Shown one piece after another: positions 1 to 64,000 of a stretch of DNA of 64,000 nt. Where the stretch lies: the IMG/VR virus record IMGVR_UViG_3300028800_000083. One strand, 5' to 3'. The stretch comes from a virus. Below the pieces are notes generated by a model. That model worked only from the letters and a program-made list of their open reading frames with translations, was not told where the DNA came from and ran no database searches. A program made the position numbers and the translations under genes. How positions within the stretch are numbered: the stretch's first letter is position 1; every line of letters starts with the position of its first letter.

Positions 1-1
1 G

Positions 2-205
2 TACGAGCACGCGCAGGTCGTCGTCGAGCACCCCGACGGTAAGCTCTACCAGTTCGAGGTGCGCTACGACGACGAGCACGGCATCATCCCGTGCCTCAGT
101 CGGCCAAACGAGCTGACCGAGGCGGTCGAGGTCGAGGCGGTCGAGGTCGTGACGACCGTCTATCGTCCGAAGGGCACGGATGGCACGACGGGGGCATCTC
201 CGTGA
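2..205 (+). CDS. hypothetical protein, C-terminal fragment (5' end outside window)
   Basis: Frame 2 is open from the window edge to TGA at 203-205. Composition is coding-like (YEHAQVVVEHPDGKLYQFEVRYDDEHGIIP...). The stop overlaps the GTG start of the next ORF. Confidence 0.4.
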   Translation, partial: YEHAQVVVEHPDGKLYQFEVRYDDEHGIIPCLSRPNELTEAVEVEAVEVVTTVYRPKGTDGTTGASP

Positions 206-435
206 TCGGCGGTGTCCTGCGCGCGTTCGTCTTGCCGCTCGCGCTCGGTGCCTTGATCGTGCTGGCCGTGACCTGTACCTATTGGGTGATGGAGCCGCTG
301 CTCGCGAGCCGCACGGACTACGTCCGAGGTCTGTGGGAGGGGGCCGTCGTCGTGACGGTCGTCAACGCGGGGAACGCGATCGCGAGGCGCGTGATCAGGC
401 ATGTCGACGCACAGAAGGAGGACTCACGTGACTGA
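202..435 (+). CDS. small membrane protein (one predicted TM helix)
   Basis: GTG start at 202 overlaps the upstream stop (GTGA). Hydrophobic stretch VLRAFVLPLALGALIVLAV. Confidence 0.4.
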   Translation: MIGGVLRAFVLPLALGALIVLAVTCTYWVMEPLLASRTDYVRGLWEGAVVVTVVNAGNAIARRVIRHVDAQKEDSRD

Positions 436-1033
436 AGAATCGCGGCCCCAGTGGTCTGACGAGGTCGTCGCCGAGAGCTTCCGTGCCGAGGTCCGCGCGC
501 GCTTCGAGGCGCACAACGTCGCGTACCGCGCGCGTGAGGCGGCCGAGCTGGAGGCGGTGTTGCTCGAGCATCCCGACAAGCGCGGGCAGCCCGGCTACGA
601 GGTCCGCGACAGCCTTGCTTGGTACGTGTACCAAGCGTCCGAGGTCCGGATCGACCGGAACTCGGTGTCGATCGTCCTGCCGCGCGGGATCCACATCGGG
701 GTCGACCTCATCTACATGTTCGACCACACCACCGTGGCTGGGGGGAGTCTTTCGATCGGCGCGACGATCGTCGATGGCGAGGCGCGGGCCACGATCGAGA
801 TCATGCTCGTCGCCACCTGGGACGATGCGATGGACGTCGCGTGGCGCAAGGAGGGCCACGATCGCAAGCACGTTTTCGTCGAGCTCTTCGAGGACGACGT
901 TCACACCCTCTGCGGTTTGATTGACGCGCGCGCCGACGCGGACGCCGAGGCTCTGAAGGTCCGCTCCGACGCGGACACCGAGGTGCTGAAGATTCGCGCC
1001 CGGTTGAAACTGGCATTGGAGGTCCTGTCATGA
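428..1033 (+). CDS. hypothetical protein
   Basis: GAAGGAGG Shine-Dalgarno sits 6 nt upstream of GTG at 428 (alternative ATG at 401). 201 aa with coding-like composition. Confidence 0.55.
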   Translation: MTEESRPQWSDEVVAESFRAEVRARFEAHNVAYRAREAAELEAVLLEHPDKRGQPGYEVRDSLAWYVYQASEVRIDRNSVSIVLPRGIHIGVDLIYMFDHTTVAGGSLSIGATIVDGEARATIEIMLVATWDDAMDVAWRKEGHDRKHVFVELFEDDVHTLCGLIDARADADAEALKVRSDADTEVLKIRARLKLALEVLS

Positions 1034-1287
1034 ACGACGCGCTGCCGCTGCCCCCACCTCCCGGCGTCCGTGTCGACTCCTACGGAGACCACTACCCGGT
1101 CGCCGTCACCGCGCAGATCGTCGACGTCGGGGACCCGGACCGTTGGCGCCTCTTCATTGACACGTGGACCTACGACGCTGTTCGAGGGCTGTGGTCGCGC
1201 TCGTCGTTTGGTGACGGGCTCACGTCGACTGAGGTGCGAAGGCTCTTCGAGCACGTGACCAAGCACGCACCTGGGGTCCTGCCGTGA
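1030..1287 (+). CDS. hypothetical protein
   Basis: ATGA overlap with the upstream stop; 85 aa. Confidence 0.5.
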   Translation: MNDALPLPPPPGVRVDSYGDHYPVAVTAQIVDVGDPDRWRLFIDTWTYDAVRGLWSRSSFGDGLTSTEVRRLFEHVTKHAPGVLP

Positions 1288-1622
1288 GCCGCCGCGTGTT
1301 CACGCAGGCTGAGCGCTGGAGCCGCGCGATCGACGGCGGAGCGGACGTCTACGGCGAGGACTCGTGCGCCTACTGTGGGCGTCCCGTGCGCCCGGAAGCT
1401 GTTCGCCTGTACACGGCGCGCACGAACGACGGCGAGTGGTGGCTCGTGTCCGCGGACGAGGACCTCGCGGGCGCTGAGTGGAAGGACTTCCAGACCCAGC
1501 TCAACGGTAGCCGCGCGCCGACGCTCTTGCCGGTCGGTCCCGACTGTCTGCGCGATCACCCGGAGTTCGCCTTCGCGGTGGCCGAGTACGCGGGGAGCGG
1601 CCGGAGCCGGAGGACCTCGTGA
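1284..1622 (+). CDS. hypothetical protein (CxxC pair)
   Basis: GTG start in a GTGA overlap with the upstream gene; 112 aa; contains CAYCG. Confidence 0.5.
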   Translation: MSRRVFTQAERWSRAIDGGADVYGEDSCAYCGRPVRPEAVRLYTARTNDGEWWLVSADEDLAGAEWKDFQTQLNGSRAPTLLPVGPDCLRDHPEFAFAVAEYAGSGRSRRTS

Positions 1623-1828
1623 CGCGCGGATCGGGGGTCCACGACGACGTCTCGAGGCACTTCGGAGTGTGCTCGCAGTGCGCGAGCGTCCAGCCGGAGA
1701 GCGTCCGTGTCGCGCAGCCTGAGGCGCTTCGGCGGACCGTCCCCGACGACGTGCTCGTCAAGCTGTGCCTCGCCGGCCGGTCGATCTATCGGGCGTACCT
1801 GCGCTGGCTCGCGGAGCCCGACGAGTGA
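1619..1828 (+). CDS. hypothetical small protein
   Basis: Start overlaps the upstream stop; 69 aa; contains CSQC. Confidence 0.4.
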   Translation: MTRGSGVHDDVSRHFGVCSQCASVQPESVRVAQPEALRRTVPDDVLVKLCLAGRSIYRAYLRWLAEPDE

Positions 1829-1986
1829 GCGCCTCCAGCCGCGACTACGACCGGGACCGGGCCCTCTACGACTACGCGGTCCGGCGGGCGCTGTCCGTGT
1901 TGGTCGGCTATGCCGCGTGCCGCGGTCGGGGCTGGCACCATCTCGCCGACGGTGAGGTGATCGTCGCCGCGGAGATGGAGCTGTGA
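1825..1986 (+). CDS. hypothetical small protein
   Basis: GTG at 1825 overlaps TGA at 1826-1828; 53 aa; continues the chain of coupled ORFs. Confidence 0.3.
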   Translation: MSASSRDYDRDRALYDYAVRRALSVLVGYAACRGRGWHHLADGEVIVAAEMEL

Positions 1987-2162
1987 CGGCCGACGAGGTG
2001 ACAAGGGCCCCTGTGCGCGTGCTGCCGTGTCCCTTCTGCGGCGGGGCTGGCCATCGGTCCGCGCACGAGCACGAGCGCGGCATCGCTGTAGTCTTGGTGC
2101 TGGGACGAAGTCGGGCCGTGGCCGTGGCCGTGGCGCAGCGATCAGCGAGGATCGTCAGCTGA
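1983..2162 (+). CDS. hypothetical small protein (CPFCGG zinc-ribbon-like)
   Basis: GTG at 1983 overlaps the upstream stop; 59 aa; ends just before the first CRISPR-like repeat. Confidence 0.3.
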   Translation: MTADEVTRAPVRVLPCPFCGGAGHRSAHEHERGIAVVLVLGRSRAVAVAVAQRSARIVS

Positions 2163-2179
2163 TCAGATCAGGTGATGCT

Positions 2180-2887
2180 GTCGAGACCACGACGAGGTCT
2201 CGCATCGATTGCGCCGTTCTAGCTTTCTAGCTTGTTATGCAGGTACTTCTGTCGAGACCACAGCGCGGTTTCGCATCGATCGCGCCGGGCGCCGGGCGCC
2301 GAGCGCACCGGTCCCCACTCCGAGGTCGAGACCATCGCGAGGTCTCGCATCGAGCACGCCCGCTTCCGTGTCTCCTCTACGTCGAGACGTCGAGACCATC
2401 GCGAGGTCTCGCATCTCTCGCAGCGCTTGCGCTGATCTGTGCGTCCGTGCGTCCATCCCTCTACGTCGAGACCACAGCGAGGTCGCGCATTTATCGTTAC
2501 GTGCTTGTGCTTGAGCGAGAAGCGAGAACGGTCCGGGGTCCGGGGTCCCGTGTCCTGTGTCCCGTTATCCGACGCCGACGCCGACGCCCGACGCCTTGTG
2601 GACTTTGTCGAGTGTCGAGACCCGAGACCCCAGTGAGGTCTCGCAGCGGTGATCTTCGTGCGCACGTCGTCTTCGAGACCACCGCGAGGTCTCGCATTGA
2701 TCATTGATCGCGCCAGGCACCAGGTAGCGGCTCTTCGCTCTCCGCTCTCCGTCTCCGTCGACTCAGCGATGATCCAGTCGAGACCACAGCGAGGTCTCGC
2801 ATCGAGATCGCGTTGGCGAATCCACCGATTCACCTCAAGAACGTAAGCGTTGTCGAGACCACAGCAAGGTCTCGCATCGTTCGGCAC
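2180..2887 (-). CRISPR. decayed CRISPR remnant with B-type repeats (~10 degenerate units)
   Basis: Units such as gtcgagaccacgacgaggtctcgcatcgattgcgcc and gtcgagaccacagcgaggtctcgcatcgagatcgcg recur at irregular 60-90-nt spacing. They are clearly derived from the array B consensus and are heavily mutated. The remnant abuts the first A-type repeat at 2909. Confidence 0.6.
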
Positions 2888-2908
2888 TACACACTACACG
2901 GTCAAGAA

Positions 2909-5821
2909 GTCTCGGTTGTTAACCAACCGAGCGGGTACGATCATAGGGTGTCCCTTAGAGCCTTAGACAGTGCAGTAGCTTCCTGTCTCAGCCGTCAACC
3001 GGCTGAGCAAGTGCGACCAAGGGCCTCGGGCCTCGGGCTTGTGCCCCTCGGGCCTCGGGCCTCGGGGGTCGGGGAGAATGCACGGACTCCCACTCGTCTC
3101 GGGCGTCGACCGACCGAGCAAGTCTTGCGGTTTGCGGTGTGCCGGTGTGCCGGTGTGCCGGTGTGCCGTGTGCCGTTGCTCAAGTCCCGGTCGTCAACCG
3201 GCCGAGTGACCGAGTCTCATGGCACTGCGCTGTAATCCCCTTGCTGTCTCGGTCGTCAACCGACCAAGCAGGTACTCTCGCTACATGCACATGCGCGCAC
3301 TGGCACTCACTGACGTCAACCGTCCGTCTGAGCGTCTGAGCTGCAACAAGCTCAAGGCTGGTCTCGGACGTCAACCGTCCGAGCAGGCGCGATCACTCCG
3401 AAGCTCCGTAGGCATAGCTGTCTCGGACGTCGGACGTCAACCGTTCGAGCAGGTGTCGATCATCCGCACGAGTGTCGAGTGTCGAGTGTCGAGCGCAAAC
3501 TCGGGATTCTCTGTCTCGGACGTCAACCGTCCGAGCAGGTGCGATCACCTACCAGGGTGAGAGATGGAAACAATCTCCGTCTCGGGCGTCAACCGTCCGA
3601 GCAGGTGCGATCACTCTCATAGATCACGTGCTCCAGCCTCCAGCCTCCAGCCTCCAGCCTCCAGCCTCCAGACGTCGGATCAGGCTCGTCTCGGACGTCA
3701 ACCGTCCGAGCAGGTGCGATCACCTGCCCCCCTGCCCCCCGCAGAGGCCGCAGAGGCGCAAGAACTCTCTCGCCAGTCTCGGACGTCAACCGTCCGAGCA
3801 GGTGCGATCACAGGCAGGTTCTCGCCTGGCTCCCGGCTCCCGGCTCCCGGCTCCACCTAACCAAGGTGTCTCGGACGTTAACCGTCCGAGCAGGTGCGAT
3901 CACCCGCTCGCTGAGCGTGAGCGTGAGCGGCCGATCGTAGCGGGTGTCTCGGACGTCAACCGTCCGAGCAGGTGCGATCACACGCGAGCATCGGGTGGCG
4001 CTGGCCCTCTCTAAACAATGCGTCTCGGACGTCAATCGTCCGAGCAGGTGCGATCATCTTCTGGACGCACGACGACAGATTCGGGATTCGGGTTGGCCCA
4101 GTCTCGGACGTTAACCGTCCGAGCCGCATCCCATGCGGCAGCGGCCCGATCCCTTGTCTCGGACGTCAACCGTCCGAGCAGGTGCGATCACCTCGCACGG
4201 GCGCGCGAGCCGTGAGGCCGTGAGCCGTCGATCGAGCTCAAGTCTCGGACGTCAACCGTCCGAGCAGGTGCGATCACTTGTGCGCGCGCATGCCGCGGGC
4301 GGCGGGCGGCGCGTGGTCTCGAACGTCAACCGTCCGAGCAGGTGCGATCACACGACGACGAATCAGCAGGCAAGGATAACTGCTGGTCTCGGACGTCAAC
4401 CGTCCGAGCAGGTGCGATCACAGGGGACGGACATCTTCGTGTTCGATCTTGGCACGCCTCGACCTCGAGCCACCTATAGTCTCGGACGTCAACCGTCCGA
4501 GCAGGTGCGATCACAAGCCACCCGCGACGCCTACGCGATGGAGCGTCGAGTCTCGGACGTCAACCGTCCGAGCGTCCGAGCAGGTGCGATCACACGCGCT
4601 GTACATCGGCCCCGGCGAGAAGTTCCGGTCTCGGACGTCAACCGTCCGAGCAGGTGCGATCACACGCGACCCGTGACCCGTTGCGCGAACGCGCGAACGG
4701 AACGGCCGGCTCCTCGTCTCGGACGTCAACCGTCCGAGCAGGTGCGATCACGCTCGGCGGCCAGCTGATCAGCACGCGCGATCGCTTGTCTCGGACGTCA
4801 ACCGTCCGAGCAGGTGCGATCACAATTGGCGATCAGTTGCGCGCGGCTGCGCGCTCGTCTCGGACGTCAACCATCCGAGCAGGTGCGATCACCCGCAGTT
4901 CGGGCAGGGAGCGTCCTCAAAGATCTGTCTGTCTCGGACGTCAACCGTCCGAGCAGATGCGATCACCTTCGACCGGTAGCGCGAGCGCTCGGGTACTTGT
5001 GGTCTCGGACGTCAACCGTCCGAGCAGGTGCGATCACGCGTCTCGACGGGGTAGCGCACCGAAATGGTCCGGGTCTCGGACGTCAACCGTCCGAGCAGGT
5101 GCGATCACGAGGTCAGCCGGTGTCCCAAATGCGGCGCCTTCGGGTCTCGGACGTCAACCGTCCGAGCAGGTGCGATCACTTGTGACGCATGTGCTCGCGG
5201 CTGGCAGCACTCAGTCTCGGACGTCAACCGTCCGAGCAGGTGCGATCACAGGATCACGCGCGTCGCCTCGTTAATCAGTCCGTCGTCTCGGACGTCAACC
5301 GTCCGAGCAGGTGCGATCATGCGAGAGCCGTGCCCGTCTGAATCACGATCTCCCAGCGTCTCGGACGTCAACCGTCCGAGCAGGTGCGATCACCGGCCGG
5401 GCGAAGCTTACCCGTTCAACTATCGAGTGTGGTCTCGGACGTCAACCGTCCGAGCAGGTGCGATCACAGGTGCCGCCTTTTGCTGCGTGTACAGGCGTTG
5501 GCTGTCTCGGACGTCAACCGTCCGAGCAGGTGCGATCACTCACCCATCGGACTGGCCAGTCCCTGGAGATCGGGTCTCGGACGTCAACCGTCCGAGCAGG
5601 TGCGATCACACGTCGTGACCGATCTAGCGATGACTAATCGGTTCGTCTCGGACGTCAACCGTCCGAGCAGGTGCGATCACCCTCGGCGCTGCGCGTAGCT
5701 GGTCTGCCCGTCTAGTCTCGGACGTCAACCGTCCGAGCAGGTGCGATCACTCGCAGCAGGCGATCCTCAAGCTGGCGCGGCCGATGTCTCGGACGTCAAC
5801 CGTCCGAGCAGGTGCGATCAC
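2909..5821 (-). CRISPR. CRISPR array A, ~40 units, 36-nt repeat GTCTCGGACGTCAACCGTCCGAGCAGGTGCGATCAC (plus-strand reading)
   Basis: Regular ~71-72-nt period with unique 34-36-nt spacers between 3361 and 5821. Repeats are degenerate and spacers irregular in 2909-3350, so that is the old end and the effector-proximal right end is the young end. The repeat contains the inverted repeat CTCGGACG/CGTCCGAG. On the minus strand the hairpin sits at the 3' end of the repeat next to the spacer, which is the type V-like arrangement. Strand is inferred. Confidence 0.9.
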
Positions 5822-5970
5822 CGGAGTTTCTTATTCAGTTGTCAAAGAAGGCACTTGCATCCTTCGATGCAGGCACCGGTAGCTTTACTCCACGCTCGTG
5901 CGTGTCGCGAGGGAGGACCCCTCTGAATGCTGCTGTACGGCCTGAGGTTTCGGGGGCGCATGAACCTCTT
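5822..5970 (-). promoter_or_regulatory. candidate leader or intergenic region between effector A 3' end and array A
   Basis: 149-bp stretch with lower GC (cggagtttcttattcagttgtcaaagaagg...) directly flanking the best-conserved terminal repeat. Contains the hairpin TGCATCcttcGATGCA at 5856-5871. Confidence 0.35.
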
Positions 5971-7908
5971 CTACGCGGCACGCCGCACCTGCGGCACCGG
6001 ACCGCTCGACAAGCCGTGCCTGTGGAGGAGGTTGCGCGCGGCGTTCGCGTCCTGGTCCCAGGTCCGAATGCACGACGAGCAGGTGTGCTCGATCGAGGCT
6101 GCCGCGTCGAACGCCTCGACCGAGCCGCACCACGCGCACGCCTTGGTCGAGTCCGCGGCCTGCTCGGCCTCGACGCGGGCGCCGCGTTTGGGGGCGGCCT
6201 TGAGGATCTCGGCGCGAAGCTCGCCGGGAGCTGCAAGGCGGCTCATGCGGCGCTGCTCGCGCCCGTCGGACGGGTCGCCGTCCTCCGGCGCGGGCTGCTC
6301 CCAGCCGTCGACCTCGGTGAGCTTCATCGAGGTGTCGTGGTTCGACCCGCTCTCGATCAGGATCGTCGCGTAGCGGGCGGTGAGCTCGGCGGCGATCACG
6401 CGCCACACCTCACGGCGGTGGGCGATCAAGCGATCGCGCTGGTGCTCCTCCCAGTTCTGGAGGTGTCGATCTTGGCGCGCCCACGCCTGGAGCACGGCGA
6501 GGATCGGACCGTCGCCGTCGATGCGGTTGGCCGTCGAGCCGAAGTCCGAAGGGTTGCACTTCTTGCCCTCGGCGCGAGCGACGCGCCAGGCGTCCCAGTC
6601 GATCCCAGTCCAAGCGTCGACGAGGGAGGCGAGCTTGCGGGGGGCGCGCCACTGCGCCAGGCTGCCGACGCGCTCGGCCATCCACGCGGGGGTCTCCCGG
6701 TCGAGCAGCCAGGCCGCGAGGCGGTCGCGCGCGGTCTCGAACTCCTTGTCGCGGATCGACGCCAGGTCGTGGACCTTGGCCATTCCCGTCAGCAGATCGT
6801 CGGGCACACGGATCTCGCGCTCGTGCCCGTGCTCGTCGACGAGGTAACCAACGCGCAGACCGACCTGCACGCCCTGGGCGTCGAACAGCCGCCGCCAGCC
6901 CAGGTCGATCGCGCAGGTCCCCTCGCCGATCGCCACCGGGCAGGCACGAAAGCGCTCGCTCTCGAGCGTGAGCTGGAACCTCCACTCGTAGTGACGGCCG
7001 ACGCGCTTGCGCACGACGTACGCCCACTTGATCACCGCGTCCTTCGGGATGGGTCGGTGGAGGGTGAGGGGGAAGCGCGCGAAGATCGGCTTCCGGTCAG
7101 GGTGGCTGCCGACGCGCAGGTCGACGTACGTCCGTGCCGCGTGACGGCGCAGGTTGCGCGGGAGGCACGCGGCCTCCTCCCACGTGGCGCACGCTCCGAC
7201 CTCGGCGCGCGGGTGCTTGTCGGCGAGACCAGGGGTCCCCAGCCGGAGCCGGGAGTCCTGCTGCGACAGCAGCTCGCTGACGGTCATGCCGTAGATTCCC
7301 GGGGCGCCGTCGCGCGCGATGAGCTGCGTGCCGATCGATCCGGTCCCGTCGTAGCGCTCGAAGTGGAGCGGGCGCTTCGCCGTCTTGACGGCCTGCTTGA
7401 CCGAGTTCTCGACGCGGTCGTAGGTGCCGGTGCGCAGTCCTCGCTCGATGAAGGCGCGGCGGGCCTCCTTGCGGCGCAGCGCCGTGAGCGCGCGCGCGGC
7501 CTCGTAGCCCGGCTGGAGCTGCGCCGCGCGAGACGCCTTGGCCTCGCGCAGCTCCGCGCCGCACAGGGCGCGGAGGTCCTTGGCGCGGGCGAGCACCTCG
7601 CGCTCCGCCGTCAGGTCCGGGGCAGCGACGCCGGACTTCGCGGCCCGCAGGTCGTCGTAGGCGTCGTCGACGGCACCCGCCGCGTCCTCGTAGTCGCGGA
7701 GGGCCGCACCGACGATCGGATCCGCGAGCTGGACGCCGCGGAGGTCGTCCCAGAGCTTGTGCTCGATCTCGACGAGCGTGTTGCGGTACTGGTGCGCGAG
7801 GCGGAACTGCTCTTCGACGCGGTTCACCTCGGTGATCGGAGGCAGGCAGCGGTACGAGTAGATCCGGGTCGGGACGTCGGAAGTCTTCTTCCTGGGCTGT
7901 CGCGGCAT
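5971..7908 (-). CDS. TnpB-like RuvC nuclease, putative type V CRISPR effector (Cas12-family, subtype unresolved), copy A
   Basis: ~646 aa from ATG at 7908; the longer in-frame ORF reaches 7980. TnpB-like N-terminus (PTRIYSYRCLPP). RuvC-I is AIDLGW, with the Asp codon GAC at 6904-6906. RuvC-II is ILIESG. Zinc finger CAWCG..(14)..CSSC is followed by RuvC-III DQDANAARNLL. A 40-unit array lies 150 bp downstream on the same strand. Confidence 0.75.
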   Translation of the reverse strand: MPRQPRKKTSDVPTRIYSYRCLPPITEVNRVEEQFRLAHQYRNTLVEIEHKLWDDLRGVQLADPIVGAALRDYEDAAGAVDDAYDDLRAAKSGVAAPDLTAEREVLARAKDLRALCGAELREAKASRAAQLQPGYEAARALTALRRKEARRAFIERGLRTGTYDRVENSVKQAVKTAKRPLHFERYDGTGSIGTQLIARDGAPGIYGMTVSELLSQQDSRLRLGTPGLADKHPRAEVGACATWEEAACLPRNLRRHAARTYVDLRVGSHPDRKPIFARFPLTLHRPIPKDAVIKWAYVVRKRVGRHYEWRFQLTLESERFRACPVAIGEGTCAIDLGWRRLFDAQGVQVGLRVGYLVDEHGHEREIRVPDDLLTGMAKVHDLASIRDKEFETARDRLAAWLLDRETPAWMAERVGSLAQWRAPRKLASLVDAWTGIDWDAWRVARAEGKKCNPSDFGSTANRIDGDGPILAVLQAWARQDRHLQNWEEHQRDRLIAHRREVWRVIAAELTARYATILIESGSNHDTSMKLTEVDGWEQPAPEDGDPSDGREQRRMSRLAAPGELRAEILKAAPKRGARVEAEQAADSTKACAWCGSVEAFDAAASIEHTCSSCIRTWDQDANAARNLLHRHGLSSGPVPQVRRAA

Positions 7909-7920
7909 CCGTGAATGGCT

Positions 7921-7948
7921 AACAGGATGATAGACGTTTTGCAAGGCT
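7921..7948. promoter_or_regulatory. conserved motif copy 1 (GCTAACAGGATGATAGACGTTTTGCAAG), 13-40 bp upstream of effector A ATG
   Basis: A 28-nt identity with the copy at 18211-18238 and 21 nt shared with the copy at 22314-22334. On the minus strand it reads TTGCAA-N17-TAGCCA and ends 13 nt before ATG 7908. Confidence 0.45.
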
Positions 7949-8011
7949 TCGTGACGGCGGTCCCCCTGGGACAGAGTCACTACCCCGGAGCGTACACGGC
8001 GTCCGATTCAC

Positions 8012-11000
8012 GTCGAGACCACTGCGAGGTCTCGCATCGATCGCGTGATCGCCTGTTGGTCGAGGTTTCACATCGATCGTGCCGCCTTGCCGTGCCAGGT
8101 GAGCAAGCGCTTGCACACGTCGAGACCACAGCGAGGTCTCGCATCGATCGCACCAACCTGAAATCGTCGGCGCCTTCATCCGGACGATTCGTCGGTCGGT
8201 TGAGACCACAGCGAGGTCTCGCGTCTCGCATCGATTGTGCCGAGAGTCGGCGCGGAGTTCTACGTTGACTTCTTCGGGTCGAGACCACCGCGAGGTCTCG
8301 CATCGATCAGGCCCGGCAATTTCATTGGCCGGAACTCCCAGTACCGGCTGGTCGAGACCACCGCAAGGTCTCGCATCGATCCCAGCCCAAATGTGAATCC
8401 GTCGAGACCACCGCGAGGTCTTGCATCGATCATCGATTGGGCCTCCCGCCCGCTCGCCAGCTCGCCGGGTTAGCAGTGGTCTCGACGAGCGGATCTACCG
8501 CGAGGTCTCGCATTGATCGTACCCCTTTTCCCTCGCCGTTTTCGCGGTCGTTGAGACCACTGCGCGCTGCGAGGTCTCGCAGCGATCGGGCCGAGCGGCC
8601 GAGCGGCCGAACGGAGCTGCCCCCAGCTCACGCGCTCGTAGGCTGATCGACCGGCTCGTCGAGACCGCCGCGAGGTCTCGCATCGATCGTGGCACTTCTT
8701 CGGGACCATACCCGTCACCTTGAGGAGAACTCGTCGAACCTCGTCGAGACCACCGTGGTCTCGCATCGATCGTGCCAATCGATTCGCGCAACGTCGATCG
8801 TGTCTGATTCGACGAGCTCGGGGCGAAGCGGTCGAGACCACAGCGAGGTCTCGCATCGATCATGCCTGTGGTGACGAAAAGGGCTGACAACGGTGACCTG
8901 TGGGTCGAGACCACAGCGAGGTCTCGCATCGATCGTGCGTCGGTGACTTGCTTCGATCGTGTCTTTGTCGGGGGCTTGCGCGAAACTTGGACCATGGGCA
9001 GTCGAGACCACAGCAAGGTCTCGCATCGATCACACCTGCGAACGGCGAGCTTCACAGTCAAGACGGCGCGCATTGATCTTGGCAGGCTTCAAGTTTCAAG
9101 TCCCTCGTGCGCCTTATCGTCCGTATCGTCGCGTTCTGGTCGAGACCATCGCGAGGTCTCGCATCGATTGCACCAGGGCTGCTCTGTGCCCTGGGGGCAT
9201 GCTCGGTGCTCGGCTGCTCGTCGAGACCCCTGCAAGGTCTCGCACTGACCGGAACTGATTCGCAACCACCTGTCGAGACCACCGCAAGGTCTCGCATCGA
9301 TTGTGCCGTTTGTACGTGAGGTTGATGAGGGGACGTCGAGAGTCGAGACCACCGCTCCTCATGGCAGCGTCGGGGTGGACCAACGACCAACGGTCGAGAC
9401 CACCGTGAGGTCTCGCATTGATCGTGCCCCCTTCTTGGGCCAGCAGGCGTCCTCCGTCAAGTGGTCGAGACCACAGCACAGCGAGGTCTCGCATCGATCG
9501 CGCCTCGATATCGCGCGGGCGCGCGGTGGTGGCTCAATGCTCAATGTTGTCGAGACCGTAGATGACCTGCGGCATTGCGGCACATTGAGCGTGGTCGAGA
9601 CCACAGCGAGGTCTCGCATCGATTGTGTCACTCGGCGATCTCGTTGTCCGTACCCCGTCGCCGCAGTCGAGACCACAGCGAGGTCTCGCATCGATTGTGC
9701 CCGACCTCGTGATTCGTGATTCGACGTGAGGATGGAGATCCCGGTGTCGAGATCTCGCGTCGATTGTGCCGTGGACGCCAAGTGGAGCGAGAGCCTTGGT
9801 AAAGCTGTCGAGACCACCGCGAGGTCTCGCATCGATCGTGCCAAGTAGGCTGCACATGAGTCGATGGCCGTTCGGCGTGTCGAGACCACCGCGAGGTCTC
9901 GCATCGATCGAGCTTGCGCACAGGTTTTCGAGACCACCGCGAGGTCTCGCATCGATCGTGCCGTGAAGACGTAGTCCCCGCGCGGCGGACTCGCATTGTC
10001 GAGACCACCGCGAGGTCTCGCATCGATTGTGCCCGTCAGCCTAAGCACCCTGTCGCGCTGGGAGTCGAGACCACCGCGAGGTCTCGCATCGATTGTGCCG
10101 CCTAGGCGCAGGCGTCTCACCTACGCAATCGCTAAGTAGAGACCACCGAGGTCTCGCATCGATCGTGCCGGGGGGCCGGGGATCGTCGACCGTCGGCCCA
10201 ACTGCGGACAGTCTAGGCGAGACCACAGCGAGGTCTCGCATCGATCGTGCCCAGCGCTTGCTCGCTTCCTCTTCGCGCGCCGATGACGACGTGTTGCGGC
10301 GGTAACAGGTAACAGGTGCGCACCGGGTGTTTGGGTCGAGACCACAGCGAGGTCTCACATCGATTGTGCCCCGGCTAAGCTGAAGAACCGTGACCCCAAA
10401 CTACGGCGAGTCGAGACCACAGCGAGGTCTCGCATTGATTGTGCCCCGTGACCAGGCTCGAGTACGTCAGCTTCAGCACCGTAGGGTCGAGACCACAGCA
10501 AGGTCTCGCATCGATTGTGCCAGCCTCAGGCTCCGCGTCCTGCTATTCCCGTTCGTCCAAGTCGAGACCAGCGCGGTCTCGCATCGATTGTGCCACGTGC
10601 CACGCGAGCCGCATCCCAGCCGTCAGGGTGTCGAGACCACCGCGAGGTCTCGCATCGATTGATTGTGACGCCGTGCAGCGCGCCAAGAATCGGGGCGATG
10701 CCAGTGTCGAGACCACCGAGGTCTCGCATCGATTGTGCCGTACCGCCGCGAGCGCGCCTTGACCGACGTAGAGCGTGTCGAGACCACCGCGAGGTCTCGC
10801 GTCTCGCATCGATTGTGCCGCGACACTCGCCGAAGTCGACCTCCGATCCCGACCCTGTCGAGACCACCGCGAGGTCTCGCATCGATTGTGCCTCCGCACC
10901 GTGCGCTGCGCGCTTCGGTGTCGTCTGGTCGAGACCACCGCGAGGTCTCGCATCGATTGTGCCTGCCGGCCTGCCGGCCTGCCGGCATCGCGCCGACGTC

Positions 11001-14000
11001 GTGGACGTGGGCACACCCGTCGTCGAGACCCCCGCGAGCACAGCACCGATCGTCAACTGGTCGAGACCACCGCGAGGTCTCGCATTGATTGTGACCGCTC
11101 GGGTCACCCACCATCTGCCGTGACACGATCTTGTCGAGACCACCGCGAGGTCTCGCATCGATTGTGCCGACGGACGCGGACGTCGTCGAGAAATGTCGGC
11201 CCTTGTCGAGACCACCGCGAGGTCTCGCATCGATCATCGATCGTGCCTTGCCACGACTACGCATGTGGCTCGGCGGGTCTGCGCGTGGGGCCACACCTCG
11301 GACTGGTCGAGACCACCGCGAGGTCTCGCATCGATCATGCCGTTACCTGCTAAGACGGTAAGCAGGGAGGTCGTCGAGACCACTGCGAGGTCTCGCAGCG
11401 ATCGTGCCCGTGAGGTCTCGCCCCTGCGACGTTGGGATCGGTCGTTGGTCGAGACTACCGCAAGGTCTCGCATCGATCGTGCCGCAACAGAATTCGTGAC
11501 GGCGCCGATACTCGGAGCGGTCGAGACCACCGCGAGGTCTCGCAGCGATCGTGCCCAGGCATCTATCAAGGCTACGCTTGCACGGGCGCTCGTCGAGACC
11601 ACCGCAAGGTCTCGCATCGATCGTGCCCTTTGCTGTCATGTGTCCTCTTCTTCCTTCTTCCTTGCAGGTTGTCGAGACCATCGCGAGGTCTCGCATCGAT
11701 CGTGCCGCGCGGTCGCGCCGTCGCGCGGGACGCGATGCTGTAGTCGAGACCACCGCGAGGTCTCGCATCGATCGTGCCGCTCGCGTAGCGAGGTGCCAAC
11801 GGCGTTCTTACGAGGTCGAGACCACCGCGAGGTCTCGCATCGATCGTGCCGCCCAGGAGCGTCAGAGTGTCGACCATTTCGCCGTGTCGAGACCACCGCG
11901 AGGTCTCGCATCGATCGTGCCGTTCAACCCGCACTCGGGCAAGCACAAGACGCTCGGTCGAGACCACCGCCGTGACGGATGAGCCTGTTGCTGTTGGGCA
12001 GGCCTACGTCGTATTGGTCGAGACCACCGCGAGGTCTCGCATCGATCGTGCCCTGGCTGTCCTTAAGACGAGGCCCCTATGGACCGAGAGTCGAGACCAC
12101 CGCGAGGTCTCGACCACATGGCTCCGGCTCTGGTCGAGACCACCGCGAGGTCTCGCATCGATCGTGCCGTCTCCACGTTCACGCCGCCCTCCCACGCGAG
12201 CCAGTCGAGACCACCGCGCGGTCTCGCATCGATCGTGCCGTGCCACGTGCCACGTGCCACAGCAGCAGCGAGCCCAGACTAGACAGTTCGTCGAGACCAC
12301 CGGGAGGTCTCGCATCGATCGTGCCAGTCGGTCGCTTGACCATGGCTAACCTCAAAAATGTGTCGAGACCACCGCGAGGTCTCGCATCGGTCGTGCCCTC
12401 GATACGGACCCGAGAAACGGAAACTGGTTTTTCAGTCGAGACCACCGCGAGGTCTCTCATCGATCGTGCCGGCCAAGTCTTCCTCGGTCGTCGAGCGCCC
12501 GCCGGCCTTGTCGAGACCGCCGCGAGGTCTCGCATCGATCGTCGATCGTGCCCTCTTGTAGACCCAGCCGTGTAGCCGATAGAGCTGCTTGTCGAGACCA
12601 CCGCGAGGTCTCGCATCGATCGTGCCGTCTCGTCGCTCGCCATGCTCGCCGGCACACCGAACCCGTCGAGACCACCGCGAGGTCTCGCATCGATCGTGCT
12701 CCCAGGCGAGCGAGTCGAGGTAGTCGCGGACCGGGTGGGTCGAGACCACCGCGAGGTCTCGCATCGATCGTGCCGCACGCGGGCGCGCGCTCGGTGTCGT
12801 TGACCGTTGACCGAGGAGGTCGAGACCACCGCGAGGTCTCGCATCGATCGTGCCGCCGTGCAATTGCGGACGGCCGATCTACTTCCGGTGGTCGAGACCA
12901 CCGCGAGGTCTCGCAATCGATCGTGCCGGTCGAGAGTGCGTGACCGAAAACACGGAACCGGAGGCTGGTCGAGACCACCACGAGGTCTCGCATCGATCGT
13001 GCCGTACAGGTTCGCCGTGGTGCCCTTGGGCGCACCGTAGTCGAGACTACCACGTCATAGCGGCCGTCGAGACCACCGCGAGGTCTCGCATTGATCGTGC
13101 CGCGACCTCGTCGAGGTGCCGCTCGTCGTTCATTCTTGTCGAGACCACCGCGAGGTCTCGCATCGATCGTGCCTTGCCTAGCCGCCGAGGCGTTCGGCGA
13201 CAAGACAGCGGGTCGAGACCACCGCGAGGTCTCGCATCGATCGTGCCGCGGCCGGGCAGGAGGGCAGGAAGTTGAACGTCGAGTCAACTTTGTCGAGACC
13301 ACCGCGAGGTCTCGCATCGATCGTGCCGAACGCCGAACACTGCTGAGCGGCAGGCGATACTCCTAGGGCAGTCGAGACCACCGCGAGGTCTCGCATCGTC
13401 GCATCGCTCGTGCCTGCAACGCGCGGTTCGCTCAGCGGGGGTTGGAGGTGGTCGAGACCACTGCGAGGTCTCGCATCGATCGTGCCCGCGACTCGTTCGT
13501 CGTTCGCCGCGTCGGCCGTAGTGCGCCGGGTCGAGACCACTGCGAGGTCTCGCATCGATCGTGCCACGCGCGCCAAGTCGGTCCAACTAAGAGCCCCAAT
13601 CGTTGTCGAGACCACCGCGAGGTCTCGCATCGATCGTGCCCAGCCGACCGAATTCGCCACTGCATTTACGACGCTGTGTCGAGACCACCGAGAGGTCTCG
13701 CATCGATCGTGCCGAACGCGGGCGCGTCGGGCTCGAGTTCGTTCCATTGGTCGAGACCACCGCGAGGTCTCGCATCGATCGTGCCGCGCGCATCGTGCGG
13801 CAAGCGTGCGGCAAGCGTGCGGCATGAGCTTGTCGAGACCGCCGCGAGGTCTCGCATCGATCGTGCCTTATCGTCGGACTTGCCGATCCCGAGCTGCCCT
13901 TTTGTCGAGATCACTAGGTCTCACATCGATCGTGCCGGTTATGGCGCCCTCGTTGTCGCAGTGCCCGTTCTCGTCGAGACCACCGCGAGGTCTCGCATCG

Positions 14001-15906
14001 ATCGTGCCGATCGTCGACGTGGAACGTGGAGGCGCGTTGGCGCAACCGGAAGTCGAGACCACCGCGAGGTCTCGCATCGATTGTGCCCGTCGCGCGCTCG
14101 CCCGATATCGATGAGCCCAACGTGTCGAGACCACCGCGAGGTCTCGCATCGATCGTGCCGGGAAGTAGGCTGCACATGAGTCGATGGCCGTTCTGCGTGT
14201 CGAGACCACCGCGAGGTCTCGCATCGATCGTGCCGTCTAACGTGGCTGCTCACCGGAGCCGTGGTTCGCTGTCGAGACCACAGCGAGGTCTCGCATCGAT
14301 CGTGCCTCGGGAATTCCAAGACCTCCGTCAGCGGTTCCTCTCGTCGAGACCACAGCGAGGTCTCGCATCGATCGTGCCGGTGTCAAACGTGCGATGGAAC
14401 AGGCGGAGGTTTAGGTCGAGACCACCGCGAGGTCTCGCATCGATCGTGCCTGAACACGTTCTTGCCGTTGGCGCCTTCGCCATAATGGTCGAGACCACCG
14501 CGAGGTCTCGCATCGATCGTGCCGTTGTGCAGACACTTTGCCGTAACGACGCCGGTGTCGTCGAGACCACCGCGAGGTCTCGCATCGATCGTGCCGAACG
14601 ACTCGAAGGTCGCGACATCGACGCATCTGTCGTCGAGACCACCGCGAGGTCTCGCATCGATCGTGCCCGCGTGCGAAGCAGAGATGCCCTCGAGCAGTCG
14701 CTCGTCGAGACCACCGCGAGGTCTCGCATCGATCGTGCCGCTGCGCGACCGCGACGAAGCTCGTCGTCCTCATAGATGCTCACGTCACGTCGAGACCACC
14801 GCGAGGTCTCGCATCGATCGTGCCACAGGAGTAGACACGGATCCACGGAGGAACCAATGGGTCGAGACCACAGCGAGGTCTCGCATCGACGACGTGATCG
14901 CCCGTTGGTCGAGACCACCGCGAGGTCTCGCATCGATCGTGCCAGGTCGGGCTGGACCTTGGCAGTCGAGACCGCTGCGAGGTCTCGCATCGATCGTGCC
15001 GAAAGCGGCCGGGTCGGGCGCGGGCGCGATCTGCGCGTCGAGACCCCCGTGAGGTCTCGCGTCTCGCATCGATCGTGCTGTTCAGGATCTCAGCCGCAGC
15101 GAGCGAGGTGTCTATGTCGAGATGTCGAGACCACCGCGAGGTCTCGCATCGATCGTGCCCAGCAACGAACCCGGGCTAGAGAGTTCGAACCCATGTCGAG
15201 AGTCGAGACCACCGCGAGGTCTCGCATCGATCGTGCCGATCGCCGCCGCGATTGAAGCAGCGCTCGTCTCTGGCGTCGAGACCACCGCGAGGTCTCGCAT
15301 CGATCGTGCCTGATCTGAGCGGCCTTGTCGATCGGCTCAAGGTCGAGACCACCGCGAGGTCTCGCATCGATCGTGCCGGCTCGGACGCATGACCAAGAGC
15401 GTTACGTTCGATGTGTCGAGACCACCGCGAGGTGCCATGACCTCACCATAGCGCGCCCGCGATCGTGCCGACGAACCCGAATTCCTCCGCCGAGGACAAT
15501 CCGTAGGTGTCGAGACCACCGCGAGGTCTCGCATCGATCGTGCCGGGGCTTGGGCTCGATCCGCGCTACACGATCTCGTCGTCGAGACCACCGCGAGGTC
15601 TCGCATCGATTGTGCCCGCCTGACGGTACGCCGCCGGGGCGGAGGGCTGCGTGTCGAGACCACCGCGAGGTCTCGCATCGATTGTGCCCTCGACCGTCTC
15701 GTGCCAGCCCTTCGGGATTCGCACGTCGAGACCACCGCGAGGTCTCGCATCGATTGTGCCCACTCTCGTGGTCTCGTGGCAATACCCACTCGACGTGCGT
15801 CGAGACCACCGCGAGGTCTCGCATCGATTGTGCCGCGCCGCTTGTCCGGTGGCGACCAGGACTTCAGGATGTCGAGACCACCGCGAGGTCTCGCATCGAT
15901 TGTGCC
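8012..15906 (-). CRISPR. CRISPR array B, ~108 units, 36-nt repeat GTCGAGACCACCGCGAGGTCTCGCATCGATCGTGCC (plus-strand reading)
   Basis: 72-74-nt period with unique 36-39-nt spacers. Repeats are degenerate in 8012-9100 (old end) and near-perfect toward 15906, which is the end next to effector B. Palindrome GAGACC/GGTCTC. Sub-variants ...GATCGTGCC and ...GATTGTGCC occur in blocks. A few truncated repeats are present, for example at 12090. Strand is inferred as for array A. Confidence 0.9.
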
Positions 15907-15927
15907 TTCGATTGTCAGAGAACGAAC

Positions 15928-16199
15928 CATGCTTATCCGGTTGTCACCCCTCGCGGGCGCGACGGATCTCCTTGATCTTTCGCTCGGCGCGCTTCGCAGA
16001 GGCTCGCCATTCAGCGAGAGCTTCCGTTGGGGTGAATTCTTGAATCGTTCCGCCGACGTTGATCACGGACGGTCGCTTGCCCAGAGAGGCGGAAAGAAGC
16101 TCGCCCATTTCGGAGCGGATGATTTTAAGTTCACGTTCGAGTCGCGATGCCATTTGATGTCTCCCTGATCACGTTTGGGGTGTTAACCGGATAAGCATG
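15928..16199. mobile_element. MITE-like insertion (272 bp) with 23-bp imperfect terminal inverted repeats and 8-bp target-site duplication GAACGAAC (15920-15927 and 16200-16207)
   Basis: Left end CATGCTTATCCGGTTGTCACCCC versus right end GGGGTGTTAACCGGATAAGCATG; 21 of 23 positions match as reverse complement. Identical direct repeats GAACGAAC flank both ends. The interior has lower GC. It sits between the last array B repeat (ends 15906) and the effector B stop (16212). Confidence 0.65.
15944..16153 (-). CDS. small ORF inside the MITE (69 aa, coiled-coil-like, lower GC)
   Basis: MASRLERELKIIRSEMGELLSASLGKRPSVINVGG... The only ORF of 60 aa or longer within the TIR-bounded element. Codon usage is atypical for the surrounding DNA. 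It may not be expressed. Confidence 0.3.
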   Translation of the reverse strand: MASRLERELKIIRSEMGELLSASLGKRPSVINVGGTIQEFTPTEALAEWRASAKRAERKIKEIRRAREG

Positions 16200-16211
16200 G
16201 AACGAACGATC

Positions 16212-18167
16212 CTACGGCGTTGCGGGGCTCGGCGCGAGCGGCTGCTGGTCCTTCCGCCGGTTCCGCCGCGCCGGGGCCTTCTTCTTCGTCGAAGGTGCCG
16301 GAACCTTGGGGTCGAGCGGCCACCCGCTCTCGCCGCGCGCGACGGCGCTCGCGGCGGCGAGCAGGTTTCGGCTCATCGTGATGTCCTGGTCCTCGGCGTG
16401 GCCGCAGTTCTCGCAGCGGATCACCCGCTGCACCCGGTCTTCCCGCGAGACGTCGCGGTGGTGACCGCAGGCCGCGCAGTCGAGCGTCCCACCGGCAGCG
16501 TCGACCTCCAGGTCGACGCTGCCGTACTTCTTCGCGAAGTAGCCGACGCGGGCGCGGGCGCGCCCGGGCCCCAGGATGTTCACGCGGCGCGCCGTCTTCT
16601 TGCGCAGCTTCTGCTCGTCCTCGTCGTGCTGGTCGTCCTTCTCGACGAGGCCGGTCACGTCGAAGTCGTCGCGGGCGACGACCCCGTAGCGCTTGGCCAG
16701 CTGGACCGCGACCGCGGTGACGCGGCCCTCGACCTGGCGCTGCATGCGCTCGAGGCTCGGCACCTCGCGGTGGAGCAGGTGGACGTCCTGCTTGCTCCAC
16801 GCCTCCAGCGCCGCGAAGGCCGGCTGGTCGCCGTGGATGCGCTGGTCTCGCCACTGCCGGTGCAGGCGGACGTACTTGCTGGGGGCCCGCCAGTTGTGCA
16901 TGTGGCGGCTCTCTTCGCGGAGCCACGACGTCGCCGGCAGCGACCGGGCGTAGGCGAGGATCATGTCGCGGAGCACGTCCTGGTTCTGGTCGCGGATCGA
17001 ATGGATCGAGTCGGCCCAGGGTTTCACACCGAGCACGTCCTCGGGGATCACGAGTTGCCCCCAGAGCGGGCTCGCGGGGTCGTTGGGGTCGAGTGGCGCG
17101 GTGGCGCTCCACGTGAGCAGGCGGATGCCCGCCTTCTTGCCCTCCTCGTCGAAGAGCTGACGCCAGCCGATGTGGACGGCGACCGCGTCGTGCGGGTGCG
17201 GGTGCGGGGTGGTCACGGCCACGGAGCCCTCGACCTCAAGCGTGAGGTACCAGCGGTAGCGGAGCCCGGTGCGCTCGCGCCGGACCACGGCCCACTTGAC
17301 GACGTCGTGCCCGAGCTGGAGGCGGTTCTTCGTGCGCGGGGACTGGTGCAGGAGCAGGTGCATCTGGGCCCAAATCGGGCGGATGGTGCCCGGCACAGTC
17401 CCGACGCGGATCGCGAGCGCGTGGAAGCGCTTGCCCTTCGTGGCGGCCTCTCCCGCGCGCGGCCCGATCTTGATGACGTCTCCCGGGTTCCCGGCGACGT
17501 CGATCGCGCGCCCCTCGGCGTCGACCGCGGCGGGTCGGAAGTGGTCGACCGGGGCACCCAGCGAGTACGCGACCGATCCGATGCGCAGCCAAGACCCTTC
17601 GCCGCCGATGAGATCGTCGGCGTAGACGGACTTCTTGGCGGGAAGTGTCTTGCCGGTCCGCGCGTCGATGCGCGCGTTCTGCCGCTGGAACTGGACGGCG
17701 ATGCGGCCCACGTCCGGGGGGAAGTCCGTCCCCACGAACGTGGTCCGGCCGTTTTCGTCGATGAGCCCTGCCTTGTCGATCGTGCGCCGCGCGAAGTCGG
17801 CCGCGTCGTCCGCCTTGCCGAGCGTCCCCCACATGGCTCCCGCCTCGATCGTCGCGTCGCGCACGGCCTTGAGCGCGCGCTTCTTCCCCGCGAACACGCG
17901 CTCGCGGAGGGCCTTGAACTCGTCAGAGGCGTGCCACGCATCGCGGGCAGCTTTCCCAGCCTCCGACTTCCACCACGCGCCACGCGCTTCGACGGGTACG
18001 TCCCTGGCCGGGTAGTCGATGAGCGCGCGCCGGAGGAAGCGCTCGCGGTTCTCGATGAGCGCGATCTGTCGGCGGTAGCGCGCGCCGAGGCGCACCTGCT
18101 CGCGCAAGCAATGGTCGTCGGCGGCCGTCGCCGGGAGACAGAGGAACTTGTACACGCGCATCGTCAT
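16212..18167 (-). CDS. TnpB-like RuvC-fold protein, putative type V CRISPR effector paralog B with divergent catalytic residues
   Basis: 651 aa; about 30-35% identical to copy A over its full length (RVYKFLCLPA N-terminus, WRAPSK, AWSKQD, KRYG blocks). RuvC-I reads AVHIGW, with His codon CAC at 17172-17174 where copy A has Asp. RuvC-II reads VVARDD. Zinc finger CAACG..CENCG is followed by EDQDITMSRNLL. A 108-unit array lies downstream on the same strand. Confidence 0.75.
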   Translation of the reverse strand: MTMRVYKFLCLPATAADDHCLREQVRLGARYRRQIALIENRERFLRRALIDYPARDVPVEARGAWWKSEAGKAARDAWHASDEFKALRERVFAGKKRALKAVRDATIEAGAMWGTLGKADDAADFARRTIDKAGLIDENGRTTFVGTDFPPDVGRIAVQFQRQNARIDARTGKTLPAKKSVYADDLIGGEGSWLRIGSVAYSLGAPVDHFRPAAVDAEGRAIDVAGNPGDVIKIGPRAGEAATKGKRFHALAIRVGTVPGTIRPIWAQMHLLLHQSPRTKNRLQLGHDVVKWAVVRRERTGLRYRWYLTLEVEGSVAVTTPHPHPHDAVAVHIGWRQLFDEEGKKAGIRLLTWSATAPLDPNDPASPLWGQLVIPEDVLGVKPWADSIHSIRDQNQDVLRDMILAYARSLPATSWLREESRHMHNWRAPSKYVRLHRQWRDQRIHGDQPAFAALEAWSKQDVHLLHREVPSLERMQRQVEGRVTAVAVQLAKRYGVVARDDFDVTGLVEKDDQHDEDEQKLRKKTARRVNILGPGRARARVGYFAKKYGSVDLEVDAAGGTLDCAACGHHRDVSREDRVQRVIRCENCGHAEDQDITMSRNLLAAASAVARGESGWPLDPKVPAPSTKKKAPARRNRRKDQQPLAPSPATP

Positions 18168-18195
18168 TGTTGGGCGCCCCGCTGTCGCACGTGCT

Positions 18196-18238
18196 GTTGT
18201 TGCATTGACGAACAGCTAACAGGATGATAGACGTTTTG
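18196..18238. promoter_or_regulatory. conserved motif copy 2 (TTGCATTGACGAACAGCTAACAGGATGATAGACGTTTTGCAAG) between divergent effector B and RHH-like gene
   Basis: Nearly identical to the copy at 22302-22339. Quasi-palindromic ends (TTGCA..ACG / CGT..TGCAA). Possible -35/-10 readings in both directions: TTGACG-N17-TAGACG on plus and TTGCAA-N17-TAGCTG on minus. Confidence 0.5.
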
Positions 18239-18421
18239 CAAGACGCAATGTTCGAGCCGAAGCAACAAGCCGCGGAGAAACTCAGCCACTACATCGGTGC
18301 GCGCGTCACCGACACCGAAGAGTCGTGGCTCCGCGCCGAGATGAAGCGCAGAAAGATCACGATGAGTGACTTGATGCGCCTCGCGCTCGGCAAGCTCTTC
18401 GTTTCCAAGAAGACGGGGTGA
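18224..18421 (+). CDS. small ribbon-helix-helix-like protein (possible transcriptional regulator)
   Basis: 65 aa. The C-terminal half, MSDLMRLALGKLF, resembles the CopG/RHH fold. Transcribed divergently from effector B; its start lies within the conserved motif. Confidence 0.4.
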   Translation: MIDVLQDAMFEPKQQAAEKLSHYIGARVTDTEESWLRAEMKRRKITMSDLMRLALGKLFVSKKTG

Positions 18422-18786
18422 CCTTGGCGATCGAGTGCAAGGAGATGCACGAGTGGGCGTCGTGGCGTGACGAGTACACCCTCGCCGACGTCGAGAAGGC
18501 GCTCGCGTTCGCCGGCCTCAAGGGGTGGAAGTTCGACCACTGGTCCGACGGGGACGCGCAGTTCATGCACCCCGGGCCGGTGACGTTCGACGACCTCGCC
18601 AAGCTGCGGGTCACGTTCACGCCCCGGAGCATGGTCGTCGAGGCGGTCGTCGACCAGGACGCGGAGGACGAGCGGTTGGTCGCGTGGGAGCGCGCGGGGG
18701 CTAACCCGCTCGACCGTGGCGCCACGGCCTTGATGGTGCTGGTGACGATGAGCTGGAACGAAGTCTCCGACGCGGGGGCCGCCTGA
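18418..18786 (+). CDS. hypothetical protein
   Basis: GTGA overlap with the upstream gene; 122 aa. Confidence 0.5.
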   Translation: MTLAIECKEMHEWASWRDEYTLADVEKALAFAGLKGWKFDHWSDGDAQFMHPGPVTFDDLAKLRVTFTPRSMVVEAVVDQDAEDERLVAWERAGANPLDRGATALMVLVTMSWNEVSDAGAA

Positions 18787-19388
18787 TGGCCGACGCGTGC
18801 GATCACAAGCGTCGGATCGGGAACCACCGAAGCTCGGCCCTCACGGTCTGCCACGTGTGCCGCGACTTCCTGTGCTCGACCTGCGGCGCCACGATCGACT
18901 GGTACGAGGGGCTCTGCTGCGCCAACCCCGGCGCGCAGTGGCGCTACTGCACGAAGCCCGCGTGCGTTGAGGTGGAGGCCGCGTACCACGGGTTGGACCT
19001 CGACGAGATGGTCCGCTGTCGGGAGGCGCTGCGGGAGAAGCGCGTGCTCAGGCACCTCCAGGATCGAGGGGGCCACGCGGCGTTTGACGCTTTTGGTCCG
19101 CGCAGTCGTGTGGTCGAGGGGTCGTCTTCCGCGACGTCCGTGACGGGCCAGGGCACCGCGACGAGTCGTCCGCCGAACCAACGCTTCATCGAGCCCGTCG
19201 CCTTCGTGCTCGACCCCGGCGAGGCGTGCTGGTGCAACCTCGGTAAGGATTGCGACGGCAGTCACCAGGTCTGGATCGAGGAGCCCACGAACATCTGCGG
19301 TTTCTGCGGCGAGGAGTTCCAGATCTCCGCGACGGACCCCCACTTCTTGAGTGGCCGCGGACCCCGCTGCCCGACGAGGGCGGCATGA
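18786..19388 (+). CDS. hypothetical Cys-rich protein
   Basis: 200 aa; multiple CxxC pairs (CHVCRDFLCSTCG, CGFCGEEF); start overlaps the upstream stop. Confidence 0.5.
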   Translation: MADACDHKRRIGNHRSSALTVCHVCRDFLCSTCGATIDWYEGLCCANPGAQWRYCTKPACVEVEAAYHGLDLDEMVRCREALREKRVLRHLQDRGGHAAFDAFGPRSRVVEGSSSATSVTGQGTATSRPPNQRFIEPVAFVLDPGEACWCNLGKDCDGSHQVWIEEPTNICGFCGEEFQISATDPHFLSGRGPRCPTRAA

Positions 19389-19624
19389 CGGCTGATCCGG
19401 AATACCGGATCGCCTACGACGTCGAGCGTCACAAGGTCGGCTGCGGCTTGGTCCAGGCCGCGCTCGGCGGTGACGTTCCGAAGGTGCTGTTCCACGATTA
19501 CTTCGGCGACGGGCGTGCTTGGACGGTGGCGGCGGGTGATTGTCAGGTCTACACGATCCGGCGGAGCCAGCTGCCGGCGCTCGCCGCGCGCACGCTTCTC
19601 GGACGCGAGGAGACGAGGGAATGA
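19385..19624 (+). CDS. hypothetical small protein
   Basis: ATGA overlap with the upstream gene; 79 aa. Confidence 0.4.
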   Translation: MTADPEYRIAYDVERHKVGCGLVQAALGGDVPKVLFHDYFGDGRAWTVAAGDCQVYTIRRSQLPALAARTLLGREETRE

Positions 19625-19782
19625 CCGACGAGGCGCAGCTCGAAGGTGAGCGGCTGAAGGAGCAGATTCTCCGACTGTTCCCAGTTTCCGGGAGGCTGCG
19701 CAGGATCTGTGACTGTGTCGGGAGGTGCGCTAGCGAGGGCGCCGCGCTGGTGTCCCGAGAGGCGGGGGCAGCGCAGCGGTGA
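19621..19782 (+). CDS. hypothetical small protein
   Basis: ATGA overlap; 53 aa; bridges to the helicase gene. Confidence 0.3.
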   Translation: MTDEAQLEGERLKEQILRLFPVSGRLRRICDCVGRCASEGAALVSREAGAAQR

Positions 19783-21182
19783 CGGTGACGATGCGGCTCG
19801 AGGAGCGTCCGTACGAGGCGAAGGCCGTCCGAGACCTCCGCGTCGAGCTGCCGGCGTACAAGCGGGTGCTCGCCGTCGCGCCCACCGGCGCGGGCAAGAC
19901 GGTGATCGCGACGCTCTTGCTCGCGGTCGAGAAGCGCTGGCGTCGGGTGCTGTGGCTCGCGCACCGCGCCGAGCTGGTCGGACAGGCGCGGGAGAGCCTC
20001 TTTTCCCTCGGCGTCCCGTGCGGCGTGCGGTGTGCGTCGTACGAGGCGCTGCATCCCGACCACGTCGATCGCGAGGCCCGTGTGCAGGTCGGCAGCGTCC
20101 AGACCGTGTCGCGGCAGGAGGTCTTCGACGTCGACTTGATCGTGGTTGACGAGGCCCATCGCGCGATGGCCGACTCGTACCAGGCGATCGCGCGACTCCG
20201 GCCCCGCGCGGAGGTCCTCGGTCTCACCGCGACGCCGCTTCGGATGGACGGGCGCGAGCTGGGAGACTTCTTCCAGTCGCTGCTCGTCCTCGCCAAACCG
20301 AGTGAGCTCTACGCGGAGGGTTACCTCGCGGAGCCGGTCACCTACGCGGCCGGCCCGGAGACGCGGGCGTTGCTTGCGCAGCGTCTTCGATCGGTCCGCG
20401 TCAAGGGTGGTGACTTTCAGTTGGACGCGCTCGGTCGTGCCGTGAACACGACAGACCTCGTGGGCGACGTGGTCAGCGAGACTCGTCGCCTGGCGCCTGG
20501 TGTGCCCAAGGTCGTGTTCGCGGCGACGGTCGCGCACTCGAGAGAGATTGCGGAGCGCTTCTCGGGAGTCGGGGTCCGCGCCGCGCACATCGACGCGGAC
20601 ACGCCTACGGACGATCGGTCGCGCGCCTTGGCGATGCTCGCGTCCGGGGAGCTGGAGGTCGTCTGCAACGTCGAGATCTTGACCGAGGGTTGGGACCTCC
20701 CCGTCCTCGGTGCCGTCGTGGTGGCCAGGCCCACGTGGAGCCTCGGGCGCTTCATGCAGATGGTCGGTCGTGTGCAGCGGCCCGGCAGCGGCCCTCCGAA
20801 GTTGGTCCTCGACCATGGCGGAAACGCCGACCGGCTCCAACACTTCCCTGGCGAGGACGTTGACTGGAAGCTCGCACGAGGCTCTCGAAAGTTGAAGAGG
20901 AGAGCACCCCCGAGCGTGCGTCTCTGCGTCGCGTGCTGCGCCGTCCTACGGGAGACTTGCGAGGTGTGCCTCCACTGCGGCACGGCGCAGCCCCGGAGCA
21001 CGAAGCGCCTCGTCGAGGAGCACGAGGCCGAGCTGGTCGAACTCGATCGTGCACGCATCGAAGCGCTGCGGAGGGGCGTGCGTCAGCGTGCAGAGGAGGT
21101 GGCGCGGAGAGTCGGAGCACCTGCGAGCTGGGTGGACACCGTGGTTGAAGCTGTGGTCCTGCGCGGTGGGAGAGGGCGCTGA
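19779..21182 (+). CDS. SF2 DEAH-box helicase (ResIII/Rad25-like) with C-terminal zinc ribbon
   Basis: Walker A APTGAGKT, DEAH box (VVDEAHRA), motif III TATP, motif VI QMVGRVQR, C-terminal CVACC..CEVCLHCG. Confidence 0.85.
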   Translation: MTVTMRLEERPYEAKAVRDLRVELPAYKRVLAVAPTGAGKTVIATLLLAVEKRWRRVLWLAHRAELVGQARESLFSLGVPCGVRCASYEALHPDHVDREARVQVGSVQTVSRQEVFDVDLIVVDEAHRAMADSYQAIARLRPRAEVLGLTATPLRMDGRELGDFFQSLLVLAKPSELYAEGYLAEPVTYAAGPETRALLAQRLRSVRVKGGDFQLDALGRAVNTTDLVGDVVSETRRLAPGVPKVVFAATVAHSREIAERFSGVGVRAAHIDADTPTDDRSRALAMLASGELEVVCNVEILTEGWDLPVLGAVVVARPTWSLGRFMQMVGRVQRPGSGPPKLVLDHGGNADRLQHFPGEDVDWKLARGSRKLKRRAPPSVRLCVACCAVLRETCEVCLHCGTAQPRSTKRLVEEHEAELVELDRARIEALRRGVRQRAEEVARRVGAPASWVDTVVEAVVLRGGRGR

Positions 21183-21187
21183 CGTTG

Positions 21188-22276
21188 ATGGGGAGCCTGA
21201 AGTTTGAGTTGCCGACTAAGCAGTGTCAAAACTGCGAGCGCCTATTCGAGCGGCGTGTTGATGAAGCAGCTACCAACTACAGGCGCAGAAAGACGTGCAG
21301 CTGGGAGTGTCGGAATGCATTGTTAGCTTCGTTGAGGGAAGTGCCTGGCGTCCCAGTCCCCGCCTTCCGAAGATGCGCTGAGTGTGGCGAAGACTTCGCG
21401 CGTGGTCCTGACGAGAAGGCGTCAGAATTCTTGCGGCGGGCGACGTGTAGTCGTGTTTGTGGGAGACGTCAGGCGGCCAAGACGAACTCGAAGCATAGCA
21501 GGGAGTTGTCGAAGGCGTGCCGTAACTGTGGGGACGTCTTCTTCCGGCAGCCCGGGATTTCGCCGGCAGCCTTCGCGCGACGTCGTGTCTGTAGTCCCGC
21601 GTGCCATCAAGCGAGCTTTCGGCTAGCGACAACGGCTGATGATCTTGAGCGTACTTGCGTCGTGTGTGCGGCGGTGCTCGTGCAGCGTCCCAAAGAGAGC
21701 ACCCGCGAATTCTTGGAGCGACTGACCTGCGGAGTCCGTTGTGGCAGCGGTTTGCGCAAGGCACGCCTTCCCAAGAAGCTTGTCGACTATTATGGCGTGA
21801 CGTTGGCCTTCACAGAGGTTGTTGAGATAGAAGGGAAGAGCAAGTGGGCTGTAGAGCGCGCGATCGATCGCGGCAGGATCCCAGGCGTCGGCTGGATTGC
21901 GAGCGCGCCGGTCGCAGCACCCAAGAAAAAGTATTCCGGCCCGTTGGTCAAGACGTGCAGTGTTTGCGGTATCCCGTTTCCGCGTACGCCGAAGAATGCC
22001 AGTAACTTCGCGGTGCAGACGGTGTGTGGCGCGACTTGCCAGGGCGTTCGCAATCGGCTGGTCGTCGATCCCAACAGGCGTTGTCTGGCGTGCGCCAAGT
22101 TGCTGGTATGTCGCGCGCTGGAGCCGAATAACGACTTCGCCAAGAGGCTTACGTGCAATCGTGCCTGCACGCTGGTGCTCAAGAAACGGGGCGCGGCGAC
22201 CCTGGGGCCCAAGGCGCGGATGACCAGCGCTGGCGAGGCGCGTGTGCTCGGCTCTTTGCCCCCAGCGTCGGATTGA
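21188..22276 (+). CDS. zinc-ribbon repeat protein (six tandem ~50-aa CxxC..(T/V)C..C modules)
   Basis: Six repeats of CxNCxxxFxR..(21)..TCSxxC (CQNCERLF..TCSWEC, CAECGEDF..TCSRVC, CRNCGDVF..VCSPAC, CVVCAAVL..TCGVRC, CSVCGIPF..VCGATC, CLACAKLL..TCNRAC). Lies directly downstream of the helicase. Confidence 0.7.
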   Translation: MGSLKFELPTKQCQNCERLFERRVDEAATNYRRRKTCSWECRNALLASLREVPGVPVPAFRRCAECGEDFARGPDEKASEFLRRATCSRVCGRRQAAKTNSKHSRELSKACRNCGDVFFRQPGISPAAFARRRVCSPACHQASFRLATTADDLERTCVVCAAVLVQRPKESTREFLERLTCGVRCGSGLRKARLPKKLVDYYGVTLAFTEVVEIEGKSKWAVERAIDRGRIPGVGWIASAPVAAPKKKYSGPLVKTCSVCGIPFPRTPKNASNFAVQTVCGATCQGVRNRLVVDPNRRCLACAKLLVCRALEPNNDFAKRLTCNRACTLVLKKRGAATLGPKARMTSAGEARVLGSLPPASD

Positions 22277-22301
22277 GGACGTTCCTGTTGACGTCTCCAC
22301 G

Positions 22302-22339
22302 GCTGCATTGACGAACAGCTAACAGGATGATAGACGTTT
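22302..22339. promoter_or_regulatory. conserved motif copy 3 (TGCATTGACGAACAGCTAACAGGATGATAGACGTTTGG), upstream of gene 22386
   Basis: A 36-nt identity with copy 2. Lies in the 110-bp intergenic region about 47 bp upstream of the AAGGACGA-ATG start at 22386. Confidence 0.5.
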
Positions 22340-22385
22340 GGCCGGCGCACTCGGTTTTACGAGCGCTCTACAAAGGACGACACGC

Positions 22386-23213
22386 ATGGCGAAGCAACAA
22401 TCCGACTCCACCGAAGTGCACATCGTCAACGTCGAGCGCGGCAGGGTCACCTTCCACCTCATCGGCACCGCGCCCCTACTGCACAACTGCCTTAACAACA
22501 AGGCCCGGCAAGAGTTGCTCCTGCCGTCGGGTCGCAAGACCGAGGCCGAGCGCAAGACGACGCTGAAGCACCAGCCCCTCGAGGAGTTTCGCTCCTCGAT
22601 CTACTTCAATCATCGGCCCGAGGGTCCGACGCTCGTGCAGCACCTGTCGAGCGCGTTCCGCGGAGCGATGCGCTCAGCCGCGCTCGACTTGCCCGGCGTC
22701 ACGAAGGCCGAGATCGGGCGCCTGCTCTGGGTGGATGGAGACCGCGTCGACATCTACGGCCACCCACAGATCGACATGCGGATTGTCCGCCAGGCCGGCA
22801 TGAACCGCACGCCCGACGTGCGCACGCGCTGCATCATGCCCGAGTGGGCGTGCGCGATCACGGTGTCGTTCACCAAGCCCCAGCTCAAAGAGCAAGCCGT
22901 GGCGAACTTGATCACGGCTGCCGGCCTCTACATCGGAATCGGCGACTATCGGAACGAGAAGGGGGCCGGCAACTACGGGTTGTTCCGCGTCTGCGCGGAC
23001 AAGGATCCGGACTACGTGCGGATCCGGAAGGCCGGTCGTAAGGTGCAGGAGGCCGCGATGAAGACGCCCGAACCATTCAACGAGGAAACGGCCGAGCTCC
23101 TGACGTGGTTTGAGGGTGCGGTGGCGGAACACCGATCCTTCGCGCCGCTCACGTCGGCGTCGGCGTCGGCGAAGGGCAAGAGGCGCGGCAAATCGAGCGA
23201 GGCGCCGTCGTGA
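22386..23213 (+). CDS. hypothetical protein
   Basis: AAGGA RBS then ATG at 22386 (the ORF-track start at 22338 is less likely). 275 aa, coding-like. Confidence 0.6.
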   Translation: MAKQQSDSTEVHIVNVERGRVTFHLIGTAPLLHNCLNNKARQELLLPSGRKTEAERKTTLKHQPLEEFRSSIYFNHRPEGPTLVQHLSSAFRGAMRSAALDLPGVTKAEIGRLLWVDGDRVDIYGHPQIDMRIVRQAGMNRTPDVRTRCIMPEWACAITVSFTKPQLKEQAVANLITAAGLYIGIGDYRNEKGAGNYGLFRVCADKDPDYVRIRKAGRKVQEAAMKTPEPFNEETAELLTWFEGAVAEHRSFAPLTSASASAKGKRRGKSSEAPS

Positions 23214-23680
23214 CGAGCGCGGAGCGGCGGGCGATCGCGCAGAGGTTGGAAAAACTGACCGCTCGCGGCGGCGGCACGCTCACGGCGGCGGCCGTGGTCG
23301 AGGACGCGCGAAATTCGACGAGCCCCCTGCACGCGAGGATCTTCGGGCTGTCCGACGCCGAGGCAGCCCACGAGCACCGCCTCGACCTCGCCCGCCAACT
23401 CATCCGATCCGTCCGCGTGACGGTCACCGTTGACCAGCGTCCACTGTCGGTCGTCGCGTACGTCCACGCCTCAGGTGGCAGCAGCAGCTACGTGCCCACG
23501 GCGCATGTCGTCGACGTGCGCACGCGTGGAGTGGAGACGCTCCGCGTGGAGTTCGAGCGCGTCAAGGCGGCGATCGAGCGCGCGCGCGACCTCGCCGACG
23601 CGCTCGGGCTTCGCGCCGAGTTTGGCGAGATGCTTGCTGACGTGAAGGCGCTCCTCGTGCCGCTGCGGCGGGTGGCGTGA
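23210..23680 (+). CDS. hypothetical protein
   Basis: GTGA overlap with the upstream gene; 156 aa. Confidence 0.5.
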   Translation: MTSAERRAIAQRLEKLTARGGGTLTAAAVVEDARNSTSPLHARIFGLSDAEAAHEHRLDLARQLIRSVRVTVTVDQRPLSVVAYVHASGGSSSYVPTAHVVDVRTRGVETLRVEFERVKAAIERARDLADALGLRAEFGEMLADVKALLVPLRRVA

Positions 23681-23699
23681 CCGTGACCGCATGACGACA

Positions 23700-24005
23700 G
23701 GTCCTCGGTAGATAAGGCGCGGCTTGGTTGGGCATGGCGAGGTAAGGCCTGGCGAGGTAAGGCTGGCATGGGGCAGGGCGAGGCCCGGCTTGGCGGGGCA
23801 GGGCTCGGCACGGTTGGGCGAGGCGTGGCAGGCAAGGCGTGGCCGGGTAAGGTCTGGTTAGGCAAGGCAAGACAGGGCTTGGCAGGCGTGTCAAGGCTAG
23901 GCAAGGCTCGGCTCGGCTCGGCTCGGCTCGGCTGGGCACGGCAGGCACGGTGCGGCGCGGCAAGGTTCGGCACGGCAGGCGCGGTTCGGCGCGGTTCGGC
24001 GCGGC
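23700..24005. repeat. ~300-bp G-rich tract with 5-nt periodicity (GGNNN)n, including perfect (GGCTC)x4
   Basis: ggcga ggtaa ggcct ggcga ggtaa ... ggctc ggctc ggctc ggctc ... ggttc ggcgc ggttc ggcgc. All six frames are open. Lies immediately upstream of the sigma-factor ORF. Confidence 0.7.
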
Positions 24006-25718
24006 ATGGCAAGGCTGGGCCTGTATTCTTCGCGGTCCGTCAGATCATTAGCGAGATCACTCTACGGTTCGCAGCTTGGCGCCTGGAGGCTTGCAACCTC
24101 TGCTAGGGTCGCGGCATGTGCGACGAGCGGCATGGTCCTTACTGAAGGCGCGCGCTTCGTCACGCCCCGCGTGCGATCGCGCCTCCCGCTGAAGCGTTCA
24201 CTTGCGGCGGTGGGTGTGGCTACGCGGCGACCGCTACGTCTCACGGTTCGAGGACTCGCACCAAGAGCCTTGGCTTCGCAGCAGCCGGCCAAGGGTGCCT
24301 CCGAAATGGAGATTGCAGTCGTCGGTCGTCGACCGACTGATGATCGAGACGGTAAGTCTGTCGCTTCACCTGTTTCAACTCCTGCACATGCAGTGCTTGA
24401 AGACGCAGTAACGCTTGGGCGCCAGCGCAGCGCCGCGGCCAGGGGATCGAAGGTCGAAGGCCGCCGTGTGAAGGGGGCTGTGAAAGGAGTTGCTGTGAAG
24501 GGCTCTCCTCAAGTGAGCCCTTTCGTGGCCGAGAGTATTGCGCCCTCGGTACTGGTCCCCCCGGCACCGCTCCAACTTCAATCGCGGTCGTCGCTTGAGA
24601 CTGCGAAGCCCCCCGCGGTTGCGGCGGCGACTGACCCGCGTGTCCAGCAGGCGGCAAGCTGCCTCGATCGCGTGTCGTCGAAAGGGGTGCTCTCGCCCGA
24701 CGAGGTGAACGACCTGCACCAGTCGATCGAGGTGCTGGAGGTCGAGACTTGGCGCCTGGCGCTGGGTTCCGAGGAGTCATCGACCGCGACACGTCGTGTG
24801 ATCGATCGGTACGTCGCCGCACAGGCGTCTTCCAGTCATCCGTCTCCGCACATCATCGCGCTGCGCTCGATCTTGGCAGCCCACGACGGCCACGGGATGA
24901 CCTGCGCCTCCTTACGCGCGGCCGACCTGGACCTCGAGCTGATGATGCTGGTGGTCGTCGAGCTTGAGAGGCTGCGTCAGGTTGTCGAGCCCCTGCGCCG
25001 AGCGCACGACGCCGCGCAGCGGCTGCGCGCACGGTTCGTCGCCGCGAACATGGGCCTCGTCCACAGCATCGCCCGCAAGTACGCCTGGTCAGCCACGCCG
25101 TTCGCGGACCTCATACAGGACGGCACGCTCGGGCTCATGCACGCGATTCCGCGCTTCGACCGTGCGAAGGGCTTCCGTTTCTCGACGTACGCGTTGAATT
25201 GGATCCGTCAGGGGATCGTGCGGCAACTCCACGATTGTGGAGAGAACGTGCGTATCCCCGTCCACGCGCACGAGAGCTTGTACAAGATCAACAAAGCTCG
25301 TTCGCATCTTCGCGCGCAGCACGGGCACGATCCATCGGACGCCGAACTCAGTGCAGCGACGGGCATCAAGGTCGACGTGATCCAGAAGCTCGGCAAGGGG
25401 ATCGTCGGGGAAGCACGCATGTCGCCCGAGGTGACCGATCGCCTGTTCGGCAAGCTGCCCGACGCGGCAGAGTCCGCGGTGGATGTGTTAATCGCGGGCC
25501 AAGACCGTGCGGTCTTGCACGCCGCGATCGCCAAGCTGGCCCCACGCGAGCGCCTCGTGGTCGAGCGGCTGTACGGGTTTGTTGATGACGGCGAGGGGTG
25601 CACGCTCAGGGAGGTTGGCGAGGACGAGGGTGTGTCACGCGAGCGCATTCGACAGATCCAGGCGGCGGCGATCGCGAAACTGCGCAAGTTCCTGCTAGCG
25701 TCGGGAGCACGCGGATGA
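24006..25718 (+). CDS. sigma-70 family RNA polymerase sigma factor (RpoD-like) with long low-complexity N-terminal extension; true start uncertain (possibly 24306)
   Basis: Region 2 reads DLIQDGTLGLMHAIPRFDRAKGFRFSTYALNWIRQGI. Region 4 reads LREVGEDEGVSRERIRQIQAAAIAKLRK. The first ~300 aa are Ala/Ser/Val-rich low complexity. Confidence 0.8.
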   Translation: MARLGLYSSRSVRSLARSLYGSQLGAWRLATSARVAACATSGMVLTEGARFVTPRVRSRLPLKRSLAAVGVATRRPLRLTVRGLAPRALASQQPAKGASEMEIAVVGRRPTDDRDGKSVASPVSTPAHAVLEDAVTLGRQRSAAARGSKVEGRRVKGAVKGVAVKGSPQVSPFVAESIAPSVLVPPAPLQLQSRSSLETAKPPAVAAATDPRVQQAASCLDRVSSKGVLSPDEVNDLHQSIEVLEVETWRLALGSEESSTATRRVIDRYVAAQASSSHPSPHIIALRSILAAHDGHGMTCASLRAADLDLELMMLVVVELERLRQVVEPLRRAHDAAQRLRARFVAANMGLVHSIARKYAWSATPFADLIQDGTLGLMHAIPRFDRAKGFRFSTYALNWIRQGIVRQLHDCGENVRIPVHAHESLYKINKARSHLRAQHGHDPSDAELSAATGIKVDVIQKLGKGIVGEARMSPEVTDRLFGKLPDAAESAVDVLIAGQDRAVLHAAIAKLAPRERLVVERLYGFVDDGEGCTLREVGEDEGVSRERIRQIQAAAIAKLRKFLLASGARG

Positions 25719-26386
25719 GGTCCGTCGTCGTCACTGGCTACGTCGAGATCCCAGACCACCCTCGTGGTCGGGAGGAGTACGAGGGCCTCGGCGCGCGGCT
25801 CGCTGACCTGCGCGCCGCGCCGGTGAGCCTCGCCCGGTGCGCGCTCGACGAGTGCTGGCTGGACGTGCACGCCCGCGGCGTGGGCGTCCGGGCCGCCGAC
25901 GGGGGCGACCCCGCGAAGAACTCGCTCGCCTACCACAGCGTCCAGCACCAGAAGACGGCTTGGTTGGCGGAGGCCGCGGAGGCGTACCCGTGGGCGGAGG
26001 TCATGGTCTGGGTTGACTACGGGATCTTCCACCAGCCCGGCATCACCGTGGAGGTCCTCGACGCCTTCCTGCGCCGCGTCCGTCCCGATGAAGAGGTCGC
26101 GATCCCCGGCGCGTGGGAGCGCGCGGACGTCGCTGCCTCCGTCTCCGCCTCCGCAGAGTACCCGGACTGGCGCTTCCTGGGGTCGTCCCTCGTCGTCGCG
26201 CGCCAGCTCGCCGAGCCGTTCCACGACGCCGTCCGCGCGGTGACGCTCGCGCGGCTCTCCCGCGATCGCCTGGTGACGTGGGAGGTGAACGACTGGGCGG
26301 AGGTCGAGCGGCGGGGGACCGTGCCCATCCGGTGGTACCAGGCCGACCATGACCACACGCAGTTCACGAGCTACCCAGACGCATGA
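25715..26386 (+). CDS. hypothetical protein
   Basis: ATGA overlap with the sigma factor stop; 223 aa. Confidence 0.5.
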   Translation: MRSVVVTGYVEIPDHPRGREEYEGLGARLADLRAAPVSLARCALDECWLDVHARGVGVRAADGGDPAKNSLAYHSVQHQKTAWLAEAAEAYPWAEVMVWVDYGIFHQPGITVEVLDAFLRRVRPDEEVAIPGAWERADVAASVSASAEYPDWRFLGSSLVVARQLAEPFHDAVRAVTLARLSRDRLVTWEVNDWAEVERRGTVPIRWYQADHDHTQFTSYPDA

Positions 26387-27033
26387 AGGTCGCGGTCTAC
26401 ACGGCGATCACTGCGGGCAGGGACTCCGTCAAGGATCCGCCGGTCCACGAGGGCGTCGACCGGATCTTGTTCACCGACCGACCGCGCGACCAGCTCGGGC
26501 CCACCGTCTGGGACGCGCGGCCGGCGTGCGCGCTCTTCACCGACCCGCGGCGGAACTCGCGGGCGCACAAGATCCTCGCGCATCAGTACCTCGACGAGTA
26601 CGACTACTCGCTGTGGATCGACGGATCGGTCTGGCTCCGCGCGTCGCCGCGCACGCTCGTCGCCGCGCACCTGCTCGACGCGGACGTGGCGATGTTCAGG
26701 CACCCGGCGCGCAGCTGCCTCTACGTGGAGGCGGCTGGTCTCGCGGGCGCGGGGTACGACGCCGCCGAGACGTTCGCCGACCAGGTCGCGAAGTACCGTC
26801 GAGTCGGTTACCCGGCCGACAACGGCCTCAACGAGTGCGCGGTGATCCTCCGGCGGCACAACGCGCGTACGGCCGCGTTCAACGACGCCTGGTGGTCGGA
26901 GTATTGCCGGCACTCCTGCCGCGACCAGGTGAGCGTGAACTACGTCGCTCGATCGACCGGCGTTCGCCTGGCGCTCTTGCCGGGCACCGTCCAGGACAAC
27001 CCGGGGATCGTCTACTACGAGGGGCACCTGTGA
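26383..27033 (+). CDS. hypothetical protein, possible DUF616/TOD1-like glycosyltransferase fold
   Basis: Start overlaps the upstream stop. N-terminal MKVAVYTAITAGRD resembles the YTAIxGxYD signature. The family assignment is tentative. Confidence 0.5.
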   Translation: MKVAVYTAITAGRDSVKDPPVHEGVDRILFTDRPRDQLGPTVWDARPACALFTDPRRNSRAHKILAHQYLDEYDYSLWIDGSVWLRASPRTLVAAHLLDADVAMFRHPARSCLYVEAAGLAGAGYDAAETFADQVAKYRRVGYPADNGLNECAVILRRHNARTAAFNDAWWSEYCRHSCRDQVSVNYVARSTGVRLALLPGTVQDNPGIVYYEGHL

Positions 27034-27293
27034 TCAAACCGTGGCGCTGGATCGATCGGACGGGCGGCTTCTCGATCCGTGGTGGCCGGTGGGAGCTGGT
27101 CGACGGGCGCGGACGCGATCGGGCAACGATCTGGGAGAATGCGGCCGACCGCTTCACGTGGCACACGTGGGACGAGCAGGGTACCGGTGGCGAGAACGAC
27201 GTGGCCGTGTCGCTCGACGACGCCAAGCGCCACTGCGTCGCGGCGATCGTGCTCCAGGGCTGGGCGCCGGGTGGCTGGGAGGTGAGGTGGTGA
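27030..27293 (+). CDS. hypothetical small protein
   Basis: GTG at 27030 in a GTGA overlap; 87 aa. Confidence 0.4.
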   Translation: MIKPWRWIDRTGGFSIRGGRWELVDGRGRDRATIWENAADRFTWHTWDEQGTGGENDVAVSLDDAKRHCVAAIVLQGWAPGGWEVRW

Positions 27294-28271
27294 CGTGGTG
27301 AAGGGCCTAGAAACGGCGTGCCCCCGTCGTGGCACGCGCTACGGTACGCACTCGTGACGCAGCTCGCGGTCATCACCGACGTCCACGCGGACGCGCACGC
27401 CCTGCGCGAAGCGTTCGCTATTGTCGACGTCATGCTGCGCGAGGTGCCCGTGCGTCGTGCGAAGGTCGTCCCGCTGCGCAGCCGCGCGCGCTCCGCCTAA
27501 TTGACTGTCAGACCCGCCGTGATCCGGGCGTCTCACGGGCATGCAGGCCAGAGAATTCATCATCGCGCTCGTGCACGTCGACATGGAGCACGGTTACGCA
27601 GGAGACCTCATCGAGGGCGTGGGAGCGCGTGGCTCCGTCGTCACGCGCTGTGCTGGAGCGCGGCGCTTCAAGTCGCTCAAGCGGGCGCTCGACGCGGCGC
27701 AGGGCTGGACCTGGTACGCGGACATCGTCCGGGTCATGGCCGTTGAAGGTTGAAGCGCACGGGAAGCGCGGATCTTTCTTCTTTCTTGACCGTCAAACCC
27801 CCTCACGCGAAACTGAGGTCGTGCCACGAGTCTCGAATTTTGTGCGGGAATTCAAGGGCATGCGGGGATTCAAGGACGGCTGGTACTACAGGTTGACTGA
27901 GGGATATCCCTGGATCGGACCCTTCGTGACAGAGCGCATTGCGGGTCACGCGAGAGCGCATGTGACCAGTAACGTCAGAGACGTCTGGTCTGAACCACCG
28001 CAGTGGCTCAAGATCTCCACGTCCGTCGCCCTTGGTCGTCTCTCCCTGATACCGCCCCGCGGCGCCCCCGCATTTAAGATCCCTGCGACGAGCCTGCACA
28101 CGGTCCCGGTCCCGGCATCAGCGCCACTTCAATCAAACGGCTACCAAGCGCGACCACGACACGCATTGTCCGCCCGTCAAGAAGCCCCCGTAGGGCGCGA
28201 TAAGAGCGCTGCTCCAGAAGCGGTCATGGTCCCGCGTCGGCGCGGTTCACGAACAGTCTGATGCGGGTCTA

Positions 28272-28296
28272 GCTGTTGCCCGTTTATCGAAAGGGC
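28272..28296 (-). terminator. candidate hairpin downstream of gene 28322..28837 (GTTGCCC-N11-GGGCAAC)
   Basis: 7-bp GC-rich stem; no U-tract. Weak. Confidence 0.2.
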
Positions 28297-28321
28297 AACG
28301 TCGTGCGCTCAGCGCTCAGCC

Positions 28322-28837
28322 TCAGCCTTCCTTCGTGTACTTCGTCCCGCGCGGCATGCGGTCCACGGGGGGTAGACCGTCGTGGCCCCGCGTCGAGTTG
28401 TAGTCCCACAGAGCGTCACGTCGAGCGTTGGGCAGGGGGCCGCGCACTCGCGTCGTGTAGCTGCCCACCTCCGCTGTCGGAGGGACCGTGACGACGTAGA
28501 GCTTCTTCATGGTCGCGTGCGCACGGGGGTTCTCCGCGCCACCAGCGTGCGCGGTGATCTTCGCGCGGGCGCGCGCACGGGAGGGAAACGTGCCGAGATC
28601 GACCTCGTTGCTCGGTCCCCAGGACTTGTAGTCGACGCGGTGCCCGGTCGGCACCGTGACGATCCAGTAGGCGCCGTCCTTCGTCCGCACGTCCGCCGTG
28701 CCGAGGGCGTGGCTGCCGACGACGGGGCCCCACACGCTCCGAGGTGTCGAACGTTTGGTCGCGTGGCTCGTGGGCTTTCCCGCGAGAGCTTCGTTGATCT
28801 CGCGTTGGAGCTGGGCGTGCGTCTTCTTGGCCGTCAT
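28322..28837 (-). CDS. hypothetical protein, member of the KKTxAQLDREIAEAL-motif family (motif at N-terminus)
   Basis: Begins MTAKKTHAQLQREINEALAG; 171 aa. Confidence 0.55.
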   Translation of the reverse strand: MTAKKTHAQLQREINEALAGKPTSHATKRSTPRSVWGPVVGSHALGTADVRTKDGAYWIVTVPTGHRVDYKSWGPSNEVDLGTFPSRARARAKITAHAGGAENPRAHATMKKLYVVTVPPTAEVGSYTTRVRGPLPNARRDALWDYNSTRGHDGLPPVDRMPRGTKYTKEG

Positions 28838-28889
28838 TGGTTATCCCGTCGAGTCTATCGAAGGCGGTAACAAAGCGCACATTTTTTGC

Positions 28890-29237
28890 TCACGAAGCGA
28901 CCCGCGCCTTCGCCGCGCGTTCGGCGTCGGCGTCACGGGGCGCGGGCGCGATCGAAGCGTCAGCCTCCGTGAGGTGCGCGTGCGCCGGGCAGAAGTCGCG
29001 TCCTCCCCGGTCCTCGCAGCGCCAGCCGTCCTTGTTCTCCGCGATGCACCGGATCAGGACGGCGTCGCGGTGTAGCGAGAAGGCCGTCTCGCAGCGACGG
29101 TCGAACAGCATCGTGCCGCCACAGAGCCGGCAGGCGACGCCGGTCACCGCAGAGGAGGTCGCGACCTCCGCCTGGCAGTCCGTGCAGTGCAGGAGCGCCG
29201 CGTCGCACGAGATCGTTGTCACCACCACGACGCTCAC
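28890..29237 (-). CDS. hypothetical Cys-rich protein
   Basis: 115 aa; contains CxxC..CRLCGG..C..H. Confidence 0.45.
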   Translation of the reverse strand: MSVVVVTTISCDAALLHCTDCQAEVATSSAVTGVACRLCGGTMLFDRRCETAFSLHRDAVLIRCIAENKDGWRCEDRGGRDFCPAHAHLTEADASIAPAPRDADAERAAKARVAS

Positions 29238-29274
29238 CCTACCGAGGCTCCGATCCTGATCGCAAGGTCCAAGA

Positions 29275-29919
29275 TCACGCGCGGACCTCGACGCGCATGT
29301 GCACCATCGTCACGCCGTCGAGCAGGGCTGCGGGCACGTCGAGCCGCACGCCGAGGGCTTTTGCCGCGAGCACGAACACCAGTGGGATCGGGCCGCCGGT
29401 CAGCGAGCCGAAGGCTTGGGCGCCCGCGAGCGCGGTCGCGTGCTCGATCTTCCGCAGGTCGACCAGCGCGATCGGCTTGGGCTCCGCGCCCGGGCCGAGC
29501 TCGCAGTTCTCTGGGGGTGAGACCACCATGTGGTAGCGGCAGACCGTGGGGCGGACCGCGTAGACCTCGCAGCGTCGGTCCGGTGTCAGGAACATGCACG
29601 GGAGCTGGCGCTGGAAGAAGGCCACGCGCTCGCGCTCGTCGAGGACGTTGACGCCGGCGAACGCGGTGAGCTGCTTGACCAGCTCGCGCTCGAGCGCGGG
29701 GCGCCGCTGCTCCCAATCGCAGCGACTCGTGAGGTACTCGACGACCGGGACCATCTCCGGGATGGTCGCGGTCGCGGGCAGCGTGCAGCAGTGGGCGCAG
29801 CCCTCCTTGCAGGTCACGCCCATCGTGGCCACGGCCTCTGCGACGAGCGGCGCGTGCTCGCGGTAGAGCTGGAGCACCACCTTGCTGGCACGCTTCGCGC
29901 GGCGACCCTCTTGGCTCAC
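29275..29919 (-). CDS. YkgJ-family CxxCxxCC zinc/iron-chelating domain protein
   Basis: GTG at 29919 with a GAGGG RBS (the upstream Arg-rich extension of the ORF is rejected). Contains CKEGCAHCC and, downstream, CEVYAVRPTVCRYHMV, which are typical of the family. Confidence 0.6.
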   Translation of the reverse strand: MSQEGRRAKRASKVVLQLYREHAPLVAEAVATMGVTCKEGCAHCCTLPATATIPEMVPVVEYLTSRCDWEQRRPALERELVKQLTAFAGVNVLDERERVAFFQRQLPCMFLTPDRRCEVYAVRPTVCRYHMVVSPPENCELGPGAEPKPIALVDLRKIEHATALAGAQAFGSLTGGPIPLVFVLAAKALGVRLDVPAALLDGVTMVHMRVEVRA

Positions 29920-30425
29920 GGGCGGCCCTCGGCGTCCCAGCGCTTCATCGCGGCGCGTTCGGTGGGACGATGGGCGGCGAAGGTCTCGGCGGAGATCGCG
30001 CGCCGCGTCGCCTCCTCGATCGCTTGCTCTCGAGGCAGTCCGGCGCCGCTGGCGCGCCGCCACTCGCGCGAGCCGTCGTCGTAGAAGCGCAGCTGGTAGA
30101 CGTAGAAACTGCGGCAGTCGTCGCTCTGCGGGCAGCCCGGGAGCCCGCAGCGAGCGGTGCAATGGGGGATGCGCAGCACGCGCACGCCGGATCGGAACTG
30201 CACGACCAGGCACCCTTCCATCCAGTAGTCCGGTCTCGTCACGAGCCACGAGCGTCTCGGTGGCCGTGCCGACCGCGTCGGGGTGAGTGGTAGTCGCGGA
30301 GCCGGCGGCAGGCAGCCGACGCAGAAGCAGTGCGCCCACACTCGGGAGTCCGCGCGCGGGCCGATGACGGGCACACCGCAGCGCTCGCACGCGCCGCGCG
30401 GCGTGCTTTGACGTGGAGAGGACAT
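29916..30425 (-). CDS. hypothetical Cys-rich protein
   Basis: MSSPRQSTPRGACERCG...; ~170 aa; start overlaps the upstream stop by 1 nt. Confidence 0.45.
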   Translation of the reverse strand: MSSPRQSTPRGACERCGVPVIGPRADSRVWAHCFCVGCLPPAPRLPLTPTRSARPPRRSWLVTRPDYWMEGCLVVQFRSGVRVLRIPHCTARCGLPGCPQSDDCRSFYVYQLRFYDDGSREWRRASGAGLPREQAIEEATRRAISAETFAAHRPTERAAMKRWDAEGRP

Positions 30426-30661
30426 CAGGACCCTTGGCAATGCTCGTGCTCGTAGTACGGGTTCGACACGTACGGCCTGTGGGACTTGCTGGGAGCGCGA
30501 GCGCTCGCCACGAGCTGGGCTCCGAGGATCCCCAGGGTTCCGAAGCCGATAAGGATGCCGAACATCTCGACGAGCACGTCGGGCTTCTTCGCGGAGTGCC
30601 CTTGCGGGTCCTCCACGACCTGACCGGCCTGAGTGGCGCCGTAGTACCCGCGTGCGTTCAT
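30425..30661 (-). CDS. small membrane protein
   Basis: 78 aa; TM segment VLVEMFGILIGFGTLGILGAQLVA. Confidence 0.45.
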   Translation of the reverse strand: MNARGYYGATQAGQVVEDPQGHSAKKPDVLVEMFGILIGFGTLGILGAQLVASARAPSKSHRPYVSNPYYEHEHCQGS

Positions 30662-30739
30662 TTTTTCATACTAGCGTTGGGTCGAGAGGATGTGTCGAAG
30701 TTTCATCGACGGAAACTGCACGACCAAGTCCCCTTCCAT

Positions 30740-31107
30740 TCAGTAGTTCGGTTTCGTGGTCACGTCGGCGCCTTCGCTCCGCGCGGCTTCTTCTGGCCGC
30801 GGGCCACCTCGTGGGCCGCGAGGCGGGCGATCGTTTCGCTCGTGTTGTCGCCGATCCGGCACACGTAACACGTTGGAGGCGGTGGTCGCGGCGACCCGTC
30901 CCCACCGTCGACGCCCCAACCCGCCGTCGCCGGTCCGCCGCAGCTCGTGCAGACGGAGTCGTGCGATCGGAGCAGCCACCCGTTGCCGTGGCCGACGACG
31001 GGGACGACGTCGCGACTGGAGTCATCGAAGCCGAAGCACCACGGGCAGCGGTTGGACGGACAGCGCGTGAAGTAGCCGTGGGGGCACTTCTCCGCTGAGA
31101 GGCTCAC
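30740..31107 (-). pseudogene. frameshifted or truncated paralog of the Cys-rich gene 29916..30425
   Basis: A ~50-bp DNA repeat (30712-30764 versus 30203-30255) encodes NYWMEG in the intact copy and NY-stop-MEG here. The N-terminal Cys-rich part (CPSNRCPWCFG) is in a different frame from the C-terminal part. Confidence 0.35.
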
Positions 31108-32222
31108 CTCCGGGACCTCTTCTTACGCGGTCGATCGTCGCCGAGCGCCACGAACTCGCGCAGGAGATCCTCCTGCTTGGGGGACAGCTTCCGCGGCACT
31201 TCGACGATGAAGCGGACCACGTGGTCACCACGCTCTCCTCCGCCGACGCTCGGGATGCCCTGGCCGCGACGATGCAACTCGTCGCCCGGCTGCGTGCCGG
31301 GACGCAACTCCAGGATCGCGGTCCCCGTGCAGTCGTCGTCGAGCGTGTCGACCTCGACCTCGCCGCCGAGCTCTGCTTGGGCGAAGCTGATCGTCACCTC
31401 GCTGGTGACGTCGCTGCCGTCGCGCGTGAAGCGCTCGTCTTCTTGGACGTGGAGGACGACGTGGAGGTCGCCGGAGGCGCCGCCGGGCACGCTCTCGCCC
31501 CTGCCGGAGACGCGGAGCGTTTGGCCGTCGTCGACGCCGGCTGGGACCGTCAAGGACAGCGTGGACTTCTCGGTCCGCGTGCCTCGCCCGCGGCAGTCCG
31601 GGCACGGGTCCTTGATCGTCTTCCCCGCGCCCTGGCAGTGCGGACACGTCGTCTGCACCATGAAGAAGCCTTGTGCGTGAGTGACCTGACCCTTGCCCTG
31701 GCACGCACGGCAAGGCTCGGGTTGCGCTGCGCCGCGCACGCCGGTCGCGCGACACGCCGCGCACCCCGCGGCGCGCGTGACCTCGACGTCCTTGCGCACG
31801 CCCCACACGGCCTCGCGGAAGGTGAGCCTCAGGTCGAGGCGCAGGTCGGCACCGCGCGTCGGTCGGCGCGAGTTGCGACCAAAGAAGTCGCCGAACAAGT
31901 CGCCGAACGCCGAGAAGATGTCGTCGACGTTGTTGAAGCCGCCGCTGAACCCCGCCCCTGGTCCGTCGCCGGGGGCAGCGCCGCCGCGGCGGATCCCGTC
32001 GAAGCCGTGGCGGTCGTACGCAGCACGCTTGTCGGTGTCGGACAGGACCTGGTAGGCGTTCGCGGCCTCCTTGAACTTCTCCTCGGCGGTCTTGTCTCCC
32101 GGGCACTTGTCGGGGTGGTACAGCTGCGCGAGGCGGCGGTAGGCTTTCTTGAGGTCGGCTGGCGTCGCCGCGCGCGGGACGCCGAGCACCTCGTAGAGGT
32201 CGCGAGGCGCAGACGTGCTCAC
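31104..32222 (-). CDS. dnaJ: molecular chaperone DnaJ
   Basis: J domain [32 protein letters not shown]; four CxxCxGxG zinc-finger repeats; C-terminal substrate-binding region. GTG start at 32222 (the longer ORF to 32294 has a spurious Arg-rich N-terminus). Confidence 0.9.
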
Positions 32223-32536
32223 GCCGTGCCTCCGGGAGCCTGCGGCTGGCGGAGGACCGCTCCCGCCTCGAGCTTGGGGATCGCCAACTCGCACGAGCGC
32301 AGCTCGATGAGGAGGTTCTGCGGCACGACCTGCGCCTTGCTCAGGACCTCGTCGACGAGGCGGCGGGGTTCCACGACGGCGGTCCGGAGCTTCGCCAGCT
32401 CAGTGTCTCGCTCGGCGCTTCGCGGTGGTGTCGCGGCGGTGATGAGCATGCAGGTTTTGGCCCACGCGACCTCGTCGATCAGGCGATCGATCAGCTCGCG
32501 CGACGGGCGGTTTGGGGGGTCGGAGCAGGCGGGCAT
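32219..32536 (-). CDS. hypothetical protein
   Basis: 105 aa; 4-nt overlap with the dnaJ start. Confidence 0.4.
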
Positions 32537-32733
32537 TTGCTGGGGAGTCTACTCGGTGGAGGGTGGGAACCTGACACAGATCCGCGCCTCACCGCCATCG
32601 TTTCGATCCTGGGCCTTGCCATCACACCGAGTGCACGTTTGGAGGCGCCCTGCGCCCTGGCGCCTGGCGCCTCGGAGGTCAGCGGTCAGCGGGGTGCCGC
32701 GTGATCGCGTATAAGCGACCTTGAGCCGGCGCG

Positions 32734-34071
32734 GTGCTGGCCGACGAGGAGCAGGAGATGCCGGAGCAGATCGAACAGCTCGACGCGACCCGAAGTGTCG
32801 CAGATCACCACGCTTGGTTCGTTGGAGAGCTGGACCGGCTCGCCAGCGCCGTCAAGCTGGACCCGACCCACGTACCGTCTGGGCTGCTCGAGATCATCGC
32901 GAACGCACGCGCGCACTCGGAGGCGCTCGTCGCGAACCCGCTGCACCGCGAGCCGATCGCGGTCGTCGGTGTTGACCCACGGACCGCGGGCATGATCGAG
33001 ATGCACGCCGCGCTCGTCCAGTCGGCGCACGCCGAAGCGGCGCTCGCCGCGCCGAACAACGTCCCCCCGAAGCCCGACAGCTGGTTGCAGCGACTTCGTG
33101 ACCGCATCTTCGGGCATGCCGAACCCAACGCTCAGCGCTACGGTGACTTCGACGTCCACTGGCTTGAAGCACTCGCCGAGCGCCTCACCGCGAAGAAGGC
33201 CGCCTTTTCGACGGCTCCTCCCGCCGACCTCGCGATCGGCGCGGGCAAGGTGCGGCTCGCGATCGTCGGTGACTGGGGAACCGGTCTGCCGGAGTCCGAC
33301 CTGATCGGCACGCACATGCTCGCGACCGATCCCGACTACACGATCCACCTCGGCGACGTCTACTACGCCGGGACGGTCCCCGAGGAGGAGCGCTACGTCG
33401 AGTTGTGGCCAGGCGCGCCCGGCAAGTCACTGTCGCTCAACTCCAACCACGAGATGTACAGCGGGGGTCACGGCTACTTCGAGGCGACTCTCGGGAGCGC
33501 GAAGTTCGCGCTCCAGCAGCACGCGAGTTACTTCGTGATGCGCCACGAGCACTTCCTGATCATCGGGCTCGACTCGGCGTACTACGCTGACGACTTCCTG
33601 TACCAGCAAGGCAACCTCGACGACGTCCAGCTGCGGTTCGTCCGCGAGCTCGCCGCGGCAAACCCAACCCGCAACATCGTCATCCTGACGCACCACCACG
33701 GGCTCGACCTCGATAACGCGCCGACGCGGATGTGGAGCCAGGTGCTCGGCGCCGTCGGCCGGCCGTTCCTGTGGGTGTGGGGACACATCCACGCCGGCGT
33801 GGCGCACGAACCGCGGCCGTTCCCGTTCCCGGTGTTCGCACGCTGCGTCGGCCACGGAGGTGTGCCGCATTCGCCGTTCACTGCGGCCGAGGCGGCGACG
33901 TATGCTTGGGCGGAAACGCGCCTCGCCGATGATCGCGACGAGGCGAAGCGCGCGCTCAACGGGTTCTACACGCTCGAGATCGACGGCGCCACGCTGACCG
34001 AGCGGTTCATCGACGAGCGCGGTGACGAGACGTACTCGTCGGTGGTGTTCCGCGGACCGCCGACGCGCTGA
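32734..34071 (+). CDS. calcineurin-like metallophosphoesterase
   Basis: Motifs LAIVGDWGTG, IHLGDVYYAG, SNHEMY and WGHIHAG. 445 aa; start may be at 32758. Confidence 0.8.
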   Translation: MLADEEQEMPEQIEQLDATRSVADHHAWFVGELDRLASAVKLDPTHVPSGLLEIIANARAHSEALVANPLHREPIAVVGVDPRTAGMIEMHAALVQSAHAEAALAAPNNVPPKPDSWLQRLRDRIFGHAEPNAQRYGDFDVHWLEALAERLTAKKAAFSTAPPADLAIGAGKVRLAIVGDWGTGLPESDLIGTHMLATDPDYTIHLGDVYYAGTVPEEERYVELWPGAPGKSLSLNSNHEMYSGGHGYFEATLGSAKFALQQHASYFVMRHEHFLIIGLDSAYYADDFLYQQGNLDDVQLRFVRELAAANPTRNIVILTHHHGLDLDNAPTRMWSQVLGAVGRPFLWVWGHIHAGVAHEPRPFPFPVFARCVGHGGVPHSPFTAAEAATYAWAETRLADDRDEAKRALNGFYTLEIDGATLTERFIDERGDETYSSVVFRGPPTR

Positions 34072-34079
34072 CGGGGGGC

Positions 34080-34427
34080 TCACCGCTTCGGTTCGTAGCA
34101 GCGCCCTCCGGCTCCGAGCGACGACCCGAGTTGCCCGCGGCGCCGCATCGATTCGAGCACCGAGCGCGTCCAGGTGCGCTGCCGCTCCTTGGTGGCCCAG
34201 CGGAAGTCCTCTGGCATGTGCGCCTGGCGCAGGTAGTCGGCGACGAGACCGACCGTCACGCATGGTTCTTTGCCCCCGACGGTCGCGTGTCGTCTGTACG
34301 CGCCCTCGATGATCTCCGTCGCGCCGGCCTCGATTGCCGTGCGCACGGCGTCGGGGATCCGCTTTCGTGCAGCGTGCCTCGTGAGGGCTGCGGCAATCTC
34401 GGCGTCGAGTTGGGAAGTCTTGGTCAC
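34080..34427 (-). CDS. hypothetical protein, motif-family member (N-terminal VTKTSQLDAEIAAAL)
   Basis: GTG at 34427 in a GTGA overlap with the upstream gene; the Arg-rich upstream extension is rejected. Confidence 0.45.
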   Translation of the reverse strand: MTKTSQLDAEIAAALTRHAARKRIPDAVRTAIEAGATEIIEGAYRRHATVGGKEPCVTVGLVADYLRQAHMPEDFRWATKERQRTWTRSVLESMRRRGQLGSSLGAGGRCYEPKR

Positions 34428-34873
34428 CGCTGCTTGCTCTTCGGTCGGACCCACAGGACGTCCACCTCCTCGACACCGTGGTCGGCGAGAACTGACAGCC
34501 GGTGGTTCCCGTCGATCACTCCACCGTGCTGGTCGATGACGATCGGCCAGGGTTCTTGGTGCTGGTAGACGATCAGCCCTTCGACTTGATCGTACCGCCT
34601 GAGGTTCTGGCGGACCTCCTTGGCGTCGCTGTCGGGATCCACCTCGTAGTCGAACCTCGACCCGGGGTCCAGGTCGTGGATCGGTACGCCGCGAACGAGG
34701 TCCCACGTGTACTTAGACGGGGATTTGAACTCGGGGAACTTGACGGCCTTCTTGATCAGGGCGCCGTAGGACTTTGGGTCGACGCGCTCTCTGTGGAGGG
34801 AGACCAGCCACTCCGGGGCGCTCAGGGCTTCGTCGATCTCGGCGTCGAGTTGCGAGGGCTTCTTGGGTGTCAT
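34424..34873 (-). CDS. ParB-like nuclease domain protein with N-terminal KKPSQLDAEIDEAL motif
   Basis: Begins MTPKKPSQLDAEIDEALS. VIDGNHRLSVLADHG matches the ParB/Srx DGxHR signature. 150 aa. Confidence 0.55.
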   Translation of the reverse strand: MTPKKPSQLDAEIDEALSAPEWLVSLHRERVDPKSYGALIKKAVKFPEFKSPSKYTWDLVRGVPIHDLDPGSRFDYEVDPDSDAKEVRQNLRRYDQVEGLIVYQHQEPWPIVIDQHGGVIDGNHRLSVLADHGVEEVDVLWVRPKSKQR

Positions 34874-35205
34874 CGGTCTTCTGCTTCGGACGCGATCCAT
34901 TCCTGCATGTCCGCCTTCACAGCGCTCTCCGCGCAACTCTGCCAGGCATCACGCCACGCTCTGTAAGCGGCTCTCAGCTCGAGACCGCTCTTGAGGATCC
35001 CGTCAACGTCGGCTTGAGAGAGCCACTGATCGTACTGGTCCTCGTCGTTACCCCACGCTTCGCGCACGATCTTCTTGGCAGCTCCGCTGCCTTGCGGTTT
35101 GCCGAGGCGTTCCCAAGCGTCGTTGTGGTCGCTCGTGTTGAATACGTTGGCGCAGTCCTGGTAGCCGGTTCGGGCGAAGTCCCCGTAGTTTAGTCTGTCC
35201 CGCAT
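34870..35205 (-). CDS. hypothetical protein
   Basis: ATGA overlap; 111 aa; no motif. Confidence 0.45.
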   Translation of the reverse strand: MRDRLNYGDFARTGYQDCANVFNTSDHNDAWERLGKPQGSGAAKKIVREAWGNDEDQYDQWLSQADVDGILKSGLELRAAYRAWRDAWQSCAESAVKADMQEWIASEAEDR

Positions 35206-35507
35206 TTGGATCTCCTAAGAGCCTCGGCGATCTCGGCGTCGAGGCGGGCCCGCGTCCTCTTCACCGGGGGCACCGGGGTCCGTGGCACGGTTTCCAGCGT
35301 CGCGTACTTCGGGTTCATGCGCATCTCGACGGTCTTCGCGACGCGCCCGCGGTCGACGATGCGCAGTCGTCGGTGGGCACCGGGGGGCTCGACCTCGTCG
35401 CCCTCGGCGTTGACCTCGACGCCGCGGATGAAGAGCACAGAGTCGCTGGTGACGCGTAGGATGAAGCGCGTGCCGTCGTCGAGCGTGACCTTCAGGTAGC
35501 GGATCAC
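35190..35507 (-). CDS. hypothetical protein with the motif at its C-terminus (KRTRARLDAEIAEALRRS)
   Basis: 105 aa. Confidence 0.45.
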   Translation of the reverse strand: MIRYLKVTLDDGTRFILRVTSDSVLFIRGVEVNAEGDEVEPPGAHRRLRIVDRGRVAKTVEMRMNPKYATLETVPRTPVPPVKRTRARLDAEIAEALRRSKCGTD

Positions 35508-35920
35508 GTGAGCCCCTGGGCCGCGAGGAGCTGCTGGACCTCGGCGCGCAGCGCGCCCACCTCGCGGTGCAGCTGTGACCGGGGCGTGTGAGGAAACATC
35601 GGGGAGCCCAGGTTGGCGTCGAGGCCCGGGACCTCGACGTTGTCGACTTGGTCGTTCACGACCTTCGTGAGGCCGCCGAGCGCTCTCAGGCGATCGGCGG
35701 TCGGGGAGGGACCGACGGCCTCGACGGAGGCGCGGACGACCTCCAGCCGCCCTAGGCGGTACGCCTCGGAGGCGCGGACGCGGTCCGTCACGACCTCCGC
35801 CGCCGTGGACAGGGGGTCGCGGCGGTCGGTGTAGGACACCCTGCCTGCGCCGGACTCCTGCGCGGCGCGCGTCACGGCGATCTCGCGGTCGAGCTGGGCG
35901 GATTTCCGACGATCAGACAT
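35504..35920 (-). CDS. hypothetical protein, motif at N-terminus (MSDRRKSAQLDREIAV)
   Basis: ATG at 35920; 138 aa. Confidence 0.45.
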   Translation of the reverse strand: MSDRRKSAQLDREIAVTRAAQESGAGRVSYTDRRDPLSTAAEVVTDRVRASEAYRLGRLEVVRASVEAVGPSPTADRLRALGGLTKVVNDQVDNVEVPGLDANLGSPMFPHTPRSQLHREVGALRAEVQQLLAAQGLT

Positions 35921-36212
35921 CGGACCAGCCTTCCTTGCTCGCGAGGCCCTGCATGTAGCGACCGCCACGCCAGCGGTGCCACACCTCGACACGCGAGTGC
36001 TCCCCCTGACGCACGAGCTTCATTGCGGCGCGCTTCGCCGCAAGACGAGACCGAAATTCCGGTTCCAGCGGCTGCTCCTTGGTGTCGGTGAGGTAGAAGA
36101 CTCTTTCGTCGTCGCTGTCATCGTCAGACGTAGACGTGGACGCGGATCCCGCGAGCGCTGCGGCGATTTCGCGGCTGAGCTGTGTAGCGGACGTTTTCGA
36201 GCGCCTGTTCAT
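35913..36212 (-). CDS. hypothetical protein, motif at N-terminus (MNRRSKTSATQLSREIAAALAG)
   Basis: 99 aa; Asp/Ser-rich linker. Confidence 0.45.
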   Translation of the reverse strand: MNRRSKTSATQLSREIAAALAGSASTSTSDDDSDDERVFYLTDTKEQPLEPEFRSRLAAKRAAMKLVRQGEHSRVEVWHRWRGGRYMQGLASKEGWSDV

Positions 36213-36214
36213 TG

Positions 36215-36922
36215 TCAGCTTCTCCCAGGGACAATCTTGATCCGCTTTGGATCGAAGATCACCCAGTCGTCGTCCAGATGGATGCTGTCGTAACCGAGGC
36301 TCTCCAACTCATCGAGGCTATGCCGGTCGTACTCGTCCCAACCCGCGGTCTTGTCAACGTGCAGAAGTGCCTTGATCAGATGCTTCGTGCTCACGGCACC
36401 GCTTTCGCCGCGTAAGATCTTGTCCTTGTCCGTGCTAAACCAGAACACGCCCTGCGCTGAATAGCGCGGATCGAAGCGTCGGATCTGCACGTCGCTGCCG
36501 TGATACGCGGTGATGACGCGGGGATGTGATCTAACGAGGACTTTGGTCTCGCGCTTGAGCGTTGTTTCCGATGGCTGCCCCGTGAGTGCGGCGGCGACCT
36601 CGCGGTCAAGTTGGGAGGACGTCTTCTTCCTCAGCGAACTGTGCGATCTGGAAGATTCGGAGGCCCTACGGTACCACGCCGCGTCGACGACGTTGCCTTC
36701 GACGGCGATCGCGTGCAGCGGGCCGTGCTGACTGTTGGCCTCGGCGACGGCGTCGCGCTTCGTCGCGAAATCGTCGCCCGCCTCGTCAGCGTACGTCGTG
36801 ATCTTGCCGGACGGGTAGAACACGTCGTAGTCCCACCGGCCGTTCAAGCGTCGGTGCACGCGCACCCGCAGCGAGTCGTGCCTGTCGCGGTAGACGTAGT
36901 CGGCGTGCTTGCGCGCGGTCAT
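36215..36922 (-). CDS. two-domain hypothetical protein with the motif internal (RKKTSSQLDREVAAALTGQ at ~aa 96-115)
   Basis: 235 aa. The motif separates an N-terminal ~95-aa domain from a C-terminal ~120-aa domain. Confidence 0.5.
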   Translation of the reverse strand: MTARKHADYVYRDRHDSLRVRVHRRLNGRWDYDVFYPSGKITTYADEAGDDFATKRDAVAEANSQHGPLHAIAVEGNVVDAAWYRRASESSRSHSSLRKKTSSQLDREVAAALTGQPSETTLKRETKVLVRSHPRVITAYHGSDVQIRRFDPRYSAQGVFWFSTDKDKILRGESGAVSTKHLIKALLHVDKTAGWDEYDRHSLDELESLGYDSIHLDDDWVIFDPKRIKIVPGRS

Positions 36923-37254
36923 CTTCCGCCGGGAACGTCGAGTGCGACCTCACGCCCCATCGCACGGTAGTGAAGACGGCGTTCGTCGATGTTGTCTTGC
37001 ACGTCCGGCGTGGGCGTCTCCTCGGCGTCGTCGAACTCGCCGCCGTTGTCCGAGATCGTGTAGCGCTCCTCGTCGTCCTCGTCCTCGTCCTCGTCGTCCT
37101 CGTCGTCGTCCTCGTCGTCGTCCTCGTCGTCGTCCTCGTCGTCGTCTTCGTCGTTGTCCGCATGCACCGAAACCGAGATCGTCACTGGCTGCTTCGCGGC
37201 GAGCGCGGCAGCGATCTCACGATCGAGTTGGGCGGCGGTCTTCTTACGCTTCAC
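36919..37254 (-). CDS. highly acidic protein (DE-rich run) with N-terminal MKRKKTAAQLDREIAAALAA motif; DNA-mimic candidate
   Basis: 111 aa; contains DNDEDDDEDDDEDDDEDDDEDDEDEDEDDEE. Confidence 0.5.
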   Translation of the reverse strand: MKRKKTAAQLDREIAAALAAKQPVTISVSVHADNDEDDDEDDDEDDDEDDDEDDEDEDEDDEERYTISDNGGEFDDAEETPTPDVQDNIDERRLHYRAMGREVALDVPGGR

Positions 37255-37292
37255 GGCGTCACGCTACCAGCACGGTAAGGCGGTGCTTACGT

Positions 37293-37559
37293 CTAGGGTT
37301 TCAGGATCAGGTCCACGAGTGTCCTGATATTGTCGTCGGTCGCTCCATTGAGGCGTGCCGCTACAATCGCCAGCCCCATCAAGTGTCCGGACAAACCGAA
37401 GAGGTCGTAGCAAGGGGCTGCGTCGCTGCGGGCCTCGCATTCATCGGTGCTGATCACGCACAGCCTGTGCAGCGTAGTCAGTTGGCTTTCGAGCAGTGCA
37501 CGGGTGTGATCGATGCTTTCGAGGCACTCTTCGATCTCGATCGCGGGTTCGGCGCTCAT
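37293..37559 (-). CDS. hypothetical small protein
   Basis: 88 aa. Confidence 0.35.
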   Translation of the reverse strand: MSAEPAIEIEECLESIDHTRALLESQLTTLHRLCVISTDECEARSDAAPCYDLFGLSGHLMGLAIVAARLNGATDDNIRTLVDLILKP

Positions 37560-37664
37560 TGGCGTAGTGTCCTGGCAGGCGCTTCGATCCTCGATGAATC
37601 AAGTGGCTTCCGATTCATGTTTTCACCTCGCTATGTATTCGAGCCTGAGAAGCGTGATCGGTGA

Positions 37665-38141
37665 TCAGCGCGGTCGCACCTCGGAGCGCTTCTTCCAGAT
37701 CTCGTGGCGACGCGGCGGTTCGCCAGTCCTCCTGGCCTCTTCGAGGTCGTACTTGAACGAATACTCGACGCGCACGCGCTTCGGTGTCGCGCGCACGACG
37801 ACTCCGGGCCGGTAGCCGTGGGCGCTCTTCCCCGAGTAGCTCGGCGATTTGAACGAGACCTTGTCGCCAGGCTGGTAGTCGCGCTCGGTGCTCTTCAGGT
37901 GCGGGATGAGGGCTGGCGAGGGGTTCGCGGCGGAGTAGCCGGCACCGAGCGAGAGGCCCTGGTTCTCGACGTAGCCCTTCCAGTGCACGAGCAGGCGCTC
38001 GGCGCTCGACACGGAGGCGCTGAGCGCGTGGGCGCCCCACTTGCCGCCGTCCATCACGATCTGATCGCCCTTGCGGTAGAGCTGGAGGCCGCCGGGCTTG
38101 GGGAGTGTTGCGATCAGGTTGTCGGCTTCGGTGTTGGTCAT
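37665..38141 (-). CDS. hypothetical protein
   Basis: 158 aa. Confidence 0.45.
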   Translation of the reverse strand: MTNTEADNLIATLPKPGGLQLYRKGDQIVMDGGKWGAHALSASVSSAERLLVHWKGYVENQGLSLGAGYSAANPSPALIPHLKSTERDYQPGDKVSFKSPSYSGKSAHGYRPGVVVRATPKRVRVEYSFKYDLEEARRTGEPPRRHEIWKKRSEVRPR

Positions 38142-38144
38142 GAC

Positions 38145-38387
38145 CTAGTTACCCCAGTCGAGGGCGTCGTAGTTCGTCGAGTAGGCCGCCGTCGCGCCGA
38201 CCGAGGTCGACGTACCGCGTCGGATCCCGACGGCGCCGTCGTCCTCGACCCAGGTGGCGTGACTTTCTGGATCGATCTGCGCGTGGTTCTGCGGCTCGGT
38301 TTCGTCGGCACCGTAGTAGAAGCGCGCCCTGGCGGCGCTGCCGTCACGGTAGTTGAGGAAGCCCGTCTTGGCTCGAAGCGCGCCCAT
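38145..38387 (-). CDS. hypothetical small protein
   Basis: 80 aa. Confidence 0.35.
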   Translation of the reverse strand: MGALRAKTGFLNYRDGSAARARFYYGADETEPQNHAQIDPESHATWVEDDGAVGIRRGTSTSVGATAAYSTNYDALDWGN

Positions 38388-38397
38388 CGGGGGGATC

Positions 38398-38973
38398 TTA
38401 CCGCGGAGGCCGGGCCAGGTCTCTTTTTGGATCAGGCGGCTGGGCGACCTCCGCGAGGGAGAGCGCGACGCGCCGGAGCAGCCCCGCGGTCTCGACCCGC
38501 GCGCCGGACCACTTGCTCTCGCGGGGCCCGGCGATGAGCAGCCTTGTCGGGATGGGGTTGAGAGGTGCCCCGAGCAGAGGCAACGGCAGCGTCTTCGTCA
38601 TCATCATCAGGTCGCTCCAGATCCAGCGCGCGACCCGCGCCGGATCGCACGTCGGGTCGACGATCAGGCGGGGGAGGTGACGTCCGGCTGCGAGGTCGAT
38701 CGTCTTGGCGGTGCCGGGTGTCACCCGTGGGTCGTCGGCGTCGTGGACCACGATCAGCGCAGCGCTCGCCCTCTGTACGTTGGCCTCGGTGCGCGCGGCG
38801 TAGCTGGTCTTGTCGTGCAGCGTGAGGAACCGCGCGACGGCCTCCGGGATCTTGCCGCGCTCGTCGCGGCCGTCGCGCGGCATGTAGCCCGTGACGAGCC
38901 AGCCGTTGTCGAGGGCGGCCTCGTGCGCGCCGCGGTCGACACCCGTCTGTCCGCCATGCACGACTGTGATCAT
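38398..38973 (-). CDS. SLOG-family / putative molybdenum-carrier-like (YpsA-like) protein
   Basis: N-terminal MITVVHGGQTGVDRGAHEAALDNG matches the SGGQTGADRAALD signature; 191 aa. Confidence 0.55.
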   Translation of the reverse strand: MITVVHGGQTGVDRGAHEAALDNGWLVTGYMPRDGRDERGKIPEAVARFLTLHDKTSYAARTEANVQRASAALIVVHDADDPRVTPGTAKTIDLAAGRHLPRLIVDPTCDPARVARWIWSDLMMMTKTLPLPLLGAPLNPIPTRLLIAGPRESKWSGARVETAGLLRRVALSLAEVAQPPDPKRDLARPPR

Positions 38974-39446
38974 GGGGTCTTCGCCTCCGCCACTGCCTCG
39001 ACGCTCCTCGTCGTCGTCGTGTCCTTCGCCTGGTAGCCGATCGCGCAGAGGACCTCGGCCTCGGCAGCCCGGTGCGCTTGCTCCGCCACGGCAAGAGTGG
39101 TCTTCGCGTCCTCGATCGCGCGTGCTGTCGACTGGAGACGTTGGAGCGCCGTGGCGGGCAGCCTCCGCGCGCGCAGGTCCAGCTCGGCGAGTGCCGTCAG
39201 GATGTCACGGCACGCGAGGTGCCCGAGGCCGTCGCGATCTAGGGCGCCGACTTGGCGCGTGGCGTTCGCGAGGGCTTCGGCAACCTGGCCCCTCGTGACG
39301 AGGACGAGCGCGTGGTCCGGGTCGATCAGTAGCCTCAGCGCCTCGGCGGGCGGGAATCGTGAGCGCTCGCCGACAGCGCGCTGGCGCGGACTCCTGGAGC
39401 ACGTCGTCCGGTTGTGCCCGTCCTCGCGGCAGAGGGCGCACTTCAT
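38970..39446 (-). CDS. hypothetical protein with CCHC zinc knuckle
   Basis: ATG at 39446 (MKCALCREDGHNRTTC, C-x2-C-x4-H-x4-C); the upstream Arg-rich extension is rejected. Confidence 0.45.
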   Translation of the reverse strand: MKCALCREDGHNRTTCSRSPRQRAVGERSRFPPAEALRLLIDPDHALVLVTRGQVAEALANATRQVGALDRDGLGHLACRDILTALAELDLRARRLPATALQRLQSTARAIEDAKTTLAVAEQAHRAAEAEVLCAIGYQAKDTTTTRSVEAVAEAKTP

Positions 39447-39709
39447 GGCAGGGCCCTGCCCAGGTCGCGCTCGAGTCGCGCGCGCTTCGCCGCGCGGTCG
39501 TCCTCGTCGCCCGTGTCGCTGTTGACGTGGATTGTCGGTGCGACGTGCAGCTCGACGCGGCAGAGCGCCCCGCCGACGTTCGCCAGGCACAACCAGCGCC
39601 CGTCGAACGTCTTCAGCGCCTTGCCGACGTAGCGGATGCCAGTTGACTCGTCGACGACGCCGTCGACGTCGATCTCGGTCGCGTCGGCGTTCGTAGTGAC
39701 TTCCACCAT
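39443..39709 (-). CDS. hypothetical small protein, motif-like C-terminus (AAKRARLERDLGRAL)
   Basis: ATG at 39709; ~88 aa. Confidence 0.35.
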   Translation of the reverse strand: MVEVTTNADATEIDVDGVVDESTGIRYVGKALKTFDGRWLCLANVGGALCRVELHVAPTIHVNSDTGDEDDRAAKRARLERDLGRALP

Positions 39710-39728
39710 CAGCGCTTCTCCTTGATGA

Positions 39729-40016
39729 TCACGAGGCACGCGTCCCTGATCGGGAGGGCAGTGTCCAGCCGTTCACGAGGTACGTGCGCGGCGTGTCATC
39801 CCGCAGCGGTGGCAGCGTCTCAGCGGGCTCGCCGTCGTAGTGCCGCTGTATGGCGCCGCAGGCAGGGCACCACAGGATCGCGAGCCCGGTGAGCGGCTCG
39901 GGTGGGACGGTGTCGAGGGAGAACGTGCCTGCGATCCAGCTCGGGCGGTCGTGGGCACAGAGGTCCTTGATCCGGTTGTCACCCATCGCTTTTGCTCCAT
40001 GGGCGGAGGCGTTCAT
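39729..40016 (-). CDS. hypothetical small protein
   Basis: ATG at 40016 (MNASAHGAKAMG..); contains CPACG. Confidence 0.35.
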   Translation of the reverse strand: MNASAHGAKAMGDNRIKDLCAHDRPSWIAGTFSLDTVPPEPLTGLAILWCPACGAIQRHYDGEPAETLPPLRDDTPRTYLVNGWTLPSRSGTRAS

Positions 40017-40414
40017 CGCAGCACAACTTTGATCACGTCCGTCTTCGCGTTCATTGACGATTCGATGCCGCTGCCGCTGTTCGCAGTCAGTTCTCCGGTC
40101 TTCACGAACAAGCGCTGTGCGCCGAGGTAACCGCCATGGCCTGCGTTGTCGCCCGACACAGGCCAATAGATGAAGTGTTCCCCACGCGCCAGGGCGCCAA
40201 ACTTGAGCTTCTGGTCTGACATCGTTTGCACCGCGGGTTTTTGATCGGGCTCGTCGTCGAGGACTTCTCCGATGTCCCAGGGCGTAACTTGCTCCTCGGG
40301 TCCGTCGGCATAGCGCACGCGGTCGTCTTCGCCGTCGGGCGTGACCTTGGTGACGACGGCGATTCGCCCGTCGCGCATGCGGACGCGCGTCCCGGGACTC
40401 GGCATGAAGCTCAT
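40013..40414 (-). CDS. hypothetical protein
   Basis: ATG at 40414 (MSFMPSPGTRVRMRDG); ATGA overlaps on both sides. Confidence 0.45.
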   Translation of the reverse strand: MSFMPSPGTRVRMRDGRIAVVTKVTPDGEDDRVRYADGPEEQVTPWDIGEVLDDEPDQKPAVQTMSDQKLKFGALARGEHFIYWPVSGDNAGHGGYLGAQRLFVKTGELTANSGSGIESSMNAKTDVIKVVLR

Positions 40415-40683
40415 GGCTCGACGCTCCTGGTGGCGATCGCCCGCTGGTACGCCTCGGGCGCGTGTTCGACGCCCCAGTGCGCGCGCGTCACCCACTCGAT
40501 GAACTGAGATGCGAGGCTCTTGCCCGCGCCGGTCGCGGCGTCGATCGCGGCGTTGATCGGCACTGTCACGGCGCAGATCTCGAGGCCGGTCGCGGCGGTG
40601 AACTGCTCGCGCATCTGCGGCTCGTTCCACGCCCACAGGACGAAGTCCCGCCAACCGATCGCGTTCAGGTCGTCGAGGGTCAC
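40411..40683 (-). CDS. hypothetical small protein
   Basis: 90 aa; coupled to its neighbours. Confidence 0.4.
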   Translation of the reverse strand: MTLDDLNAIGWRDFVLWAWNEPQMREQFTAATGLEICAVTVPINAAIDAATGAGKSLASQFIEWVTRAHWGVEHAPEAYQRAIATRSVEP

Positions 40684-40970
40684 TTTTTGGTCTCACGGCC
40701 GGCCCCGCGCAGGAAGCTCTCCTGTCGGAGTCGGAGCTGCTGCTCCTCGTCGTGACCTTCGCGCAGGAGAGCACGCCGCTCGCGCTGCTTCTCCTCGTTC
40801 GCGAGGCGCGCGCGCTGCGCGCGCCTCGCGCCGTCGGCCCTGGTCGCGGACACGAGCTGCGTTGCGCGCAGGGCTTCTTGCAGGGATGACAAGCGTGGTT
40901 CTCCTTGAGGGTTACGTGAAGCGGCGGAGTGATCCGTCCGCTGCGCGCTCGAGACGGATCTTCTCGTCAT
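40680..40970 (-). CDS. hypothetical small protein (low complexity)
   Basis: 96 aa, Arg/Gln/Glu-rich; only its operon position supports it. Confidence 0.25.
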   Translation of the reverse strand: MTRRSVSSAQRTDHSAASRNPQGEPRLSSLQEALRATQLVSATRADGARRAQRARLANEEKQRERRALLREGHDEEQQLRLRQESFLRGAGRETKK

Positions 40971-41481
40971 TGTACAGCGTGCGTGCCTCGACGCTCTTGC
41001 CGTGGTCCCAGGTCACGATCGCCGTGCCCTCGTACGAACTCCCGATCGTGAAGTTCGTGTACTTGACCTTGTCGCCTGGTCGGAGCGTACGGGCCACCTT
41101 GGGCGCAGGTTCGACGCGGGTGGTGGGTATGGGCTCTTGGTGTGCGTGCTTTGGGATCGGTGGCGATCCTGGGGGCAGGGTCACCGTGATCGAGACCCAC
41201 TCGTCGACGACCTCGGTGCGGGCCTTCGCGCCAGGTACCGCCGCTTCGATCTCCTTGGCCTTCGTCCTAGCGAACTGGACCGTCCCGGGGTCGGCACGTC
41301 CTTCGACGATGTCGCCTTCGTCGCGAGACGTGAAGTGAAGTTGGTTGTCCGCATCGTCGTAAGCTTCTTCCTCGTCGAAGCCCGTCGATCGCATGAGGCG
41401 GCGGACCACCTCAAGCGCGCTCGGGCCGCTGGGACCGGCAGGTGGATTCTTCTTGCGCGTGCGTGCTTGCGTGGTGCTCAT
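40912..41481 (-). CDS. hypothetical protein
   Basis: ATG at 41481 (MSTTQARTRKKNPPAG); 190 aa. Confidence 0.45.
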   Translation of the reverse strand: MSTTQARTRKKNPPAGPSGPSALEVVRRLMRSTGFDEEEAYDDADNQLHFTSRDEGDIVEGRADPGTVQFARTKAKEIEAAVPGAKARTEVVDEWVSITVTLPPGSPPIPKHAHQEPIPTTRVEPAPKVARTLRPGDKVKYTNFTIGSSYEGTAIVTWDHGKSVEARTLYNDEKIRLERAADGSLRRFT

Positions 41482-41726
41482 GGTGACTCCTCGGCGATCC
41501 TGCGTTCGACAAGCCCTCGGCGGAGGACCGCCCACCCCTCGCGGTCCGCCTTGGTGAGGGCGCGCCGCGCCGCGGCGGCCCATGTCTCGTGGCCGCGCGT
41601 CGTGTAGAGGACCACGCCGGTCTCGATGTTGCGATCGTCGACCTCGTAGAGGCGCGCGTCACGTTCGCCCGATCGAAAGGGGACGCGCGACGTCCGCTGG
41701 TGCACGCGCAGCTCGACGCGCTTCAC
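41478..41726 (-). CDS. hypothetical small protein
   Basis: ATGA overlap; 82 aa. Confidence 0.4.
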   Translation of the reverse strand: MKRVELRVHQRTSRVPFRSGERDARLYEVDDRNIETGVVLYTTRGHETWAAAARRALTKADREGWAVLRRGLVERRIAEESP

Positions 41727-42064
41727 GCGGGCCTCCCCGTCGCGGCTCCAACGGCGTCGCGCAGCTCGCTCGCCGTGAGGTCCCTCGTGCCCTCGTTCAG
41801 GACGAACTCGGTCTTACCGCCGCGCGCGAAGTAGATGTTGGTCGTGCGTGGGCCGACGGTGACGCGCAGGTCGGTGCTCGGCAGCGCGTAGCGCGCTCGC
41901 CCCCCGAGTGTCCGGTGCTCACCGCCGGTTCCGCCGTAGATCGGCGACCGCCTCGTCGGGATCCGCACGACCTCCTCGCGTGTCGCGCCCGCCGGAGTGA
42001 AGCCCAGCTCCAGGAGCGTCGTGACGACCTCGTCGACGGTCACGGCTCGTCCCTGAGCTTGCAA
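41723..42064 (-). CDS. hypothetical protein
   Basis: 113 aa; coupled. Confidence 0.4.
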   Translation of the reverse strand: MQAQGRAVTVDEVVTTLLELGFTPAGATREEVVRIPTRRSPIYGGTGGEHRTLGGRARYALPSTDLRVTVGPRTTNIYFARGGKTEFVLNEGTRDLTASELRDAVGAATGRPA

Positions 42065-42279
42065 GCGGCGCCACGGACCTCCGTGGCGACGTCGGCCGCG
42101 CGCTCGGCGTCGGCCGTCCCCGCGATGTAGGCCGTCAGCTTCTTGGGAGGAAACCAGTCGCGGAACATCATGGTGACCTGGTGGGGCTCGTAACCGGCAG
42201 CGTACATGCGTACGCGGAGCGTGTCCCTGTAGGCGCGCGCCGTGTCGGGGTGGTTGAAGCGCAAGAACGCGGCCTTCAT
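42040..42279 (-). CDS. hypothetical small protein
   Basis: 79 aa. Confidence 0.35.
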   Translation of the reverse strand: MKAAFLRFNHPDTARAYRDTLRVRMYAAGYEPHQVTMMFRDWFPPKKLTAYIAGTADAERAADVATEVRGAACKLRDEP

Positions 42280-42614
42280 CGGGGAGACTCCTCGCCGAGC
42301 GCCTCGGCGATCTCGGCGTCGAGTTGCGCGGGGGTCTTCGTCTCAGTGGCCTGGGGCGCCTTCCTCGCGCGCCACCAAGCGTTCAGCGCTGACTGGAGGG
42401 AGGGGAACGTCGATGGGAACGCCCGGTCGGTGTGCGGCGCGAGCCACTTCTCGATCCGGTAGCGCCTGCCCTTCGGGCCCAGCCAGGCGTGGCCGACGTG
42501 CTGGAACAGGTCGTTGTCGGGCGTCCACCAGAACCCGGGCAAGACGCTGTGGAGGACGATCGGGTGCGTGGCGCCGCGGGGACCGACGTGGAATGTCCGG
42601 CGCTGCTCGGCCAT
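42276..42614 (-). CDS. hypothetical protein with the motif at its C-terminus (TKTPAQLDAEIAEALGEESPR)
   Basis: 112 aa. Confidence 0.45.
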   Translation of the reverse strand: MAEQRRTFHVGPRGATHPIVLHSVLPGFWWTPDNDLFQHVGHAWLGPKGRRYRIEKWLAPHTDRAFPSTFPSLQSALNAWWRARKAPQATETKTPAQLDAEIAEALGEESPR

Positions 42615-42616
42615 GG

Positions 42617-42820
42617 TCAGTGTCCCTTCTTCATCGGGTGAAGCTCCTCGCTGACGGCCAGCCAGACGCGACGGAGGTCGCCGCCCAGCGACGAGCTGTT
42701 CGCGTTGTGGACGTGGTAGGTGTCCGAGACAGCCTGTAGTGCCGCTGCGGCTTTACCGGTACCCGCTGAGTGCAGGCTCCGCGCTCTGTACCCTTCCTCG
42801 GGCTCTTCACAGCTTTGCAC
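42617..42820 (-). CDS. hypothetical small protein
   Basis: 67 aa; weak. Confidence 0.25.
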   Translation of the reverse strand: MQSCEEPEEGYRARSLHSAGTGKAAAALQAVSDTYHVHNANSSSLGGDLRRVWLAVSEELHPMKKGH

Positions 42821-43142
42821 GGAGCGCGCGGATCTGCCGGCCGAACGGCGTGTTCCCGACGGAGAAGCCCCGCGACTGCGCCATGTGCCCGAAGTCTTCT
42901 TCGACGCTATCGACGAGGATGGACTTCAGGAAGTCGAAGTCTTCCCAGCCCCAGCCGTGCACGTTGAACAGGTACCCGCCGCGGTGGGGGGCTGCGTTCT
43001 GGAGGGACACCTTGATCTTGGCGGCGCGCGCCTTGTCTTCGCCTTCCCACCCGAGCGCGTCGATGGACTCGATCAGCGCGTCGCGCAGCATGTTGCCGAC
43101 GTAGTAGTAGTCCTCCTTGCTATTGCGCTTGCTCGTCGCCAT
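42807..43142 (-). CDS. hypothetical protein
   Basis: ATG at 43142 (MATSKRNSKEDYYYVGNMLRD); the upstream extension is rejected. Confidence 0.45.
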   Translation of the reverse strand: MATSKRNSKEDYYYVGNMLRDALIESIDALGWEGEDKARAAKIKVSLQNAAPHRGGYLFNVHGWGWEDFDFLKSILVDSVEEDFGHMAQSRGFSVGNTPFGRQIRALRAKL

Positions 43143-43150
43143 GGCACTTC

Positions 43151-43354
43151 CTAGGGGATCTTCTGCATCCCGTGCGGGTACGGGCACGGGCACGGGGCGG
43201 GAGGCTCTTCCCCGACGAGTGGGAGCGGTGATCCCGACAAGCACTGCCCCGTGTGGTCGTGGCAGTGCCGGTGGCCGCAGTGGTCGCACGCGCCGTCGCA
43301 GAGGCTGCCGTCATACGCGCGTGTCGCCGGGCGCTGGTCGAGTGCGAGGGGCAT
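43151..43354 (-). CDS. small Cys/His-rich protein
   Basis: 67 aa; CDGACDHCGHRHCHDH. Confidence 0.35.
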   Translation of the reverse strand: MPLALDQRPATRAYDGSLCDGACDHCGHRHCHDHTGQCLSGSPLPLVGEEPPAPCPCPYPHGMQKIP

Positions 43355-43362
43355 GGGTGATC

Positions 43363-43698
43363 CTACCGCGGAACGCCTTCACGGTGACGGGTGGACAGCC
43401 TCGTCCACAGCGCGGTCGTCTCCTCGACGTGGTGCGCGCGCAGGTCCTTGTACGCGCGGCGCAGGTCGTCGAGCGTCGCGTGCTCGAGAGCGTCGTCGTC
43501 GAGCTCGTGGAAGCGCGCGAGCCTCGCGGGGCGGTAGCCGTCGCAGCCGTGGCAGCTCATCTTGCCGGCGATGCACGGGCCGCCGCGGTGCGCGTGCCTC
43601 TGGCACCCGCACGCGCAGGTTGGGTGGGCAGGGCAGTAGTCGCCGTCCTGATCGCAGGTGCAGATCTGGCTCGGCGGAGCTTCTTGGTTAGCGCCCAA
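43363..43698 (-). CDS. small Cys-rich protein
   Basis: 111 aa; CTCDQDGDYCPAHPTCACGC...CHGC. Confidence 0.4.
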   Translation of the reverse strand: MGANQEAPPSQICTCDQDGDYCPAHPTCACGCQRHAHRGGPCIAGKMSCHGCDGYRPARLARFHELDDDALEHATLDDLRRAYKDLRAHHVEETTALWTRLSTRHREGVPR

Positions 43699-43981
43699 GG
43701 CGCTCCCTCATGTCGAGGATGAGCCCTTGATGGGCTCTGTCGAGGTCGTTCAGGATCTGCGTTGTCTGAAGTTGCATGGAGGCGTAGCCCGTCAGGAACG
43801 CGCACACGCTCTGCCGGGTCCCGACGTACTGGACGTCGTACTGGAGGGGTCCTGCGAAGCGTCCAGCGGTTAGGGTCCACTCGTCTGTGCCAGGCGCACG
43901 ATCAAAGACGACTTGGAAACCGCAAGCCTCTGCCAGTGCAGTGAGCACTTCGGTGGGTAGGTTGTCTTCGATCTTACTCAT
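43688..43981 (-). CDS. hypothetical small protein
   Basis: 97 aa. Confidence 0.4.
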   Translation of the reverse strand: MSKIEDNLPTEVLTALAEACGFQVVFDRAPGTDEWTLTAGRFAGPLQYDVQYVGTRQSVCAFLTGYASMQLQTTQILNDLDRAHQGLILDMRERLGR

Positions 43982-44034
43982 TGGGTCTCAACCGGATCTG
44001 GACAGGTCTCTCGTCGGAACGTCGGAACGGCCTC

Positions 44035-44679
44035 TCACATTGACGTAGCTGGGGAGTGCGCGTCGGCGGCTACCCGCGGCTGATCCACATGTGCCGCGTG
44101 AGGCTCCTGCCGTGGGCGATCGCGCAGCGCGAGACTCCTGCCGCGGGCGATCATGGCGTGGACCTCGGCCAATCGATCGTTGCTGAGGGAGAGGCGCTGC
44201 TCTTCTGCGATGCGCTCCAGGGCATCACACAACTCGAGGATCACCGCATCGCGCGGCTCGACGCGCACGCGGCGCACGCGGTCTTTCGGCTCCACGTACT
44301 GAAGGATCGCCACCTCGTGGTTGGTCACGTAACAGCGGCGATCGTCGATCTTCTTGAGCACGCCCTCGTTCGTTAGTTCAGCGACACGTGCGCGCCACAG
44401 GTTCAGGTTCTCGCTGAGACCTGCGGCTCGTAGCACCTCGGTAGCTGAGCCGGGGCTGAACTTCCGAAAAGCCTGGATGACGATGTCGCGCTTGCGCTGG
44501 AGCCGCCCACTGTCTTCCTCGATGTGGAAGGCGTCGATGCTGGTGGGCGGATGGGCCCTGTCGAACGCACTGACGTAGGTGACGTTGTCGAGTGACGGTG
44601 TCGCGTTGGAGTCGTTGTTGTCGGGCACGTCTCCTCGTAGCACGTGGGTCTGATGAGCTGATGAGTAAGACGTATGCAC
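44035..44679 (-). CDS. hypothetical protein, possible winged-helix DNA-binding domain
   Basis: GTG at 44679 with a GGGAAG RBS; the ORF-track start at 44772 would overlap the upstream gene by 90 nt. ~214 aa. Confidence 0.4.
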   Translation of the reverse strand: MHTSYSSAHQTHVLRGDVPDNNDSNATPSLDNVTYVSAFDRAHPPTSIDAFHIEEDSGRLQRKRDIVIQAFRKFSPGSATEVLRAAGLSENLNLWRARVAELTNEGVLKKIDDRRCYVTNHEVAILQYVEPKDRVRRVRVEPRDAVILELCDALERIAEEQRLSLSNDRLAEVHAMIARGRSLALRDRPRQEPHAAHVDQPRVAADAHSPATSM

Positions 44680-44681
44680 GC

Positions 44682-45479
44682 TCAACGACTTCCCGGGGTG
44701 AGGATGCGCGTCGCGCCGATCGCGAGCTTCTCCTTCTGGCTGAGGTTGTCGACCAGGCCGCACTTGTTGCACTCCATGGCGAGGAGCGCGCGGGTAACGT
44801 CCTCGGCGCTGGAGTGCACGTTGCCGATCGGGAAGCAGTTCGAGGTCTCGCCGGCGACGATCGTGCCGTCGCTCGAGATGCTGGGCGCGCAGTTGCCGGA
44901 CATCCCAACCGCGGCCCGGGCGCGTATCACGAACAGCGCCTCGCGGACGTCGCCGAATGACCGGGTCAACGACCGTATGTTGAACGACGTGGGGGCCCGG
45001 TGGATCGGCGGCGAGGGTGGCAGCCGCGATCGCTTGAGCCGACCGAGCGTGACGAGCCGGGTCAGAGCCGGCTCGAACACGACGCGCGGGTCGTCCATAG
45101 GTACGGCCTTGGGCGCTCGCGGGTAGAACCTGGGGTCGTTGGTCACCTGGACCATCAGGTCAGGCCAGTCGGGGCGGAGGATCCTCGCGCGCAGCTCGGG
45201 GTCGTCGAGCCACAGGCCGTTGGTGATCAGGATGACCTGGTGAGCGTGGGCGAGCGCGGTCTCCAGGAACCACGCGACGTCGGGGTGCTCCGTCGCCTCG
45301 CCGCCGCTCAGGAGGAGCACCCGCGGGACCCCGCACGACCACGCGAGGCCCTCAAGCCGCGCGGTGAGAGCGAGCGCGGTGGTGAACGTCTCGCGGGTCA
45401 TGTGCTGACCGGTGACGGTCGAGTCTTCCATGCAGTGCGAGCAGCCCATGGAGCAGTAGTTGGTGATCTTGATCAGCAC
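44682..45479 (-). CDS. radical SAM domain protein
   Basis: N-terminal ITNYCSMGCSHC (CxxxCxxC) and LLLSGGEATEHPD (the GGE motif); 265 aa. Confidence 0.8.
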   Translation of the reverse strand: MLIKITNYCSMGCSHCMEDSTVTGQHMTRETFTTALALTARLEGLAWSCGVPRVLLLSGGEATEHPDVAWFLETALAHAHQVILITNGLWLDDPELRARILRPDWPDLMVQVTNDPRFYPRAPKAVPMDDPRVVFEPALTRLVTLGRLKRSRLPPSPPIHRAPTSFNIRSLTRSFGDVREALFVIRARAAVGMSGNCAPSISSDGTIVAGETSNCFPIGNVHSSAEDVTRALLAMECNKCGLVDNLSQKEKLAIGATRILTPGSR

Positions 45480-45498
45480 GCGACCTCCTCGCTAGATG

Positions 45499-46347
45499 CT
45501 AGATGCGACCAGCGGTTGGCTTCTTCCAAGCGTCGCGGTCGACGTACGCCGCGAACACGATCTTGTCCGCGTCCTTGGGGGCGCCGTTGCGGTTGATAGC
45601 GACGATGAAGGGCCCGTCGATCTTGACCGTGCGGACCGTACGGACGCCCCTGGTCACCGCGATCTCCGCAGCGGCACTCGCGCGCCCGCCGACCTCGTTC
45701 AGCTCCAGGCGGAGCTGCTCGACCGCCTGCGTGACCACGTTCGTGCCCGCGCGGAGGCCACGCATGTACTTGGCGTCGTCGCGGACGAGCAGGTCGACCA
45801 TCGGGAAGTCGAGTCGGACTTCTTCGCGCGCCGAACGACAGACCATAGCCAGCGCGCGTTCAGCTAGCTCGGCGGCGTGCACGGGTGCCGTGTCCGCCTG
45901 CTGGAAGCAGAAGCTGAAGCTCGCGTGCTGAGTGACGACCTCCACCACGGGATGCTCGCGGGGGGCTGAAGTGGACGTGTACGCGCCCTTCTTTAAGAGG
46001 ACGCGGTCGACCTCGCGTTCCCGGTACGCTTGTCCGATCGCGCGCCACTTGGCGATGATGTTCAGCGTGCTCGCGAGGAAGATGTCGTTGGGGGTGCCCT
46101 GCGTGACCTGGGCTTCCCAACCTTCGCTCTTCAACCACGCGACGTGCTGCTCGGCGGAGGCGGTGGCGTTGCGGTGGACCTCGGGCATCGTGGCGGCCAG
46201 CTCGGCGCGTCGCCGGAAGCTGCTGAGCCACGCTGCTTGGTCAGCTCGGTCAGGGCTCCCCAGCCACGTCGGGCTGCCCAGGAGATCGTCGGCCGCGGCG
46301 AGGGCTGTGGGCATCGTGAAAGGAGAAACAGCGAGGCACTTCGTCAT
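45499..46347 (-). CDS. hypothetical protein
   Basis: 282 aa. Confidence 0.5.
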   Translation of the reverse strand: MTKCLAVSPFTMPTALAAADDLLGSPTWLGSPDRADQAAWLSSFRRRAELAATMPEVHRNATASAEQHVAWLKSEGWEAQVTQGTPNDIFLASTLNIIAKWRAIGQAYREREVDRVLLKKGAYTSTSAPREHPVVEVVTQHASFSFCFQQADTAPVHAAELAERALAMVCRSAREEVRLDFPMVDLLVRDDAKYMRGLRAGTNVVTQAVEQLRLELNEVGGRASAAAEIAVTRGVRTVRTVKIDGPFIVAINRNGAPKDADKIVFAAYVDRDAWKKPTAGRI

Positions 46348-46569
46348 TCAACAGGACCTTTCGACAGGGGACAGGTTAGCGCCCATGCTTCGCAGCCGCG
46401 CGGTCTCCAGGAGCATCGGCGATGGCGGGACACAGCTTCCGGCACGCGACTTCGCTTCGCCTTCCGCCGTGTAGTACGTCAGCTGGCCTGTTCGGCCGCC
46501 GCCATAGCCGCTGCGAACAGTTCCGCAGTTGGCGCAAGCGTCGTTTTCGTTCCAGCGGTGGCGCGTCAT
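46348..46569 (-). CDS. small zinc-ribbon protein
   Basis: ATG at 46569 (MTRHRWNENDACANCG); ATGA overlap with the upstream gene. Confidence 0.4.
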   Translation of the reverse strand: MTRHRWNENDACANCGTVRSGYGGGRTGQLTYYTAEGEAKSRAGSCVPPSPMLLETARLRSMGANLSPVERSC

Positions 46570-47219
46570 GAGTTGATCAGTGCCTCGGCCTCGTCGGGTG
46601 TGCAGCGCGCCTTCACCTTGTCGACCCACGCGCGGGTCTTGGCCTTGGCCATGACGAGGTCGTGCGTCTTGCCGTGGCCCGCTTTGCCGACGACGCCCTC
46701 GAAGGTCACACCCTCGACGTCGCCGTTCCAGACGCGGTCGACGAACCCGCGCGTCCAGTTGAGGCGCCCAAGGAACCGCGCCATCGGCAGCCCCTCGAAT
46801 AGTTTCAGGTACGCGGCGGGACCGAGCAGTCCCTGCTTGTACGGCGCGACGTCGATCAGGGCGACGCGCATCTGGTCGTCAGGATCGAGGGGCTGGTTCT
46901 GGGCGTCGTGGTGGCAGCCCGCGAAGCTGCTGGGTCCCCAGTGCTCGGCGAACGCGACGACGTGCTCCCAGCGCTGGTCGACGGCGACCTTCGCCACAGG
47001 CTCCGAGAGCGTGTCCATGAAGATCTTGATCGCGCGCCCGAACTGCCAGTCGCTCGCGTCGAAGAGGCGCGTCCGCGTGCCGGACTTCGTCCACTGCTTG
47101 CGCTTGCGGCTCCACTCGAAGCGAAGGTTCGATCCGTCGAGCTTGTCGAAGACGTAAGCGTCTGGGATCTCCTGGAAGGTCATCCCTGTGGCGCGTGAGA
47201 TCGAGGGGTAGGTCTTCAT
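46566..47219 (-). CDS. ATP-dependent RNA/DNA ligase-like nucleotidyltransferase
   Basis: Motif I KxDG (YVFDKLDGSNLRF); 217 aa. Confidence 0.5.
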   Translation of the reverse strand: MKTYPSISRATGMTFQEIPDAYVFDKLDGSNLRFEWSRKRKQWTKSGTRTRLFDASDWQFGRAIKIFMDTLSEPVAKVAVDQRWEHVVAFAEHWGPSSFAGCHHDAQNQPLDPDDQMRVALIDVAPYKQGLLGPAAYLKLFEGLPMARFLGRLNWTRGFVDRVWNGDVEGVTFEGVVGKAGHGKTHDLVMAKAKTRAWVDKVKARCTPDEAEALINS

Positions 47220-47413
47220 CGCGCTCCTTTGGAGCGTTCGGTCAGCGCTCTTGATTGTTGGTGTGACAGCAGGCGCCGGCCCAGCGCGGCGGTGAGTTTG
47301 AGGATCTCCTCATTGATGAATTCGATCTGAGACCCGTCCTGGTCCGCCTCAACAGCGCGTATCGCCGCAGCGTCGAGCGCGAGCCGTACTTCCCTGAGGG
47401 TTTGTTTCTTCAC
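47216..47413 (-). CDS. small protein with degenerate family motif (MKKQTLREVRLALDAA)
   Basis: 65 aa; ATGA overlap. Confidence 0.35.
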   Translation of the reverse strand: MKKQTLREVRLALDAAAIRAVEADQDGSQIEFINEEILKLTAALGRRLLSHQQSRALTERSKGAR

Positions 47414-47940
47414 GGCGCGCGCCCCCTCTGAACAGCATCGTTTGCGCTCTTCGCTCGACCCTCCGCGGCGTGTCGCGAGGGGTAGGTCTTCGTCCCGACC
47501 TCGCGCGCCTTGCGCGCGAGCACGCGCGCCAAGCTCTCAGGCGTGGTCGGCAACCGCGTGATCCGGTGGGTGCGCAGCAACTCGCTGACGGAGCGCTTGC
47601 ACCAGCGCTCGAACGAGCACTCGATCGTGTCTTCGTCGGTGAACTGGATCTCCTCGTCGGCGAGCTTGCCGTGCCCTGACCGGCGGAGCAGTCGCTGCGA
47701 GACCGAGATCGCGGCGATCTCCCTGGAGACGGCATAGTGGTAGCGACGCCCGATGCGCGGACTCGTGATGTCGAGCCCAAACATGAACTGCCGACACTCA
47801 GCCCGCGTGGCGACGAGGAAGTGTCCGATCTCGTGCGCGGGCCACCACGATCGCGGGCCTTCCATGTAGAGGCGCTCGTCTGCCGCGGCTCCCGGGACGA
47901 AGCGGTAGGCGAGGTCCCTGATCTCGGAGAGCTTCATCAT
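47410..47940 (-). CDS. hypothetical protein
   Basis: ATG at 47940 (MMKLSEIRDLAYRF); the upstream Arg-rich extension is rejected. Confidence 0.45.
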   Translation of the reverse strand: MMKLSEIRDLAYRFVPGAAADERLYMEGPRSWWPAHEIGHFLVATRAECRQFMFGLDITSPRIGRRYHYAVSREIAAISVSQRLLRRSGHGKLADEEIQFTDEDTIECSFERWCKRSVSELLRTHRITRLPTTPESLARVLARKAREVGTKTYPSRHAAEGRAKSANDAVQRGRAP

Positions 47941-48473
47941 CGGGATCCCTCCCCGAGCCGCGGCGCAACCTTCTTGGCCACGATGTCGAGGCCGACCGCG
48001 ACGGCGACCGTGCCCGGCGGCGCGTCGCCGCGGTGGGCCAGGTAGCCGTCCCACCGCGCGCCGATCGGGTCCGACGGGTCGTGCTTCAAGTACCAGAGCA
48101 GCCGTCGGTCGACGTAGGCGTAGTGCGTCGCGCCGCCGAAGCTCGCGGGGTACATGATGCGGCGGAGCGTGATCGGTCCCTCGTGGACAACCACGTCGCG
48201 CCTCCACGCCTCCGCGAGACGGGGGTCGACGCGCTCGAAGTGGAGGAGGACCGCGCGCGCGTCCTTGAGGGTGATGCCGGGCAGGTCACCGGTGAGCGGA
48301 TCGATCGGAGGCTTGACGCGCTCCTCGCTCGTCGTCGGGCGATCGATGGGGCGGACCTCGCGGGCCGGCGGTGACCGCGTGAGCGCTCGCTCCGCGGGCT
48401 CGCGTGGAGTAGCGGCGGCGCGGGTACGCTTGGGAGAGGGCTTCTTTCGAGGGACACGCGGCTTCTTCGTCAT
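47937..48473 (-). CDS. hypothetical protein
   Basis: ATG at 48473 (MTKKPRVPRKKPSPKRTRAA); ATGA overlap. Confidence 0.45.
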   Translation of the reverse strand: MTKKPRVPRKKPSPKRTRAAATPREPAERALTRSPPAREVRPIDRPTTSEERVKPPIDPLTGDLPGITLKDARAVLLHFERVDPRLAEAWRRDVVVHEGPITLRRIMYPASFGGATHYAYVDRRLLWYLKHDPSDPIGARWDGYLAHRGDAPPGTVAVAVGLDIVAKKVAPRLGEGSR

Positions 48474-49102
48474 CGCCTGGCACCCTCCTCCGCGATGACC
48501 CACGGCGGCGAGAGCCGCCGCTCCAGCGCCTCGAGCGCGTCAGCGTCGAGGTCGGCAGCGCGCTCGGGTCGGAGGTCGGCGACCGGCTCGGTGATGACCT
48601 CGCGCTGCGTGCGCAGCGACCACTCGACCTGGCGCTTTCCCTCCTCGCCCATGTGCGGGTGGATCAGGGCGAAACACGCGAGCCCCTCGAGCGCGCTCGC
48701 CCAGCTGTGGTGGAACAGCACGCGCGATGGCGGTGCGGGGAGAGTCGCGACGTAGCCATGCAGTCGCGGGTTGAGGCGCGCGAGCGGCTCGCTGACCACG
48801 GATCGAGCGCACGCGAACCACGCGGCGACGTCGGGGTCCTCGCTCCACGACAGGAACGTGAGCTCGGGGTCGACGACGAATGGCACGTCGGGATCGAGCA
48901 ACATGCCGCGGTAGAGCGGCGCGGGGTCGATCGGGAAGGTCGCGACGAGGTCGTCGGCGACTCGACGGACGGCGTCGCCCGCGAAGCGCATGATCGTGTC
49001 TGCCTCGCCGAGCTTGCCGTAGACCGCGTGCAGCGCGAAGTTGACGTAGAAGTTGAGGTCGTCTCGGTTGCTCACGGCGACTCCGTTGTCGCGCGTGACC
49101 AC
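48470..49102 (-). CDS. hypothetical protein
   Basis: 210 aa. Confidence 0.5.
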   Translation of the reverse strand: MVTRDNGVAVSNRDDLNFYVNFALHAVYGKLGEADTIMRFAGDAVRRVADDLVATFPIDPAPLYRGMLLDPDVPFVVDPELTFLSWSEDPDVAAWFACARSVVSEPLARLNPRLHGYVATLPAPPSRVLFHHSWASALEGLACFALIHPHMGEEGKRQVEWSLRTQREVITEPVADLRPERAADLDADALEALERRLSPPWVIAEEGARR

Positions 49103-49788
49103 AGCAGCACTGCGTCGCTGAAAGGCGCCTCGTTGTAGTGGAGGCCGACGACGCGCGTGCCGACCTCGTGTTGACGGCTGTAGTGTGTGTGCCAGTGCCC
49201 GTGGATGTGCAGCGTCGGGCGGTGCTTCTTGATGAGTGCGTCGACCCGCTCCATCGACAGCGCTTGGTCGCGCTGGTAGTCGGGGGATCCCTTGGGGAGG
49301 AAGCCTGGCGGAAGATCAGGGGCGTCGTGCGTGACGAGCACGTGGACGGGGCCGGTGGCCGACAGCGCACGGTCGAACTCGGCTGCCGTGATGCTCTCCT
49401 CGGGCCACCATGCCTGACCCTCGGTGAGGAGATCTCGGTCGATCGACGGGGCGCCACCCAAGAACAGGAAGCGGGTGCCGTCCTCGTCCTCGTGGACGGA
49501 GCCTCGTGGCTGGTAGATAACGGCCGGTGCGATCAGGGTCGCGGTGCAGGCGACCACGTGTTTCCTCAGCCGTGGGTGCTGGTCGTGGTTGCCGTCGACG
49601 AAGCGCATGGTGACGCCGTGGGAGACGAGCGCTTTCGAGAGCGCCTTGACCCGCGAGTCGCCCGGCCAGTAGTAGCCCCAGTCACCCAGCTGCACGATCT
49701 CGGCTCCGTGTTGCTGCGCGCAGTTGACGGCCTGCATGGCGAACGCGATGTCGCCGTGCGTGTCGCCGACGAACAAGTAGGTCTTCAT
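49072..49788 (-). CDS. calcineurin-like metallophosphoesterase (Ser/Thr phosphatase-like)
   Basis: Motifs MKTYLFVGDTHGD, QLGDWGYY, VDGNHD and IHGHWH. Confidence 0.8.
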   Translation of the reverse strand: MKTYLFVGDTHGDIAFAMQAVNCAQQHGAEIVQLGDWGYYWPGDSRVKALSKALVSHGVTMRFVDGNHDQHPRLRKHVVACTATLIAPAVIYQPRGSVHEDEDGTRFLFLGGAPSIDRDLLTEGQAWWPEESITAAEFDRALSATGPVHVLVTHDAPDLPPGFLPKGSPDYQRDQALSMERVDALIKKHRPTLHIHGHWHTHYSRQHEVGTRVVGLHYNEAPFSDAVLLWSRATTESP

Positions 49789-49994
49789 GGGGCTGACACG
49801 TGATCGTCAATCGCGACGACCGTCCACTGGTCGAAGCTCGTCCAGCCGCAGAAGCCGCCCTCGTCGGTGGCGACCCAGAAGTCGCGGCCGTTGGCGTTCA
49901 CGACGTCGATCGTGCCGAGCTGGCCCACGGGGAACGCCCAGTGGGGCACCGTGCGACGCACGCGCTGCCCGATCCGCGGTCCGTTGGGGCTCAC
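49785..49994 (-). CDS. hypothetical small protein
   Basis: GTG at 49994 in a GTGA overlap; the ORF-track start at 50057 overlaps the upstream gene. Confidence 0.3.
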   Translation of the reverse strand: MSPNGPRIGQRVRRTVPHWAFPVGQLGTIDVVNANGRDFWVATDEGGFCGWTSFDQWTVVAIDDHVSAP

Positions 49995-50176
49995 CACCGG
50001 TGCCGCTCCTCGACGGGGTCCGGCGACGGGACCTCCTCGACGGTGTGCACGTCCCACGTCTTCCCCGCGTTGAGCGCCGCAGCGACGGCCTCCGCCTCGC
50101 GCTCGTCGAAGTGCCAGGACCGGAGCGCGCGGTCGTTGTTACGGTCGATTACGACGTAGATCTTCGGCCCTTTCAC
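49991..50176 (-). CDS. hypothetical small protein
   Basis: GTG at 50176 in a GTGA overlap (VKGPKIYVVIDRNNDRAL...). Confidence 0.35.
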   Translation of the reverse strand: MKGPKIYVVIDRNNDRALRSWHFDEREAEAVAAALNAGKTWDVHTVEEVPSPDPVEERHRW

Positions 50177-50361
50177 GTGAGCCTCCGTGCGAAGAAGAGC
50201 GTCGAGAGGCCGGCGACGACGAGCGTGACGATCGGGATGCCGAGCAGGGCCTCGCTCCCGAACGTCCACCCGACCACCCATGCGGTGAACGCGACCGCTT
50301 CGCGCGCGTTCTGATGAGCGCGAGAGCAGTGCGGCGTCATGCACGCGAGCACGTGCTTCAC
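50173..50361 (-). CDS. small membrane protein
   Basis: 62 aa; hydrophobic LLGIPIVTLVVAGLSTLFF. Confidence 0.35.
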   Translation of the reverse strand: MKHVLACMTPHCSRAHQNAREAVAFTAWVVGWTFGSEALLGIPIVTLVVAGLSTLFFARRLT

Positions 50362-50903
50362 GTCGCCTCCGTCGTCTCGATGACCGATCGGATCAACGCG
50401 TAGGTCTGAGGGGCCGTCGCGCCGACCGCCATCTCCTCACGGAGCTTGGCGACGAGCGTGGGCCACGCGACGGCGAAGCGCGCCCAGCGGGGGCTCACGG
50501 TCGCCATCTCGCCGATCCGCGCCTCGAACTCCGGGACCGCGTCGGTCAAAAGGACGCAGCGGCGGAGGTCGTCCGCGTCCCACGGGTGGGCCTTTTTGTC
50601 GCGATCGCTCAGGCCCATCGTGCTGCCACCGAGGTGGTGGGCGATCGCGTTGCTCGAGGACCCGCGCTCACCGTGGTTGACCCACCACTGGAGGCGCTCC
50701 GCGGTCGACGCGCCCTCGCGGACCGGTTCTGGGCGGTTGGCTGGCGTCGGCACGCAGCGCGCGTGGTCCTTCCGGAACGCCTCGCCAGCCGCGATGAGCA
50801 CGTTGATCGAGATCGGCATCGCGAGCGCCTGACGGACGCCGCAGTTCACGCAGCGGAACTCGTCGTTGCCGATGACGACATGCGGTGACTTCGACACGCT
50901 CAC
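50358..50903 (-). CDS. hypothetical protein
   Basis: GTG at 50903 in a GTGA overlap (VSVSKSPHVVIGNDEFRCVNCG...); the upstream Arg-rich extension is rejected. Confidence 0.4.
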   Translation of the reverse strand: MSVSKSPHVVIGNDEFRCVNCGVRQALAMPISINVLIAAGEAFRKDHARCVPTPANRPEPVREGASTAERLQWWVNHGERGSSSNAIAHHLGGSTMGLSDRDKKAHPWDADDLRRCVLLTDAVPEFEARIGEMATVSPRWARFAVAWPTLVAKLREEMAVGATAPQTYALIRSVIETTEAT

Positions 50904-51310
50904 TTCGTCACCGCCTTCGCGCGCTTCTTCCCGGGTTTCTTTACCTTCGACGGCGGGTCGATCTCCGCGTGCTTCGACCCGAAGTGGGGAGCGACGCAGC
51001 AGCACCCGACACCCGAGCCGTTCGGGTCTGGCGCGTGGGTCTCCACGTTGATCCGCGGGTGGACGACATGCCGGTGCGTCGCGCACCCCTCGGTCCAACC
51101 CGTGTGCCGCGTCGTGCAGCGGAACACGTCGCGGTCGCAGCACGGGCAGTACCCGACGGGCTCGATGCTCCACGTCTCAGGCCGGTAGTGGTCAGGGTCG
51201 CGGTCGATCTCCGCGCGCACGGCGTCGGCCATCATGCCTGTCCCGATCACGACCCAGCCTTTTGGTGCGCTCACTCGCTGGCCCCGCACGTCGGGCAGGG
51301 ATTCATCCAC
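50900..51310 (-). CDS. hypothetical Cys-rich protein
   Basis: 136 aa; CPCCDRDVFRC...CATHRH. Confidence 0.45.
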   Translation of the reverse strand: MDESLPDVRGQRVSAPKGWVVIGTGMMADAVRAEIDRDPDHYRPETWSIEPVGYCPCCDRDVFRCTTRHTGWTEGCATHRHVVHPRINVETHAPDPNGSGVGCCCVAPHFGSKHAEIDPPSKVKKPGKKRAKAVTK

Positions 51311-51552
51311 GAGCCATCACGCTCGTTGTGGCCACGCTTTGCGCCGTCGTGCTTGCAGCGCGCTTGCACGATCTCGAGCAAACCGCGCACCAGTGTCTCG
51401 ACGCGGTCGTGGTGCGTCTGCCATTCGTGAAGGAGCGCGCGAAGTGCGTCCGTGCTCTGCTTGATGTCTGCACTCTCGTTGGAGATCGTGAACGCTGTTT
51501 GCGCCGAGGTGAGTGCCTGCCCGAGGGCCGCTGCGAGGAAGTCTGTGCTCAT
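51271..51552 (-). CDS. hypothetical small protein with C-terminal CPTCG
   Basis: ATG at 51552 (MSTDFLAAALGQ...); overlaps the ATPase stop by 1 nt. Confidence 0.4.
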   Translation of the reverse strand: MSTDFLAAALGQALTSAQTAFTISNESADIKQSTDALRALLHEWQTHHDRVETLVRGLLEIVQARCKHDGAKRGHNERDGSWMNPCPTCGASE

Positions 51553-52415
51553 CACGTCTCCTTGATCTTCTTCAGGGATGCCCGCGCTGTCTTGACTGCT
51601 TCCTTGGAGGTTTTTTGCGGTTTCTCCTCGGGCCACGTCTTGAGGATCTCCAGTACACCCTCGGATCCGGCCAGGTAGCGCGGGGATAGCTCGACGTAGT
51701 GGGCGCCGGGGATCTTGAGCGCGAACAGCGAGTGAGACGCGACGATGAACTGGACCTGGTCGGCGTAGGCGCGCAGGAAGCGCCAGATTCCGACCTGCGC
51801 GTTTAGGTCGTAGCTGCGCTCGGGCTCGTCGAGGAGGATCGTCGGCTGGCCCCTGGTGCTGGTGCCCTTGAGGAAGCGCTCGGCGAGCTCTGCGCGCTCG
51901 CGCCAGACGCCGTTGACGTTGGCGCGTGAGAACTTCCACGCGACCTCCGGCACCTCTCCCGCGACGATCTCGTGCGCGAGGCGCTCGAACCGGAACATCG
52001 TCGTCTGGCCGGCGGACCCCTTGAACATTGCGTTGGCGACGCCTTCCATTCCGAAGGCCCAGTCGAACCCCGCACCACCACCGACCAGGCCGACGGCGTG
52101 ACTGGGGTCGAAGTGGCGCACGCCCTGCCCGTCGTGCGTGATCGCAAGGCCCTTCTTGAGGTCGACGGGCTCGTGGCCGCCGCCGACCAGCTCGGTGAGC
52201 GACTCCTGGGTCACGATCGGGTGGTTGCCCTGCTCGCAGTGGAAGAGGCGCGCGAGCACCTTGGTCAGCGACGTCTTGCCGGACCCGTTGCGCCCCCACA
52301 GGACGTTGAGCCCGGGCTTGAACTCGAACGACCTGGGCTTCGCGAGCGCGTCGACGCGAGCGAGCCACTTCACGGGGGTCTTGGTCGGGTCGAGGATGTC
52401 GAGCTTGTGGATCAC
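51552..52415 (-). CDS. ABC-type / AAA_21-like ATPase
   Basis: Walker A GRNGSGKTS, Walker B ILLDEPERS, H-loop ASHS; 287 aa. Confidence 0.8.
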   Translation of the reverse strand: MIHKLDILDPTKTPVKWLARVDALAKPRSFEFKPGLNVLWGRNGSGKTSLTKVLARLFHCEQGNHPIVTQESLTELVGGGHEPVDLKKGLAITHDGQGVRHFDPSHAVGLVGGGAGFDWAFGMEGVANAMFKGSAGQTTMFRFERLAHEIVAGEVPEVAWKFSRANVNGVWRERAELAERFLKGTSTRGQPTILLDEPERSYDLNAQVGIWRFLRAYADQVQFIVASHSLFALKIPGAHYVELSPRYLAGSEGVLEILKTWPEEKPQKTSKEAVKTARASLKKIKET

Positions 52416-52795
52416 CGGGCCCCTTGCTCATTCGCCCGTGCGCGCGCGGGCATCGACAGTTCGGCCACTGAGTGGTGCGGGTCGAAGAGGCGCACGCCCC
52501 GGAAGAGGAAGGCTTCCATCAGCTCGTGGCGCACGATCAACTCGGCGAGCAGCCAGCACGTCTTCACCACGGCTGTCTCGCTCGCGCCGCGCTCGACCAG
52601 TTCCTTGCGGCCGGTGCCGACGCCGACCTCGCCGGTGCGCGTGTCGGGGCGGCGGAACGTGGTGTTGACGAGCCACCCGCGCACTTCGCCTCCGGCGAGG
52701 CGCAACTCCTCGACCTGCCACTGCCACTGCATGTTCACGCAGGACGGCGCGAACGAGACCTGGTCGAGCACCGCGTGCAGGTCGGCCTCGGTCAT
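52412..52795 (-). CDS. hypothetical protein
   Basis: ATG at 52795 (MTEADLHAVLDQVSFAPSCVNMQWQWQ...); the upstream Arg-rich extension is rejected. Confidence 0.4.
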   Translation of the reverse strand: MTEADLHAVLDQVSFAPSCVNMQWQWQVEELRLAGGEVRGWLVNTTFRRPDTRTGEVGVGTGRKELVERGASETAVVKTCWLLAELIVRHELMEAFLFRGVRLFDPHHSVAELSMPARARANEQGAR

Positions 52796-52815
52796 GATGT
52801 TCGGATTTTTGACGG

Positions 52816-53094
52816 TCACGGTGCGGGTCTCTCCGCCAACGGGGCCGACCCGAACGTCTCGACCTCGCAGGCGACCTCTGACTCCTTGGGCGCGACGCAG
52901 CGGAAGTGCTGGTTTCCCGCCTGGCACGTGACGAGGTCGGAAGACGACTTGGCTGGTTCGTCGCATGCGACCGGCGTGAGCCCGCGGGCGCGGAGGTAGG
53001 CCGCGGCGTGCTGCGCCGACTCGTTGCACGGGGGCAGGACCGCGGCGAACACGACAGCGGCGAACAGCACCGCGTTCGCTAGGGTCAAGCGCAC
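52816..53094 (-). CDS. small secreted protein (signal peptide, 6 Cys)
   Basis: MRLTLANAVLFAAVVFAAVLPPC... Confidence 0.4.
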   Translation of the reverse strand: MRLTLANAVLFAAVVFAAVLPPCNESAQHAAAYLRARGLTPVACDEPAKSSSDLVTCQAGNQHFRCVAPKESEVACEVETFGSAPLAERPAP

Positions 53095-53327
53095 GGTACG
53101 ACCTCCAACTCTTCCGGGTCGTAGAAGGCGCGGCCTCCCTCGAACTCCACGCCGTAGCAGAGGCCGTGGGAGTCGTGGTGCTCGCGCACGACGCCGACTT
53201 CACCGTCGTGCCGGACCCTCGCGGCGATCGCGTCGCCCGTGTAGTCGCCCGTGCCCACGCGGCGCACGAGCGCCCTGACGTGCGTGCCGTTCTTGATCGG
53301 TGGGTAGGTCGTGGTCACGAGGTTCAC
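53085..53327 (-). CDS. hypothetical small protein downstream of the SPFH gene
   Basis: GTG at 53327 in a GTGA overlap with the SPFH stop; 80 aa. Confidence 0.35.
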   Translation of the reverse strand: MNLVTTTYPPIKNGTHVRALVRRVGTGDYTGDAIAARVRHDGEVGVVREHHDSHGLCYGVEFEGGRAFYDPEELEVVPCA

Positions 53328-54226
53328 TTGACCTGGATCATCGGGATCGAGCCGCCCGTGACCGTGGGCAGGTACCCCGACCACTTCTGCGCCTTGACGT
53401 ACTCGATGAGCTGCGGTGTCACCGAGTCGGATAGCTCCTTGTTCGCCTTCGCCTGCGCGTCGGCGACGGTCTGGATCGCCGCGGCGTCGCCCTCGGCCTG
53501 CGCCTTCTTCGCGTCGGCCTGCCCCTTCGCGACGGCCACAGCCTGCGCGGCTTCCGCCTGCTTCTTGCGGACCTCCTGCTCGCTCTGCTGCGCCTGCTGG
53601 ACCATCGCGACCTTCGCGTTGATCGCGTTGATGACCTGCTGCGGGGGCTCGATGCGGTTGATGGTGAACTGAGAGATCACGAACCCCAGCGGGCCGAGCG
53701 CCTTCTCCAGGAGCGTCTGCACCTCGGCGCGCGCGGTCTCCTTCTTGGTGGAGTACAGCTCCTCGGCCGTGTACTTCGCGAACGTGTTCTGTAGCTCCTC
53801 GCGGATGGTCTGGCGGATGTACTTGTGCGAAATGTTCTCGATGTCGTCGCGCCACTTCGCGTAGATCTGCGGCACCTTCTTCGGGTCGAGCGTGAAGTTG
53901 AGCGCGACGTCGCACTCGATGCCGAGGCCCTCGGACGAGGTCACGATGATCGACTGGTCCTCCTTGGCGCCCTCGTGCAGGCTCTTCGTGAGGATGAGGG
54001 ACTGCATCGAGATCGGGTACTCCTCGACCTCCTCGCAGAACAGATCGCGCCAGTAGTAGCCGGTCGGGATGGGGTCGTCGGAGACGCCCCCGCCGCCGCA
54101 CTTCTTGACGGAGACGCCCACGTAGCCGGGGCGGATCTTCTCCATCTTGGCTCGCAACACGGCCCCGGTGATGATGGCTGCCAGGCCGACGAGGCTGATG
54201 ACGGTGATGACGACGAATTTTTTCAT
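53324..54226 (-). CDS. SPFH (band 7 / flotillin-like) domain membrane protein
   Basis: ATG at 54226 (MKKFVVITVISLVGLAAIITGAV TM anchor), band-7 core, Ala/Gln/Lys-rich coiled-coil C-terminus. Confidence 0.7.
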   Translation of the reverse strand: MKKFVVITVISLVGLAAIITGAVLRAKMEKIRPGYVGVSVKKCGGGGVSDDPIPTGYYWRDLFCEEVEEYPISMQSLILTKSLHEGAKEDQSIIVTSSEGLGIECDVALNFTLDPKKVPQIYAKWRDDIENISHKYIRQTIREELQNTFAKYTAEELYSTKKETARAEVQTLLEKALGPLGFVISQFTINRIEPPQQVINAINAKVAMVQQAQQSEQEVRKKQAEAAQAVAVAKGQADAKKAQAEGDAAAIQTVADAQAKANKELSDSVTPQLIEYVKAQKWSGYLPTVTGGSIPMIQVK

Positions 54227-54471
54227 GGTGTCCCTTCGTTCCTGTTGCAGCCCCGGTGGTACCAGTACGGGTTGATGAAGAGGTCGACGGCGGGGTCCGT
54301 CGGCTTCTTGCAGAAGTGGCAGCATCGCGCCCGCTCGGCCGCCTCGGCTCGCGCGTTCTCTTCGCCGCGCACCTCGGGCTTGGTCTTGCGCCAGTAAGCG
54401 CGCAGCCCGAGCAGCGTGCCGAGCCCCAGCGCCACCGCGCCGACCACCACGGCGACGTCTATCGCGAGCAC
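54223..54471 (-). CDS. small membrane protein with CxxC..H..C
   Basis: 82 aa; ATGA overlap with the SPFH gene. Confidence 0.4.
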   Translation of the reverse strand: MLAIDVAVVVGAVALGLGTLLGLRAYWRKTKPEVRGEENARAEAAERARCCHFCKKPTDPAVDLFINPYWYHRGCNRNEGTP

Positions 54472-54595
54472 GTCACCCCCGTAGGTACGGTCGCGACGGC
54501 CGTCAACCGAAAGTTGTTTTCGTGATGGAACTCAACTGCTTTGGAGGCGCAGCGCCTTGGCACGCAGTGGGGTGATCGCACGGTTCGTGGGCACG

Positions 54596-55363
54596 TCACG
54601 TCGACCAGCCCTTCTGAGCGTCTAGCCAGCGCTGAATCACGGCAACGCGCGCTTCCTCGCGCGCTTTCTCTCGCGTCTCTTCGCGGACCTGTTTCTCGCC
54701 GGTCAGTTCGGCAATCGCGTCGTGCAGAAGCGTCTGGAAGATGGGGCCATGCTGCTCATAGTTTGGTGCGGCGAGGTGTGCCAACTCGTGGATGAGCGTC
54801 GCCAGATCGTCGCCAGCGTTCGCGCCGGTCGTAACAACCAGGCGCTGCAAGCCAACCCGCGCGTGACCGCTAGCGCGCTGTCGGCCACGCTGGATCATGA
54901 CCTCGTCAAGCCCCTCAAAGGCGCAAGAGCCGGGATTCGCGTGCAGGAAAGCCTCGGCGTTCTCGCGCGGGACGATCGTGCAGAGCGTGTTGCCCTGGCG
55001 GATCACGATCGTCGGCGCCCAGAGCCCGTAGCCCTGCGTGACCAGGTGCCAACGGCAGTGCTTGCAGCGCAGGGAAGCGCCGATCGGATCGGGGACGAGG
55101 CCGGCATCGCACGAGGGGCAGTAGCGCTGGCCAGCCGGATGGTTCTCGGCAAAGGCACGCCGGAGCGAGGAGAGTCGAACGATTCTCGGCACCCACGCGC
55201 GGAGCCAGTTGGCTGCGTCGGGGATCGCGCGGTTGAATGATGTCGCGAGCGCCGCGTGCATGACCTCGGTGGACGTCTGCTGGTCCTGGTGCTTCGACCA
55301 AGGACGCCGAGACCTCAGGATCCGCGCGACCACTTCGTCGACCACTTCGTCGTTATTATTCAA
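54596..55363 (-). CDS. HExxH zinc metallopeptidase (SprT/DUF45 YgjP-like)
   Basis: LIHELAHLAAPNYEQHGPIF, plus zinc ribbon CPSCD..CKHCRWH. Confidence 0.65.
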   Translation of the reverse strand: MNNNDEVVDEVVARILRSRRPWSKHQDQQTSTEVMHAALATSFNRAIPDAANWLRAWVPRIVRLSSLRRAFAENHPAGQRYCPSCDAGLVPDPIGASLRCKHCRWHLVTQGYGLWAPTIVIRQGNTLCTIVPRENAEAFLHANPGSCAFEGLDEVMIQRGRQRASGHARVGLQRLVVTTGANAGDDLATLIHELAHLAAPNYEQHGPIFQTLLHDAIAELTGEKQVREETREKAREEARVAVIQRWLDAQKGWST

Positions 55364-55406
55364 GCGTAACTCCTTGAGCAGGCGTTAACTGGATTCGTTC
55401 CGGTTG

Positions 55407-55616
55407 TTACCCGCGGCGTCTTGCGGTGAGGCACTTCAACGCGGCCATCTTCGCTGCGTACGCGATCGTCTGCATCTCGGCTTCCGTGAAACCAGGCTCG
55501 ACGGCCTCGTCAAGGCCGAGGTTGGCCACCACCTTGTCACGCTGCATGAGGTGTCCCCTGCCGCCGTCGCGTGCGTCACGTGCGTCGCGGTACCCCGACC
55601 AGTAGACGTGGATCAT
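55407..55616 (-). CDS. hypothetical small protein
   Basis: MIHVYWSGYRDARD...; 69 aa; weak. Confidence 0.25.
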   Translation of the reverse strand: MIHVYWSGYRDARDARDGGRGHLMQRDKVVANLGLDEAVEPGFTEAEMQTIAYAAKMAALKCLTARRRG

Positions 55617-55846
55617 GGTCTCCGCGTGCGGGGGCCCGGCGTCGAGGGAGGAGAAGGCGCGCGGGTTGATCGTCTTGGTCCACGCGGGGGCACGCTTCGT
55701 CTTCGTCTTCGTTTTCGTTTCACGCTTTGCGGTCACGCGCGTTCTCCTTCGTGGCTGTTGTAGATCATTCTCCGCGTCCCCATGCACTCGCGGCGAGTGC
55801 AATTTCGATCTCGTTGTGGAACGGCCCGCGTTCGGGATCGGACAGG

Positions 55847-56419
55847 TCACCGCCGCTGGCCAACCAGGCGGACTTCGTGGCGTCCATCCGACCTGCGACA
55901 TTCGCCCGTGGACGCGCACTCCACGATGACGGGGCGGTCGTCGTAGGGGTTCACGTCGTGGCCCATCCTCGCGACGACGTCGCTGATGAGTTGCTTGGTC
56001 ATCACTGTGGGGACTGGGCGCTCGAAGAGCCAGATGAGGAAGTGGCGCAGCGCGCCTGCGCGGTCCTCGTGGGTGCGCGGACCGTCGCAGCCCTCGCCGG
56101 GTCGCGCGTGGCACTTCTCGCAGGCGACGTCGCTCGGTCTGAACGGCAGGAGACCCATCACCGCGAGCGCCGCGCTCTCGCGGAGGCCGATCGCCGGGCA
56201 CCGCTCGCGGGCGCGCGCGATCAAGTCGGCGCCGTCCTTCACGTTCGCGTCGATCAGCGCGTCTATCGAGGGGTGCTCCACGGACATGATCGTCGTGCGC
56301 GTCGTCGTAGACTCCACGTAGACGACGTCGCCACGACACGAGCCGTCCGGTCGATCGTAGACGTCCATCGCCAGGAAGTGCCCGGAGAGCCCGACGGTGC
56401 CGCGCTTGGTCTCACTCAT
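55847..56419 (-). CDS. hypothetical protein
   Basis: 190 aa; CEKCH..C pattern. Confidence 0.45.
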   Translation of the reverse strand: MSETKRGTVGLSGHFLAMDVYDRPDGSCRGDVVYVESTTTRTTIMSVEHPSIDALIDANVKDGADLIARARERCPAIGLRESAALAVMGLLPFRPSDVACEKCHARPGEGCDGPRTHEDRAGALRHFLIWLFERPVPTVMTKQLISDVVARMGHDVNPYDDRPVIVECASTGECRRSDGRHEVRLVGQRR

Positions 56420-56843
56420 CGTACGCCGCCCCCAGCAGCCGCCATCGCGCGCAGGAGCCGCCGCTCGAGGATCATCAGCAAGTGCCGCGCCTGGTTGTCG
56501 GTGAGCTTGAACGGTCTGGTCATTTGACGTCCTCCTTCTGGCGCTTCACGCGCTCGACGAGGGCTCGCCGCTCTGGTTCGTGACGCTCGGCGTCGTTGGG
56601 TCTGTCGACCGTGTAGTAGTCGGTGACGACGTACACCGGGCAGCCACTGCGGTCTGCGGTCGACGTGGCGCCGGTTCGCGCCGCTGCGCCCGACGACCCC
56701 GAGCACGGCCCCCACGAGCAGGCGGAGCTTGCGCTCGTTCGTTGCGCGGATCGGCTTGAGGTCGAGCGCGTGCTTGCCGCCGAGCATGAACGCGCGCGCC
56801 CCCAACTCGACCAGGAGCTTCCAGGACCTCTCCTCGTGGACGT

Positions 56844-57665
56844 TCACGCGGCCACCGCTTCTTCGTCGACCTTCTTGGGGTAGGCGACCGGGTCGCCGTT
56901 CGCGTCGACGATCGCGAGCCGCGCGACGTCCTTGCGCAGCCGCCGGTCCAAGGCCCAGAGGTAGCGGTAGTTGCCGCGGTGACGCATGCGGCGGGCGACG
57001 CCCGGGAGCTGCGCAGTCAGCCACGCTCCGAGGTCCTGCCCGAGGTCGAGCGGGGGCACCGCGCCGTGCTCGACGAGCTTGTTGATCGCGGCCCGGTAGC
57101 CGCGGGCGCGCGCGGGGATCTTGGACAGCGTGCGATCGGAGAGCACGGTGCCGTCGGGGAGGAGCCAGATCTTCCGCGCCTGGGTTCGGCCGCCGTAGAC
57201 CGCGTTCGTGGCCTGGTAGATGTTCCCGACGTGACCGGGCAGCACCAGGGTGCCGTCGGACGCGCGGCGGGGGCACGGGTCGCTGTGGCTGACGAGCGCC
57301 TCGATACCCTTGGCGCGCAGGCGATCGAAGCAGCGCGCGAGGAACCAACTCTCGCCGTTGCCGGCCACGCTCGAGAGCAGCACGAAGCGCCCCAGCTCGA
57401 TGCCGGCCATGCGCTCGCAGGGCAGCCGTCGCAGTACAGCCTCGTTGGGTGGGTGCGAGAACACCGCGACGCCGACGAGCAGCGCTCCCTGGTAGAGGCC
57501 GAAGCGCGCGCGGGCGGCGGGGTAGCTGCCGCTGTAGTGGTGCTCCTCGACGAAGGTCCTGGGCGTGGTGTCGTCGAGCAGCTCGACGACCTCGTGGGCC
57601 CGCGTGTCGATGATCTCGCTCGGGTCGCGCCAGGTGCCGAGGCGCTGGTACCAGCGCTGGTTCAC
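56844..57665 (-). CDS. hypothetical protein
   Basis: GTG at 57665 (VNQRWYQRLGTW...EHHYSGSYPAA...LVGVAVFSHPP); the upstream Arg-rich extension is rejected. Confidence 0.45.
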   Translation of the reverse strand: MNQRWYQRLGTWRDPSEIIDTRAHEVVELLDDTTPRTFVEEHHYSGSYPAARARFGLYQGALLVGVAVFSHPPNEAVLRRLPCERMAGIELGRFVLLSSVAGNGESWFLARCFDRLRAKGIEALVSHSDPCPRRASDGTLVLPGHVGNIYQATNAVYGGRTQARKIWLLPDGTVLSDRTLSKIPARARGYRAAINKLVEHGAVPPLDLGQDLGAWLTAQLPGVARRMRHRGNYRYLWALDRRLRKDVARLAIVDANGDPVAYPKKVDEEAVAA

Positions 57666-58129
57666 GGGGTGTCTCTCTCGACGGTGGCGGCGAGTTGTTG
57701 CTTCAACCACTGGAGGCGCTGGCCGACCTGCATCTTGGCGAGCGGTTCGTGGAACGTCGCTTGGTGGAATCCCGCGCTCCGGATCGGCTGCGCGTAGTCT
57801 TTCCCGGCGTAGACGTGGATCTGACGATCTACGCCCTGGTGACGGTTCACGATTGAACCCCACACGCGGAGACCCCAGATCACGCGCCATTCCTTGGCGA
57901 TGTTGCCCATCGTGAGGTCGTACGGCGCGACCACCTGGTCGAGAGCTACCAACTCGTGCTTGGCGCTGATGACGTAGACGACGTCGTGACGGCGCTCCGC
58001 GAGCTCCAGCGTCGATCGAAACAGCTGCGACGTGTAGAACTGCCGCGCGGGCGCGGGGTGCTTGAGCTTGGGCCCCGAGCAGCCCACGAGCGCGATGGAG
58101 ACGGAGGTCACGACGGCCCTCGCTTGCAT
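57662..58129 (-). CDS. hypothetical protein
   Basis: 155 aa; GTGA overlap with the downstream gene. Confidence 0.4.
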   Translation of the reverse strand: MQARAVVTSVSIALVGCSGPKLKHPAPARQFYTSQLFRSTLELAERRHDVVYVISAKHELVALDQVVAPYDLTMGNIAKEWRVIWGLRVWGSIVNRHQGVDRQIHVYAGKDYAQPIRSAGFHQATFHEPLAKMQVGQRLQWLKQQLAATVERDTP

Positions 58130-58716
58130 GCACTTGCCGCGGTTGGCAGCGGCAGCATCAACTCGTTGGCGTCATAGACGCAGCCATGCGCCTTGGTCAT
58201 GGCCTCTCGGATCTTGGGGACCGCCCCGGTGCCTGACGCCTTGTCGACGTCCTCGACCCAGGTCACCACGAGGATCGTGTGGGGAGCGTAGCGGGGGTGC
58301 GTTGACGGGTAGACGGGGGCCATGCAGATCGTCATCAGCGCTTTGGCGTGCAATGCGAGGTGGGGACGGATCTCGGAGGAGCGGAGGGTGGATCGGACGA
58401 CCCGCTCTACGTAGTGCTCGATCTCTACGACCGGGACGGTCGGCTCGCTGACCCGCGCGCAACAGATCGCCAGTTCCAGGAATGACTCGGCTGCCCAGGC
58501 GGCCGTGGAGGTGAAGCCCTTGTCGGCCTTCGCCAAGAGGACGATCGCGTTGCCGCGCGCTGCGGCGAAGGCCGTGACGCTGCGGAGAATGCCCGCGCGA
58601 TCCGCGCGAGGGTTCGCTACTGACACCGCGGCTAGCTCCAAGGGGCACGCCTTGGCGAATGGGCAGACGCTCTTGCCCGCTTGAAGGTATTTTTTGACGG
58701 CAGCCGCTCTGTCCAT
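58108..58716 (-). CDS. hypothetical protein
   Basis: ATG at 58716 (MDRAAAVKKYLQAGKSVCPFAKACP). Confidence 0.4.
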   Translation of the reverse strand: MDRAAAVKKYLQAGKSVCPFAKACPLELAAVSVANPRADRAGILRSVTAFAAARGNAIVLLAKADKGFTSTAAWAAESFLELAICCARVSEPTVPVVEIEHYVERVVRSTLRSSEIRPHLALHAKALMTICMAPVYPSTHPRYAPHTILVVTWVEDVDKASGTGAVPKIREAMTKAHGCVYDANELMLPLPTAASACKRGPS

Positions 58717-59144
58717 CACAGCCTCCGCCGCAGGCCCCTGGCCAACTTCTTGTACGCGGGCAACTCGCGCCCGCACCAGTTGATCATGATGTCATCGATC
58801 GCGTCGGCACCGTCTGCTGTCTCGATGTAGCGGGCGCCCTCGTCGAAGCGCACCACGTGCACGGCCTTGTTGCTCCGGTCGAACTGCGTCGCGGTGGCGT
58901 CGACGATCAGCGCGCCGACGCGGCACCAGGCGTGTCGGTTCGGGAAGCGCCCGCGCTTGCCGAGGAACAACTCGTGCTTCATGTAGAAGCCGGTGCGCAG
59001 GGCGCGGGGGTCGTCGATCGCGGTGGCCACGCGCATCGCGGCGAGGCCGCACTCGCCCGCGAGGTTGCGCGGCGTCTTGGCGTCGCGCAGCAGCTCGGCG
59101 CGGACGTCGCGCGCAACGAGGGTCGTCCGCTCGACCAGGGTCAC
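58716..59144 (-). CDS. hypothetical protein
   Basis: 142 aa. Confidence 0.4.
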   Translation of the reverse strand: MTLVERTTLVARDVRAELLRDAKTPRNLAGECGLAAMRVATAIDDPRALRTGFYMKHELFLGKRGRFPNRHAWCRVGALIVDATATQFDRSNKAVHVVRFDEGARYIETADGADAIDDIMINWCGRELPAYKKLARGLRRRL

Positions 59145-59587
59145 GTTTCACCGCCATTGTCAGTGCCATAGACGGCCCCTTGACGACCGATCTCTTGCGC
59201 CGCGCGTTCCCCCGCCGATGTCCGTCGGTACTCCCAGGCGGAGCGTGTGTGACCCCCGCGCGCCCGGCGCTCGGCCAAACCTTTGCGGACGAGCTGCGCC
59301 AGCGTCGCGCTGTGGTGCGACCCGTCGGTGCCGCCGAGGAAGCGAGGCGTGCACCAGAAATCGTCGGACAGCTGGTGGTACAGCAGGTCACGCTGCCTGG
59401 GAGTCAGCGTGCGCGCGTTGAGGATCTCGGCGATTCGTGCGCGGGCCTCCGCACGCGCCCGCTTCGTGTTACCGAGCGCGAAGCCGCATGTGTTTAGCAA
59501 CGTGACGTCGCCGTCGTCGGCGCGGCGGCCCGCTTCCGCGAACAGGTCCTTGATCTGCTCGTCGGTGATCGTGGCGGCGGTCAGCAT
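59141..59587 (-). CDS. hypothetical protein
   Basis: ATG at 59587 (MLTAATITDEQIKDLF). Confidence 0.4.
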   Translation of the reverse strand: MLTAATITDEQIKDLFAEAGRRADDGDVTLLNTCGFALGNTKRARAEARARIAEILNARTLTPRQRDLLYHQLSDDFWCTPRFLGGTDGSHHSATLAQLVRKGLAERRARGGHTRSAWEYRRTSAGERAAQEIGRQGAVYGTDNGGET

Positions 59588-59805
59588 CGAGGCTCCTTCG
59601 TTTCGATCCCGAGCGTGCGGCGGAAGCAGCTCAGGTGCCACGGGCGGTACGCGGTGCCGCTCTCATCCGCGTGCTCCATCGAGACGCCGCAGTCGTCGGC
59701 CTCGATGGGCTGGGAGCACGCGAGGCAGTGCTCACCGACGGGGACGGGCACCTCCGCGATCTCACGGAGGCGCGGACGCCACGTGCCGTTCGTGAAGAAC
59801 CGCAT
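59581..59805 (-). CDS. hypothetical small Cys-rich protein
   Basis: MRFFTNGTWRPRL...CLACSQP; 74 aa. Confidence 0.3.
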   Translation of the reverse strand: MRFFTNGTWRPRLREIAEVPVPVGEHCLACSQPIEADDCGVSMEHADESGTAYRPWHLSCFRRTLGIETKEPRC

Positions 59806-60056
59806 CACGGGAGCACCAGGGGACTGGGGTTGTTGGGATTCGGCGCGGGGAGCGCAGGGCCGCAGGCGGGGATCTGGTTGCCTGCGAAGCGGTCCGGGTA
59901 CACCGGGCGGTATGCCCGTTCCATGGTCGCGAGTACGAAGTGTGCGGCTTCGGCGTCCGCTCGTTGCTCGAAGGCGACGCCGACGATCGTCGCGTTGCAC
60001 GCGCAGGCGGCGTTCCACAGACCGTCCTCGCGCTGGTGCCAGACGAGGCGCATCAC
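59805..60056 (-). CDS. hypothetical small protein
   Basis: 83 aa. Confidence 0.35.
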   Translation of the reverse strand: MMRLVWHQREDGLWNAACACNATIVGVAFEQRADAEAAHFVLATMERAYRPVYPDRFAGNQIPACGPALPAPNPNNPSPLVLP

Positions 60057-60451
60057 TTCGTCTCCGGGCGTGCGCGTATTTTGCGGTAGCTCCAGACGAT
60101 CGCGTTAGCCATGCCGATAGAGGTGCGCACGCCATTGTCGTGCGCGTAGACCGTGTATCCGTCGCGCGGCGGCGGGCGCGGACCGTATTCTTCCTCTGCA
60201 AGCCACTCCAATAGCGCGGTTCGCAGTTGGCGCTTGGTCGAGAGGACGCCGCTGATCGGCTCGCCCCCAGGCAGTCGCTTGATCCGCCATCGCCCGGGAC
60301 CGGCGATGCCGCTGAGAGGCTCGATGCGCACGAACCCGCGTGATCCACGCGCCGCTCCCCGCGCTTCGGGCGGCGGCGACGTCACGCCGTACGGCCCCGC
60401 CTCGTACGTGAAGCGGTTCAGGGCGGCGCAGGCGTCCGTGATGTCCTTCAT
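60053..60451 (-). CDS. hypothetical protein
   Basis: ATG at 60451 (MKDITDACAALNRF); the upstream Arg-rich extension is rejected. Confidence 0.4.
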   Translation of the reverse strand: MKDITDACAALNRFTYEAGPYGVTSPPPEARGAARGSRGFVRIEPLSGIAGPGRWRIKRLPGGEPISGVLSTKRQLRTALLEWLAEEEYGPRPPPRDGYTVYAHDNGVRTSIGMANAIVWSYRKIRARPETK

Positions 60452-60459
60452 CGTGAGTG

Positions 60460-60972
60460 TCACGGCGTAGCAACCTCGCCGCCTGGCTGGCGCCCCTCGG
60501 CCGCGAGCGCCTTGTCGGTCGCGTCCGTGAGCGCGTCGTACACCTCGCGCCACGCGGCGTGCGCGGTGAGGACTTCGTCGTCGGACACGAGCCCTTCCCC
60601 GGGCTGCGGTTCGCCGTCGAGGTCGCGCCAGCGGCGCAGCAGGTCGACCAGTTCGTCGCGCGTTGGCGGCTCGGGCGGAGGCGGGGTCTCGGACGGGGGG
60701 ACGTGCCGTGCGTTCGTCCTTCTGAGCTGATGACACGCGCAGCGGCAGTCGGCGATCACACAGTAGGCGTTCAGCTCCACGCCCGCTGCCGCGTCGAGCA
60801 AGGTCGCTGGCCCCTTACCGGCGCAGGCGCTGCACGGGCTCGGGCAGCGGCGGCAGGGGATGTACCGGTTGAGGGCCGGGAACCACACGCGATGGCTGTC
60901 ACCGCAGGTCACGCAACGGGGGCTCACGATTTGGGCTCCTCGCGGGTCAGCGGACATCGGCCCCGGTACCAT
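60460..60972 (-). CDS. hypothetical Cys-rich protein
   Basis: 170 aa; N-terminal cluster of 11 Cys. Confidence 0.4.
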   Translation of the reverse strand: MVPGPMSADPRGAQIVSPRCVTCGDSHRVWFPALNRYIPCRRCPSPCSACAGKGPATLLDAAAGVELNAYCVIADCRCACHQLRRTNARHVPPSETPPPPEPPTRDELVDLLRRWRDLDGEPQPGEGLVSDDEVLTAHAAWREVYDALTDATDKALAAEGRQPGGEVATP

Positions 60973-61172
60973 GGGTGTCCGGATAACGCGCGGGTGTAGA
61001 GGACCTCAGGATCCAGTGTTTGATCGACCGTGGGCTGCTGCACCCAGTAGCCGTCGAAGTCGCTGCGGCTGGAGTTGACGACCTTCCGTGCGCGCTCCTT
61101 GTTGGGGGCGATCACGAGACCCTGGCGCGATCCGTCGAGGTTCCCGACCCACATCTTGAGCTTCACGGGCAT
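60924..61172 (-). CDS. hypothetical small protein
   Basis: 82 aa. Confidence 0.3.
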   Translation of the reverse strand: MPVKLKMWVGNLDGSRQGLVIAPNKERARKVVNSSRSDFDGYWVQQPTVDQTLDPEVLYTRALSGHPWYRGRCPLTREEPKS

Positions 61173-61438
61173 CGCGGTTTCTCCGTGCCGTCAGGCCAGA
61201 TGCTTCCGAGCACAGCTTCGTACGACGTCCTGACTTCATAGCTCCAGCGACGCTTCGTCGGGAACCACTCCGCGGTGACGATGCGCTGCTCGCCGTCCTT
61301 GTCCTTGAAGACGGAGACCACGTGCAGGAGCGCGTCCACCTGCTTGACGCGACCGCCGCCAGCGCCGTGCCGCGTGGCGTGGCGGAGCGTGGTGCCGACC
61401 TTCGGCGGCCACCATGTGGGCGTCTCGCTGCGCTTCAC
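61163..61438 (-). CDS. hypothetical small protein
   Basis: 91 aa. Confidence 0.35.
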   Translation of the reverse strand: MKRSETPTWWPPKVGTTLRHATRHGAGGGRVKQVDALLHVVSVFKDKDGEQRIVTAEWFPTKRRWSYEVRTSYEAVLGSIWPDGTEKPRCP

Positions 61439-62430
61439 GGCGTCACCTCGTAGTCCGACACGACGAAGCCTTCCTCCTCGGAGCCCGCGAGCGTCGGCCC
61501 CCAGTACCAGACGTCCTTGTAGCGCCCGAACAGCCCTTTGCCGGCACGGTAGTCCTTCATGTGCCCGCGCTTTCGGTGGCGCCGCGGCGTCGAGCCGTCA
61601 CCGGGTAGCCCCTCGGACGCGATCGTGCGGGGCGTCTTGTCGAGGTCGACGCGCACCGTGTGGTACGACACGAGCGGCTTCTTGCCACTCTTCACGCGGG
61701 ACTTCTGAAAAGCGTCCGGTGCCCGGTGCTCGATCGTGTCGATGTTGGCGCAGTTCATCATCGCGAGCGTCGTCCAGCCGACGAGTGACGCAGCGCCGAC
61801 CTGCACCGACTCGTCCTGGGACAGGATCGATCCGTGGCTCATCCAGAAGTTCAGAAGCGTGCCGTCAGCGGCGACGGAGATCGTGCCGACATGGTAGGGA
61901 CCGCGCAGCCCCGAGATGTGCGCGCCGTCGTTCTTGTGGGCGAACTCCAGGAAGTCCAGCGTCAGGTAGATCCACCGGCAGCGAACGTCGCGCGAGAACT
62001 CGACGATCTTTGTCGGGGTCGCCTGCGCGCCGTCGCCGATGATCGTTCTCGCGATCTCCTCTGCCTGTGCGGGCGCGCAGGCCACGAACAGCATGCCCAT
62101 CCGCTTGGCGGTCGGGAGGCGGGGATGGTCCCACTCGACGAAGAACTTCGTGTGCGGGGGCACGAGGCACTTGAGGTCGCTCCAGAAAGCGGCGTGGGCC
62201 TCCTTGGCGCTCTTGCTGGAGCCGTCGCCGCTCAGGTAGTTGGCGTCGAAGAAGCGCGCGACGTTCGTCGCTTCGACGCACACCGCCCCGCCGAGGATCT
62301 GGCGCATCCCCGCGTTGTGCTGGAACACCATCTCCTGGTCCAGCGCGACGTCCGTGGCCGGCAGTGGCGGCACGATGATGCCGGACAAGAGCGCGTCGAG
62401 CAGGCGCGCGCGGACAGGCTGCTTGCTCAT
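61435..62430 (-). CDS. hypothetical protein
   Basis: ATG at 62430 (MSKQPVRARLLDALLSG); ~331 aa. Confidence 0.5.
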   Translation of the reverse strand: MSKQPVRARLLDALLSGIIVPPLPATDVALDQEMVFQHNAGMRQILGGAVCVEATNVARFFDANYLSGDGSSKSAKEAHAAFWSDLKCLVPPHTKFFVEWDHPRLPTAKRMGMLFVACAPAQAEEIARTIIGDGAQATPTKIVEFSRDVRCRWIYLTLDFLEFAHKNDGAHISGLRGPYHVGTISVAADGTLLNFWMSHGSILSQDESVQVGAASLVGWTTLAMMNCANIDTIEHRAPDAFQKSRVKSGKKPLVSYHTVRVDLDKTPRTIASEGLPGDGSTPRRHRKRGHMKDYRAGKGLFGRYKDVWYWGPTLAGSEEEGFVVSDYEVTP

Positions 62431-62584
62431 GGGCGCCTCGGGTCGCCGATCAGCAGCTTCGCCATGCACGTGAAGCAGACCCACAGGCCGCCGCCGAGGT
62501 AGTGGGCGCGCTGGGATCGATCTCCGTGGCCGCAGAGCTGCGCGCCGGGGTCGAACGTTTCGACCTTTGGTGACGGCGACGTGC

Positions 62585-62902
62585 TCATTCGGAGGGCTCC
62601 GGTTGAGGTTGAGGCTTACGCTGGAGCCACCAGCCCCACTGCTCGTGCTGCTTGCCGTCCGCTTCCCACGCCTCGCGTTGGGGCGCTCCGAGGAGTTCCC
62701 AGCCGTCCGCCAGCATCTCCAGGAGGCAGGTGTAGCGAGGGATGTTCTTGGGCGCAGGTGTGTAGCCGATGAAGATCTTCCCTGCGTACTCGTCCCCGGG
62801 GCGCGACTTCTTCACGAGCAAGCTCGCGTCCTCGAACGTCCAGCCGTCGATCTCGCTCCGCAGTGACGGGCTGACTGTGCAGACGCTCGCGACCTGTATC
62901 AC
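62585..62902 (-). CDS. hypothetical protein
   Basis: GTG at 62902 in a GTGA overlap; the upstream His/Arg-rich extension is rejected. Confidence 0.3.
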   Translation of the reverse strand: MIQVASVCTVSPSLRSEIDGWTFEDASLLVKKSRPGDEYAGKIFIGYTPAPKNIPRYTCLLEMLADGWELLGAPQREAWEADGKQHEQWGWWLQRKPQPQPEPSE

Positions 62903-63297
62903 GTGGTCTCCTGGTCGTGAGGGGATTCCGACCCCGGCAGCTTCATGCACTCTTTGTGCTGGCGCTCGATCGCGCGCATCGTCTCGCGCAGCCACGAGCG
63001 GATCGTGCGGATGAGCGCGTGGTCGTGCGTGTGGTATTCGAGCTGCTCGGCGACCTTGGTGGTGATGTTGAGGTCCGTGTGGGATACCGGGTAGAAGCTC
63101 GGCCACTCGGTGCCGCGGGCCGTGTTGAACAGACCGTTGATCACGCCGTGGTCCCCCAGTGCACGGCACCGGGCGTCGTAGTGATGCTTGCTGGCTTCCT
63201 TGAGCAGCTGCGCCCACGCGATCGGGATCGACACGTTCAGGCGCACTTCGTACGTGAAGCTGTCCTGGACCGGGGCGGTGGGATCTTGCGACGTCAC
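62899..63297 (-). CDS. hypothetical protein
   Basis: GTG at 63297 in a GTGA overlap; 132 aa. Confidence 0.35.
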   Translation of the reverse strand: MTSQDPTAPVQDSFTYEVRLNVSIPIAWAQLLKEASKHHYDARCRALGDHGVINGLFNTARGTEWPSFYPVSHTDLNITTKVAEQLEYHTHDHALIRTIRSWLRETMRAIERQHKECMKLPGSESPHDQETT

Positions 63298-63515
63298 GAC
63301 GACGCCTCCTCGGAGGTCATGGGCTTGGTCTCCTGTCGGCCCAGCGTCATCAAACGAACGTGGTCGTAGCCGGACGCAGCGTCCGTGCAACCCCGCCGCG
63401 CGGCGCCACGGGCCATCGTCGAGAGCAGGGAGGGCGGCGCGCCTGCCGCGAGCAGCGCCAGCGCGTGCTCGACCGCTGCGAAGAAGTGATCCGGGTGGGC
63501 AGACCGGGTGTTCAT
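63294..63515 (-). CDS. hypothetical small protein
   Basis: ATG at 63515 (MNTRSAHPDHFFAAVEHAL). Confidence 0.3.
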   Translation of the reverse strand: MNTRSAHPDHFFAAVEHALALLAAGAPPSLLSTMARGAARRGCTDAASGYDHVRLMTLGRQETKPMTSEEASS

Positions 63516-63733
63516 TGGAGGGGGAGTCCCTTCCGAGCGCAGACGTCCTGGACGAAGGGGAGGGGCAGCTCGGCGATCGTCGCGATCCGGTCGGCGGTGC
63601 ACACGGCCTCGCCCTCGTGGTAGGCGACGGTGCGCCATGCGCGCGCGACGGCGGCCTCTCGCGCGAGGATCCTCGCGGCTTCGTTCGCCGAGCTGTCGCC
63701 GGTCTCCTGCGCGACCTGGTTGATCGACTTCAC
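63512..63733 (-). CDS. hypothetical small protein
   Basis: GTG at 63733 preceded by GAGGAGG; 73 aa. Confidence 0.35.
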   Translation of the reverse strand: MKSINQVAQETGDSSANEAARILAREAAVARAWRTVAYHEGEAVCTADRIATIAELPLPFVQDVCARKGLPLQ

Positions 63734-63999
63734 GAGTACGCCTCCTCGGAGACGATCTCGGCGTCGACGGCGTCGTCCACCGGGCTCCACCAGGTCGGCG
63801 CCTTGACCAAGGCGGTGCCGGCCGAGCGGGCCTGCGTCGGGCGGGTCTGCGTCGGGGCGGGGGCGCGGGTCGTCGTGCTGCGGGGCGTGCGACGCCGCGC
63901 GCGGGTCGCGGCGCGGCGGGCGTCCGCCTCGCGGCGACGGCACGCGGCGTCGCGGGCGAGCGCGATCGTCGCCCCGTTGCTGACCGCGTTGATGAGGAT
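63730..63999 (-). CDS. hypothetical protein, C-terminal part (5' end outside window)
   Basis: Open frame to the window edge ending ..VDDAVDAEIVSEEAYS; its stop overlaps the next GTG. Confidence 0.3.
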   Translation of the reverse strand: MLINAVSNGATIALARDAACRRREADARRAATRARRRTPRSTTTRAPAPTQTRPTQARSAGTALVKAPTWWSPVDDAVDAEIVSEEAYS

Positions 64000-64000
64000 C

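What the first reader, a model, noticed from the sequence alone, without database searches (positions are those of the whole stretch)
16212..18167. Effector B has substitutions at RuvC catalytic positions (D to H in RuvC-I, E to D in RuvC-II, altered RuvC-III neighbourhood)
Aligning the paralogs places the two RuvC-I motifs against each other: copy A reads TCAIDLGWRRLFD and copy B reads AVAVHIGWRQLFD. The codon GAC at 6904-6906 in copy A is Asp, while the corresponding codon CAC at 17172-17174 in copy B is His. RuvC-II reads YATILIESG in A and YGVVARDDF in B, so Glu is replaced by Asp. RuvC-III reads DQDANAARNL in A and DQDITMSRNL in B. Copy A keeps the canonical D-E-D triad and copy B does not. 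Yet copy B owns the larger and evidently active array (~108 spacers, duplicate acquisitions). That suggests an RNA-guided protein with attenuated or altered nuclease activity working next to a cleavage-competent paralog, for example binding-based silencing or another non-cleaving role.
Basis: partly seen in the sequence, partly recalled or inferred. Interest (0 to 1): 0.7.

Follow-up and report, generated by a model that had tools for sequence, protein, structure and literature searches.

The report
Cas12m effector with known H-D-D site
The second CRISPR effector in this window is a Cas12m protein whose His-Asp-Asp "nuclease" site is the published hallmark of Cas12m enzymes that silence DNA by binding it rather than cutting it, so the substitutions are real but already explained; the only new point is that this lineage seems to have acquired the same site independently.

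Summary
Copy B (16212-18167, minus strand, 651 aa) has His332, Asp500 and Asp595 where copy A has Asp, Glu and Asp.

This is not a new kind of effector. Both proteins are type V-M (Cas12m, formerly V-U1) effectors by sequence, and copy B also by predicted fold. B's three residues fall in the same alignment columns as H317/D485/D579 of MmCas12m2 and H322/D497/D590 of GoCas12m. That H-D-D site has solved structures: it binds one Mg2+, clamps the non-target strand and does not cleave.

The idea that copy A is a cleavage-competent partner is not supported. Every D-E-D Cas12m tested so far also binds without cutting, and crRNA processing in this family does not need RuvC.

What is new is modest:
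- The B lineage nests among D-E-D relatives. Its sister P0008 (51% identical) is D-E-D, while Mm/Go are about 25% identical. The H-D-D site therefore seems to have arisen independently, at least three times in the family.
- A D-E-D system and an H-D-D system, with arrays of about 33 and about 100 repeats, sit together on a large phage-like element. No adaptation genes were found in the window.

Verdict: new member of a known kind, low to moderate interest.

The parts
16212..18167 (-). cas12m-B gene (651 aa), a type V-M effector with an H-D-D RuvC site
   Evidence: ORF with GC3 0.93. HMMER to solved Cas12m 23vw_A E 1.3e-25. PADLOC Cas12u1 E 1.5e-38. AlphaFold model pLDDT 85.9; best Foldseek hits Cas12m2 8hhl_A E 2e-26 and GoCas12m 8pm4_A E 1e-23.
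17172..17174 (-). His332 codon (CAC) at the RuvC-I catalytic position
   Evidence: Codon read. Same alignment column as Mm H317 and Go H322. Invariant in 7 orthologs; Asp (GAT) in sister P0008.
16668..16670 (-). Asp500 codon (GAC) at the RuvC-II catalytic position (Glu in D-E-D types)
   Evidence: Codon read. Same column as Mm D485 and Go D497. Glu (GAG) in P0008.
16383..16385 (-). Asp595 codon (GAC) at the RuvC-III catalytic position, in the context DQDITMSRNL
   Evidence: Context DQDxTMSRNL is invariant in the B clade, against DQDxNAARNL in D-E-D types.
16404..16478 (-). TNB zinc ribbon of copy B (C564, C567, C585, C588)
   Evidence: Pfam PF07282 Cas12f1-like_TNB, E 6.7e-08, residues 536-601. 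The cysteines are invariant in the B clade, and three of them are nearly invariant family-wide.
15907..16211 (-). Spacer region between the cas12m-B stop and the first repeat (putative leader). It contains a 69-aa ORF (15944-16153) flanked by a perfect 16-nt inverted repeat (16185-16200 / 15927-15942).
   Evidence: Sequence read. The ORF is called as a gene in L016. No Pfam or PHROG family.
8012..15906 (-). CRISPR array B: about 93-101 copies of the 36-nt repeat GGCACGATCGATGCGAGACCTCGCGGTGGTCTCGAC (gene-sense), downstream of cas12m-B
   Evidence: A 7-bp stem-loop followed by AC precedes the spacer. Repeat decay rises with distance from gene B.
5971..7908 (-). cas12m-A gene (645 aa from Met25; the ORF extends to 7980), a type V-M effector with a canonical D-E-D triad
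   Evidence: PDB 23vw_A E 1.2e-64 and Cas12m2 8hhl_A E 9e-26. PADLOC Cas12u1 E 8.8e-89.
2909..5821 (-). CRISPR array A: about 33 copies of GTGATCGCACCTGCTCGGACGGTTGACGTCCGAGAC (gene-sense), downstream of cas12m-A. It is regular near the gene; below about 3360 only degenerate remnants remain.
   Evidence: Stem-loop MFE -16.1 kcal/mol, z -2.5. The related array in L005 keeps the stem through a compensatory change.

Best explanation
Copy B is the effector of a type V-M (Cas12m) CRISPR system of the H-D-D active-site class.

Proposed mechanism:
1. Its pre-crRNA is transcribed from the roughly 100-repeat array downstream on the same (minus) strand.
2. The pre-crRNA is cut into guides carrying a 5' repeat handle (tail, 7-bp stem-loop, then AC). 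In Cas12m this processing does not use the RuvC site.
3. The ribonucleoprotein finds PAM-flanked double-stranded DNA, forms an R-loop and stays bound.
4. The His-Asp-Asp site holds only one Mg2+ and grips the displaced non-target strand instead of hydrolysing it.
5. Interference therefore comes from blocking transcription and/or replication of the target, not from cutting it.

Copy A, next door, is a second, probably orthogonal Cas12m system with its own repeat. It most likely works the same way despite its intact D-E-D triad.

Basis of each part:
- Shown here: family membership, fold, residue equivalence, conservation, array architecture and array polarity.
- Taken from published work on Mm, Go, Ms and Pm Cas12m: one-metal binding, no cleavage, and RuvC-independent processing.
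- Inferred by analogy: that copy B itself behaves this way.
For: Family and fold:
- HMMER to solved Cas12m, E 1.3e-25.
- PADLOC best model Cas12u1.
- AlphaFold model pLDDT 85.9 / pTM 0.78. Its top four PDB matches are the Cas12m2 and GoCas12m complexes (E 2e-26 to 1e-23, TM up to 0.75); the next family, Cas12f, scores 2e-10.

Active site:
- H332/D500/D595 share alignment columns with the structurally defined H317/D485/D579 (Mm) and H322/D497/D590 (Go).
- They are invariant in 7 orthologs at 68-83% identity.

crRNA module:
- The repeat is 36 nt with a 3' stem-loop followed by GAC. This is the same layout as the native GoCas12m repeat I read from its genome (L010) and as the arrays of B's relatives.
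- Decay polarity and shared variants in the gene-proximal repeats show the array grew from the gene-proximal end.

No cas1, cas2 or cas4 was found among the ORFs scanned in the window, as is typical of V-M (PMC10691335).

Literature:
- The HDD site coordinates a single Mg2+, binds the non-target strand and does not cleave. D485A lowers binding and silencing. HDD-to-DED does not restore cleavage (PMC10442227).
- DED, HDD and NDD orthologs all bind without cutting and protect against plasmids and phages. Processing is unaffected by RuvC mutation (PMC11013384; bioRxiv 10.64898/2026.03.26.714355).

Family-wide lability of the triad fits a family in which RuvC catalysis is not what selection maintains: at least 19 changes at RuvC-I among 215 representatives.
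Against: - Copy B is not in the clade whose biochemistry was measured. It is only about 25% identical to MmCas12m2 and was not detected by phmmer against it at E<=1.
- The Arg residues of the Cas12m2 REC pocket (R111, R112, R126) do not align to Arg in B (gap, K, V). That region is poorly alignable, so the tight-binding apparatus may differ.
- The zinc site is CCCC rather than HCCC.
- No protospacer was found for any spacer, so neither a PAM nor a target class is known.
- There are no expression or activity data.
- His can be a competent ligand for other metals, so a residual or altered nuclease activity cannot be excluded from sequence alone.
Confidence: 0.8

Rival explanations
1. Copy B keeps a nuclease activity of altered type (nicking, ssDNA or RNA cleavage, or cleavage with a different metal such as Mn2+ or Zn2+ bound by His). 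The His/Asp changes would then retune catalysis rather than abolish it.
For: - The triad is strictly conserved rather than decayed.
- B keeps the R600-N601 part of the RuvC-III context that D-E-D types have and the Mm/Go clade has lost, so its site is less remodelled than theirs.
- Altae-Tran et al. note that conserved catalytic-site rearrangements in TnpB/Cas12 can retain activity (PMC10691335).
Against: - The two H-D-D enzymes tested (Mm, Go) show no DNA or RNA cleavage and no collateral activity.
- Only one Mg2+ is seen in the structure (PMC10442227, PMC11013384).
- Even D-E-D Cas12m orthologs do not cut.
Confidence: 0.08
2. Copy B is a decaying, non-functional effector, and its array is a relic.
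For: - Many repeats in array B are degenerate; only 29 of about 95 are perfect.
- Several spacers are fused, truncated or made of microsatellites.
- The arrays are identical in every other contig of the strain, so no turnover is seen.
- No targets were found.
Against: - The ORF is intact, with strong coding signature (GC3 0.93).
- 68-83% identical orthologs keep H, D, D, the zinc cysteines and hundreds of other invariant positions.
- The relative on a 333-kb contig also keeps an array with at least 48 repeat copies.
- The same exact triad arose in other lineages, which argues for selection.
- The gene-proximal repeats are clean.
Confidence: 0.04
3. B is used by the large mobile element as a programmable repressor of host or rival-element genes (offence or regulation) rather than as classical immunity. 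The mechanism is the same; the biological role differs.
For: - The surrounding genes look like a huge phage-like element, not a chromosome.
- Binding-based silencing is reversible and non-lethal, which suits control of a host.
- Two V-M systems are retained together in a related 333-kb contig.
Against: - Spacer matches within the window are at chance level.
- No spacer matches were found in the related loci, in IMG/VR or in one metagenome scan.
- About 100 diverse spacers with leader-proximal polarity look like immune memory.
Confidence: 0.08

Closest known systems
Cas12m2 / MmCas12m (Mycolicibacterium mucogenicum; PDB 8HHL, 8HHM, 8HIO) and GoCas12m (Gordonia otitidis; PDB 8PM4): the H-D-D clade of type V-M
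   Same: - Identical residues at the three RuvC positions.
- Same overall fold; these are the top Foldseek hits.
- Similar size (about 600-650 aa).
- Single-crRNA system with a 36-nt repeat ending in a stem-loop plus GAC.
- No adaptation genes found here, as is typical of V-M.
   Different: - Only about 25% identity.
- It never groups with that clade: 0 of 200 bootstraps.
- About 15 D-E-D-dominated groups lie between them on the tree.
- The RuvC-III context is TMSRN, not SATxLM.
- CCCC rather than HCCC zinc site; REC Arg pocket not conserved.
- Carried on a large phage-like element, not an actinobacterial genome or plasmid.
- The array is about ten times longer than Go's six repeats.
D-E-D-type Cas12m (e.g. 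MsCas12m of Allomeiothermus silvanus; solved 23vw_A 'CRISPR-associated DNA-binding protein Cas12m')
   Same: - These are the closest sequence relatives of both copies. B to 23vw_A: E 1e-25. A to 23vw_A: E 1e-64.
- The best plasmid hit for B is the A. silvanus plasmid.
- B's sister P0008 and its next ~40%-identical neighbours are nearly all D-E-D.
   Different: B has His and Asp at RuvC-I and RuvC-II, and M598/S599 in place of the conserved Ala-Ala after RuvC-III.
PmCas12m (N-D-D Cas12m; bioRxiv 10.64898/2026.03.26.714355)
   Same: A naturally nuclease-dead V-M effector with the non-target strand lodged in an altered RuvC site. It makes a crRNA of about 50 nt with a guide of about 17 nt.
   Different: It has Asn rather than His at RuvC-I and belongs to a different lineage.
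Cas12k (V-K), Cas12c and TldR: other naturally non-cleaving TnpB/Cas12 derivatives
   Same: RNA-guided DNA binding without target cleavage.
   Different: - Cas12k works with Tn7-like transposition genes and very short arrays. No such genes turned up among the ORFs scanned.
- Cas12c is twice the size and keeps an active RuvC for crRNA processing.
- TldRs lack CRISPR arrays.
- None of these is among B's best sequence or fold matches.

Membership tests
Type V-M CRISPR-Cas (Cas12m, formerly V-U1) | Effector is a sequence homolog of Cas12m | tested here: met
   - B: 23vw_A E 1.3e-25; PADLOC Cas12u1 E 1.5e-38.
- A: 23vw_A E 1.2e-64, Cas12m2 8hhl_A E 9e-26; PADLOC Cas12u1 E 8.8e-89.
Type V-M CRISPR-Cas (Cas12m, formerly V-U1) | Compact protein (about 600 aa) with the Cas12m fold: WED, coiled-coil REC, and RuvC with an inserted TNB zinc ribbon | tested here: met
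   - 651 aa.
- AlphaFold model pLDDT 85.9, with long N-terminal helices 15-133, a beta-rich WED, RuvC and a zinc ribbon.
- Top PDB matches are 8hhl, 8hhm, 8hio and 8pm4, with TM 0.58-0.75.
- Pfam TNB domain.
Type V-M CRISPR-Cas (Cas12m, formerly V-U1) | Adjacent CRISPR array whose repeat supplies a 5' handle with a stem-loop next to the spacer; single crRNA, no tracrRNA | tested here: inconclusive
   - Array and repeat layout: met. The 36-nt repeat has a stem-loop followed by AC, the same layout as the native Go repeat.
- Absence of a tracrRNA and the actual crRNA ends cannot be shown without RNA data.
- Rfam found nothing in the window.
Type V-M CRISPR-Cas (Cas12m, formerly V-U1) | No adaptation module (cas1, cas2, cas4) in the locus | tested here: met
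   - No such family among 30 of the larger ORFs of the window scanned with Pfam and/or PHROGs.
- None in the precomputed Pfam tables of neighbouring contigs.
- The rest of the 150-460 kb element was not seen.
Type V-M CRISPR-Cas (Cas12m, formerly V-U1) | PAM-dependent dsDNA binding without cleavage; interference by silencing | not testable with these tools
   Known only from experiments on Mm, Go, Ms and Pm orthologs (PMC10442227, PMC11013384, 10.64898/2026.03.26.714355).
Cas12m clade 2 (the 'Cas12m2' H-D-D clade of Wu et al. 2022, containing Mm and Go) | H-D-D residues at the RuvC triad | tested here: met
   H332/D500/D595 are in the columns of Mm H317/D485/D579 and Go H322/D497/D590.
Cas12m clade 2 (the 'Cas12m2' H-D-D clade of Wu et al. 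2022, containing Mm and Go) | Common descent with MmCas12m2 and GoCas12m (monophyly) | tested here: not met
   - NJ tree of 215 taxa and 476 columns. B-HDD plus D-E-D P0008 form a clan in 99.5% of 200 bootstraps. The Mm/Go group forms a clan in 100%. B-HDD plus Mm/Go forms a clan in 0%.
- About 15 D-E-D groups lie between them.
- Identity: B-P0008 54%, B-A 30%, B-Mm 25%.
- Caveat: this is a distance tree only; no ML or Bayesian check was run.
Type V-K (Cas12k, CAST) | Inactive Cas12 linked to tnsB, tnsC and tniQ, with a very short array | tested here: not met
   - No Tn7-like families among the ORFs scanned in the window.
- The arrays have about 33 and about 100 repeats.
- Cas12k is not among the sequence or fold hits.

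The most novel reading that the evidence does not exclude
The H-D-D site may be a repeatedly selected end state, not the quirk of one Cas12m clade.
- The B lineage acquired exactly His + Asp + Asp from a D-E-D ancestor independently of the Mm/Go clade.
- A third lineage, P0209, did so too.
- The B lineage is young enough that its D-E-D sister (P0008, 51% identical, with its own array) survives as a natural 'before' state.
- This H-D-D system is retained side by side with a D-E-D Cas12m system on a family of 150-460 kb phage-like elements, with an array of about 100 repeats that is unusually long for V-M. That hints at a division of labour between the two site types.
Probability: 0.6. Interest if true: 0.45.

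Novelty: new member of a known kind. Interest (0 to 1): 0.3.

Why it matters
For the finding as stated, it matters little. A His-Asp-Asp RuvC site in a compact Cas12 next to a CRISPR array is the textbook signature of Cas12m2. Its mechanism (one Mg2+, a non-target-strand clamp, silencing without cutting) is already solved structurally.

Three things are of some use to specialists:
1. There is evidence that the same three-residue solution arose at least three times within Cas12m. That argues the H-D-D site is positively useful for tight DNA binding, not mere decay.
2. The closely related pair of D-E-D P0008 and the H-D-D B clade could be swapped residue by residue to measure what the switch buys.
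3. A new, divergent H-D-D binder (about 25% identical to Mm and Go, possibly with a different PAM) and a D-E-D partner with orthogonal repeats are potential compact tools for CRISPRi or base editing.

Tried and rejected
- Plus-strand ORFs. The long plus-strand ORFs overlapping both genes (5812-7914, 16197-18227) translate to low-complexity Arg/Ala-rich sequence. They are shadows of the real minus-strand genes.
- Close relatives of B in curated collections. None were found in IMG/VR, in one genome per GTDB species, in INPHARED phages or in PLSDB plasmids. Only distant TnpB hits and the A. silvanus Cas12m appeared.
- Spacer targets:
  - blastn-short of 112 spacers against the array-masked window and related loci gave only 16-19-nt matches.
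  - A shuffle control shows this is at chance level (2 spacers with a 16-mer hit against 0.6 expected; 12% of controls reach that).
  - Three spacers scanned in IMG/VR gave nothing.
  - The duplicated spacer scanned in JGI metagenomes hit only other copies of the same array.
  - No PAM could therefore be derived.
- Spacer turnover. Seven other contigs of the same strain carry identical spacers, including the five newest ones. I could not show ongoing acquisition.
- The 69-aa ORF in the leader. I suspected a phage gpW-like protein, but no Pfam or PHROG family supports this. Rejected.
- Phage hallmarks. PHROG and Pfam scans of 30 window ORFs found helicase, DnaJ, SPFH, RNA ligase, phosphoesterases, radical SAM and a glycosyltransferase, but no capsid, portal or terminase. 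There are no tRNAs and no Rfam hits. The element type stays unproven.
- Recombination as the source of the H-D-D residues. Around both positions B resembles its D-E-D sister, not Mm (AVAVHIGWRQLFD against RVAVDLGWRQLFD against TVALHLGWRSTEE). Each switch is a single-nucleotide change (GAT/GAC to CAC; GAG to GAC/GAT). Rejected.
- Wu et al. 2022 (Mol Cell) is not in the held library. Its clade definitions are quoted second-hand from PMC10442227.
- The model's coordinates are not exposed, so I could not measure distances between H332, D500 and D595.
Full report
**What is at the coordinates**

The window holds two paralogous genes on the minus strand, each followed on the same strand by its own CRISPR array.
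- Copy B is 16212-18167 (651 aa). It is followed by array B at 15906-8012.
- Copy A is 5971-7908 (645 aa from Met25; the ORF runs to 7980). It is followed by array A, from 5821 down to about 3360, with degenerate remnants to about 2909.
- The long plus-strand ORFs over the same DNA are low-complexity shadows.
- The GC3 values of 0.91-0.93 mark the minus-strand frames as the real ones.

**Checking the observation**

- Copy A has D359 (GAC, 6904-6906), E543 and D644 in 669-aa numbering.
- Copy B has H332 (CAC, 17172-17174), D500 (GAC, 16668-16670) and D595 (GAC, 16383-16385).

The two proteins align end to end at 25% identity (E 9e-30), with these residues opposite each other.

Equivalence to true catalytic positions rests on three further lines:
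- HMMER aligns B to the solved Cas12m 23vw_A with H332 on Asp, D500 on Glu and D595 on Asp.
- In a 359-sequence alignment the three B residues fall in exactly the columns of H317/D485/D579 of MmCas12m2 and H322/D497/D590 of GoCas12m. Those are the residues that the cryo-EM papers identify as the RuvC site (PMC10442227, PMC11013384).
- In the AlphaFold model of B (pLDDT 85.9, pTM 0.78), the residues sit in strand 328-339, at the end of strand 496-501, and at the start of helix 594-610. That is the RNase-H-fold pattern.

It fails. The only nearby Asp (D327) is equally present in a D-E-D relative.

**What the proteins are**

Both are type V-M effectors (Cas12m, formerly V-U1).
- PADLOC's best model for B is Cas12u1, at 1.5e-38. 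A scores 8.8e-89 on it, essentially tied with a Cas12f model at 3e-89.
- Copy A hits solved Cas12m structures strongly: 23vw_A at 1e-64, Cas12m2 8hhl at 9e-26 and UnCas12m4a at 8e-21.
- Copy B is more divergent in sequence, hitting only 23vw_A at 1e-25.
- B's predicted structure nevertheless finds the Cas12m2 and GoCas12m complexes as its four best PDB matches (E 2e-26 to 1e-23, TM up to 0.75). Cas12f follows sixteen orders of magnitude behind.

The RNA side fits too. In gene-sense orientation both repeats are 36 nt, built as a 13-nt tail, a 7-8-bp stem-loop and then AC immediately before the spacer.
- The native GoCas12m repeat, which I read from its genome, has the same layout: GTGTCAACGCCAGCGCGGAGGCGTCAAATCCGCGAC (L010).
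- So do the arrays next to B's relatives P0005 and P0008.
- So does the array next to A's relative P0028, which keeps the stem through a compensatory A-T to T-A change.

No cas1, cas2 or cas4 was found among 30 window ORFs scanned, or in the Pfam tables of neighbouring contigs. That is the norm for V-M (PMC10691335, PMC11013384).

**Why the substitutions are already explained**

H-D-D is the published signature of Cas12m clade 2.
- In Cas12m2 the His and the third Asp hold a single Mg2+ (site A). The shorter Asp cannot reach site B, so no hydrolysis occurs.
- The site instead grips the displaced non-target strand.
- D485A weakens binding and silencing.
- Restoring D-E-D does not restore cleavage (PMC10442227).

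GoCas12m (H-D-D) protects E. coli from plasmids and phages purely by binding (PMC11013384).

Two parts of the interpretation do not hold.
- Copy A is not shown to be cleavage-competent. It is also a Cas12m. All four D-E-D orthologs tested, as well as the N-D-D ones, bound but did not cut dsDNA, and showed no collateral activity (PMC11013384; 10.64898/2026.03.26.714355).
- There is no paradox in a RuvC-altered protein owning a large array. Cas12m processes its pre-crRNA independently of RuvC (D485A in Mm and D274A in Ms have no effect), and interference needs no cleavage.

**Is the H-D-D state maintained?**

Yes. The word-indexed search found seven orthologs at 68-83% identity and one at 51%.
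- In the seven, H332, D500, D595, the four zinc cysteines and the altered RuvC-III context DQDxTMSRNL are invariant.
- D-E-D types have DQDxNAARNL in that context.

**The one point that goes beyond the literature I could read**

The 51% relative, P0008, has Asp (GAT) and Glu (GAG) at the first two positions. It is a canonical D-E-D protein with its own array.

An exhaustive profile search of 1.84 billion representatives found 2,804 family members. It showed the B clade to be isolated: after P0005 and P0008 the score drops from 1,084 to 370 bits. The next neighbours, at about 40% identity, are nearly all D-E-D.

I then pulled the Mm/Go clade with a third homolog search. It returned 125 proteins, nearly all H-D-D, including GoCas12m itself.

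Triads in the 359-sequence alignment:

| Group | Triads |
|---|---|
| B group | 7 H-D-D, 1 D-E-D |
| A group | 77 D-E-D, 19 N-G-D, 5 N-E-D |
| Other hits from the B profile | 107 D-E-D, 1 H-D-D (P0209), the rest assorted |
| Mm/Go group | 100 H-D-D |

Bootstrap support in a neighbour-joining tree of 215 non-redundant sequences over 476 columns:

| Grouping | Bootstraps (of 200) |
|---|---|
| B-HDD clade plus P0008 | 99.5% |
| Mm/Go group | 100% |
| B-HDD clade plus Mm/Go group | 0% |

- Walking across the tree from B to Mm passes about 15 successive D-E-D-dominated groups, including copy A's.
- Trimmed identities are 54% for B-P0008, 30% for B-A and 25% for B-Mm.
- Locally, B resembles P0008 around both switched residues, and each switch is a single-base change. 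A recombination tract from the Mm clade is therefore unlikely.
- A third H-D-D protein, P0209, sits among D-E-D neighbours at 45-48% identity and is 29-33% identical to the other two H-D-D groups.
- Fitch parsimony on the tree needs at least 3 gains of His, about 10 changes to or from Asn, and 19 changes in all at RuvC-I.

So the H-D-D triad in copy B most likely arose independently of the characterised clade. The triad is generally labile in this family. [quoted passage not shown] Caveat: mine is a distance tree. A likelihood analysis with a topology test is still needed.

**The arrays**

Array B has 93-101 recognisable repeats. That is long for V-M, which typically has short arrays (PMC10691335).
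- Repeat decay rises steadily away from gene B, from a mean of 0.71 mismatches in the 14-16 kb bin to 3.33 in the 8-10 kb bin.
- The five gene-proximal repeats share one variant.
- This is the classic footprint of growth from a leader next to the gene.
- One near-duplicate spacer pair exists.

I could not show current activity or find targets.
- Seven other contigs of the same strain carry identical spacers, including the newest ones.
- No protospacer was found in the window, in related loci, in IMG/VR or in one metagenome scan. Short self-matches are at chance level.
- No PAM or target class can be given.

**Context**

The genes around the locus are tightly packed, co-directional and mostly without family assignment. 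Those with assignments include a helicase, DnaJ, an SPFH protein, an RNA ligase, phosphoesterases, a radical-SAM protein and a glycosyltransferase.
- Contigs carrying identical or related genes are 150-460 kb. They show the same texture, plus Mom-like, Cpn10, UvrD and further RNA-ligase genes.
- A 333-kb relative carries both an A-type system (P0028, 62% identical) and a B-type system (P0005, 70% identical), each with a long array, about 31 kb apart. The D-E-D plus H-D-D pairing is therefore conserved.
- The B clade is absent from GTDB genomes, IMG/VR, INPHARED and PLSDB.
- This looks like a huge phage or other giant extrachromosomal element. I saw no capsid, portal or terminase gene, so that remains a guess.

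**Verdict**

The feature is a new, divergent and probably independently evolved member of the known H-D-D class of Cas12m DNA-binding effectors. It sits beside a D-E-D Cas12m that is probably also a non-cutter. Interest is low to moderate.

Noticed in passing
window 2900-3990 (distal array A); also 10961-10986 and 13794-13824 in array B: Many old 'spacers' are made of short tandem repeats of 7-11 nt. Examples are CTGGAGG x6, GGAGCCG x4, GGCACACC x5, CCCGAGG x5, GCCTGCCG x3 and an 11-mer x2.8. These replace ordinary unique sequence between otherwise recognisable repeats. Possible causes are slippage in old spacers or acquisition from microsatellite-bearing targets. Unexplained.
   Followed up: partly
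window 15927-16200 (minus strand), between the cas12m-B stop and the first repeat: A 69-aa ORF (15944-16153) with a good Shine-Dalgarno sequence and lower GC (59%) lies in the putative leader. It is bracketed by a perfect 16-nt inverted repeat (CCATGCTTATCCGGTT / AACCGGATAAGCATGG). It is called as a gene in another sample (L016) but is absent from the P0005 locus, where the array starts 26 nt after the stop codon. No Pfam or PHROG family. It could be a small inserted cassette or a regulator.
   Followed up: partly
window 8012-15906: Repeat degeneracy in array B increases with distance from gene B: mean mismatches 0.71, 1.20, 2.65 and 3.33 in four successive 2-kb bins. The five gene-proximal repeats share the ...ATTGTGCC variant. 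This fits leader-proximal growth on the minus strand.
   Followed up: yes
L001 and L005 (JGI contig Ga0214473_10000008, 332,853 bp): A related giant contig carries both a B-type H-D-D Cas12m (P0005, 70% identical, array with at least 48 repeat copies) and an A-type Cas12m (P0028, 62% identical, array of about 40 or more repeats), about 31 kb apart. The dual V-M arrangement is therefore conserved even though adjacency is not.
   Followed up: partly
whole window; L006, L014, L015, L017, L018: The surrounding DNA looks like a huge phage or other giant mobile element. It has long runs of small, overlapping, co-directional ORFans, with DnaJ, Cpn10, Mom-like, SPFH, UvrD/DEAD helicase, RNA ligase, radical-SAM and phosphoesterase genes. 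Contigs are 150-460 kb. There are no tRNAs or Rfam hits in the window, it is not in IMG/VR, and no capsid or terminase gene was seen.
   Followed up: partly
protein alignment of 359 Cas12m-like sequences: Copy A's own clade contains 19 N-G-D and 5 N-E-D members. Across 215 representatives, RuvC-I changed at least 19 times and RuvC-II at least 24 times. Loss of the canonical triad is therefore recurrent throughout Cas12m, and P0209 is a probable third independent H-D-D origin.
   Followed up: partly
window 23730-24011 and 37066-37159: There are tandem repeats with 5-41-nt units (GGCTC/GGCAAGG-type units at 23.7-24.0 kb; TCGTCC/CTCGTCGTCGTC at 37.1 kb) in or next to coding regions of the element. 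They are not related to the CRISPR repeats. Not examined further.
   Followed up: no

What the first reader, a model, noticed from the sequence alone, without database searches (positions are those of the whole stretch)
18196..18238. Conserved ~40-nt quasi-palindromic motif upstream of both effector genes and a third gene
TTGCATTGACGAACAGCTAACAGGATGATAGACGTTTTGCAAG occurs at 18196-18238, between effector B and a divergent RHH-like ORF. A near-identical 36-nt copy lies at 22302-22339, upstream of gene 22386. A 28-nt copy lies at 7921-7948, ending 13 bp before the effector A ATG. The ends are inverted (TTGCA-N3-ACG ... CGT-N3-TGCAA). Plausible -35/-10 pairs can be read in both directions: TTGACG-N17-TAGACG on the plus strand and TTGCAA-N17-TAGCCA or TAGCTG on the minus strand. 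For effector A this would give a nearly leaderless mRNA. The motif marks module boundaries and is a strong candidate for a shared promoter or operator, possibly bound by the adjacent RHH protein. That would couple expression of both effectors and a phage gene.
Basis: seen in the sequence. Interest (0 to 1): 0.6.

Follow-up and report, generated by a model that had tools for sequence, protein, structure and literature searches.

The report
Shared promoter-operator of phage Cas12m genes
A short DNA motif present three times in this giant-phage fragment is most likely the core of a compact two-way promoter with a repressor-binding site, copied so that two CRISPR-Cas12m effector genes and a third operon share one control element; it is a well-supported but fairly ordinary kind of regulatory element.

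Summary
The motif is real. A 22-nt core, GCTAACAGGATGATAGACGTTT, occurs exactly three times on the + strand, against 0 expected by chance. The true copies are 18200-18242 (43 nt), 22304-22339 (36 nt) and 7918-7945 (28 nt).

The two "effectors" are Cas12m-like proteins. Each is followed by its own large CRISPR array, in a fragment of a huge phage.

Ten distinct related contigs carry the same element in front of a conserved 57-aa gene whose predicted fold is ribbon-helix-helix (RHH). The conserved features are:
- TTGAC(R) as a -35;
- a 17-nt spacer holding a conserved GCTAAC box;
- an invariant extended -10-like TGATAGAC(R);
- the start codon 10-15 nt further on.

In two relatives a Cas12m gene starts back-to-back with the RHH gene, only 40-41 nt away.

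My reading is a compact divergent promoter plus a probable RHH operator. It is ancestral to the RHH operon and was triplicated in this genome at rearrangement junctions. The arms retained at each copy match the direction of the gene it faces.

No transcription or binding data exist, and the -10 hexamers are non-canonical.

This is a new member of a known kind, of moderate interest.

The parts
18200..18242 (.). Motif copy 1 (full 43 nt), lying between effector B and the RHH gene. It holds both promoter readings and the candidate operator.
18205..18233 (+). Putative RHH-operon promoter: -35 TTGACG (18205-18210), 17-nt spacer, extended -10-like TGA-TAGACG (18225-18233). The RHH ATG follows 14 nt later.
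   Evidence: Conserved in 10 related contigs. Mean pairwise identity of the 20-nt core is 74%, against 28% for the far-upstream sequence and 62% for third codon positions.
18216..18230 (.). Candidate RHH operator: half-sites CTAACA (18216-18221) and TGATAG (18225-18230), an imperfect inverted repeat about one helical turn apart.
   Evidence: The arms are conserved and the centre is variable in relatives. L053 has perfect arms, CTAAC/GTTAG. In L051, L047 and L049 the GCTAAC box is flipped or moved but still 11-12 nt from GATAG. Binding is inferred, not shown.
18213..18241 (-). Putative effector-direction promoter of copy 1: TTGCAA-N17-TAGCTG. It is followed by a relic ATG (18205->18203) and then a leader of about 40 nt to effector B.
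   Evidence: The same geometry is seen in L048 and L051.
18248..18421 (+). RHH-fold gene (57 aa). It is the first gene of a + strand operon running to about 22276.
16212..18161 (-). Effector B, Cas12m-like. The conserved start MRVYKF is at 18161; the longer ORF begins at 18167.
8012..15906 (-). CRISPR array B, about 100 copies of a 36-nt repeat, cognate to effector B. Its degenerate distal end runs up to motif copy 3.
   Evidence: A cognate array lies beside the effector B homolog in L001.
7918..7945 (.). Motif copy 3 (exact 28 nt; weaker homology extends back to 7896). It keeps the minus-strand -35 and -10 but has lost the + strand -35.
7916..7944 (-). Putative effector A promoter: TTGCAA-N17-TAGCCA, then 7 nt, then ATG 7908. 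This is a leaderless-type arrangement.
   Evidence: The same spacing to a conserved MPR... start is seen in L048 and L051.
5971..7908 (-). Effector A, Cas12m-like (645 aa).
   Evidence: PDB Cas12m chain 23vw_A, E = 8e-65. Pfam Cas12f1-like TNB domain. 109 homologs, many on contigs of 200-460 kb.
2909..5821 (-). CRISPR array A, about 36 copies of a 36-nt repeat, cognate to effector A.
22304..22339 (.). Motif copy 2 (exact 36 nt). It keeps the complete + strand promoter (22308-22336) but lacks the TTGCAA arm.
22288..22305 (+). Relic of the effector-B-type promoter found in relatives (TTGAC..GTCTCCACGGCTG), fused to copy 2. This marks a rearrangement junction.
22386..23213 (+). Third gene served by the motif. 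Its function is unknown (phrog_4652). It has an AAAGGA Shine-Dalgarno-like box, and its ATG lies 49 nt after the -10 of copy 2. It heads a + strand block that leads to a sigma-70 family gene at 24006-25718.

Best explanation
The motif is the core of a very compact back-to-back promoter region with a built-in operator.

On the + strand, TTGACG-N17-(TGA)TAGACG drives the RHH-led operon (copy 1) and the operon beginning at 22386 (copy 2). For the RHH gene the start codon lies only 14 nt after the hexamer, so that mRNA is nearly leaderless.

On the minus strand, a second promoter overlaps the same DNA. It is either TTGCAA-N17-TAGC(TG/CA) or the overlapping TATCAT box. It drives the Cas12m-like effector genes and, behind them, their CRISPR arrays. 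For effector A the ATG lies 7 nt after the hexamer.

The conserved GCTAAC and GATAG boxes lie between and over the -10 elements, one helical turn apart. They are the likely binding site of the 57-aa RHH protein, which would repress its own operon and the effector promoter together.

The element is ancestral to this phage clade as the RHH-operon promoter, often abutting a Cas12m gene. In this genome it was duplicated twice during rearrangements, and each copy kept the half that its neighbouring gene needs.

Shown: the repetition, the conservation, the geometry and the predicted RHH fold. Inferred: transcription starts, RHH binding and co-regulation.
For: - **Repetition.** Three exact copies against 0 expected.
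- **Conservation.** Ten distinct RHH-gene upstream regions share TTGAC(R), (A)GCTAACA(G) and an invariant TGaTAGAC(R). The ATG follows 10-15 nt after the hexamer, and there is no conservation upstream of the -35.
- **Selection on the core.** The 20-nt core is 74% identical on average. Far-upstream DNA is 28% identical and RHH third codon positions are 62% identical.
- **Back-to-back genes in relatives.** In L048 (effector A homolog, 70% identity) and L051/L040 (62%), the effector ATG directly abuts TTGAC ('CATTGAC'). The two start codons are 40-41 nt apart, and the effector ATG is 7 nt after a TA-initial hexamer.
- **Relic start codon.** Copy 1 keeps a relic ATG at the homologous position, and copy 3 keeps the exact spacing.
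- **Retained arms fit gene direction.** Copy 2 has a + strand gene and keeps the + strand -35 and -10 only. Copy 3 has a minus-strand gene and keeps TTGCAA and TAGC only, with the + strand -35 mutated at 6 of 9 positions. Copy 1 has divergent genes and keeps both arms.
- **RHH fold.**
- **RHH-Cas12m association.** RHH-like small ORFs accompany Cas12m genes of both types across relatives.
- **Matching invariance.** The predicted RHH beta-strand segment YIGARV is invariant in the 51-sequence alignment, matching the invariant DNA boxes.
Against: - There are no transcription-start or binding data.
- The -10 hexamers (TAGACG, TAGCTG, TAGCCA) lack the T at the last position. A standard sigma-70 scan finds no promoter anywhere in 15800-26000.
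- The effector-direction hexamer differs among genomes (TAGCTG, TAGCCA, TAACAG). An alternative -10 (TATCAT) is equally possible.
- Several relatives have the RHH promoter with no effector next to it (L045, L047, L052, L055). The element is therefore not CRISPR-specific.
- Triplication is seen only in this phage. The perfect identity of the copies could simply reflect recent duplication.
- The 14-nt inversion in the 332-kb relative rests on one assembly.
Confidence: 0.62

Rival explanations
1. Only copy 1 is a working regulatory region, the native RHH promoter. Copies 2 and 3 are passive scars of the rearrangements that brought effector B and array B between effector A and the RHH operon, and they do not drive or regulate anything.
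For: The copies sit at junctions. Copy 2 is fused to a relic of another promoter, and copy 1 carries a relic start codon of an effector-A-type gene. Relatives have a single copy per locus. Perfect identity fits recent duplication.
Against: The flanks are at background identity (24-30%), while 28 and 36 nt are perfect. The retained arm at each copy is the one needed for the adjacent gene. Copy 3 keeps the exact 7-nt spacing to the effector A ATG, as in L048 and L051. Effector A has no other upstream candidate, apart from read-through from the 8-kb array B.
Confidence: 0.2
2. The element is a promoter class read by the phage's own sigma-70 family protein (24006-25718). The conserved boxes are sigma recognition elements, not a repressor site, and the RHH protein plays no part.
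For: TGaTAGAC(R) is invariant but non-canonical, lacking a T at -7. The window and the 332-kb relative both encode a sigma-70 family protein close to these loci.
Against: The GCTAAC box can be flipped or moved to the other side of the -10 (L051, L047, L049). This is unusual for a sigma element but typical of an operator sub-site. RHH genes travel with Cas12m genes in several arrangements. The two ideas are not mutually exclusive.
Confidence: 0.13
3. The three direct copies are attachment or crossover sites of a site-specific recombination system that inserts gene cassettes. Copy 1 shares one arm with each neighbour, which resembles an attL / attP-like / attR pattern.
For: All copies are in the same orientation. 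Arm sharing follows the pattern X-core-R, L-core-R, L-core-Y. The copies bound a 10.3-kb block and a 4.1-kb block.
Against: No recombinase was found among the genes between or beside the copies. In ten related contigs the element is single-copy and sits at a fixed distance from a start codon, as a promoter would. The shared arms are only 7 and 14 nt long and coincide with -35 boxes.
Confidence: 0.03
4. The motif is an RNA-level or CRISPR-level element: a self-target of one of the phage's own crRNAs (Cas12m autoregulation), an anti-repeat, or a structured leader.
For: Cas12m-type effectors are reported to bind DNA without cutting it (abstracts of PMC11013384 and PMC10442227), so self-targeting would be tolerated.
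Against: No spacer or repeat of either array shares even 11 nt with the motif. The only 12-nt match lies outside the motif and at the PAM-distal end of a spacer. Folding is no better than shuffled sequence, with z from -0.97 to +0.39. There are no Rfam matches in the window.
Confidence: 0.02

Closest known systems
Phage P22 immI region (Arc and Mnt ribbon-helix-helix repressors acting on the closely spaced divergent promoters Pant and Pmnt); from my own knowledge
   Same: A small phage RHH repressor gene sits at a compact divergent promoter pair, with the operator placed over the core promoter elements. One protein can thus shut both directions and autoregulate.
Omega repressor of plasmid pSM19035 and its heptad operators (PDB 2bnw appears; the operator logic is from my own knowledge)
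   Same: An RHH protein recognises short sub-sites that work in direct or inverted orientation. This would explain why the GCTAAC box can be flipped (L051) or moved (L047, L049) yet stay about one helical turn from GATAG.
   Different: The sub-site sequence and spacing differ (about 10-12 nt here, 7-nt heptads for omega). Only two sub-sites are evident. This is a mechanistic analogy, not a shown relationship.
Aca (anti-CRISPR-associated) repressors and their operators at acr promoters; from my own knowledge
   Same: A small DNA-binding protein encoded next to a CRISPR-related cargo gene in a phage, with its site overlapping the promoter so that a strong early promoter is damped.
   Different: The Aca proteins I recall are helix-turn-helix and control inhibitors of CRISPR. 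Here an RHH-fold protein would control the CRISPR effector itself.
Type V-M CRISPR-Cas12m systems (context of the motif)
   Same: Effector A matches a solved Cas12m chain at E = 8e-65 and Cas12m2 at about 1e-25. Effector B matches Cas12m at 1e-25. Both are compact, lie next to a CRISPR array whose repeat has a 3' stem-loop, and no cas1 or cas2 was seen nearby.
   Different: These genes are in a huge phage, two divergent paralogs (27% identity) in tandem, with arrays of about 36 and about 100 repeats. A phage-borne Cas12m has been reported once, with 8 spacers (bioRxiv 10.64898/2026.09.14.751636). No promoter or regulator has been described for such systems in the papers I searched.

Membership tests
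Sigma-70-type promoter (RHH direction, + strand) | -35 box close to TTGACA, 16-18 nt upstream of the -10 box | tested here: met
   TTGACG with a 17-nt spacer in copies 1 and 2. TTGAC(R) is conserved in relatives.
Sigma-70-type promoter (RHH direction, + strand) | -10 box close to TATAAT, with A at position 2 and T at position 6 | tested here: not met
   The box is TAGACG or TAGACA: T1 and A2 are present, but position 6 is G or A. The standard scan finds 0 promoters in 15800-26000. A TG dinucleotide one base upstream (TGATAGAC), as in extended -10 promoters, is invariant.
Sigma-70-type promoter (RHH direction, + strand) | Fixed position upstream of a gene start, conserved among relatives while the flanks drift | tested here: met
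   The ATG lies 10-15 nt after the hexamer in 10 contigs. Core identity is 74%, against 28% far upstream.
Sigma-70-type promoter (either direction) | Transcripts start 5-9 nt downstream of the -10 box | not testable with these tools
   No transcript data are available.
Effector-direction promoter (minus strand) | Promoter elements conserved in front of orthologous effector genes | tested here: inconclusive
   TTGCAA or TTGCAG, a 17-18 nt spacer, a TA-initial hexamer and 7 nt to the ATG are kept in the window, L048 and L051. The hexamer varies (TAGCTG, TAGCCA, TAACAG), and only two relatives are informative.
RHH repressor with operator | The adjacent gene encodes a ribbon-helix-helix fold | tested here: met
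RHH repressor with operator | Repeated sub-sites about one helical turn apart, overlapping the core promoter | tested here: inconclusive
   CTAAC and GATAG lie 10 nt apart as an imperfect inverted repeat. The arms are conserved and the centre is variable. L053 shows perfect arms. In L051, L047 and L049 the sub-sites are in direct orientation at 11-12 nt. This is suggestive, but read by eye from 10 sequences.
RHH repressor with operator | The protein binds the site and represses transcription | not testable with these tools
   Needs EMSA or footprinting and reporter assays.
Site-specific recombination (att) site | A cognate recombinase is encoded nearby, and the element is found at insertion junctions rather than at a fixed regulatory position | tested here: not met
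   No recombinase domain was found in the neighbouring genes. Relatives carry one copy at a fixed distance from a start codon.
crRNA self-target or CRISPR-derived regulatory RNA site | Complementarity between the site and a spacer or repeat-like RNA | tested here: not met
   No shared 11-mer between the motif and either array.
Type V-M (Cas12m) CRISPR-Cas, for the flanking genes | Effector related to characterised Cas12m proteins and adjacent to a CRISPR array | tested here: met
   DNA binding without cleavage was not tested.

The most novel reading that the evidence does not exclude
A back-to-back, leaderless promoter of about 40 bp, governed by a dedicated RHH repressor, is the conserved on/off switch of phage-borne Cas12m systems in a clade of huge phages. 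In this phage the switch was copied so that two different CRISPR-Cas12m systems (about 135 spacers in all) and an operon leading to the phage's own sigma factor form one co-timed regulon. This would be a first example of a virus-encoded regulator dedicated to timing its own CRISPR weaponry.
Probability: 0.3. Interest if true: 0.6.

Novelty: new member of a known kind. Interest (0 to 1): 0.45.

Why it matters
As far as I could find, nothing is known about how viruses control the CRISPR systems they carry.

If this reading is right, it gives a concrete and very small (43 bp plus a 57-aa protein) testable control module for phage-borne Cas12m effectors. It also explains how two unrelated-looking CRISPR loci can be expressed together, and shows promoter copy-and-paste at rearrangement junctions in a huge phage.

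Practically, it tells experimenters where to look for transcription starts. It also suggests that expressing these compact effectors may need removal of, or co-expression with, the RHH protein.

Tried and rejected
- **Self-targeting crRNA idea.** I compared all of arrays A and B with the three motif regions. No 11-mer was shared with the motif. Rejected.
- **RNA structure or known RNA family.** Folds are no better than shuffles, and there is no Rfam hit in the 64 kb. Rejected.
- **Exact-match scans for the 22-mer.** Scans of the viral, metagenome and genome collections found nothing. This is not informative for the metagenome scan, because JGI contigs of the same phage that do carry the motif were missed.
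- **18-mer CTTGCAAAACGTCTATCA in viral contigs.** It gave 4 hits that look like chance; three are AT-rich or mid-GC contigs with unrelated context.
- **Relatives of effector B.** These (L001, L004, L010, L011) do not have the motif. They have a different promoter, TTGACA-N17-TACAC(G/A) with a GTGTACAC palindrome, plus a co-directional RHH-like ORF.
- **Distant effector relatives.** These come from the viral collection (26-50% identity). Apart from L022 they were too far away to inform on the promoter.
- **Shine-Dalgarno survey of window genes.** I intended to contrast leaderless genes with the rest, but my start-codon calls were too crude to use.
- **GenBank phages.** No relative of the RHH protein was found. 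Effector A matches only one virus record, at 29% identity.
- **Reconstructing the order of rearrangements.** The data (relic ATG, relic promoter, B-type repeats beyond array A) do not fix a unique history.

Full report
**1. The observation**

The quoted sequence is present, and the repetition is not chance. The 22-nt core GCTAACAGGATGATAGACGTTT occurs exactly three times, always on the + strand, at 7918, 18215 and 22318. None was found in 100 shuffles. No degenerate copies occur elsewhere in the window.

- copy 1 is 18200-18242 (43 nt);
- copy 2 is an exact 36-nt copy at 22304-22339;
- copy 3 is an exact 28-nt copy at 7918-7945.

Copy 1 shares its left arm, TGCATTGACGAACA, with copy 2 only. 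It shares its right arm, TTGCAAG, with copy 3 only. Flanks beyond the copies are at background identity, 12-15 matches in 50.

Homology between copies 1 and 3 actually continues leftwards. The stretch 18193-18205 matches 7896-7908 at 10 of 13 positions. This places a relic ATG in copy 1 (18205->18203, minus strand) at exactly the position of the effector A start codon in copy 3. Between that stretch and the core lies a 9-nt patch matching at only 3 of 9 positions.

The 'inverted ends' are imperfect (N3 against N2), occur only in copy 1, and are not conserved in relatives.

**2. The context**

The window is 67% G+C. Two long stretches without credible ORFs are CRISPR arrays:
- Array A, 2909-5821, has about 36 copies of GTCTCGGACGTCAACCGTCCGAGCAGGTGCGATCAC.
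- Array B, 8012-15906, has about 100 copies of GTCGAGACCACCGCGAGGTCTCGCATCGATCGTGCC.

Read on the minus strand, both repeats end in a stem-loop. The well-kept repeats lie next to the effector genes. The arrays are therefore most likely transcribed on the minus strand, in the same direction as the effectors.

The 'effectors' (5971-7908 and 16212-18161/18167, minus strand) are 27% identical to each other. Both carry the Cas12f1-like TNB domain. Both match solved Cas12m chains: E = 8e-65 for A and 1e-25 for B.

Identical or related proteins sit on contigs of 200-460 kb. The window also encodes a sigma-70 family protein. The source is therefore most likely a huge phage.

On the minus strand the order is: copy 1, effector B, array B, copy 3, effector A, array A.

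**3. Relatives**

Contigs L013-L021 are the same phage in other samples (99.9-100% identity). They carry the motif unchanged.

Relatives of effector B (70-83% identity) do not have the motif. They have TTGACA-N17-TACAC(G/A) with a GTGTACAC palindrome, then a small co-directional RHH-like ORF, then the effector.

The decisive locus came from a 332,853-bp contig that carries homologs of both effectors. Upstream of its effector A homolog (62% identity) lies a divergent 54-aa homolog of the window's small ORF. The two start codons are separated by 41 nt:

CAT-TGGTC-TTGCAA-AACGTCTATCAAACAGC-TAACAG-GATGTCA-ATG

The 18 nt CTTGCAAAACGTCTATCA are identical to window copies 1 and 3. The next 14 nt are the reverse complement of the window's arrangement.

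Searching with the small protein gave nine more loci. One was a duplicate and one was the 332-kb contig again (L051). A further relative lies in a 302-kb contig. That makes ten distinct upstream regions in all.

**4. The footprint**

I anchored the ten regions on the invariant TGaTAGAC. They share:
- TTGAC(R) about 14 nt upstream of the TG, which gives a 17-nt spacer to the hexamer TAGAC(R);
- (A)GCTAACA(G) inside the spacer;
- the small gene's ATG 10-15 nt after the hexamer;
- nothing upstream of the -35.

Mean pairwise identity is 74% for the 20-nt core. It is 28% for the 36 nt upstream of the -35, 62% for third codon positions of the small gene, and 86% for first and second positions. The core is thus under stronger constraint than synonymous sites.

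This is what a promoter with an embedded protein-binding site looks like. The start of the small gene is the conserved MFEPK (ATG 18248). The in-frame ATG at 18224 is not conserved as an ORF start (L048).

**5. The small protein**

It has 116 homologous clusters at 59-82% identity, several on contigs above 200 kb. Sequence matches to RHH families are all below threshold (NikA-like in 9 of 9 members, E about 0.001).

The predicted strand segment YIGARV is invariant in that alignment. This matches the invariance of the DNA boxes.

**6. The candidate operator**

CTAACA (18216-18221) and TGATAG (18225-18230) form an imperfect inverted repeat with a variable centre. In L053 the arms are perfect (CTAAC...GTTAG). 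In the 332-kb relative, and in L047 and L049, the GCTAAC box is flipped or lies on the other side of GATAG, but it is still 11-12 nt away.

A box that can flip or move yet stays one helical turn from its partner fits two RHH dimers on one face of the DNA. That is the logic known for Arc and omega (from my own knowledge). It fits a sigma recognition element less well. Binding is inferred, not shown.

**7. The effector direction**

In L048 (effector A homolog, 70%) and L051 (62%), the effector ATG abuts the -35 of the RHH promoter ('CATTGAC'), and the two start codons are 40-41 nt apart. The effector promoter must therefore overlap the motif or lie inside the RHH coding sequence.

In the window, L048 and L051 the same geometry holds: TTGCAA or TTGCAG, 17-18 nt, a TA-initial hexamer (TAGCCA, TAGCTG or TAACAG), 7 nt, then ATG. 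This implies a leaderless or nearly leaderless mRNA. An alternative -10 is TATCAT, the reverse complement of the conserved TGATAG box, which would give a leader of about 15 nt.

I cannot choose between these. Either way the two promoters overlap, so RNA polymerase or a repressor at one would affect the other.

Effector B lies about 40 nt downstream of the relic ATG. Its conserved start is MRVYKF at 18161.

**8. Why three copies**

At each copy the retained arms are those the neighbouring gene needs.
- Copy 2 faces a + strand gene (ATG 22386, with an AAAGGA box at -13). It keeps the complete + strand promoter and has lost TTGCAA.
- Copy 3 faces effector A. It keeps TTGCAA, the spacer, TAGC and the 7-nt spacing. 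The + strand -35 is mutated at 6 of 9 positions.
- Copy 1 has genes on both sides and keeps everything.

The copies also sit at rearrangement junctions. Copy 1 carries the relic start ATG-CAA-CAA-CAG-C, which resembles effector A's ATG-CCG-CGA-CAG-C. Copy 2 is fused to TTGAC..GTCTCCACGGCTG, the 5' half of the effector-B-type promoter seen in L001 and L011.

In the 332-kb relative the two CRISPR loci are about 31 kb apart and each has its own promoter type. In this phage they are adjacent and share one.

The simplest account is that rearrangements duplicated the RHH-type promoter, and selection kept the useful half of each copy. With only two derived copies, this remains an argument, not a proof.

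**9. Rivals**

- Passive duplication scars (0.2). This fits the junction positions and the perfect identity. It fits the orientation-matched retention and the exact spacing at copy 3 less well.
- A promoter class read by the phage sigma factor, without RHH involvement (0.13). This would explain the odd -10, and it is compatible with the main model.
- A recombination site (0.03). No recombinase was found among the neighbouring genes, and relatives have a single copy at a fixed regulatory position.
- A crRNA target or RNA element (0.02). There is no complementarity, no fold signal and no Rfam hit.

**10. Comparison with known systems and novelty**

In working principle, the closest systems are:
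- the P22 immI region, with RHH repressors at compact divergent promoters;
- orientation-tolerant RHH operators such as those of omega;
- Aca-controlled acr promoters.

The flanking genes belong with type V-M Cas12m. A phage-borne Cas12m has been reported once, with no mention of regulation. My literature searches found no described regulator or promoter for such systems.

As a promoter-operator the element is a new member of a known kind. Its link to virus-encoded CRISPR effectors and its extreme compactness give it moderate interest (0.45).

The main weaknesses are the absence of any transcript or binding data and the non-canonical -10 boxes.

Noticed in passing
window 2909-5821 and 8012-15906: There are two very large phage-borne CRISPR arrays (about 36 and about 100 repeats), each beside a Cas12m-like gene. 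Spacer lengths are regular (34-38 nt) near the effectors but become very irregular (7-171 nt) in the distal halves, where the repeats also degenerate.
   Followed up: partly
window 2180-2887: Eight degenerate B-type repeats lie beyond the distal end of array A. The block 'copy 3 - effector A - array A' therefore appears to be inserted into, or placed next to, an older part of array B.
   Followed up: no
window 22288-22305: TTGACGTCTCCACGGCTG is homologous to the 5' half of the promoter that precedes effector B homologs in related phages (L001, L011). Here it is fused to motif copy 2 and points towards gene 22386.
   Followed up: partly
L040 9960-10000 (= L051 2960-3000), contig Ga0214473_10000008: The central 14 nt of the motif (AACAGCTAACAGGA) are inverted relative to the window, while both flanks are kept. 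This is seen in a single assembly only.
   Followed up: partly
L001 9780-10000, L004, L010 and L011 upstream of the effector B homologs; L022 upstream of an effector A homolog: A small co-directional RHH-like ORF lies between a TTGACA-N17-TACAC(G/A) promoter (with a GTGTACAC palindrome) and the Cas12m-like gene. RHH genes thus accompany both effector types in this clade. The window's effector B has lost this ORF.
   Followed up: partly
window 24006-25718: A 570-aa sigma-70 family protein (regions 2, 3 and 4) scores below every curated NCBIfam cut-off. The best names are MzaA and RpoD. A homolog lies near the effector B locus of the 332-kb relative.
   Followed up: no
L021 (Logan SRR8544146): This is the same phage in another sample, with array A shortened. 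Window position 5786 is joined to 3396, which looks like a repeat-to-repeat deletion.
   Followed up: no
window 18161-18167: Homologs of effector B all begin MRVYKF. The likely start is therefore ATG 18161, two codons inside the longest ORF.
   Followed up: yes
L055 (302,537-bp contig) 3216-5869: In this relative the RHH operon diverges from phage-borne infC-rpmI-rplT (IF3, L35, L20). An IS110-family transposase lies next to them.
   Followed up: no
collection scans: The metagenome-contig scan returned no hit for the 22-mer. JGI contigs of the same phage (L015, L017-L019), fetched by protein look-up, contain it. A 'no match' from that scan is therefore not evidence of absence.
   Followed up: yes
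window 7949-7960 and 11493-11504: A 12-nt identity (TTCGTGACGGCG) links the DNA just right of motif copy 3 with a spacer of array B. It lies at the PAM-distal end of the spacer and is at about chance level.
   Followed up: yes

What the first reader, a model, noticed from the sequence alone, without database searches (positions are those of the whole stretch)
18224..64000. Phage-like context: the CRISPR-effector pair appears to be carried by a (jumbo-)phage or prophage region encoding its own sigma factor and chaperone
Downstream of effector B the window contains more than 80 tightly packed, mostly small genes with ATGA/GTGA coupling and long same-strand runs. They include an SF2 helicase, a sigma-70 family factor, DnaJ, two PP1/calcineurin-like phosphoesterases, a radical SAM enzyme, an RNA/DNA-ligase-like protein, an SPFH protein, a metallopeptidase, an ABC ATPase, and many Cys-rich and motif-tagged small proteins. 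No obvious housekeeping operons are present. Virus-encoded compact Cas12 systems are known (Cas12j in huge phages), but arrays of 40 to 108 spacers on a mobile element would be unusual.
Basis: inference. Interest (0 to 1): 0.55.

Follow-up and report, generated by a model that had tools for sequence, protein, structure and literature searches.

The report
Giant phage-like element carrying CRISPR-Cas12m
The two CRISPR arrays and their compact Cas12m-type effectors sit inside a very large (at least 461 kb) virus-like mobile element, most likely a huge phage of a Kofleriaceae-type myxobacterium, but its capsid and packaging genes were not seen, so "phage" is likely rather than proven.

Summary
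Positions 18,224-64,000 carry about 92 tightly packed genes (median 115 aa, 93% coding). There are 44 four-base ATGA/GTGA overlaps and one same-strand run of 69 genes. Every named function was recovered, and no housekeeping operon is present.

Identical proteins lie on metagenome contigs of 152, 155, 303 and 461 kb. Walking outward covered about 154 kb. Both sides of the CRISPR loci show the same small orphan genes, so the CRISPR-Cas loci are internal to the element.

Evidence for a phage:
- About 20% of window genes match phage protein families.
- An 844-aa tail-fibre protein lies 31 kb past the window end.
- The element has its own IF-3, RpoD-like sigma factor and full DnaJ.
- The RNA-ligase-like gene matches only 385-642 kb phages.
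- Several gene families are shared with bona fide tailed phages in IMG/VR.

Evidence against:
- No capsid, portal or terminase gene in 154 kb.
- No tRNA genes.
- Two proteins tested were absent from the IMG/VR copy.

The DnaJ is 63% identical to Kofleriaceae chromosomal DnaJ, which points to a myxobacterial host. The effectors are Cas12m-like, not Cas12j. A September 2026 preprint reports a myxophage with Cas12m, DnaJ and an 8-spacer array. Here the arrays hold at least 33 and 90 repeats.

Verdict: a new variant of a known kind.

The parts
2909..5821 (+). CRISPR array 1 with at least 33 repeats (GTCTCGGACGTCAACCGTCCGAGCAGGTGCGATCAC). Repeats are degenerate at the low-coordinate end and perfect at the effector end.
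5971..7908 (-). Effector A, 645 aa, Cas12f1-like TNB domain; paralogue of effector B, which matches Cas12m
8012..15906 (+). CRISPR array 2 with at least 90 repeats (GTCGAGACCACCGCGAGGTCTCGCATCGATCGTGCC). Both ENA contigs break inside it.
16212..18167 (-). Effector B, 651 aa, Cas12m-like (PDB 23vw_A, E 1.3e-25)
18248..27753 (+). Plus-strand block of 14 genes, including the helicase, two PHROG families of unknown function, the sigma factor and a glycosyltransferase-like gene
19779..21182 (+). SF2 helicase (ResIII/Helicase_C; phrog_16 1e-81; 33-36% identity to helicases of many phages)
22386..23680 (+). Two genes matching phage families of unknown function (phrog_4652 2e-11; phrog_15946 4e-8)
24006..25718 (+). 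Sigma-70 family factor with regions 2, 3 and 4, RpoD-like (phrog_351 6e-53). The true start is probably near 24,687.
26383..27033 (+). TOD1/MUCI70 glycosyltransferase-like protein (phrog_26101 1e-17)
31104..32222 (-). Full-length DnaJ (J domain, CXXCXGXG zinc finger, C-terminal domain). It is 63% identical to the chromosomal DnaJ of two Kofleriaceae MAGs.
32734..34071 (+). 445-aa protein with a weak calcineurin-like phosphoesterase domain
34080..37254 (-). Cluster of small proteins carrying the K-K-x-x-AQLDREIA tag, plus a ParB-like nuclease motif protein (34,424-34,873)
38398..38973 (-). cpYpsA SLOG-family protein
44682..45479 (-). Radical SAM protein (weak; distant viperin/MoaA-like hits)
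46566..47219 (-). RNA-ligase-like nucleotidyltransferase. Every listed phage match for this segment (top 15 of 153 records) is to a huge phage of 385-642 kb (29-42% identity).
49072..49788 (-). Metallophosphoesterase (phrog_1649 1.5e-37)
50358..50903 (-). Phage family of unknown function (phrog_1229 1e-23)
51552..52819 (-). AAA_21/ABC-type ATPase (weak AriA/PtuA-like hits) followed by a phrog_1540 protein
53324..54226 (-). SPFH/Band 7 membrane protein (phrog_200 2e-56)
54596..56419 (-). SprT-like metallopeptidase (weak), a 109-aa gene with no family match (55,407-55,736), and a Phage_zn_bind_8 protein
56844..58129 (-). Mom-like DNA-modification protein (Pfam Mom 3e-18; phrog_1384 2e-24) and a DUF6884 protein (40% identity to Myxococcus phage Mx4)
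61435..62430 (-). 331-aa protein of phage family phrog_20769 (2e-16). It served as the anchor for contig look-ups.

Best explanation
The window is an internal, non-structural segment of a very large virus-like mobile element of at least 461 kb. Most probably this is a huge tailed phage, possibly temperate or plasmid-like in its carried state. Its host is likely a high-GC myxobacterium related to Kofleriaceae.

The two Cas12m-type effectors and their arrays belong to the element itself.

Inferred mode of action:
- The element brings its own RpoD-like sigma factor to redirect host RNA polymerase.
- IF-3 and DnaJ bias translation initiation and protein folding towards its own products.
- A Mom-like enzyme and several PAPS-reductase-like enzymes modify DNA.
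- The RNA-ligase-like protein may serve RNA repair (inferred); the element also carries two phosphoesterases.
- The Cas12m-guide complexes, which in characterised members silence targets by binding DNA rather than cutting it, act against competing mobile elements or host genes.

Shown here: gene content, contiguity, element size, the tail-fibre gene, and affinity to phage gene families. Inferred: virion formation, host identity, and all regulatory roles.
For: Architecture:
- 92 genes, median 115 aa, 93% coding, 44 ATGA/GTGA overlaps, one run of 69 same-strand genes.
- Over 152 kb of the element: 269 genes, median 112 aa.
- Kofleriaceae chromosomal loci of similar GC carry 316-984-aa recognisable housekeeping-type genes, e.g. 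a Ser/Thr kinase and an OmpA-like protein, recognised by reading the translations.

Size and contiguity:
- Exact proteins from both flanks lie on one JGI contig of 461,400 bp, and on contigs of 302,737, 154,736 and 151,752 bp.
- The tagged small-protein family occurs on both sides of the CRISPR loci.

Phage gene pool:
- About 20 of 92 window genes hit PHROGs, including Mom, sigma, DnaJ, a phosphoesterase and seven or more phage families of unknown function.
- Flank hits include phrog_7313 and PAPS reductase.
- An 844-aa protein on the same contig, about 31-34 kb past the window end, hits tail and tail-fibre families (phrog_819 1.7e-59; phrog_6320 2e-47).
- The listed phage matches of the RNA-ligase-like gene are all huge phages.
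- A neighbouring 327-aa family occurs in 25 IMG/VR contigs, including ones of 221-381 kb.
- Three high-GC IMG/VR contigs sharing 3-4 families with the element carry TerL/portal, tail J/assembly, and tape-measure genes.

Huge-phage traits:
- infC passes the NCBIfam equivalog cut-off. The DnaJ passes its subfamily cut-off (locus).
- Huge phages are reported to carry IF3, sigma-70 and type V-U systems and to lack Cas1/2/4 (PMC7162821).
- No Cas1/2/4 was seen in 154 kb (and the precomputed Pfam).

Host:
- DnaJ is 63% identical to that of two Kofleriaceae MAGs, against 52% for the next best hit.
- The best named relative of the IS fragment is Kofleriaceae.

Precedent: myxophage MV-1 carries Cas12m, DnaJ and a small array.
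Against: - No major capsid, portal, terminase, prohead protease, tail tube/sheath or baseplate gene was found by Pfam or PHROGs in about 154 kb. The same scan found such genes in each of three 16-20 kb windows of related phages.
- No tRNA genes in about 150 kb.
- g98 and effector B have no relatives in the IMG/VR copy searched. That copy holds 2.9 M contigs, so absence is weak evidence.
- No phage in GenBank/INPHARED shares more than one of the tested genes.
- Some genes have their best relatives on plasmids: Mom-like at 44-47% to Streptomyces plasmids, and g16 at 41% to a Paracoccus plasmid.
- ParB-like and integrase genes fit a plasmid or an integrated element equally well.
- Arrays of at least 33 and at least 90 repeats are far above the median of six reported for huge phages.
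- Only about one third of the 461 kb could be viewed.
Confidence: 0.65

Rival explanations
1. A giant non-viral extrachromosomal element (a megaplasmid or a plasmid-like element of unknown type) of a myxobacterium. It has accumulated phage-derived genes, including a tail-fibre-like gene, and uses Cas12m arrays in conflicts between mobile elements.
For: - No capsid, portal or terminase gene in about 154 kb (and precomputed Pfam).
- ParB-like proteins are present.
- Mom-like and g16 homologues lie on plasmids.
- Effector B relatives, though weak, are on two plasmids.
- Very large arrays are more typical of cellular or plasmid loci than of phages.
- Not found in IMG/VR.
- PMC7162821 records plasmid-like sequences above 200 kb alongside huge phages.
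Against: - No replication initiator, relaxase, type IV secretion or partition ATPase was found either.
- The median gene length of 112 aa and the ~80-85% of genes with no family match are unlike known plasmids.
- The tail-fibre hit is strong.
- Many of the matched families are phage families, and shared genes sit next to TerL, portal and tail genes in relatives.
- The RNA-ligase-like gene matches only huge phages among the listed phage records.
Confidence: 0.2
2. A very large integrated island or degraded prophage region within a Kofleriaceae-type chromosome. Myxobacterial genomes exceed 10 Mb, so such a region could fit.
For: - A tyrosine integrase (phrog_1 6e-36) and a second integrase-like fragment are present.
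- GC content (~67%) is the same as that of Kofleriaceae loci (66-70%).
- DnaJ is 63% identical to the host type.
- A polymorphic IS fragment is present.
Against: - No core chromosomal gene or junction was seen in 154 kb.
- The single 461-kb contig carries the same orphan proteins from both flanks.
- The IF-3 gene stands alone among orphan genes rather than in an infC-rpmI-rplT operon.
- Genes are intact, tightly coupled and 93% coding, which argues against decay.
Confidence: 0.12
3. Ordinary chromosomal DNA whose genes merely look small because of over-calling in high-GC sequence.
For: High-GC DNA yields many spurious ORFs: 480 ORFs of at least 60 aa in the window.
Against: - Genes were chosen by third-position GC and codon score.
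- Independent gene calls on the public contigs give the same small genes.
- Exact protein sequences recur across samples.
- Many of the small genes match PHROG or Pfam families.
- True Kofleriaceae chromosomal loci, called the same way, give large genes.
Confidence: 0.03

Closest known systems
Huge phages (over 200 kb) from metagenomes, Al-Shayeb et al. 2020 (PMC7162821)
   Same: - Size class: at least 461 kb.
- Dominated by small genes of unknown function.
- Own sigma-70 factor and IF-3.
- Type V-U-class compact effectors next to arrays.
- No Cas1/2/4.
- The RNA-ligase-like gene is 34-42% identical to genes of the 485-642 kb phages of that data set.
   Different: - No capsid, portal or terminase gene seen yet, and no tRNA genes in 150 kb.
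- Arrays of at least 33 and at least 90 repeats, against a median of six.
- A 40-kb window of the best-matching huge phage shares only that one gene.
- High-GC element with a presumed myxobacterial host.
Myxophage lineage MV-1 (bioRxiv 10.64898/2026.09.14.751636)
   Same: - Myxobacterial host assignment.
- Type V-M locus: a Cas12m effector adjacent to an array, without cas1/2/4.
- Also encodes DnaJ.
- An integrase is present.
   Different: - MV-1 has one 610-aa effector and eight spacers. Here there are two effectors (645 and 651 aa) and roughly 120 spacers.
- MV-1 has a reported HK97 capsid protein, TerL, portal and tail genes.
- MV-1's host is assigned to Polyangiales; here the signal points to Kofleriaceae.
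- Sequence relatedness to MV-1 could not be tested, because its genome is not in the collections I could still search.
Characterised bacterial Cas12m (type V-M) systems (PMC10442227, PMC11013384)
   Same: Compact effector of about 600-650 aa. The best solved-structure match is Cas12m (23vw_A, E 1.3e-25). A single effector sits next to its array.
   Different: - Carried here on a giant phage-like element and duplicated with two different repeat families.
   Same: A compact type V effector carried by a very large phage-type genome without adaptation genes.
   Different: A different effector family. Neither the PDB nor the Pfam searches returned any Cas12j match. The effectors match Cas12m.

Membership tests
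Tailed phage (Caudoviricetes), huge-phage size class | HK97-fold major capsid protein, portal and large terminase genes | tested here: inconclusive
   None was detected by Pfam or PHROGs in about 154 kb of at least 461 kb (precomputed Pfam). The remaining ~300 kb could not be read. As a positive control, the same scan found TerL, portal and tail genes in related IMG/VR windows.
Tailed phage (Caudoviricetes), huge-phage size class | Tail genes | tested here: met
   One 844-aa tail-fibre-like protein on the same contig (L025:14092-16626): phrog_819 1.7e-59, phrog_6320 2e-47, phrog_5073 1.5e-43. It is a single gene, not a tail module.
Tailed phage (Caudoviricetes), huge-phage size class | Genome over 200 kb | tested here: met
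   Exact proteins from both flanks lie on a 461,400-bp contig. Two ENA contigs of 154.7 and 151.8 kb abut in array 2.
Tailed phage (Caudoviricetes), huge-phage size class | Classified as viral in a curated viral collection (geNomad / IMG/VR) | tested here: not met
   g98 and effector B have no relative in the IMG/VR copy. That copy holds only 2.9 M contigs, so the evidence is weak. One neighbouring gene family is present in 25 viral contigs.
Virus-encoded class 2 CRISPR-Cas locus | Effector adjacent to an array, with no Cas1/Cas2/Cas4 | tested here: met
   Effectors lie 150-300 bp from the perfect-repeat end of each array. No adaptation-gene Pfam hit was found in the window or in 90 kb of flanks.
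Virus-encoded class 2 CRISPR-Cas locus | Compact array (median six repeats in huge phages) | tested here: not met
   At least 33 and at least 90 repeats, against a median of six (PMC7162821).
Type V-M (Cas12m) | Sequence relatedness to Cas12m over the RuvC/TNB half | tested here: met
   23vw_A, E 1.3e-25, residues 288-606. Pfam Cas12f1-like_TNB domain.
Type V-M (Cas12m) | Non-canonical RuvC site and DNA binding without cleavage | not tested
   Outside the scope of this finding. Catalytic residues were not aligned.
Megaplasmid | Replication initiator, relaxase/T4SS or ParA-ParB partition pair | tested here: inconclusive
   Only ParB-like proteins were found (phrog_1033 5e-13; a weak ParB-like motif in g36). 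No Rep, relaxase, T4SS or ParA in 154 kb. The rest is unread.
Integrated prophage | Attachment sites and flanking chromosomal genes | tested here: not met
   No chromosomal genes within -46 kb to +108 kb of the window. An integrase is present. Contig ends could not be inspected.

The most novel reading that the evidence does not exclude
The element is not a phage at all. It would be a previously unrecognised class of giant (about half a megabase) extrachromosomal element of myxobacteria. It is built almost entirely of small orphan genes in long co-directional runs, many carrying a shared N-terminal K-K-x-x-AQLDREIA tag. It carries its own sigma factor, IF-3 and DnaJ, plus two Cas12m effectors with about 120 spacers and no adaptation genes. 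A family of relatives on 200-500 kb contigs exists in soil and peat metagenomes.
Probability: 0.18. Interest if true: 0.8.

Novelty: new variant of a known kind. Interest (0 to 1): 0.6.

Why it matters
If this is a phage, it would be among the largest phage genomes known. It would be the first huge phage tied to Kofleriaceae-type myxobacteria.

It would also carry by far the largest virus-borne CRISPR arrays, roughly 120 spacers against a typical six. Those arrays are served by two DNA-binding-type Cas12m effectors with no adaptation genes. That raises a testable question: how does a virus build and keep such arrays? The candidates are acquisition in trans by host Cas1-Cas2, inheritance from a cellular locus, and recombination.

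A second question is what the spacers silence. Cas12m silences rather than cuts, and the element brings its own sigma factor and IF-3. It is therefore a natural system for testing the idea that huge phages reprogramme host gene expression with CRISPR. If it is not a phage, it is a new kind of giant mobile element.

Tried and rejected
- **Concatenated homologue searches.** Using search for homologous proteins with concatenated end proteins to walk outward failed twice. One search was swamped by an IS transposase family. In one search only the first protein was returned.
- **461-kb contig.** Its DNA could not be fetched.
- **Genome collection.** A scan with a flank protein found nothing, so the element is not in the GTDB species representatives.
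- **IMG/VR.** Scans with g98 and effector B found nothing.
- **tblastn of 9-12 concatenated window proteins against GenBank phages and PLSDB plasmids.** No record shares more than one gene.
- **Best huge-phage hit.** A 40-kb window around it shares only the RNA-ligase-like gene.
- **Spacers.**
  - 83 spacers were compared with the window and all fetched loci. They match only the same arrays in other assemblies, with no self-targets.
  - The two newest spacers have no exact match in IMG/VR.
- **Solved-structure sequence searches** for g16, g98 and the 688-aa flank protein returned nothing useful.
- **PADLOC** gave only weak generic ATPase and helicase hits and no defined defence system.
- **MzaA.** It is the top NCBIfam name for the sigma factor but scores far below its cut-off (181 against 800 bits), so it was rejected.
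- **Look-ups on close relatives** showed the same orphan-gene style without structural genes.
- **Structure prediction** was not run. The informative candidates lie outside the window and lack alignments.

Full report
**Observation**

The window is 64 kb at about 67% GC. Raw ORF listing is uninformative at this GC, with 480 ORFs of at least 60 aa, so I called genes by third-position GC and a codon-usage score.

In 18,224-64,000 this gives 92 genes:
- Median length is 115 aa and mean 153 aa; 58 genes are 150 aa or shorter.
- 93% of the region is coding.
- Of 88 neighbouring same-strand pairs, 55 overlap. Forty-four of those are the 4-bp ATGA/GTGA type.
- Strand runs are 14 (+), 8 (-), 1 (+) and 69 (-).

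Independent gene calls on public contigs show the same small genes. Some are weak: the radical SAM protein, the first phosphoesterase, the SprT-like peptidase and the RNA-ligase-like protein. There are no tRNA genes and no housekeeping operon.

Two corrections apply. Both effectors are on the minus strand. They are Cas12m-like (PDB 23vw_A, E 1.3e-25), not Cas12j-like.

**Extent of the element**

Exact copies of window proteins occur on many metagenome contigs from one family of wetland or rhizosphere samples (ENA ERZ272453xx-4xx, JGI 33000312xx-317xx, Logan SRR854xxxx).

In ERZ27245409 a 154.7-kb contig ends, and a 151.8-kb contig begins, inside CRISPR array 2. Exact look-up shows that proteins from the left and right flanks both sit on a single JGI contig of 461,400 bp.

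I walked outward by contig look-ups. This covered window-equivalent positions of about -46 kb to +108 kb.

Throughout that span the picture is the same. Long co-directional runs of small genes mostly lack any family match: 269 genes in 152 kb, median 112 aa. The same N-terminal tag family occurs on both sides of the CRISPR loci. The CRISPR-Cas12m pair is therefore embedded in the element and not at a boundary with a chromosome.

**What kind of element**

*Evidence for a phage.* About 20 of 92 window genes match phage protein families. These include:
- a Mom-like DNA-modification protein;
- a sigma factor (phrog_351, 6e-53);
- DnaJ (phrog_14336, 2e-96);
- a phosphoesterase (phrog_1649, 1.5e-37);
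- several phage families of unknown function.

The flanks add an ATP-grasp family (phrog_7313), three to four PAPS-reductase-like proteins, a ParB-like protein, a tyrosine integrase and an SNF2 helicase.

About 31-34 kb beyond the window end, on the same contig, an 844-aa protein hits many tail and tail-fibre families (phrog_819 1.7e-59; phrog_6320 2e-47).

About 21 kb left of the window start lies a stand-alone infC gene that passes the NCBIfam equivalog cut-off. The DnaJ passes its subfamily cut-off. The sigma factor is RpoD-like but divergent.

Among the listed phage matches, the RNA-ligase-like gene matches only phages of 385-642 kb (29-42% identity). The DUF6884 gene is 40% identical to one in Myxococcus phage Mx4.

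A 327-aa family next to the tail-fibre cassette occurs in 25 IMG/VR contigs, including five of 221-381 kb. It also occurs on metagenome contigs of 200-502 kb. A tagged zinc-ribbon family occurs on contigs of up to 379 kb. Together these indicate a clade of related huge elements.

Three high-GC IMG/VR contigs each share three or four families with this element. They carry a large terminase and portal, a tail J-like and tail assembly protein, and a tape measure and minor tail protein.

These traits match what Al-Shayeb et al. describe for huge phages: IF3, sigma-70, type V-U effectors and no Cas1/2/4 (PMC7162821).

*Evidence against a phage.* In about 154 kb there is no capsid, portal, terminase, sheath, tube or baseplate match. 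The same scan found such genes at once in the related phage windows.

Further points against:
- No tRNA genes in 150 kb.
- Two proteins tested are absent from the IMG/VR copy.
- No deposited phage or plasmid shares more than one of the tested genes.
- Some genes have their nearest relatives on plasmids.
- The arrays (at least 33 and at least 90 repeats) are far larger than the median of six repeats in huge phages.

Only about a third of the 461 kb was readable, so the missing hallmark genes are an open question rather than a refutation.

**Host**

The element's DnaJ is 63% identical over its full length to the DnaJ of two Kofleriaceae MAGs. The next best genome is at 52%.

Those Kofleriaceae loci have 66-70% GC and carry large ordinary genes such as a GlnE-like protein (984 aa), a Ser/Thr kinase, an aminotransferase-like protein and an OmpA-like protein. 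These identities were read from the translations, not tested against a family library. This contrasts sharply with the element's gene sizes.

An IS fragment on the left flank also has a Kofleriaceae protein as its best named relative. A myxobacterial host is inferred, not shown.

**How it most likely works (inference)**

This appears to be a huge phage, possibly temperate or plasmid-like given its integrase and ParB-like genes. I infer the following roles:
- It redirects host transcription with its own sigma factor.
- It biases translation initiation with IF-3.
- It folds its many proteins with DnaJ.
- It modifies its DNA with the Mom-like enzyme and the PAPS-reductase-like enzymes.
- It repairs RNA with the RNA-ligase-like protein.
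- It uses two Cas12m-guide systems to silence competitors or host genes.

Characterised Cas12m effectors protect by binding DNA and blocking transcription rather than cutting (abstracts of PMC10442227 and PMC11013384).

The arrays show perfect repeats and an AT-richer leader-like stretch at the effector end, with decayed repeats at the far end. All of the roughly 40 spacers that overlap another assembly are identical to it.

No target was found. The spacers match neither the element itself nor any fetched locus, and the two newest spacers have no exact match in IMG/VR.

**Comparison with what is known**

The nearest precedent is a September 2026 preprint. It describes myxophage lineage MV-1 with a 610-aa Cas12m, an eight-spacer array, DnaJ and an integrase, and it claims the first phage-borne Cas12m.

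The present element shares that combination but differs in three ways:
- It has two effectors with distinct repeat families.
- It has roughly fifteen times as many spacers.
- Its genome is at least 461 kb.

Relatedness to MV-1 could not be tested.

**Verdict**

The region is clearly part of a giant virus-like mobile element rather than ordinary chromosome (about 0.9 confidence). A huge phage is the best single explanation (about 0.65). A non-viral giant element (about 0.2) and an integrated island (about 0.12) remain open until the rest of the contig is annotated.

Novelty is a new variant of a known kind. Interest is 0.6, driven by the size of the element, the exceptional arrays without adaptation genes, and the pairing of a silencing-type effector with the element's own sigma factor and IF-3.

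Noticed in passing
window 28322-28837, 34080-37254, 42276-42614; L014:13081-13509, 14966-15980; L021:19825-20310; L107:8626-9282: At least 13 small proteins carry a shared, mostly N-terminal tag of the form [K/R]-K-x-x-(A/S)-Q-L-(D/Q)-(R/A)-E-(I/V)-..-A-L (for example MKRKKTAAQLDREIAAALA). They lie on both sides of the CRISPR loci. The function is unknown; its form suggests a targeting or processing signal.
   Followed up: partly
window 23681-24650: A low-coding stretch rich in tandem repeats (GGCTC and GGCAAGGCTCGGC, periods 5/10/15/25) lies just upstream of the sigma-factor gene. The sigma ORF from 24,006 has poor third-position GC until about 24,650, so its true start is probably near 24,687.
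   Followed up: partly
window 21185-22276: A 363-aa protein made of about seven repeats of a CxxC...C zinc-ribbon-like module. Its third-position GC is only 0.69, and it has no family match.
   Followed up: no
window 5822-5970 and 15907-16211: Between the last perfect repeat of each array and its effector lies an AT-richer stretch. Both share the motif TTGTCA(A/G)AGAA, a candidate leader or promoter element common to the two loci.
   Followed up: no
L014:14221-14964 (about 21 kb left of the window start): A stand-alone translation initiation factor IF-3 gene (NCBIfam infC, 215 bits against a cut-off of 60) sits among orphan genes, not in an infC-rpmI-rplT operon.
   Followed up: yes
L025:14092-16626 (about 31-34 kb right of the window end); L107:2-1279: An 844-aa tail-fibre-like protein with internal ~90-aa repeats, flanked by two small same-strand genes, forms a minus-strand cassette inside a plus-strand block. 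In a JGI variant contig the partial gene was called on the opposite strand. This could be a gene-call artefact or an invertible segment.
   Followed up: partly
L107:9784-10419: A second sigma-70 region-4-like protein, partial at the contig end, lies about 44 kb right of the window end. This was seen by eye in the translation and was not scanned against a family library.
   Followed up: no
window 46566-47219: The RNA-ligase-like gene's listed phage relatives are only very large phages: LR745208 (485 kb, 42%), XacN1 (385 kb), LR756502 (642 kb) and Lak phages (540 kb). A relative element carries Pfam RNA_ligase plus RlaP genes (L135).
   Followed up: partly
L007:526-1185 versus L008:526-1471: An IS5-like DDE transposase fragment on the left flank differs between assemblies of the same element, indicating an insertion or deletion polymorphism.
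   Followed up: no
window 2909-15906 versus L007:12512-20494: All of the roughly 40 spacers that overlap the ERZ27245409 assembly are identical to it or differ by one base. There is no sign of spacer turnover between samples.
   Followed up: yes
window 36919-37254: A 111-aa tagged protein has a run of about 35 consecutive Asp/Glu residues. This is the source of the TCGTCC tandem repeat at 37,066-37,159.
   Followed up: no
L007:8257-9066, L013:3607-4590, L014:17835-19037: Three PAPS-reductase/PP-loop ATPase paralogues lie within 30 kb on the left flank, next to a YifB/ComM-like Mg-chelatase ATPase. They may form a DNA-modification module.
   Followed up: no
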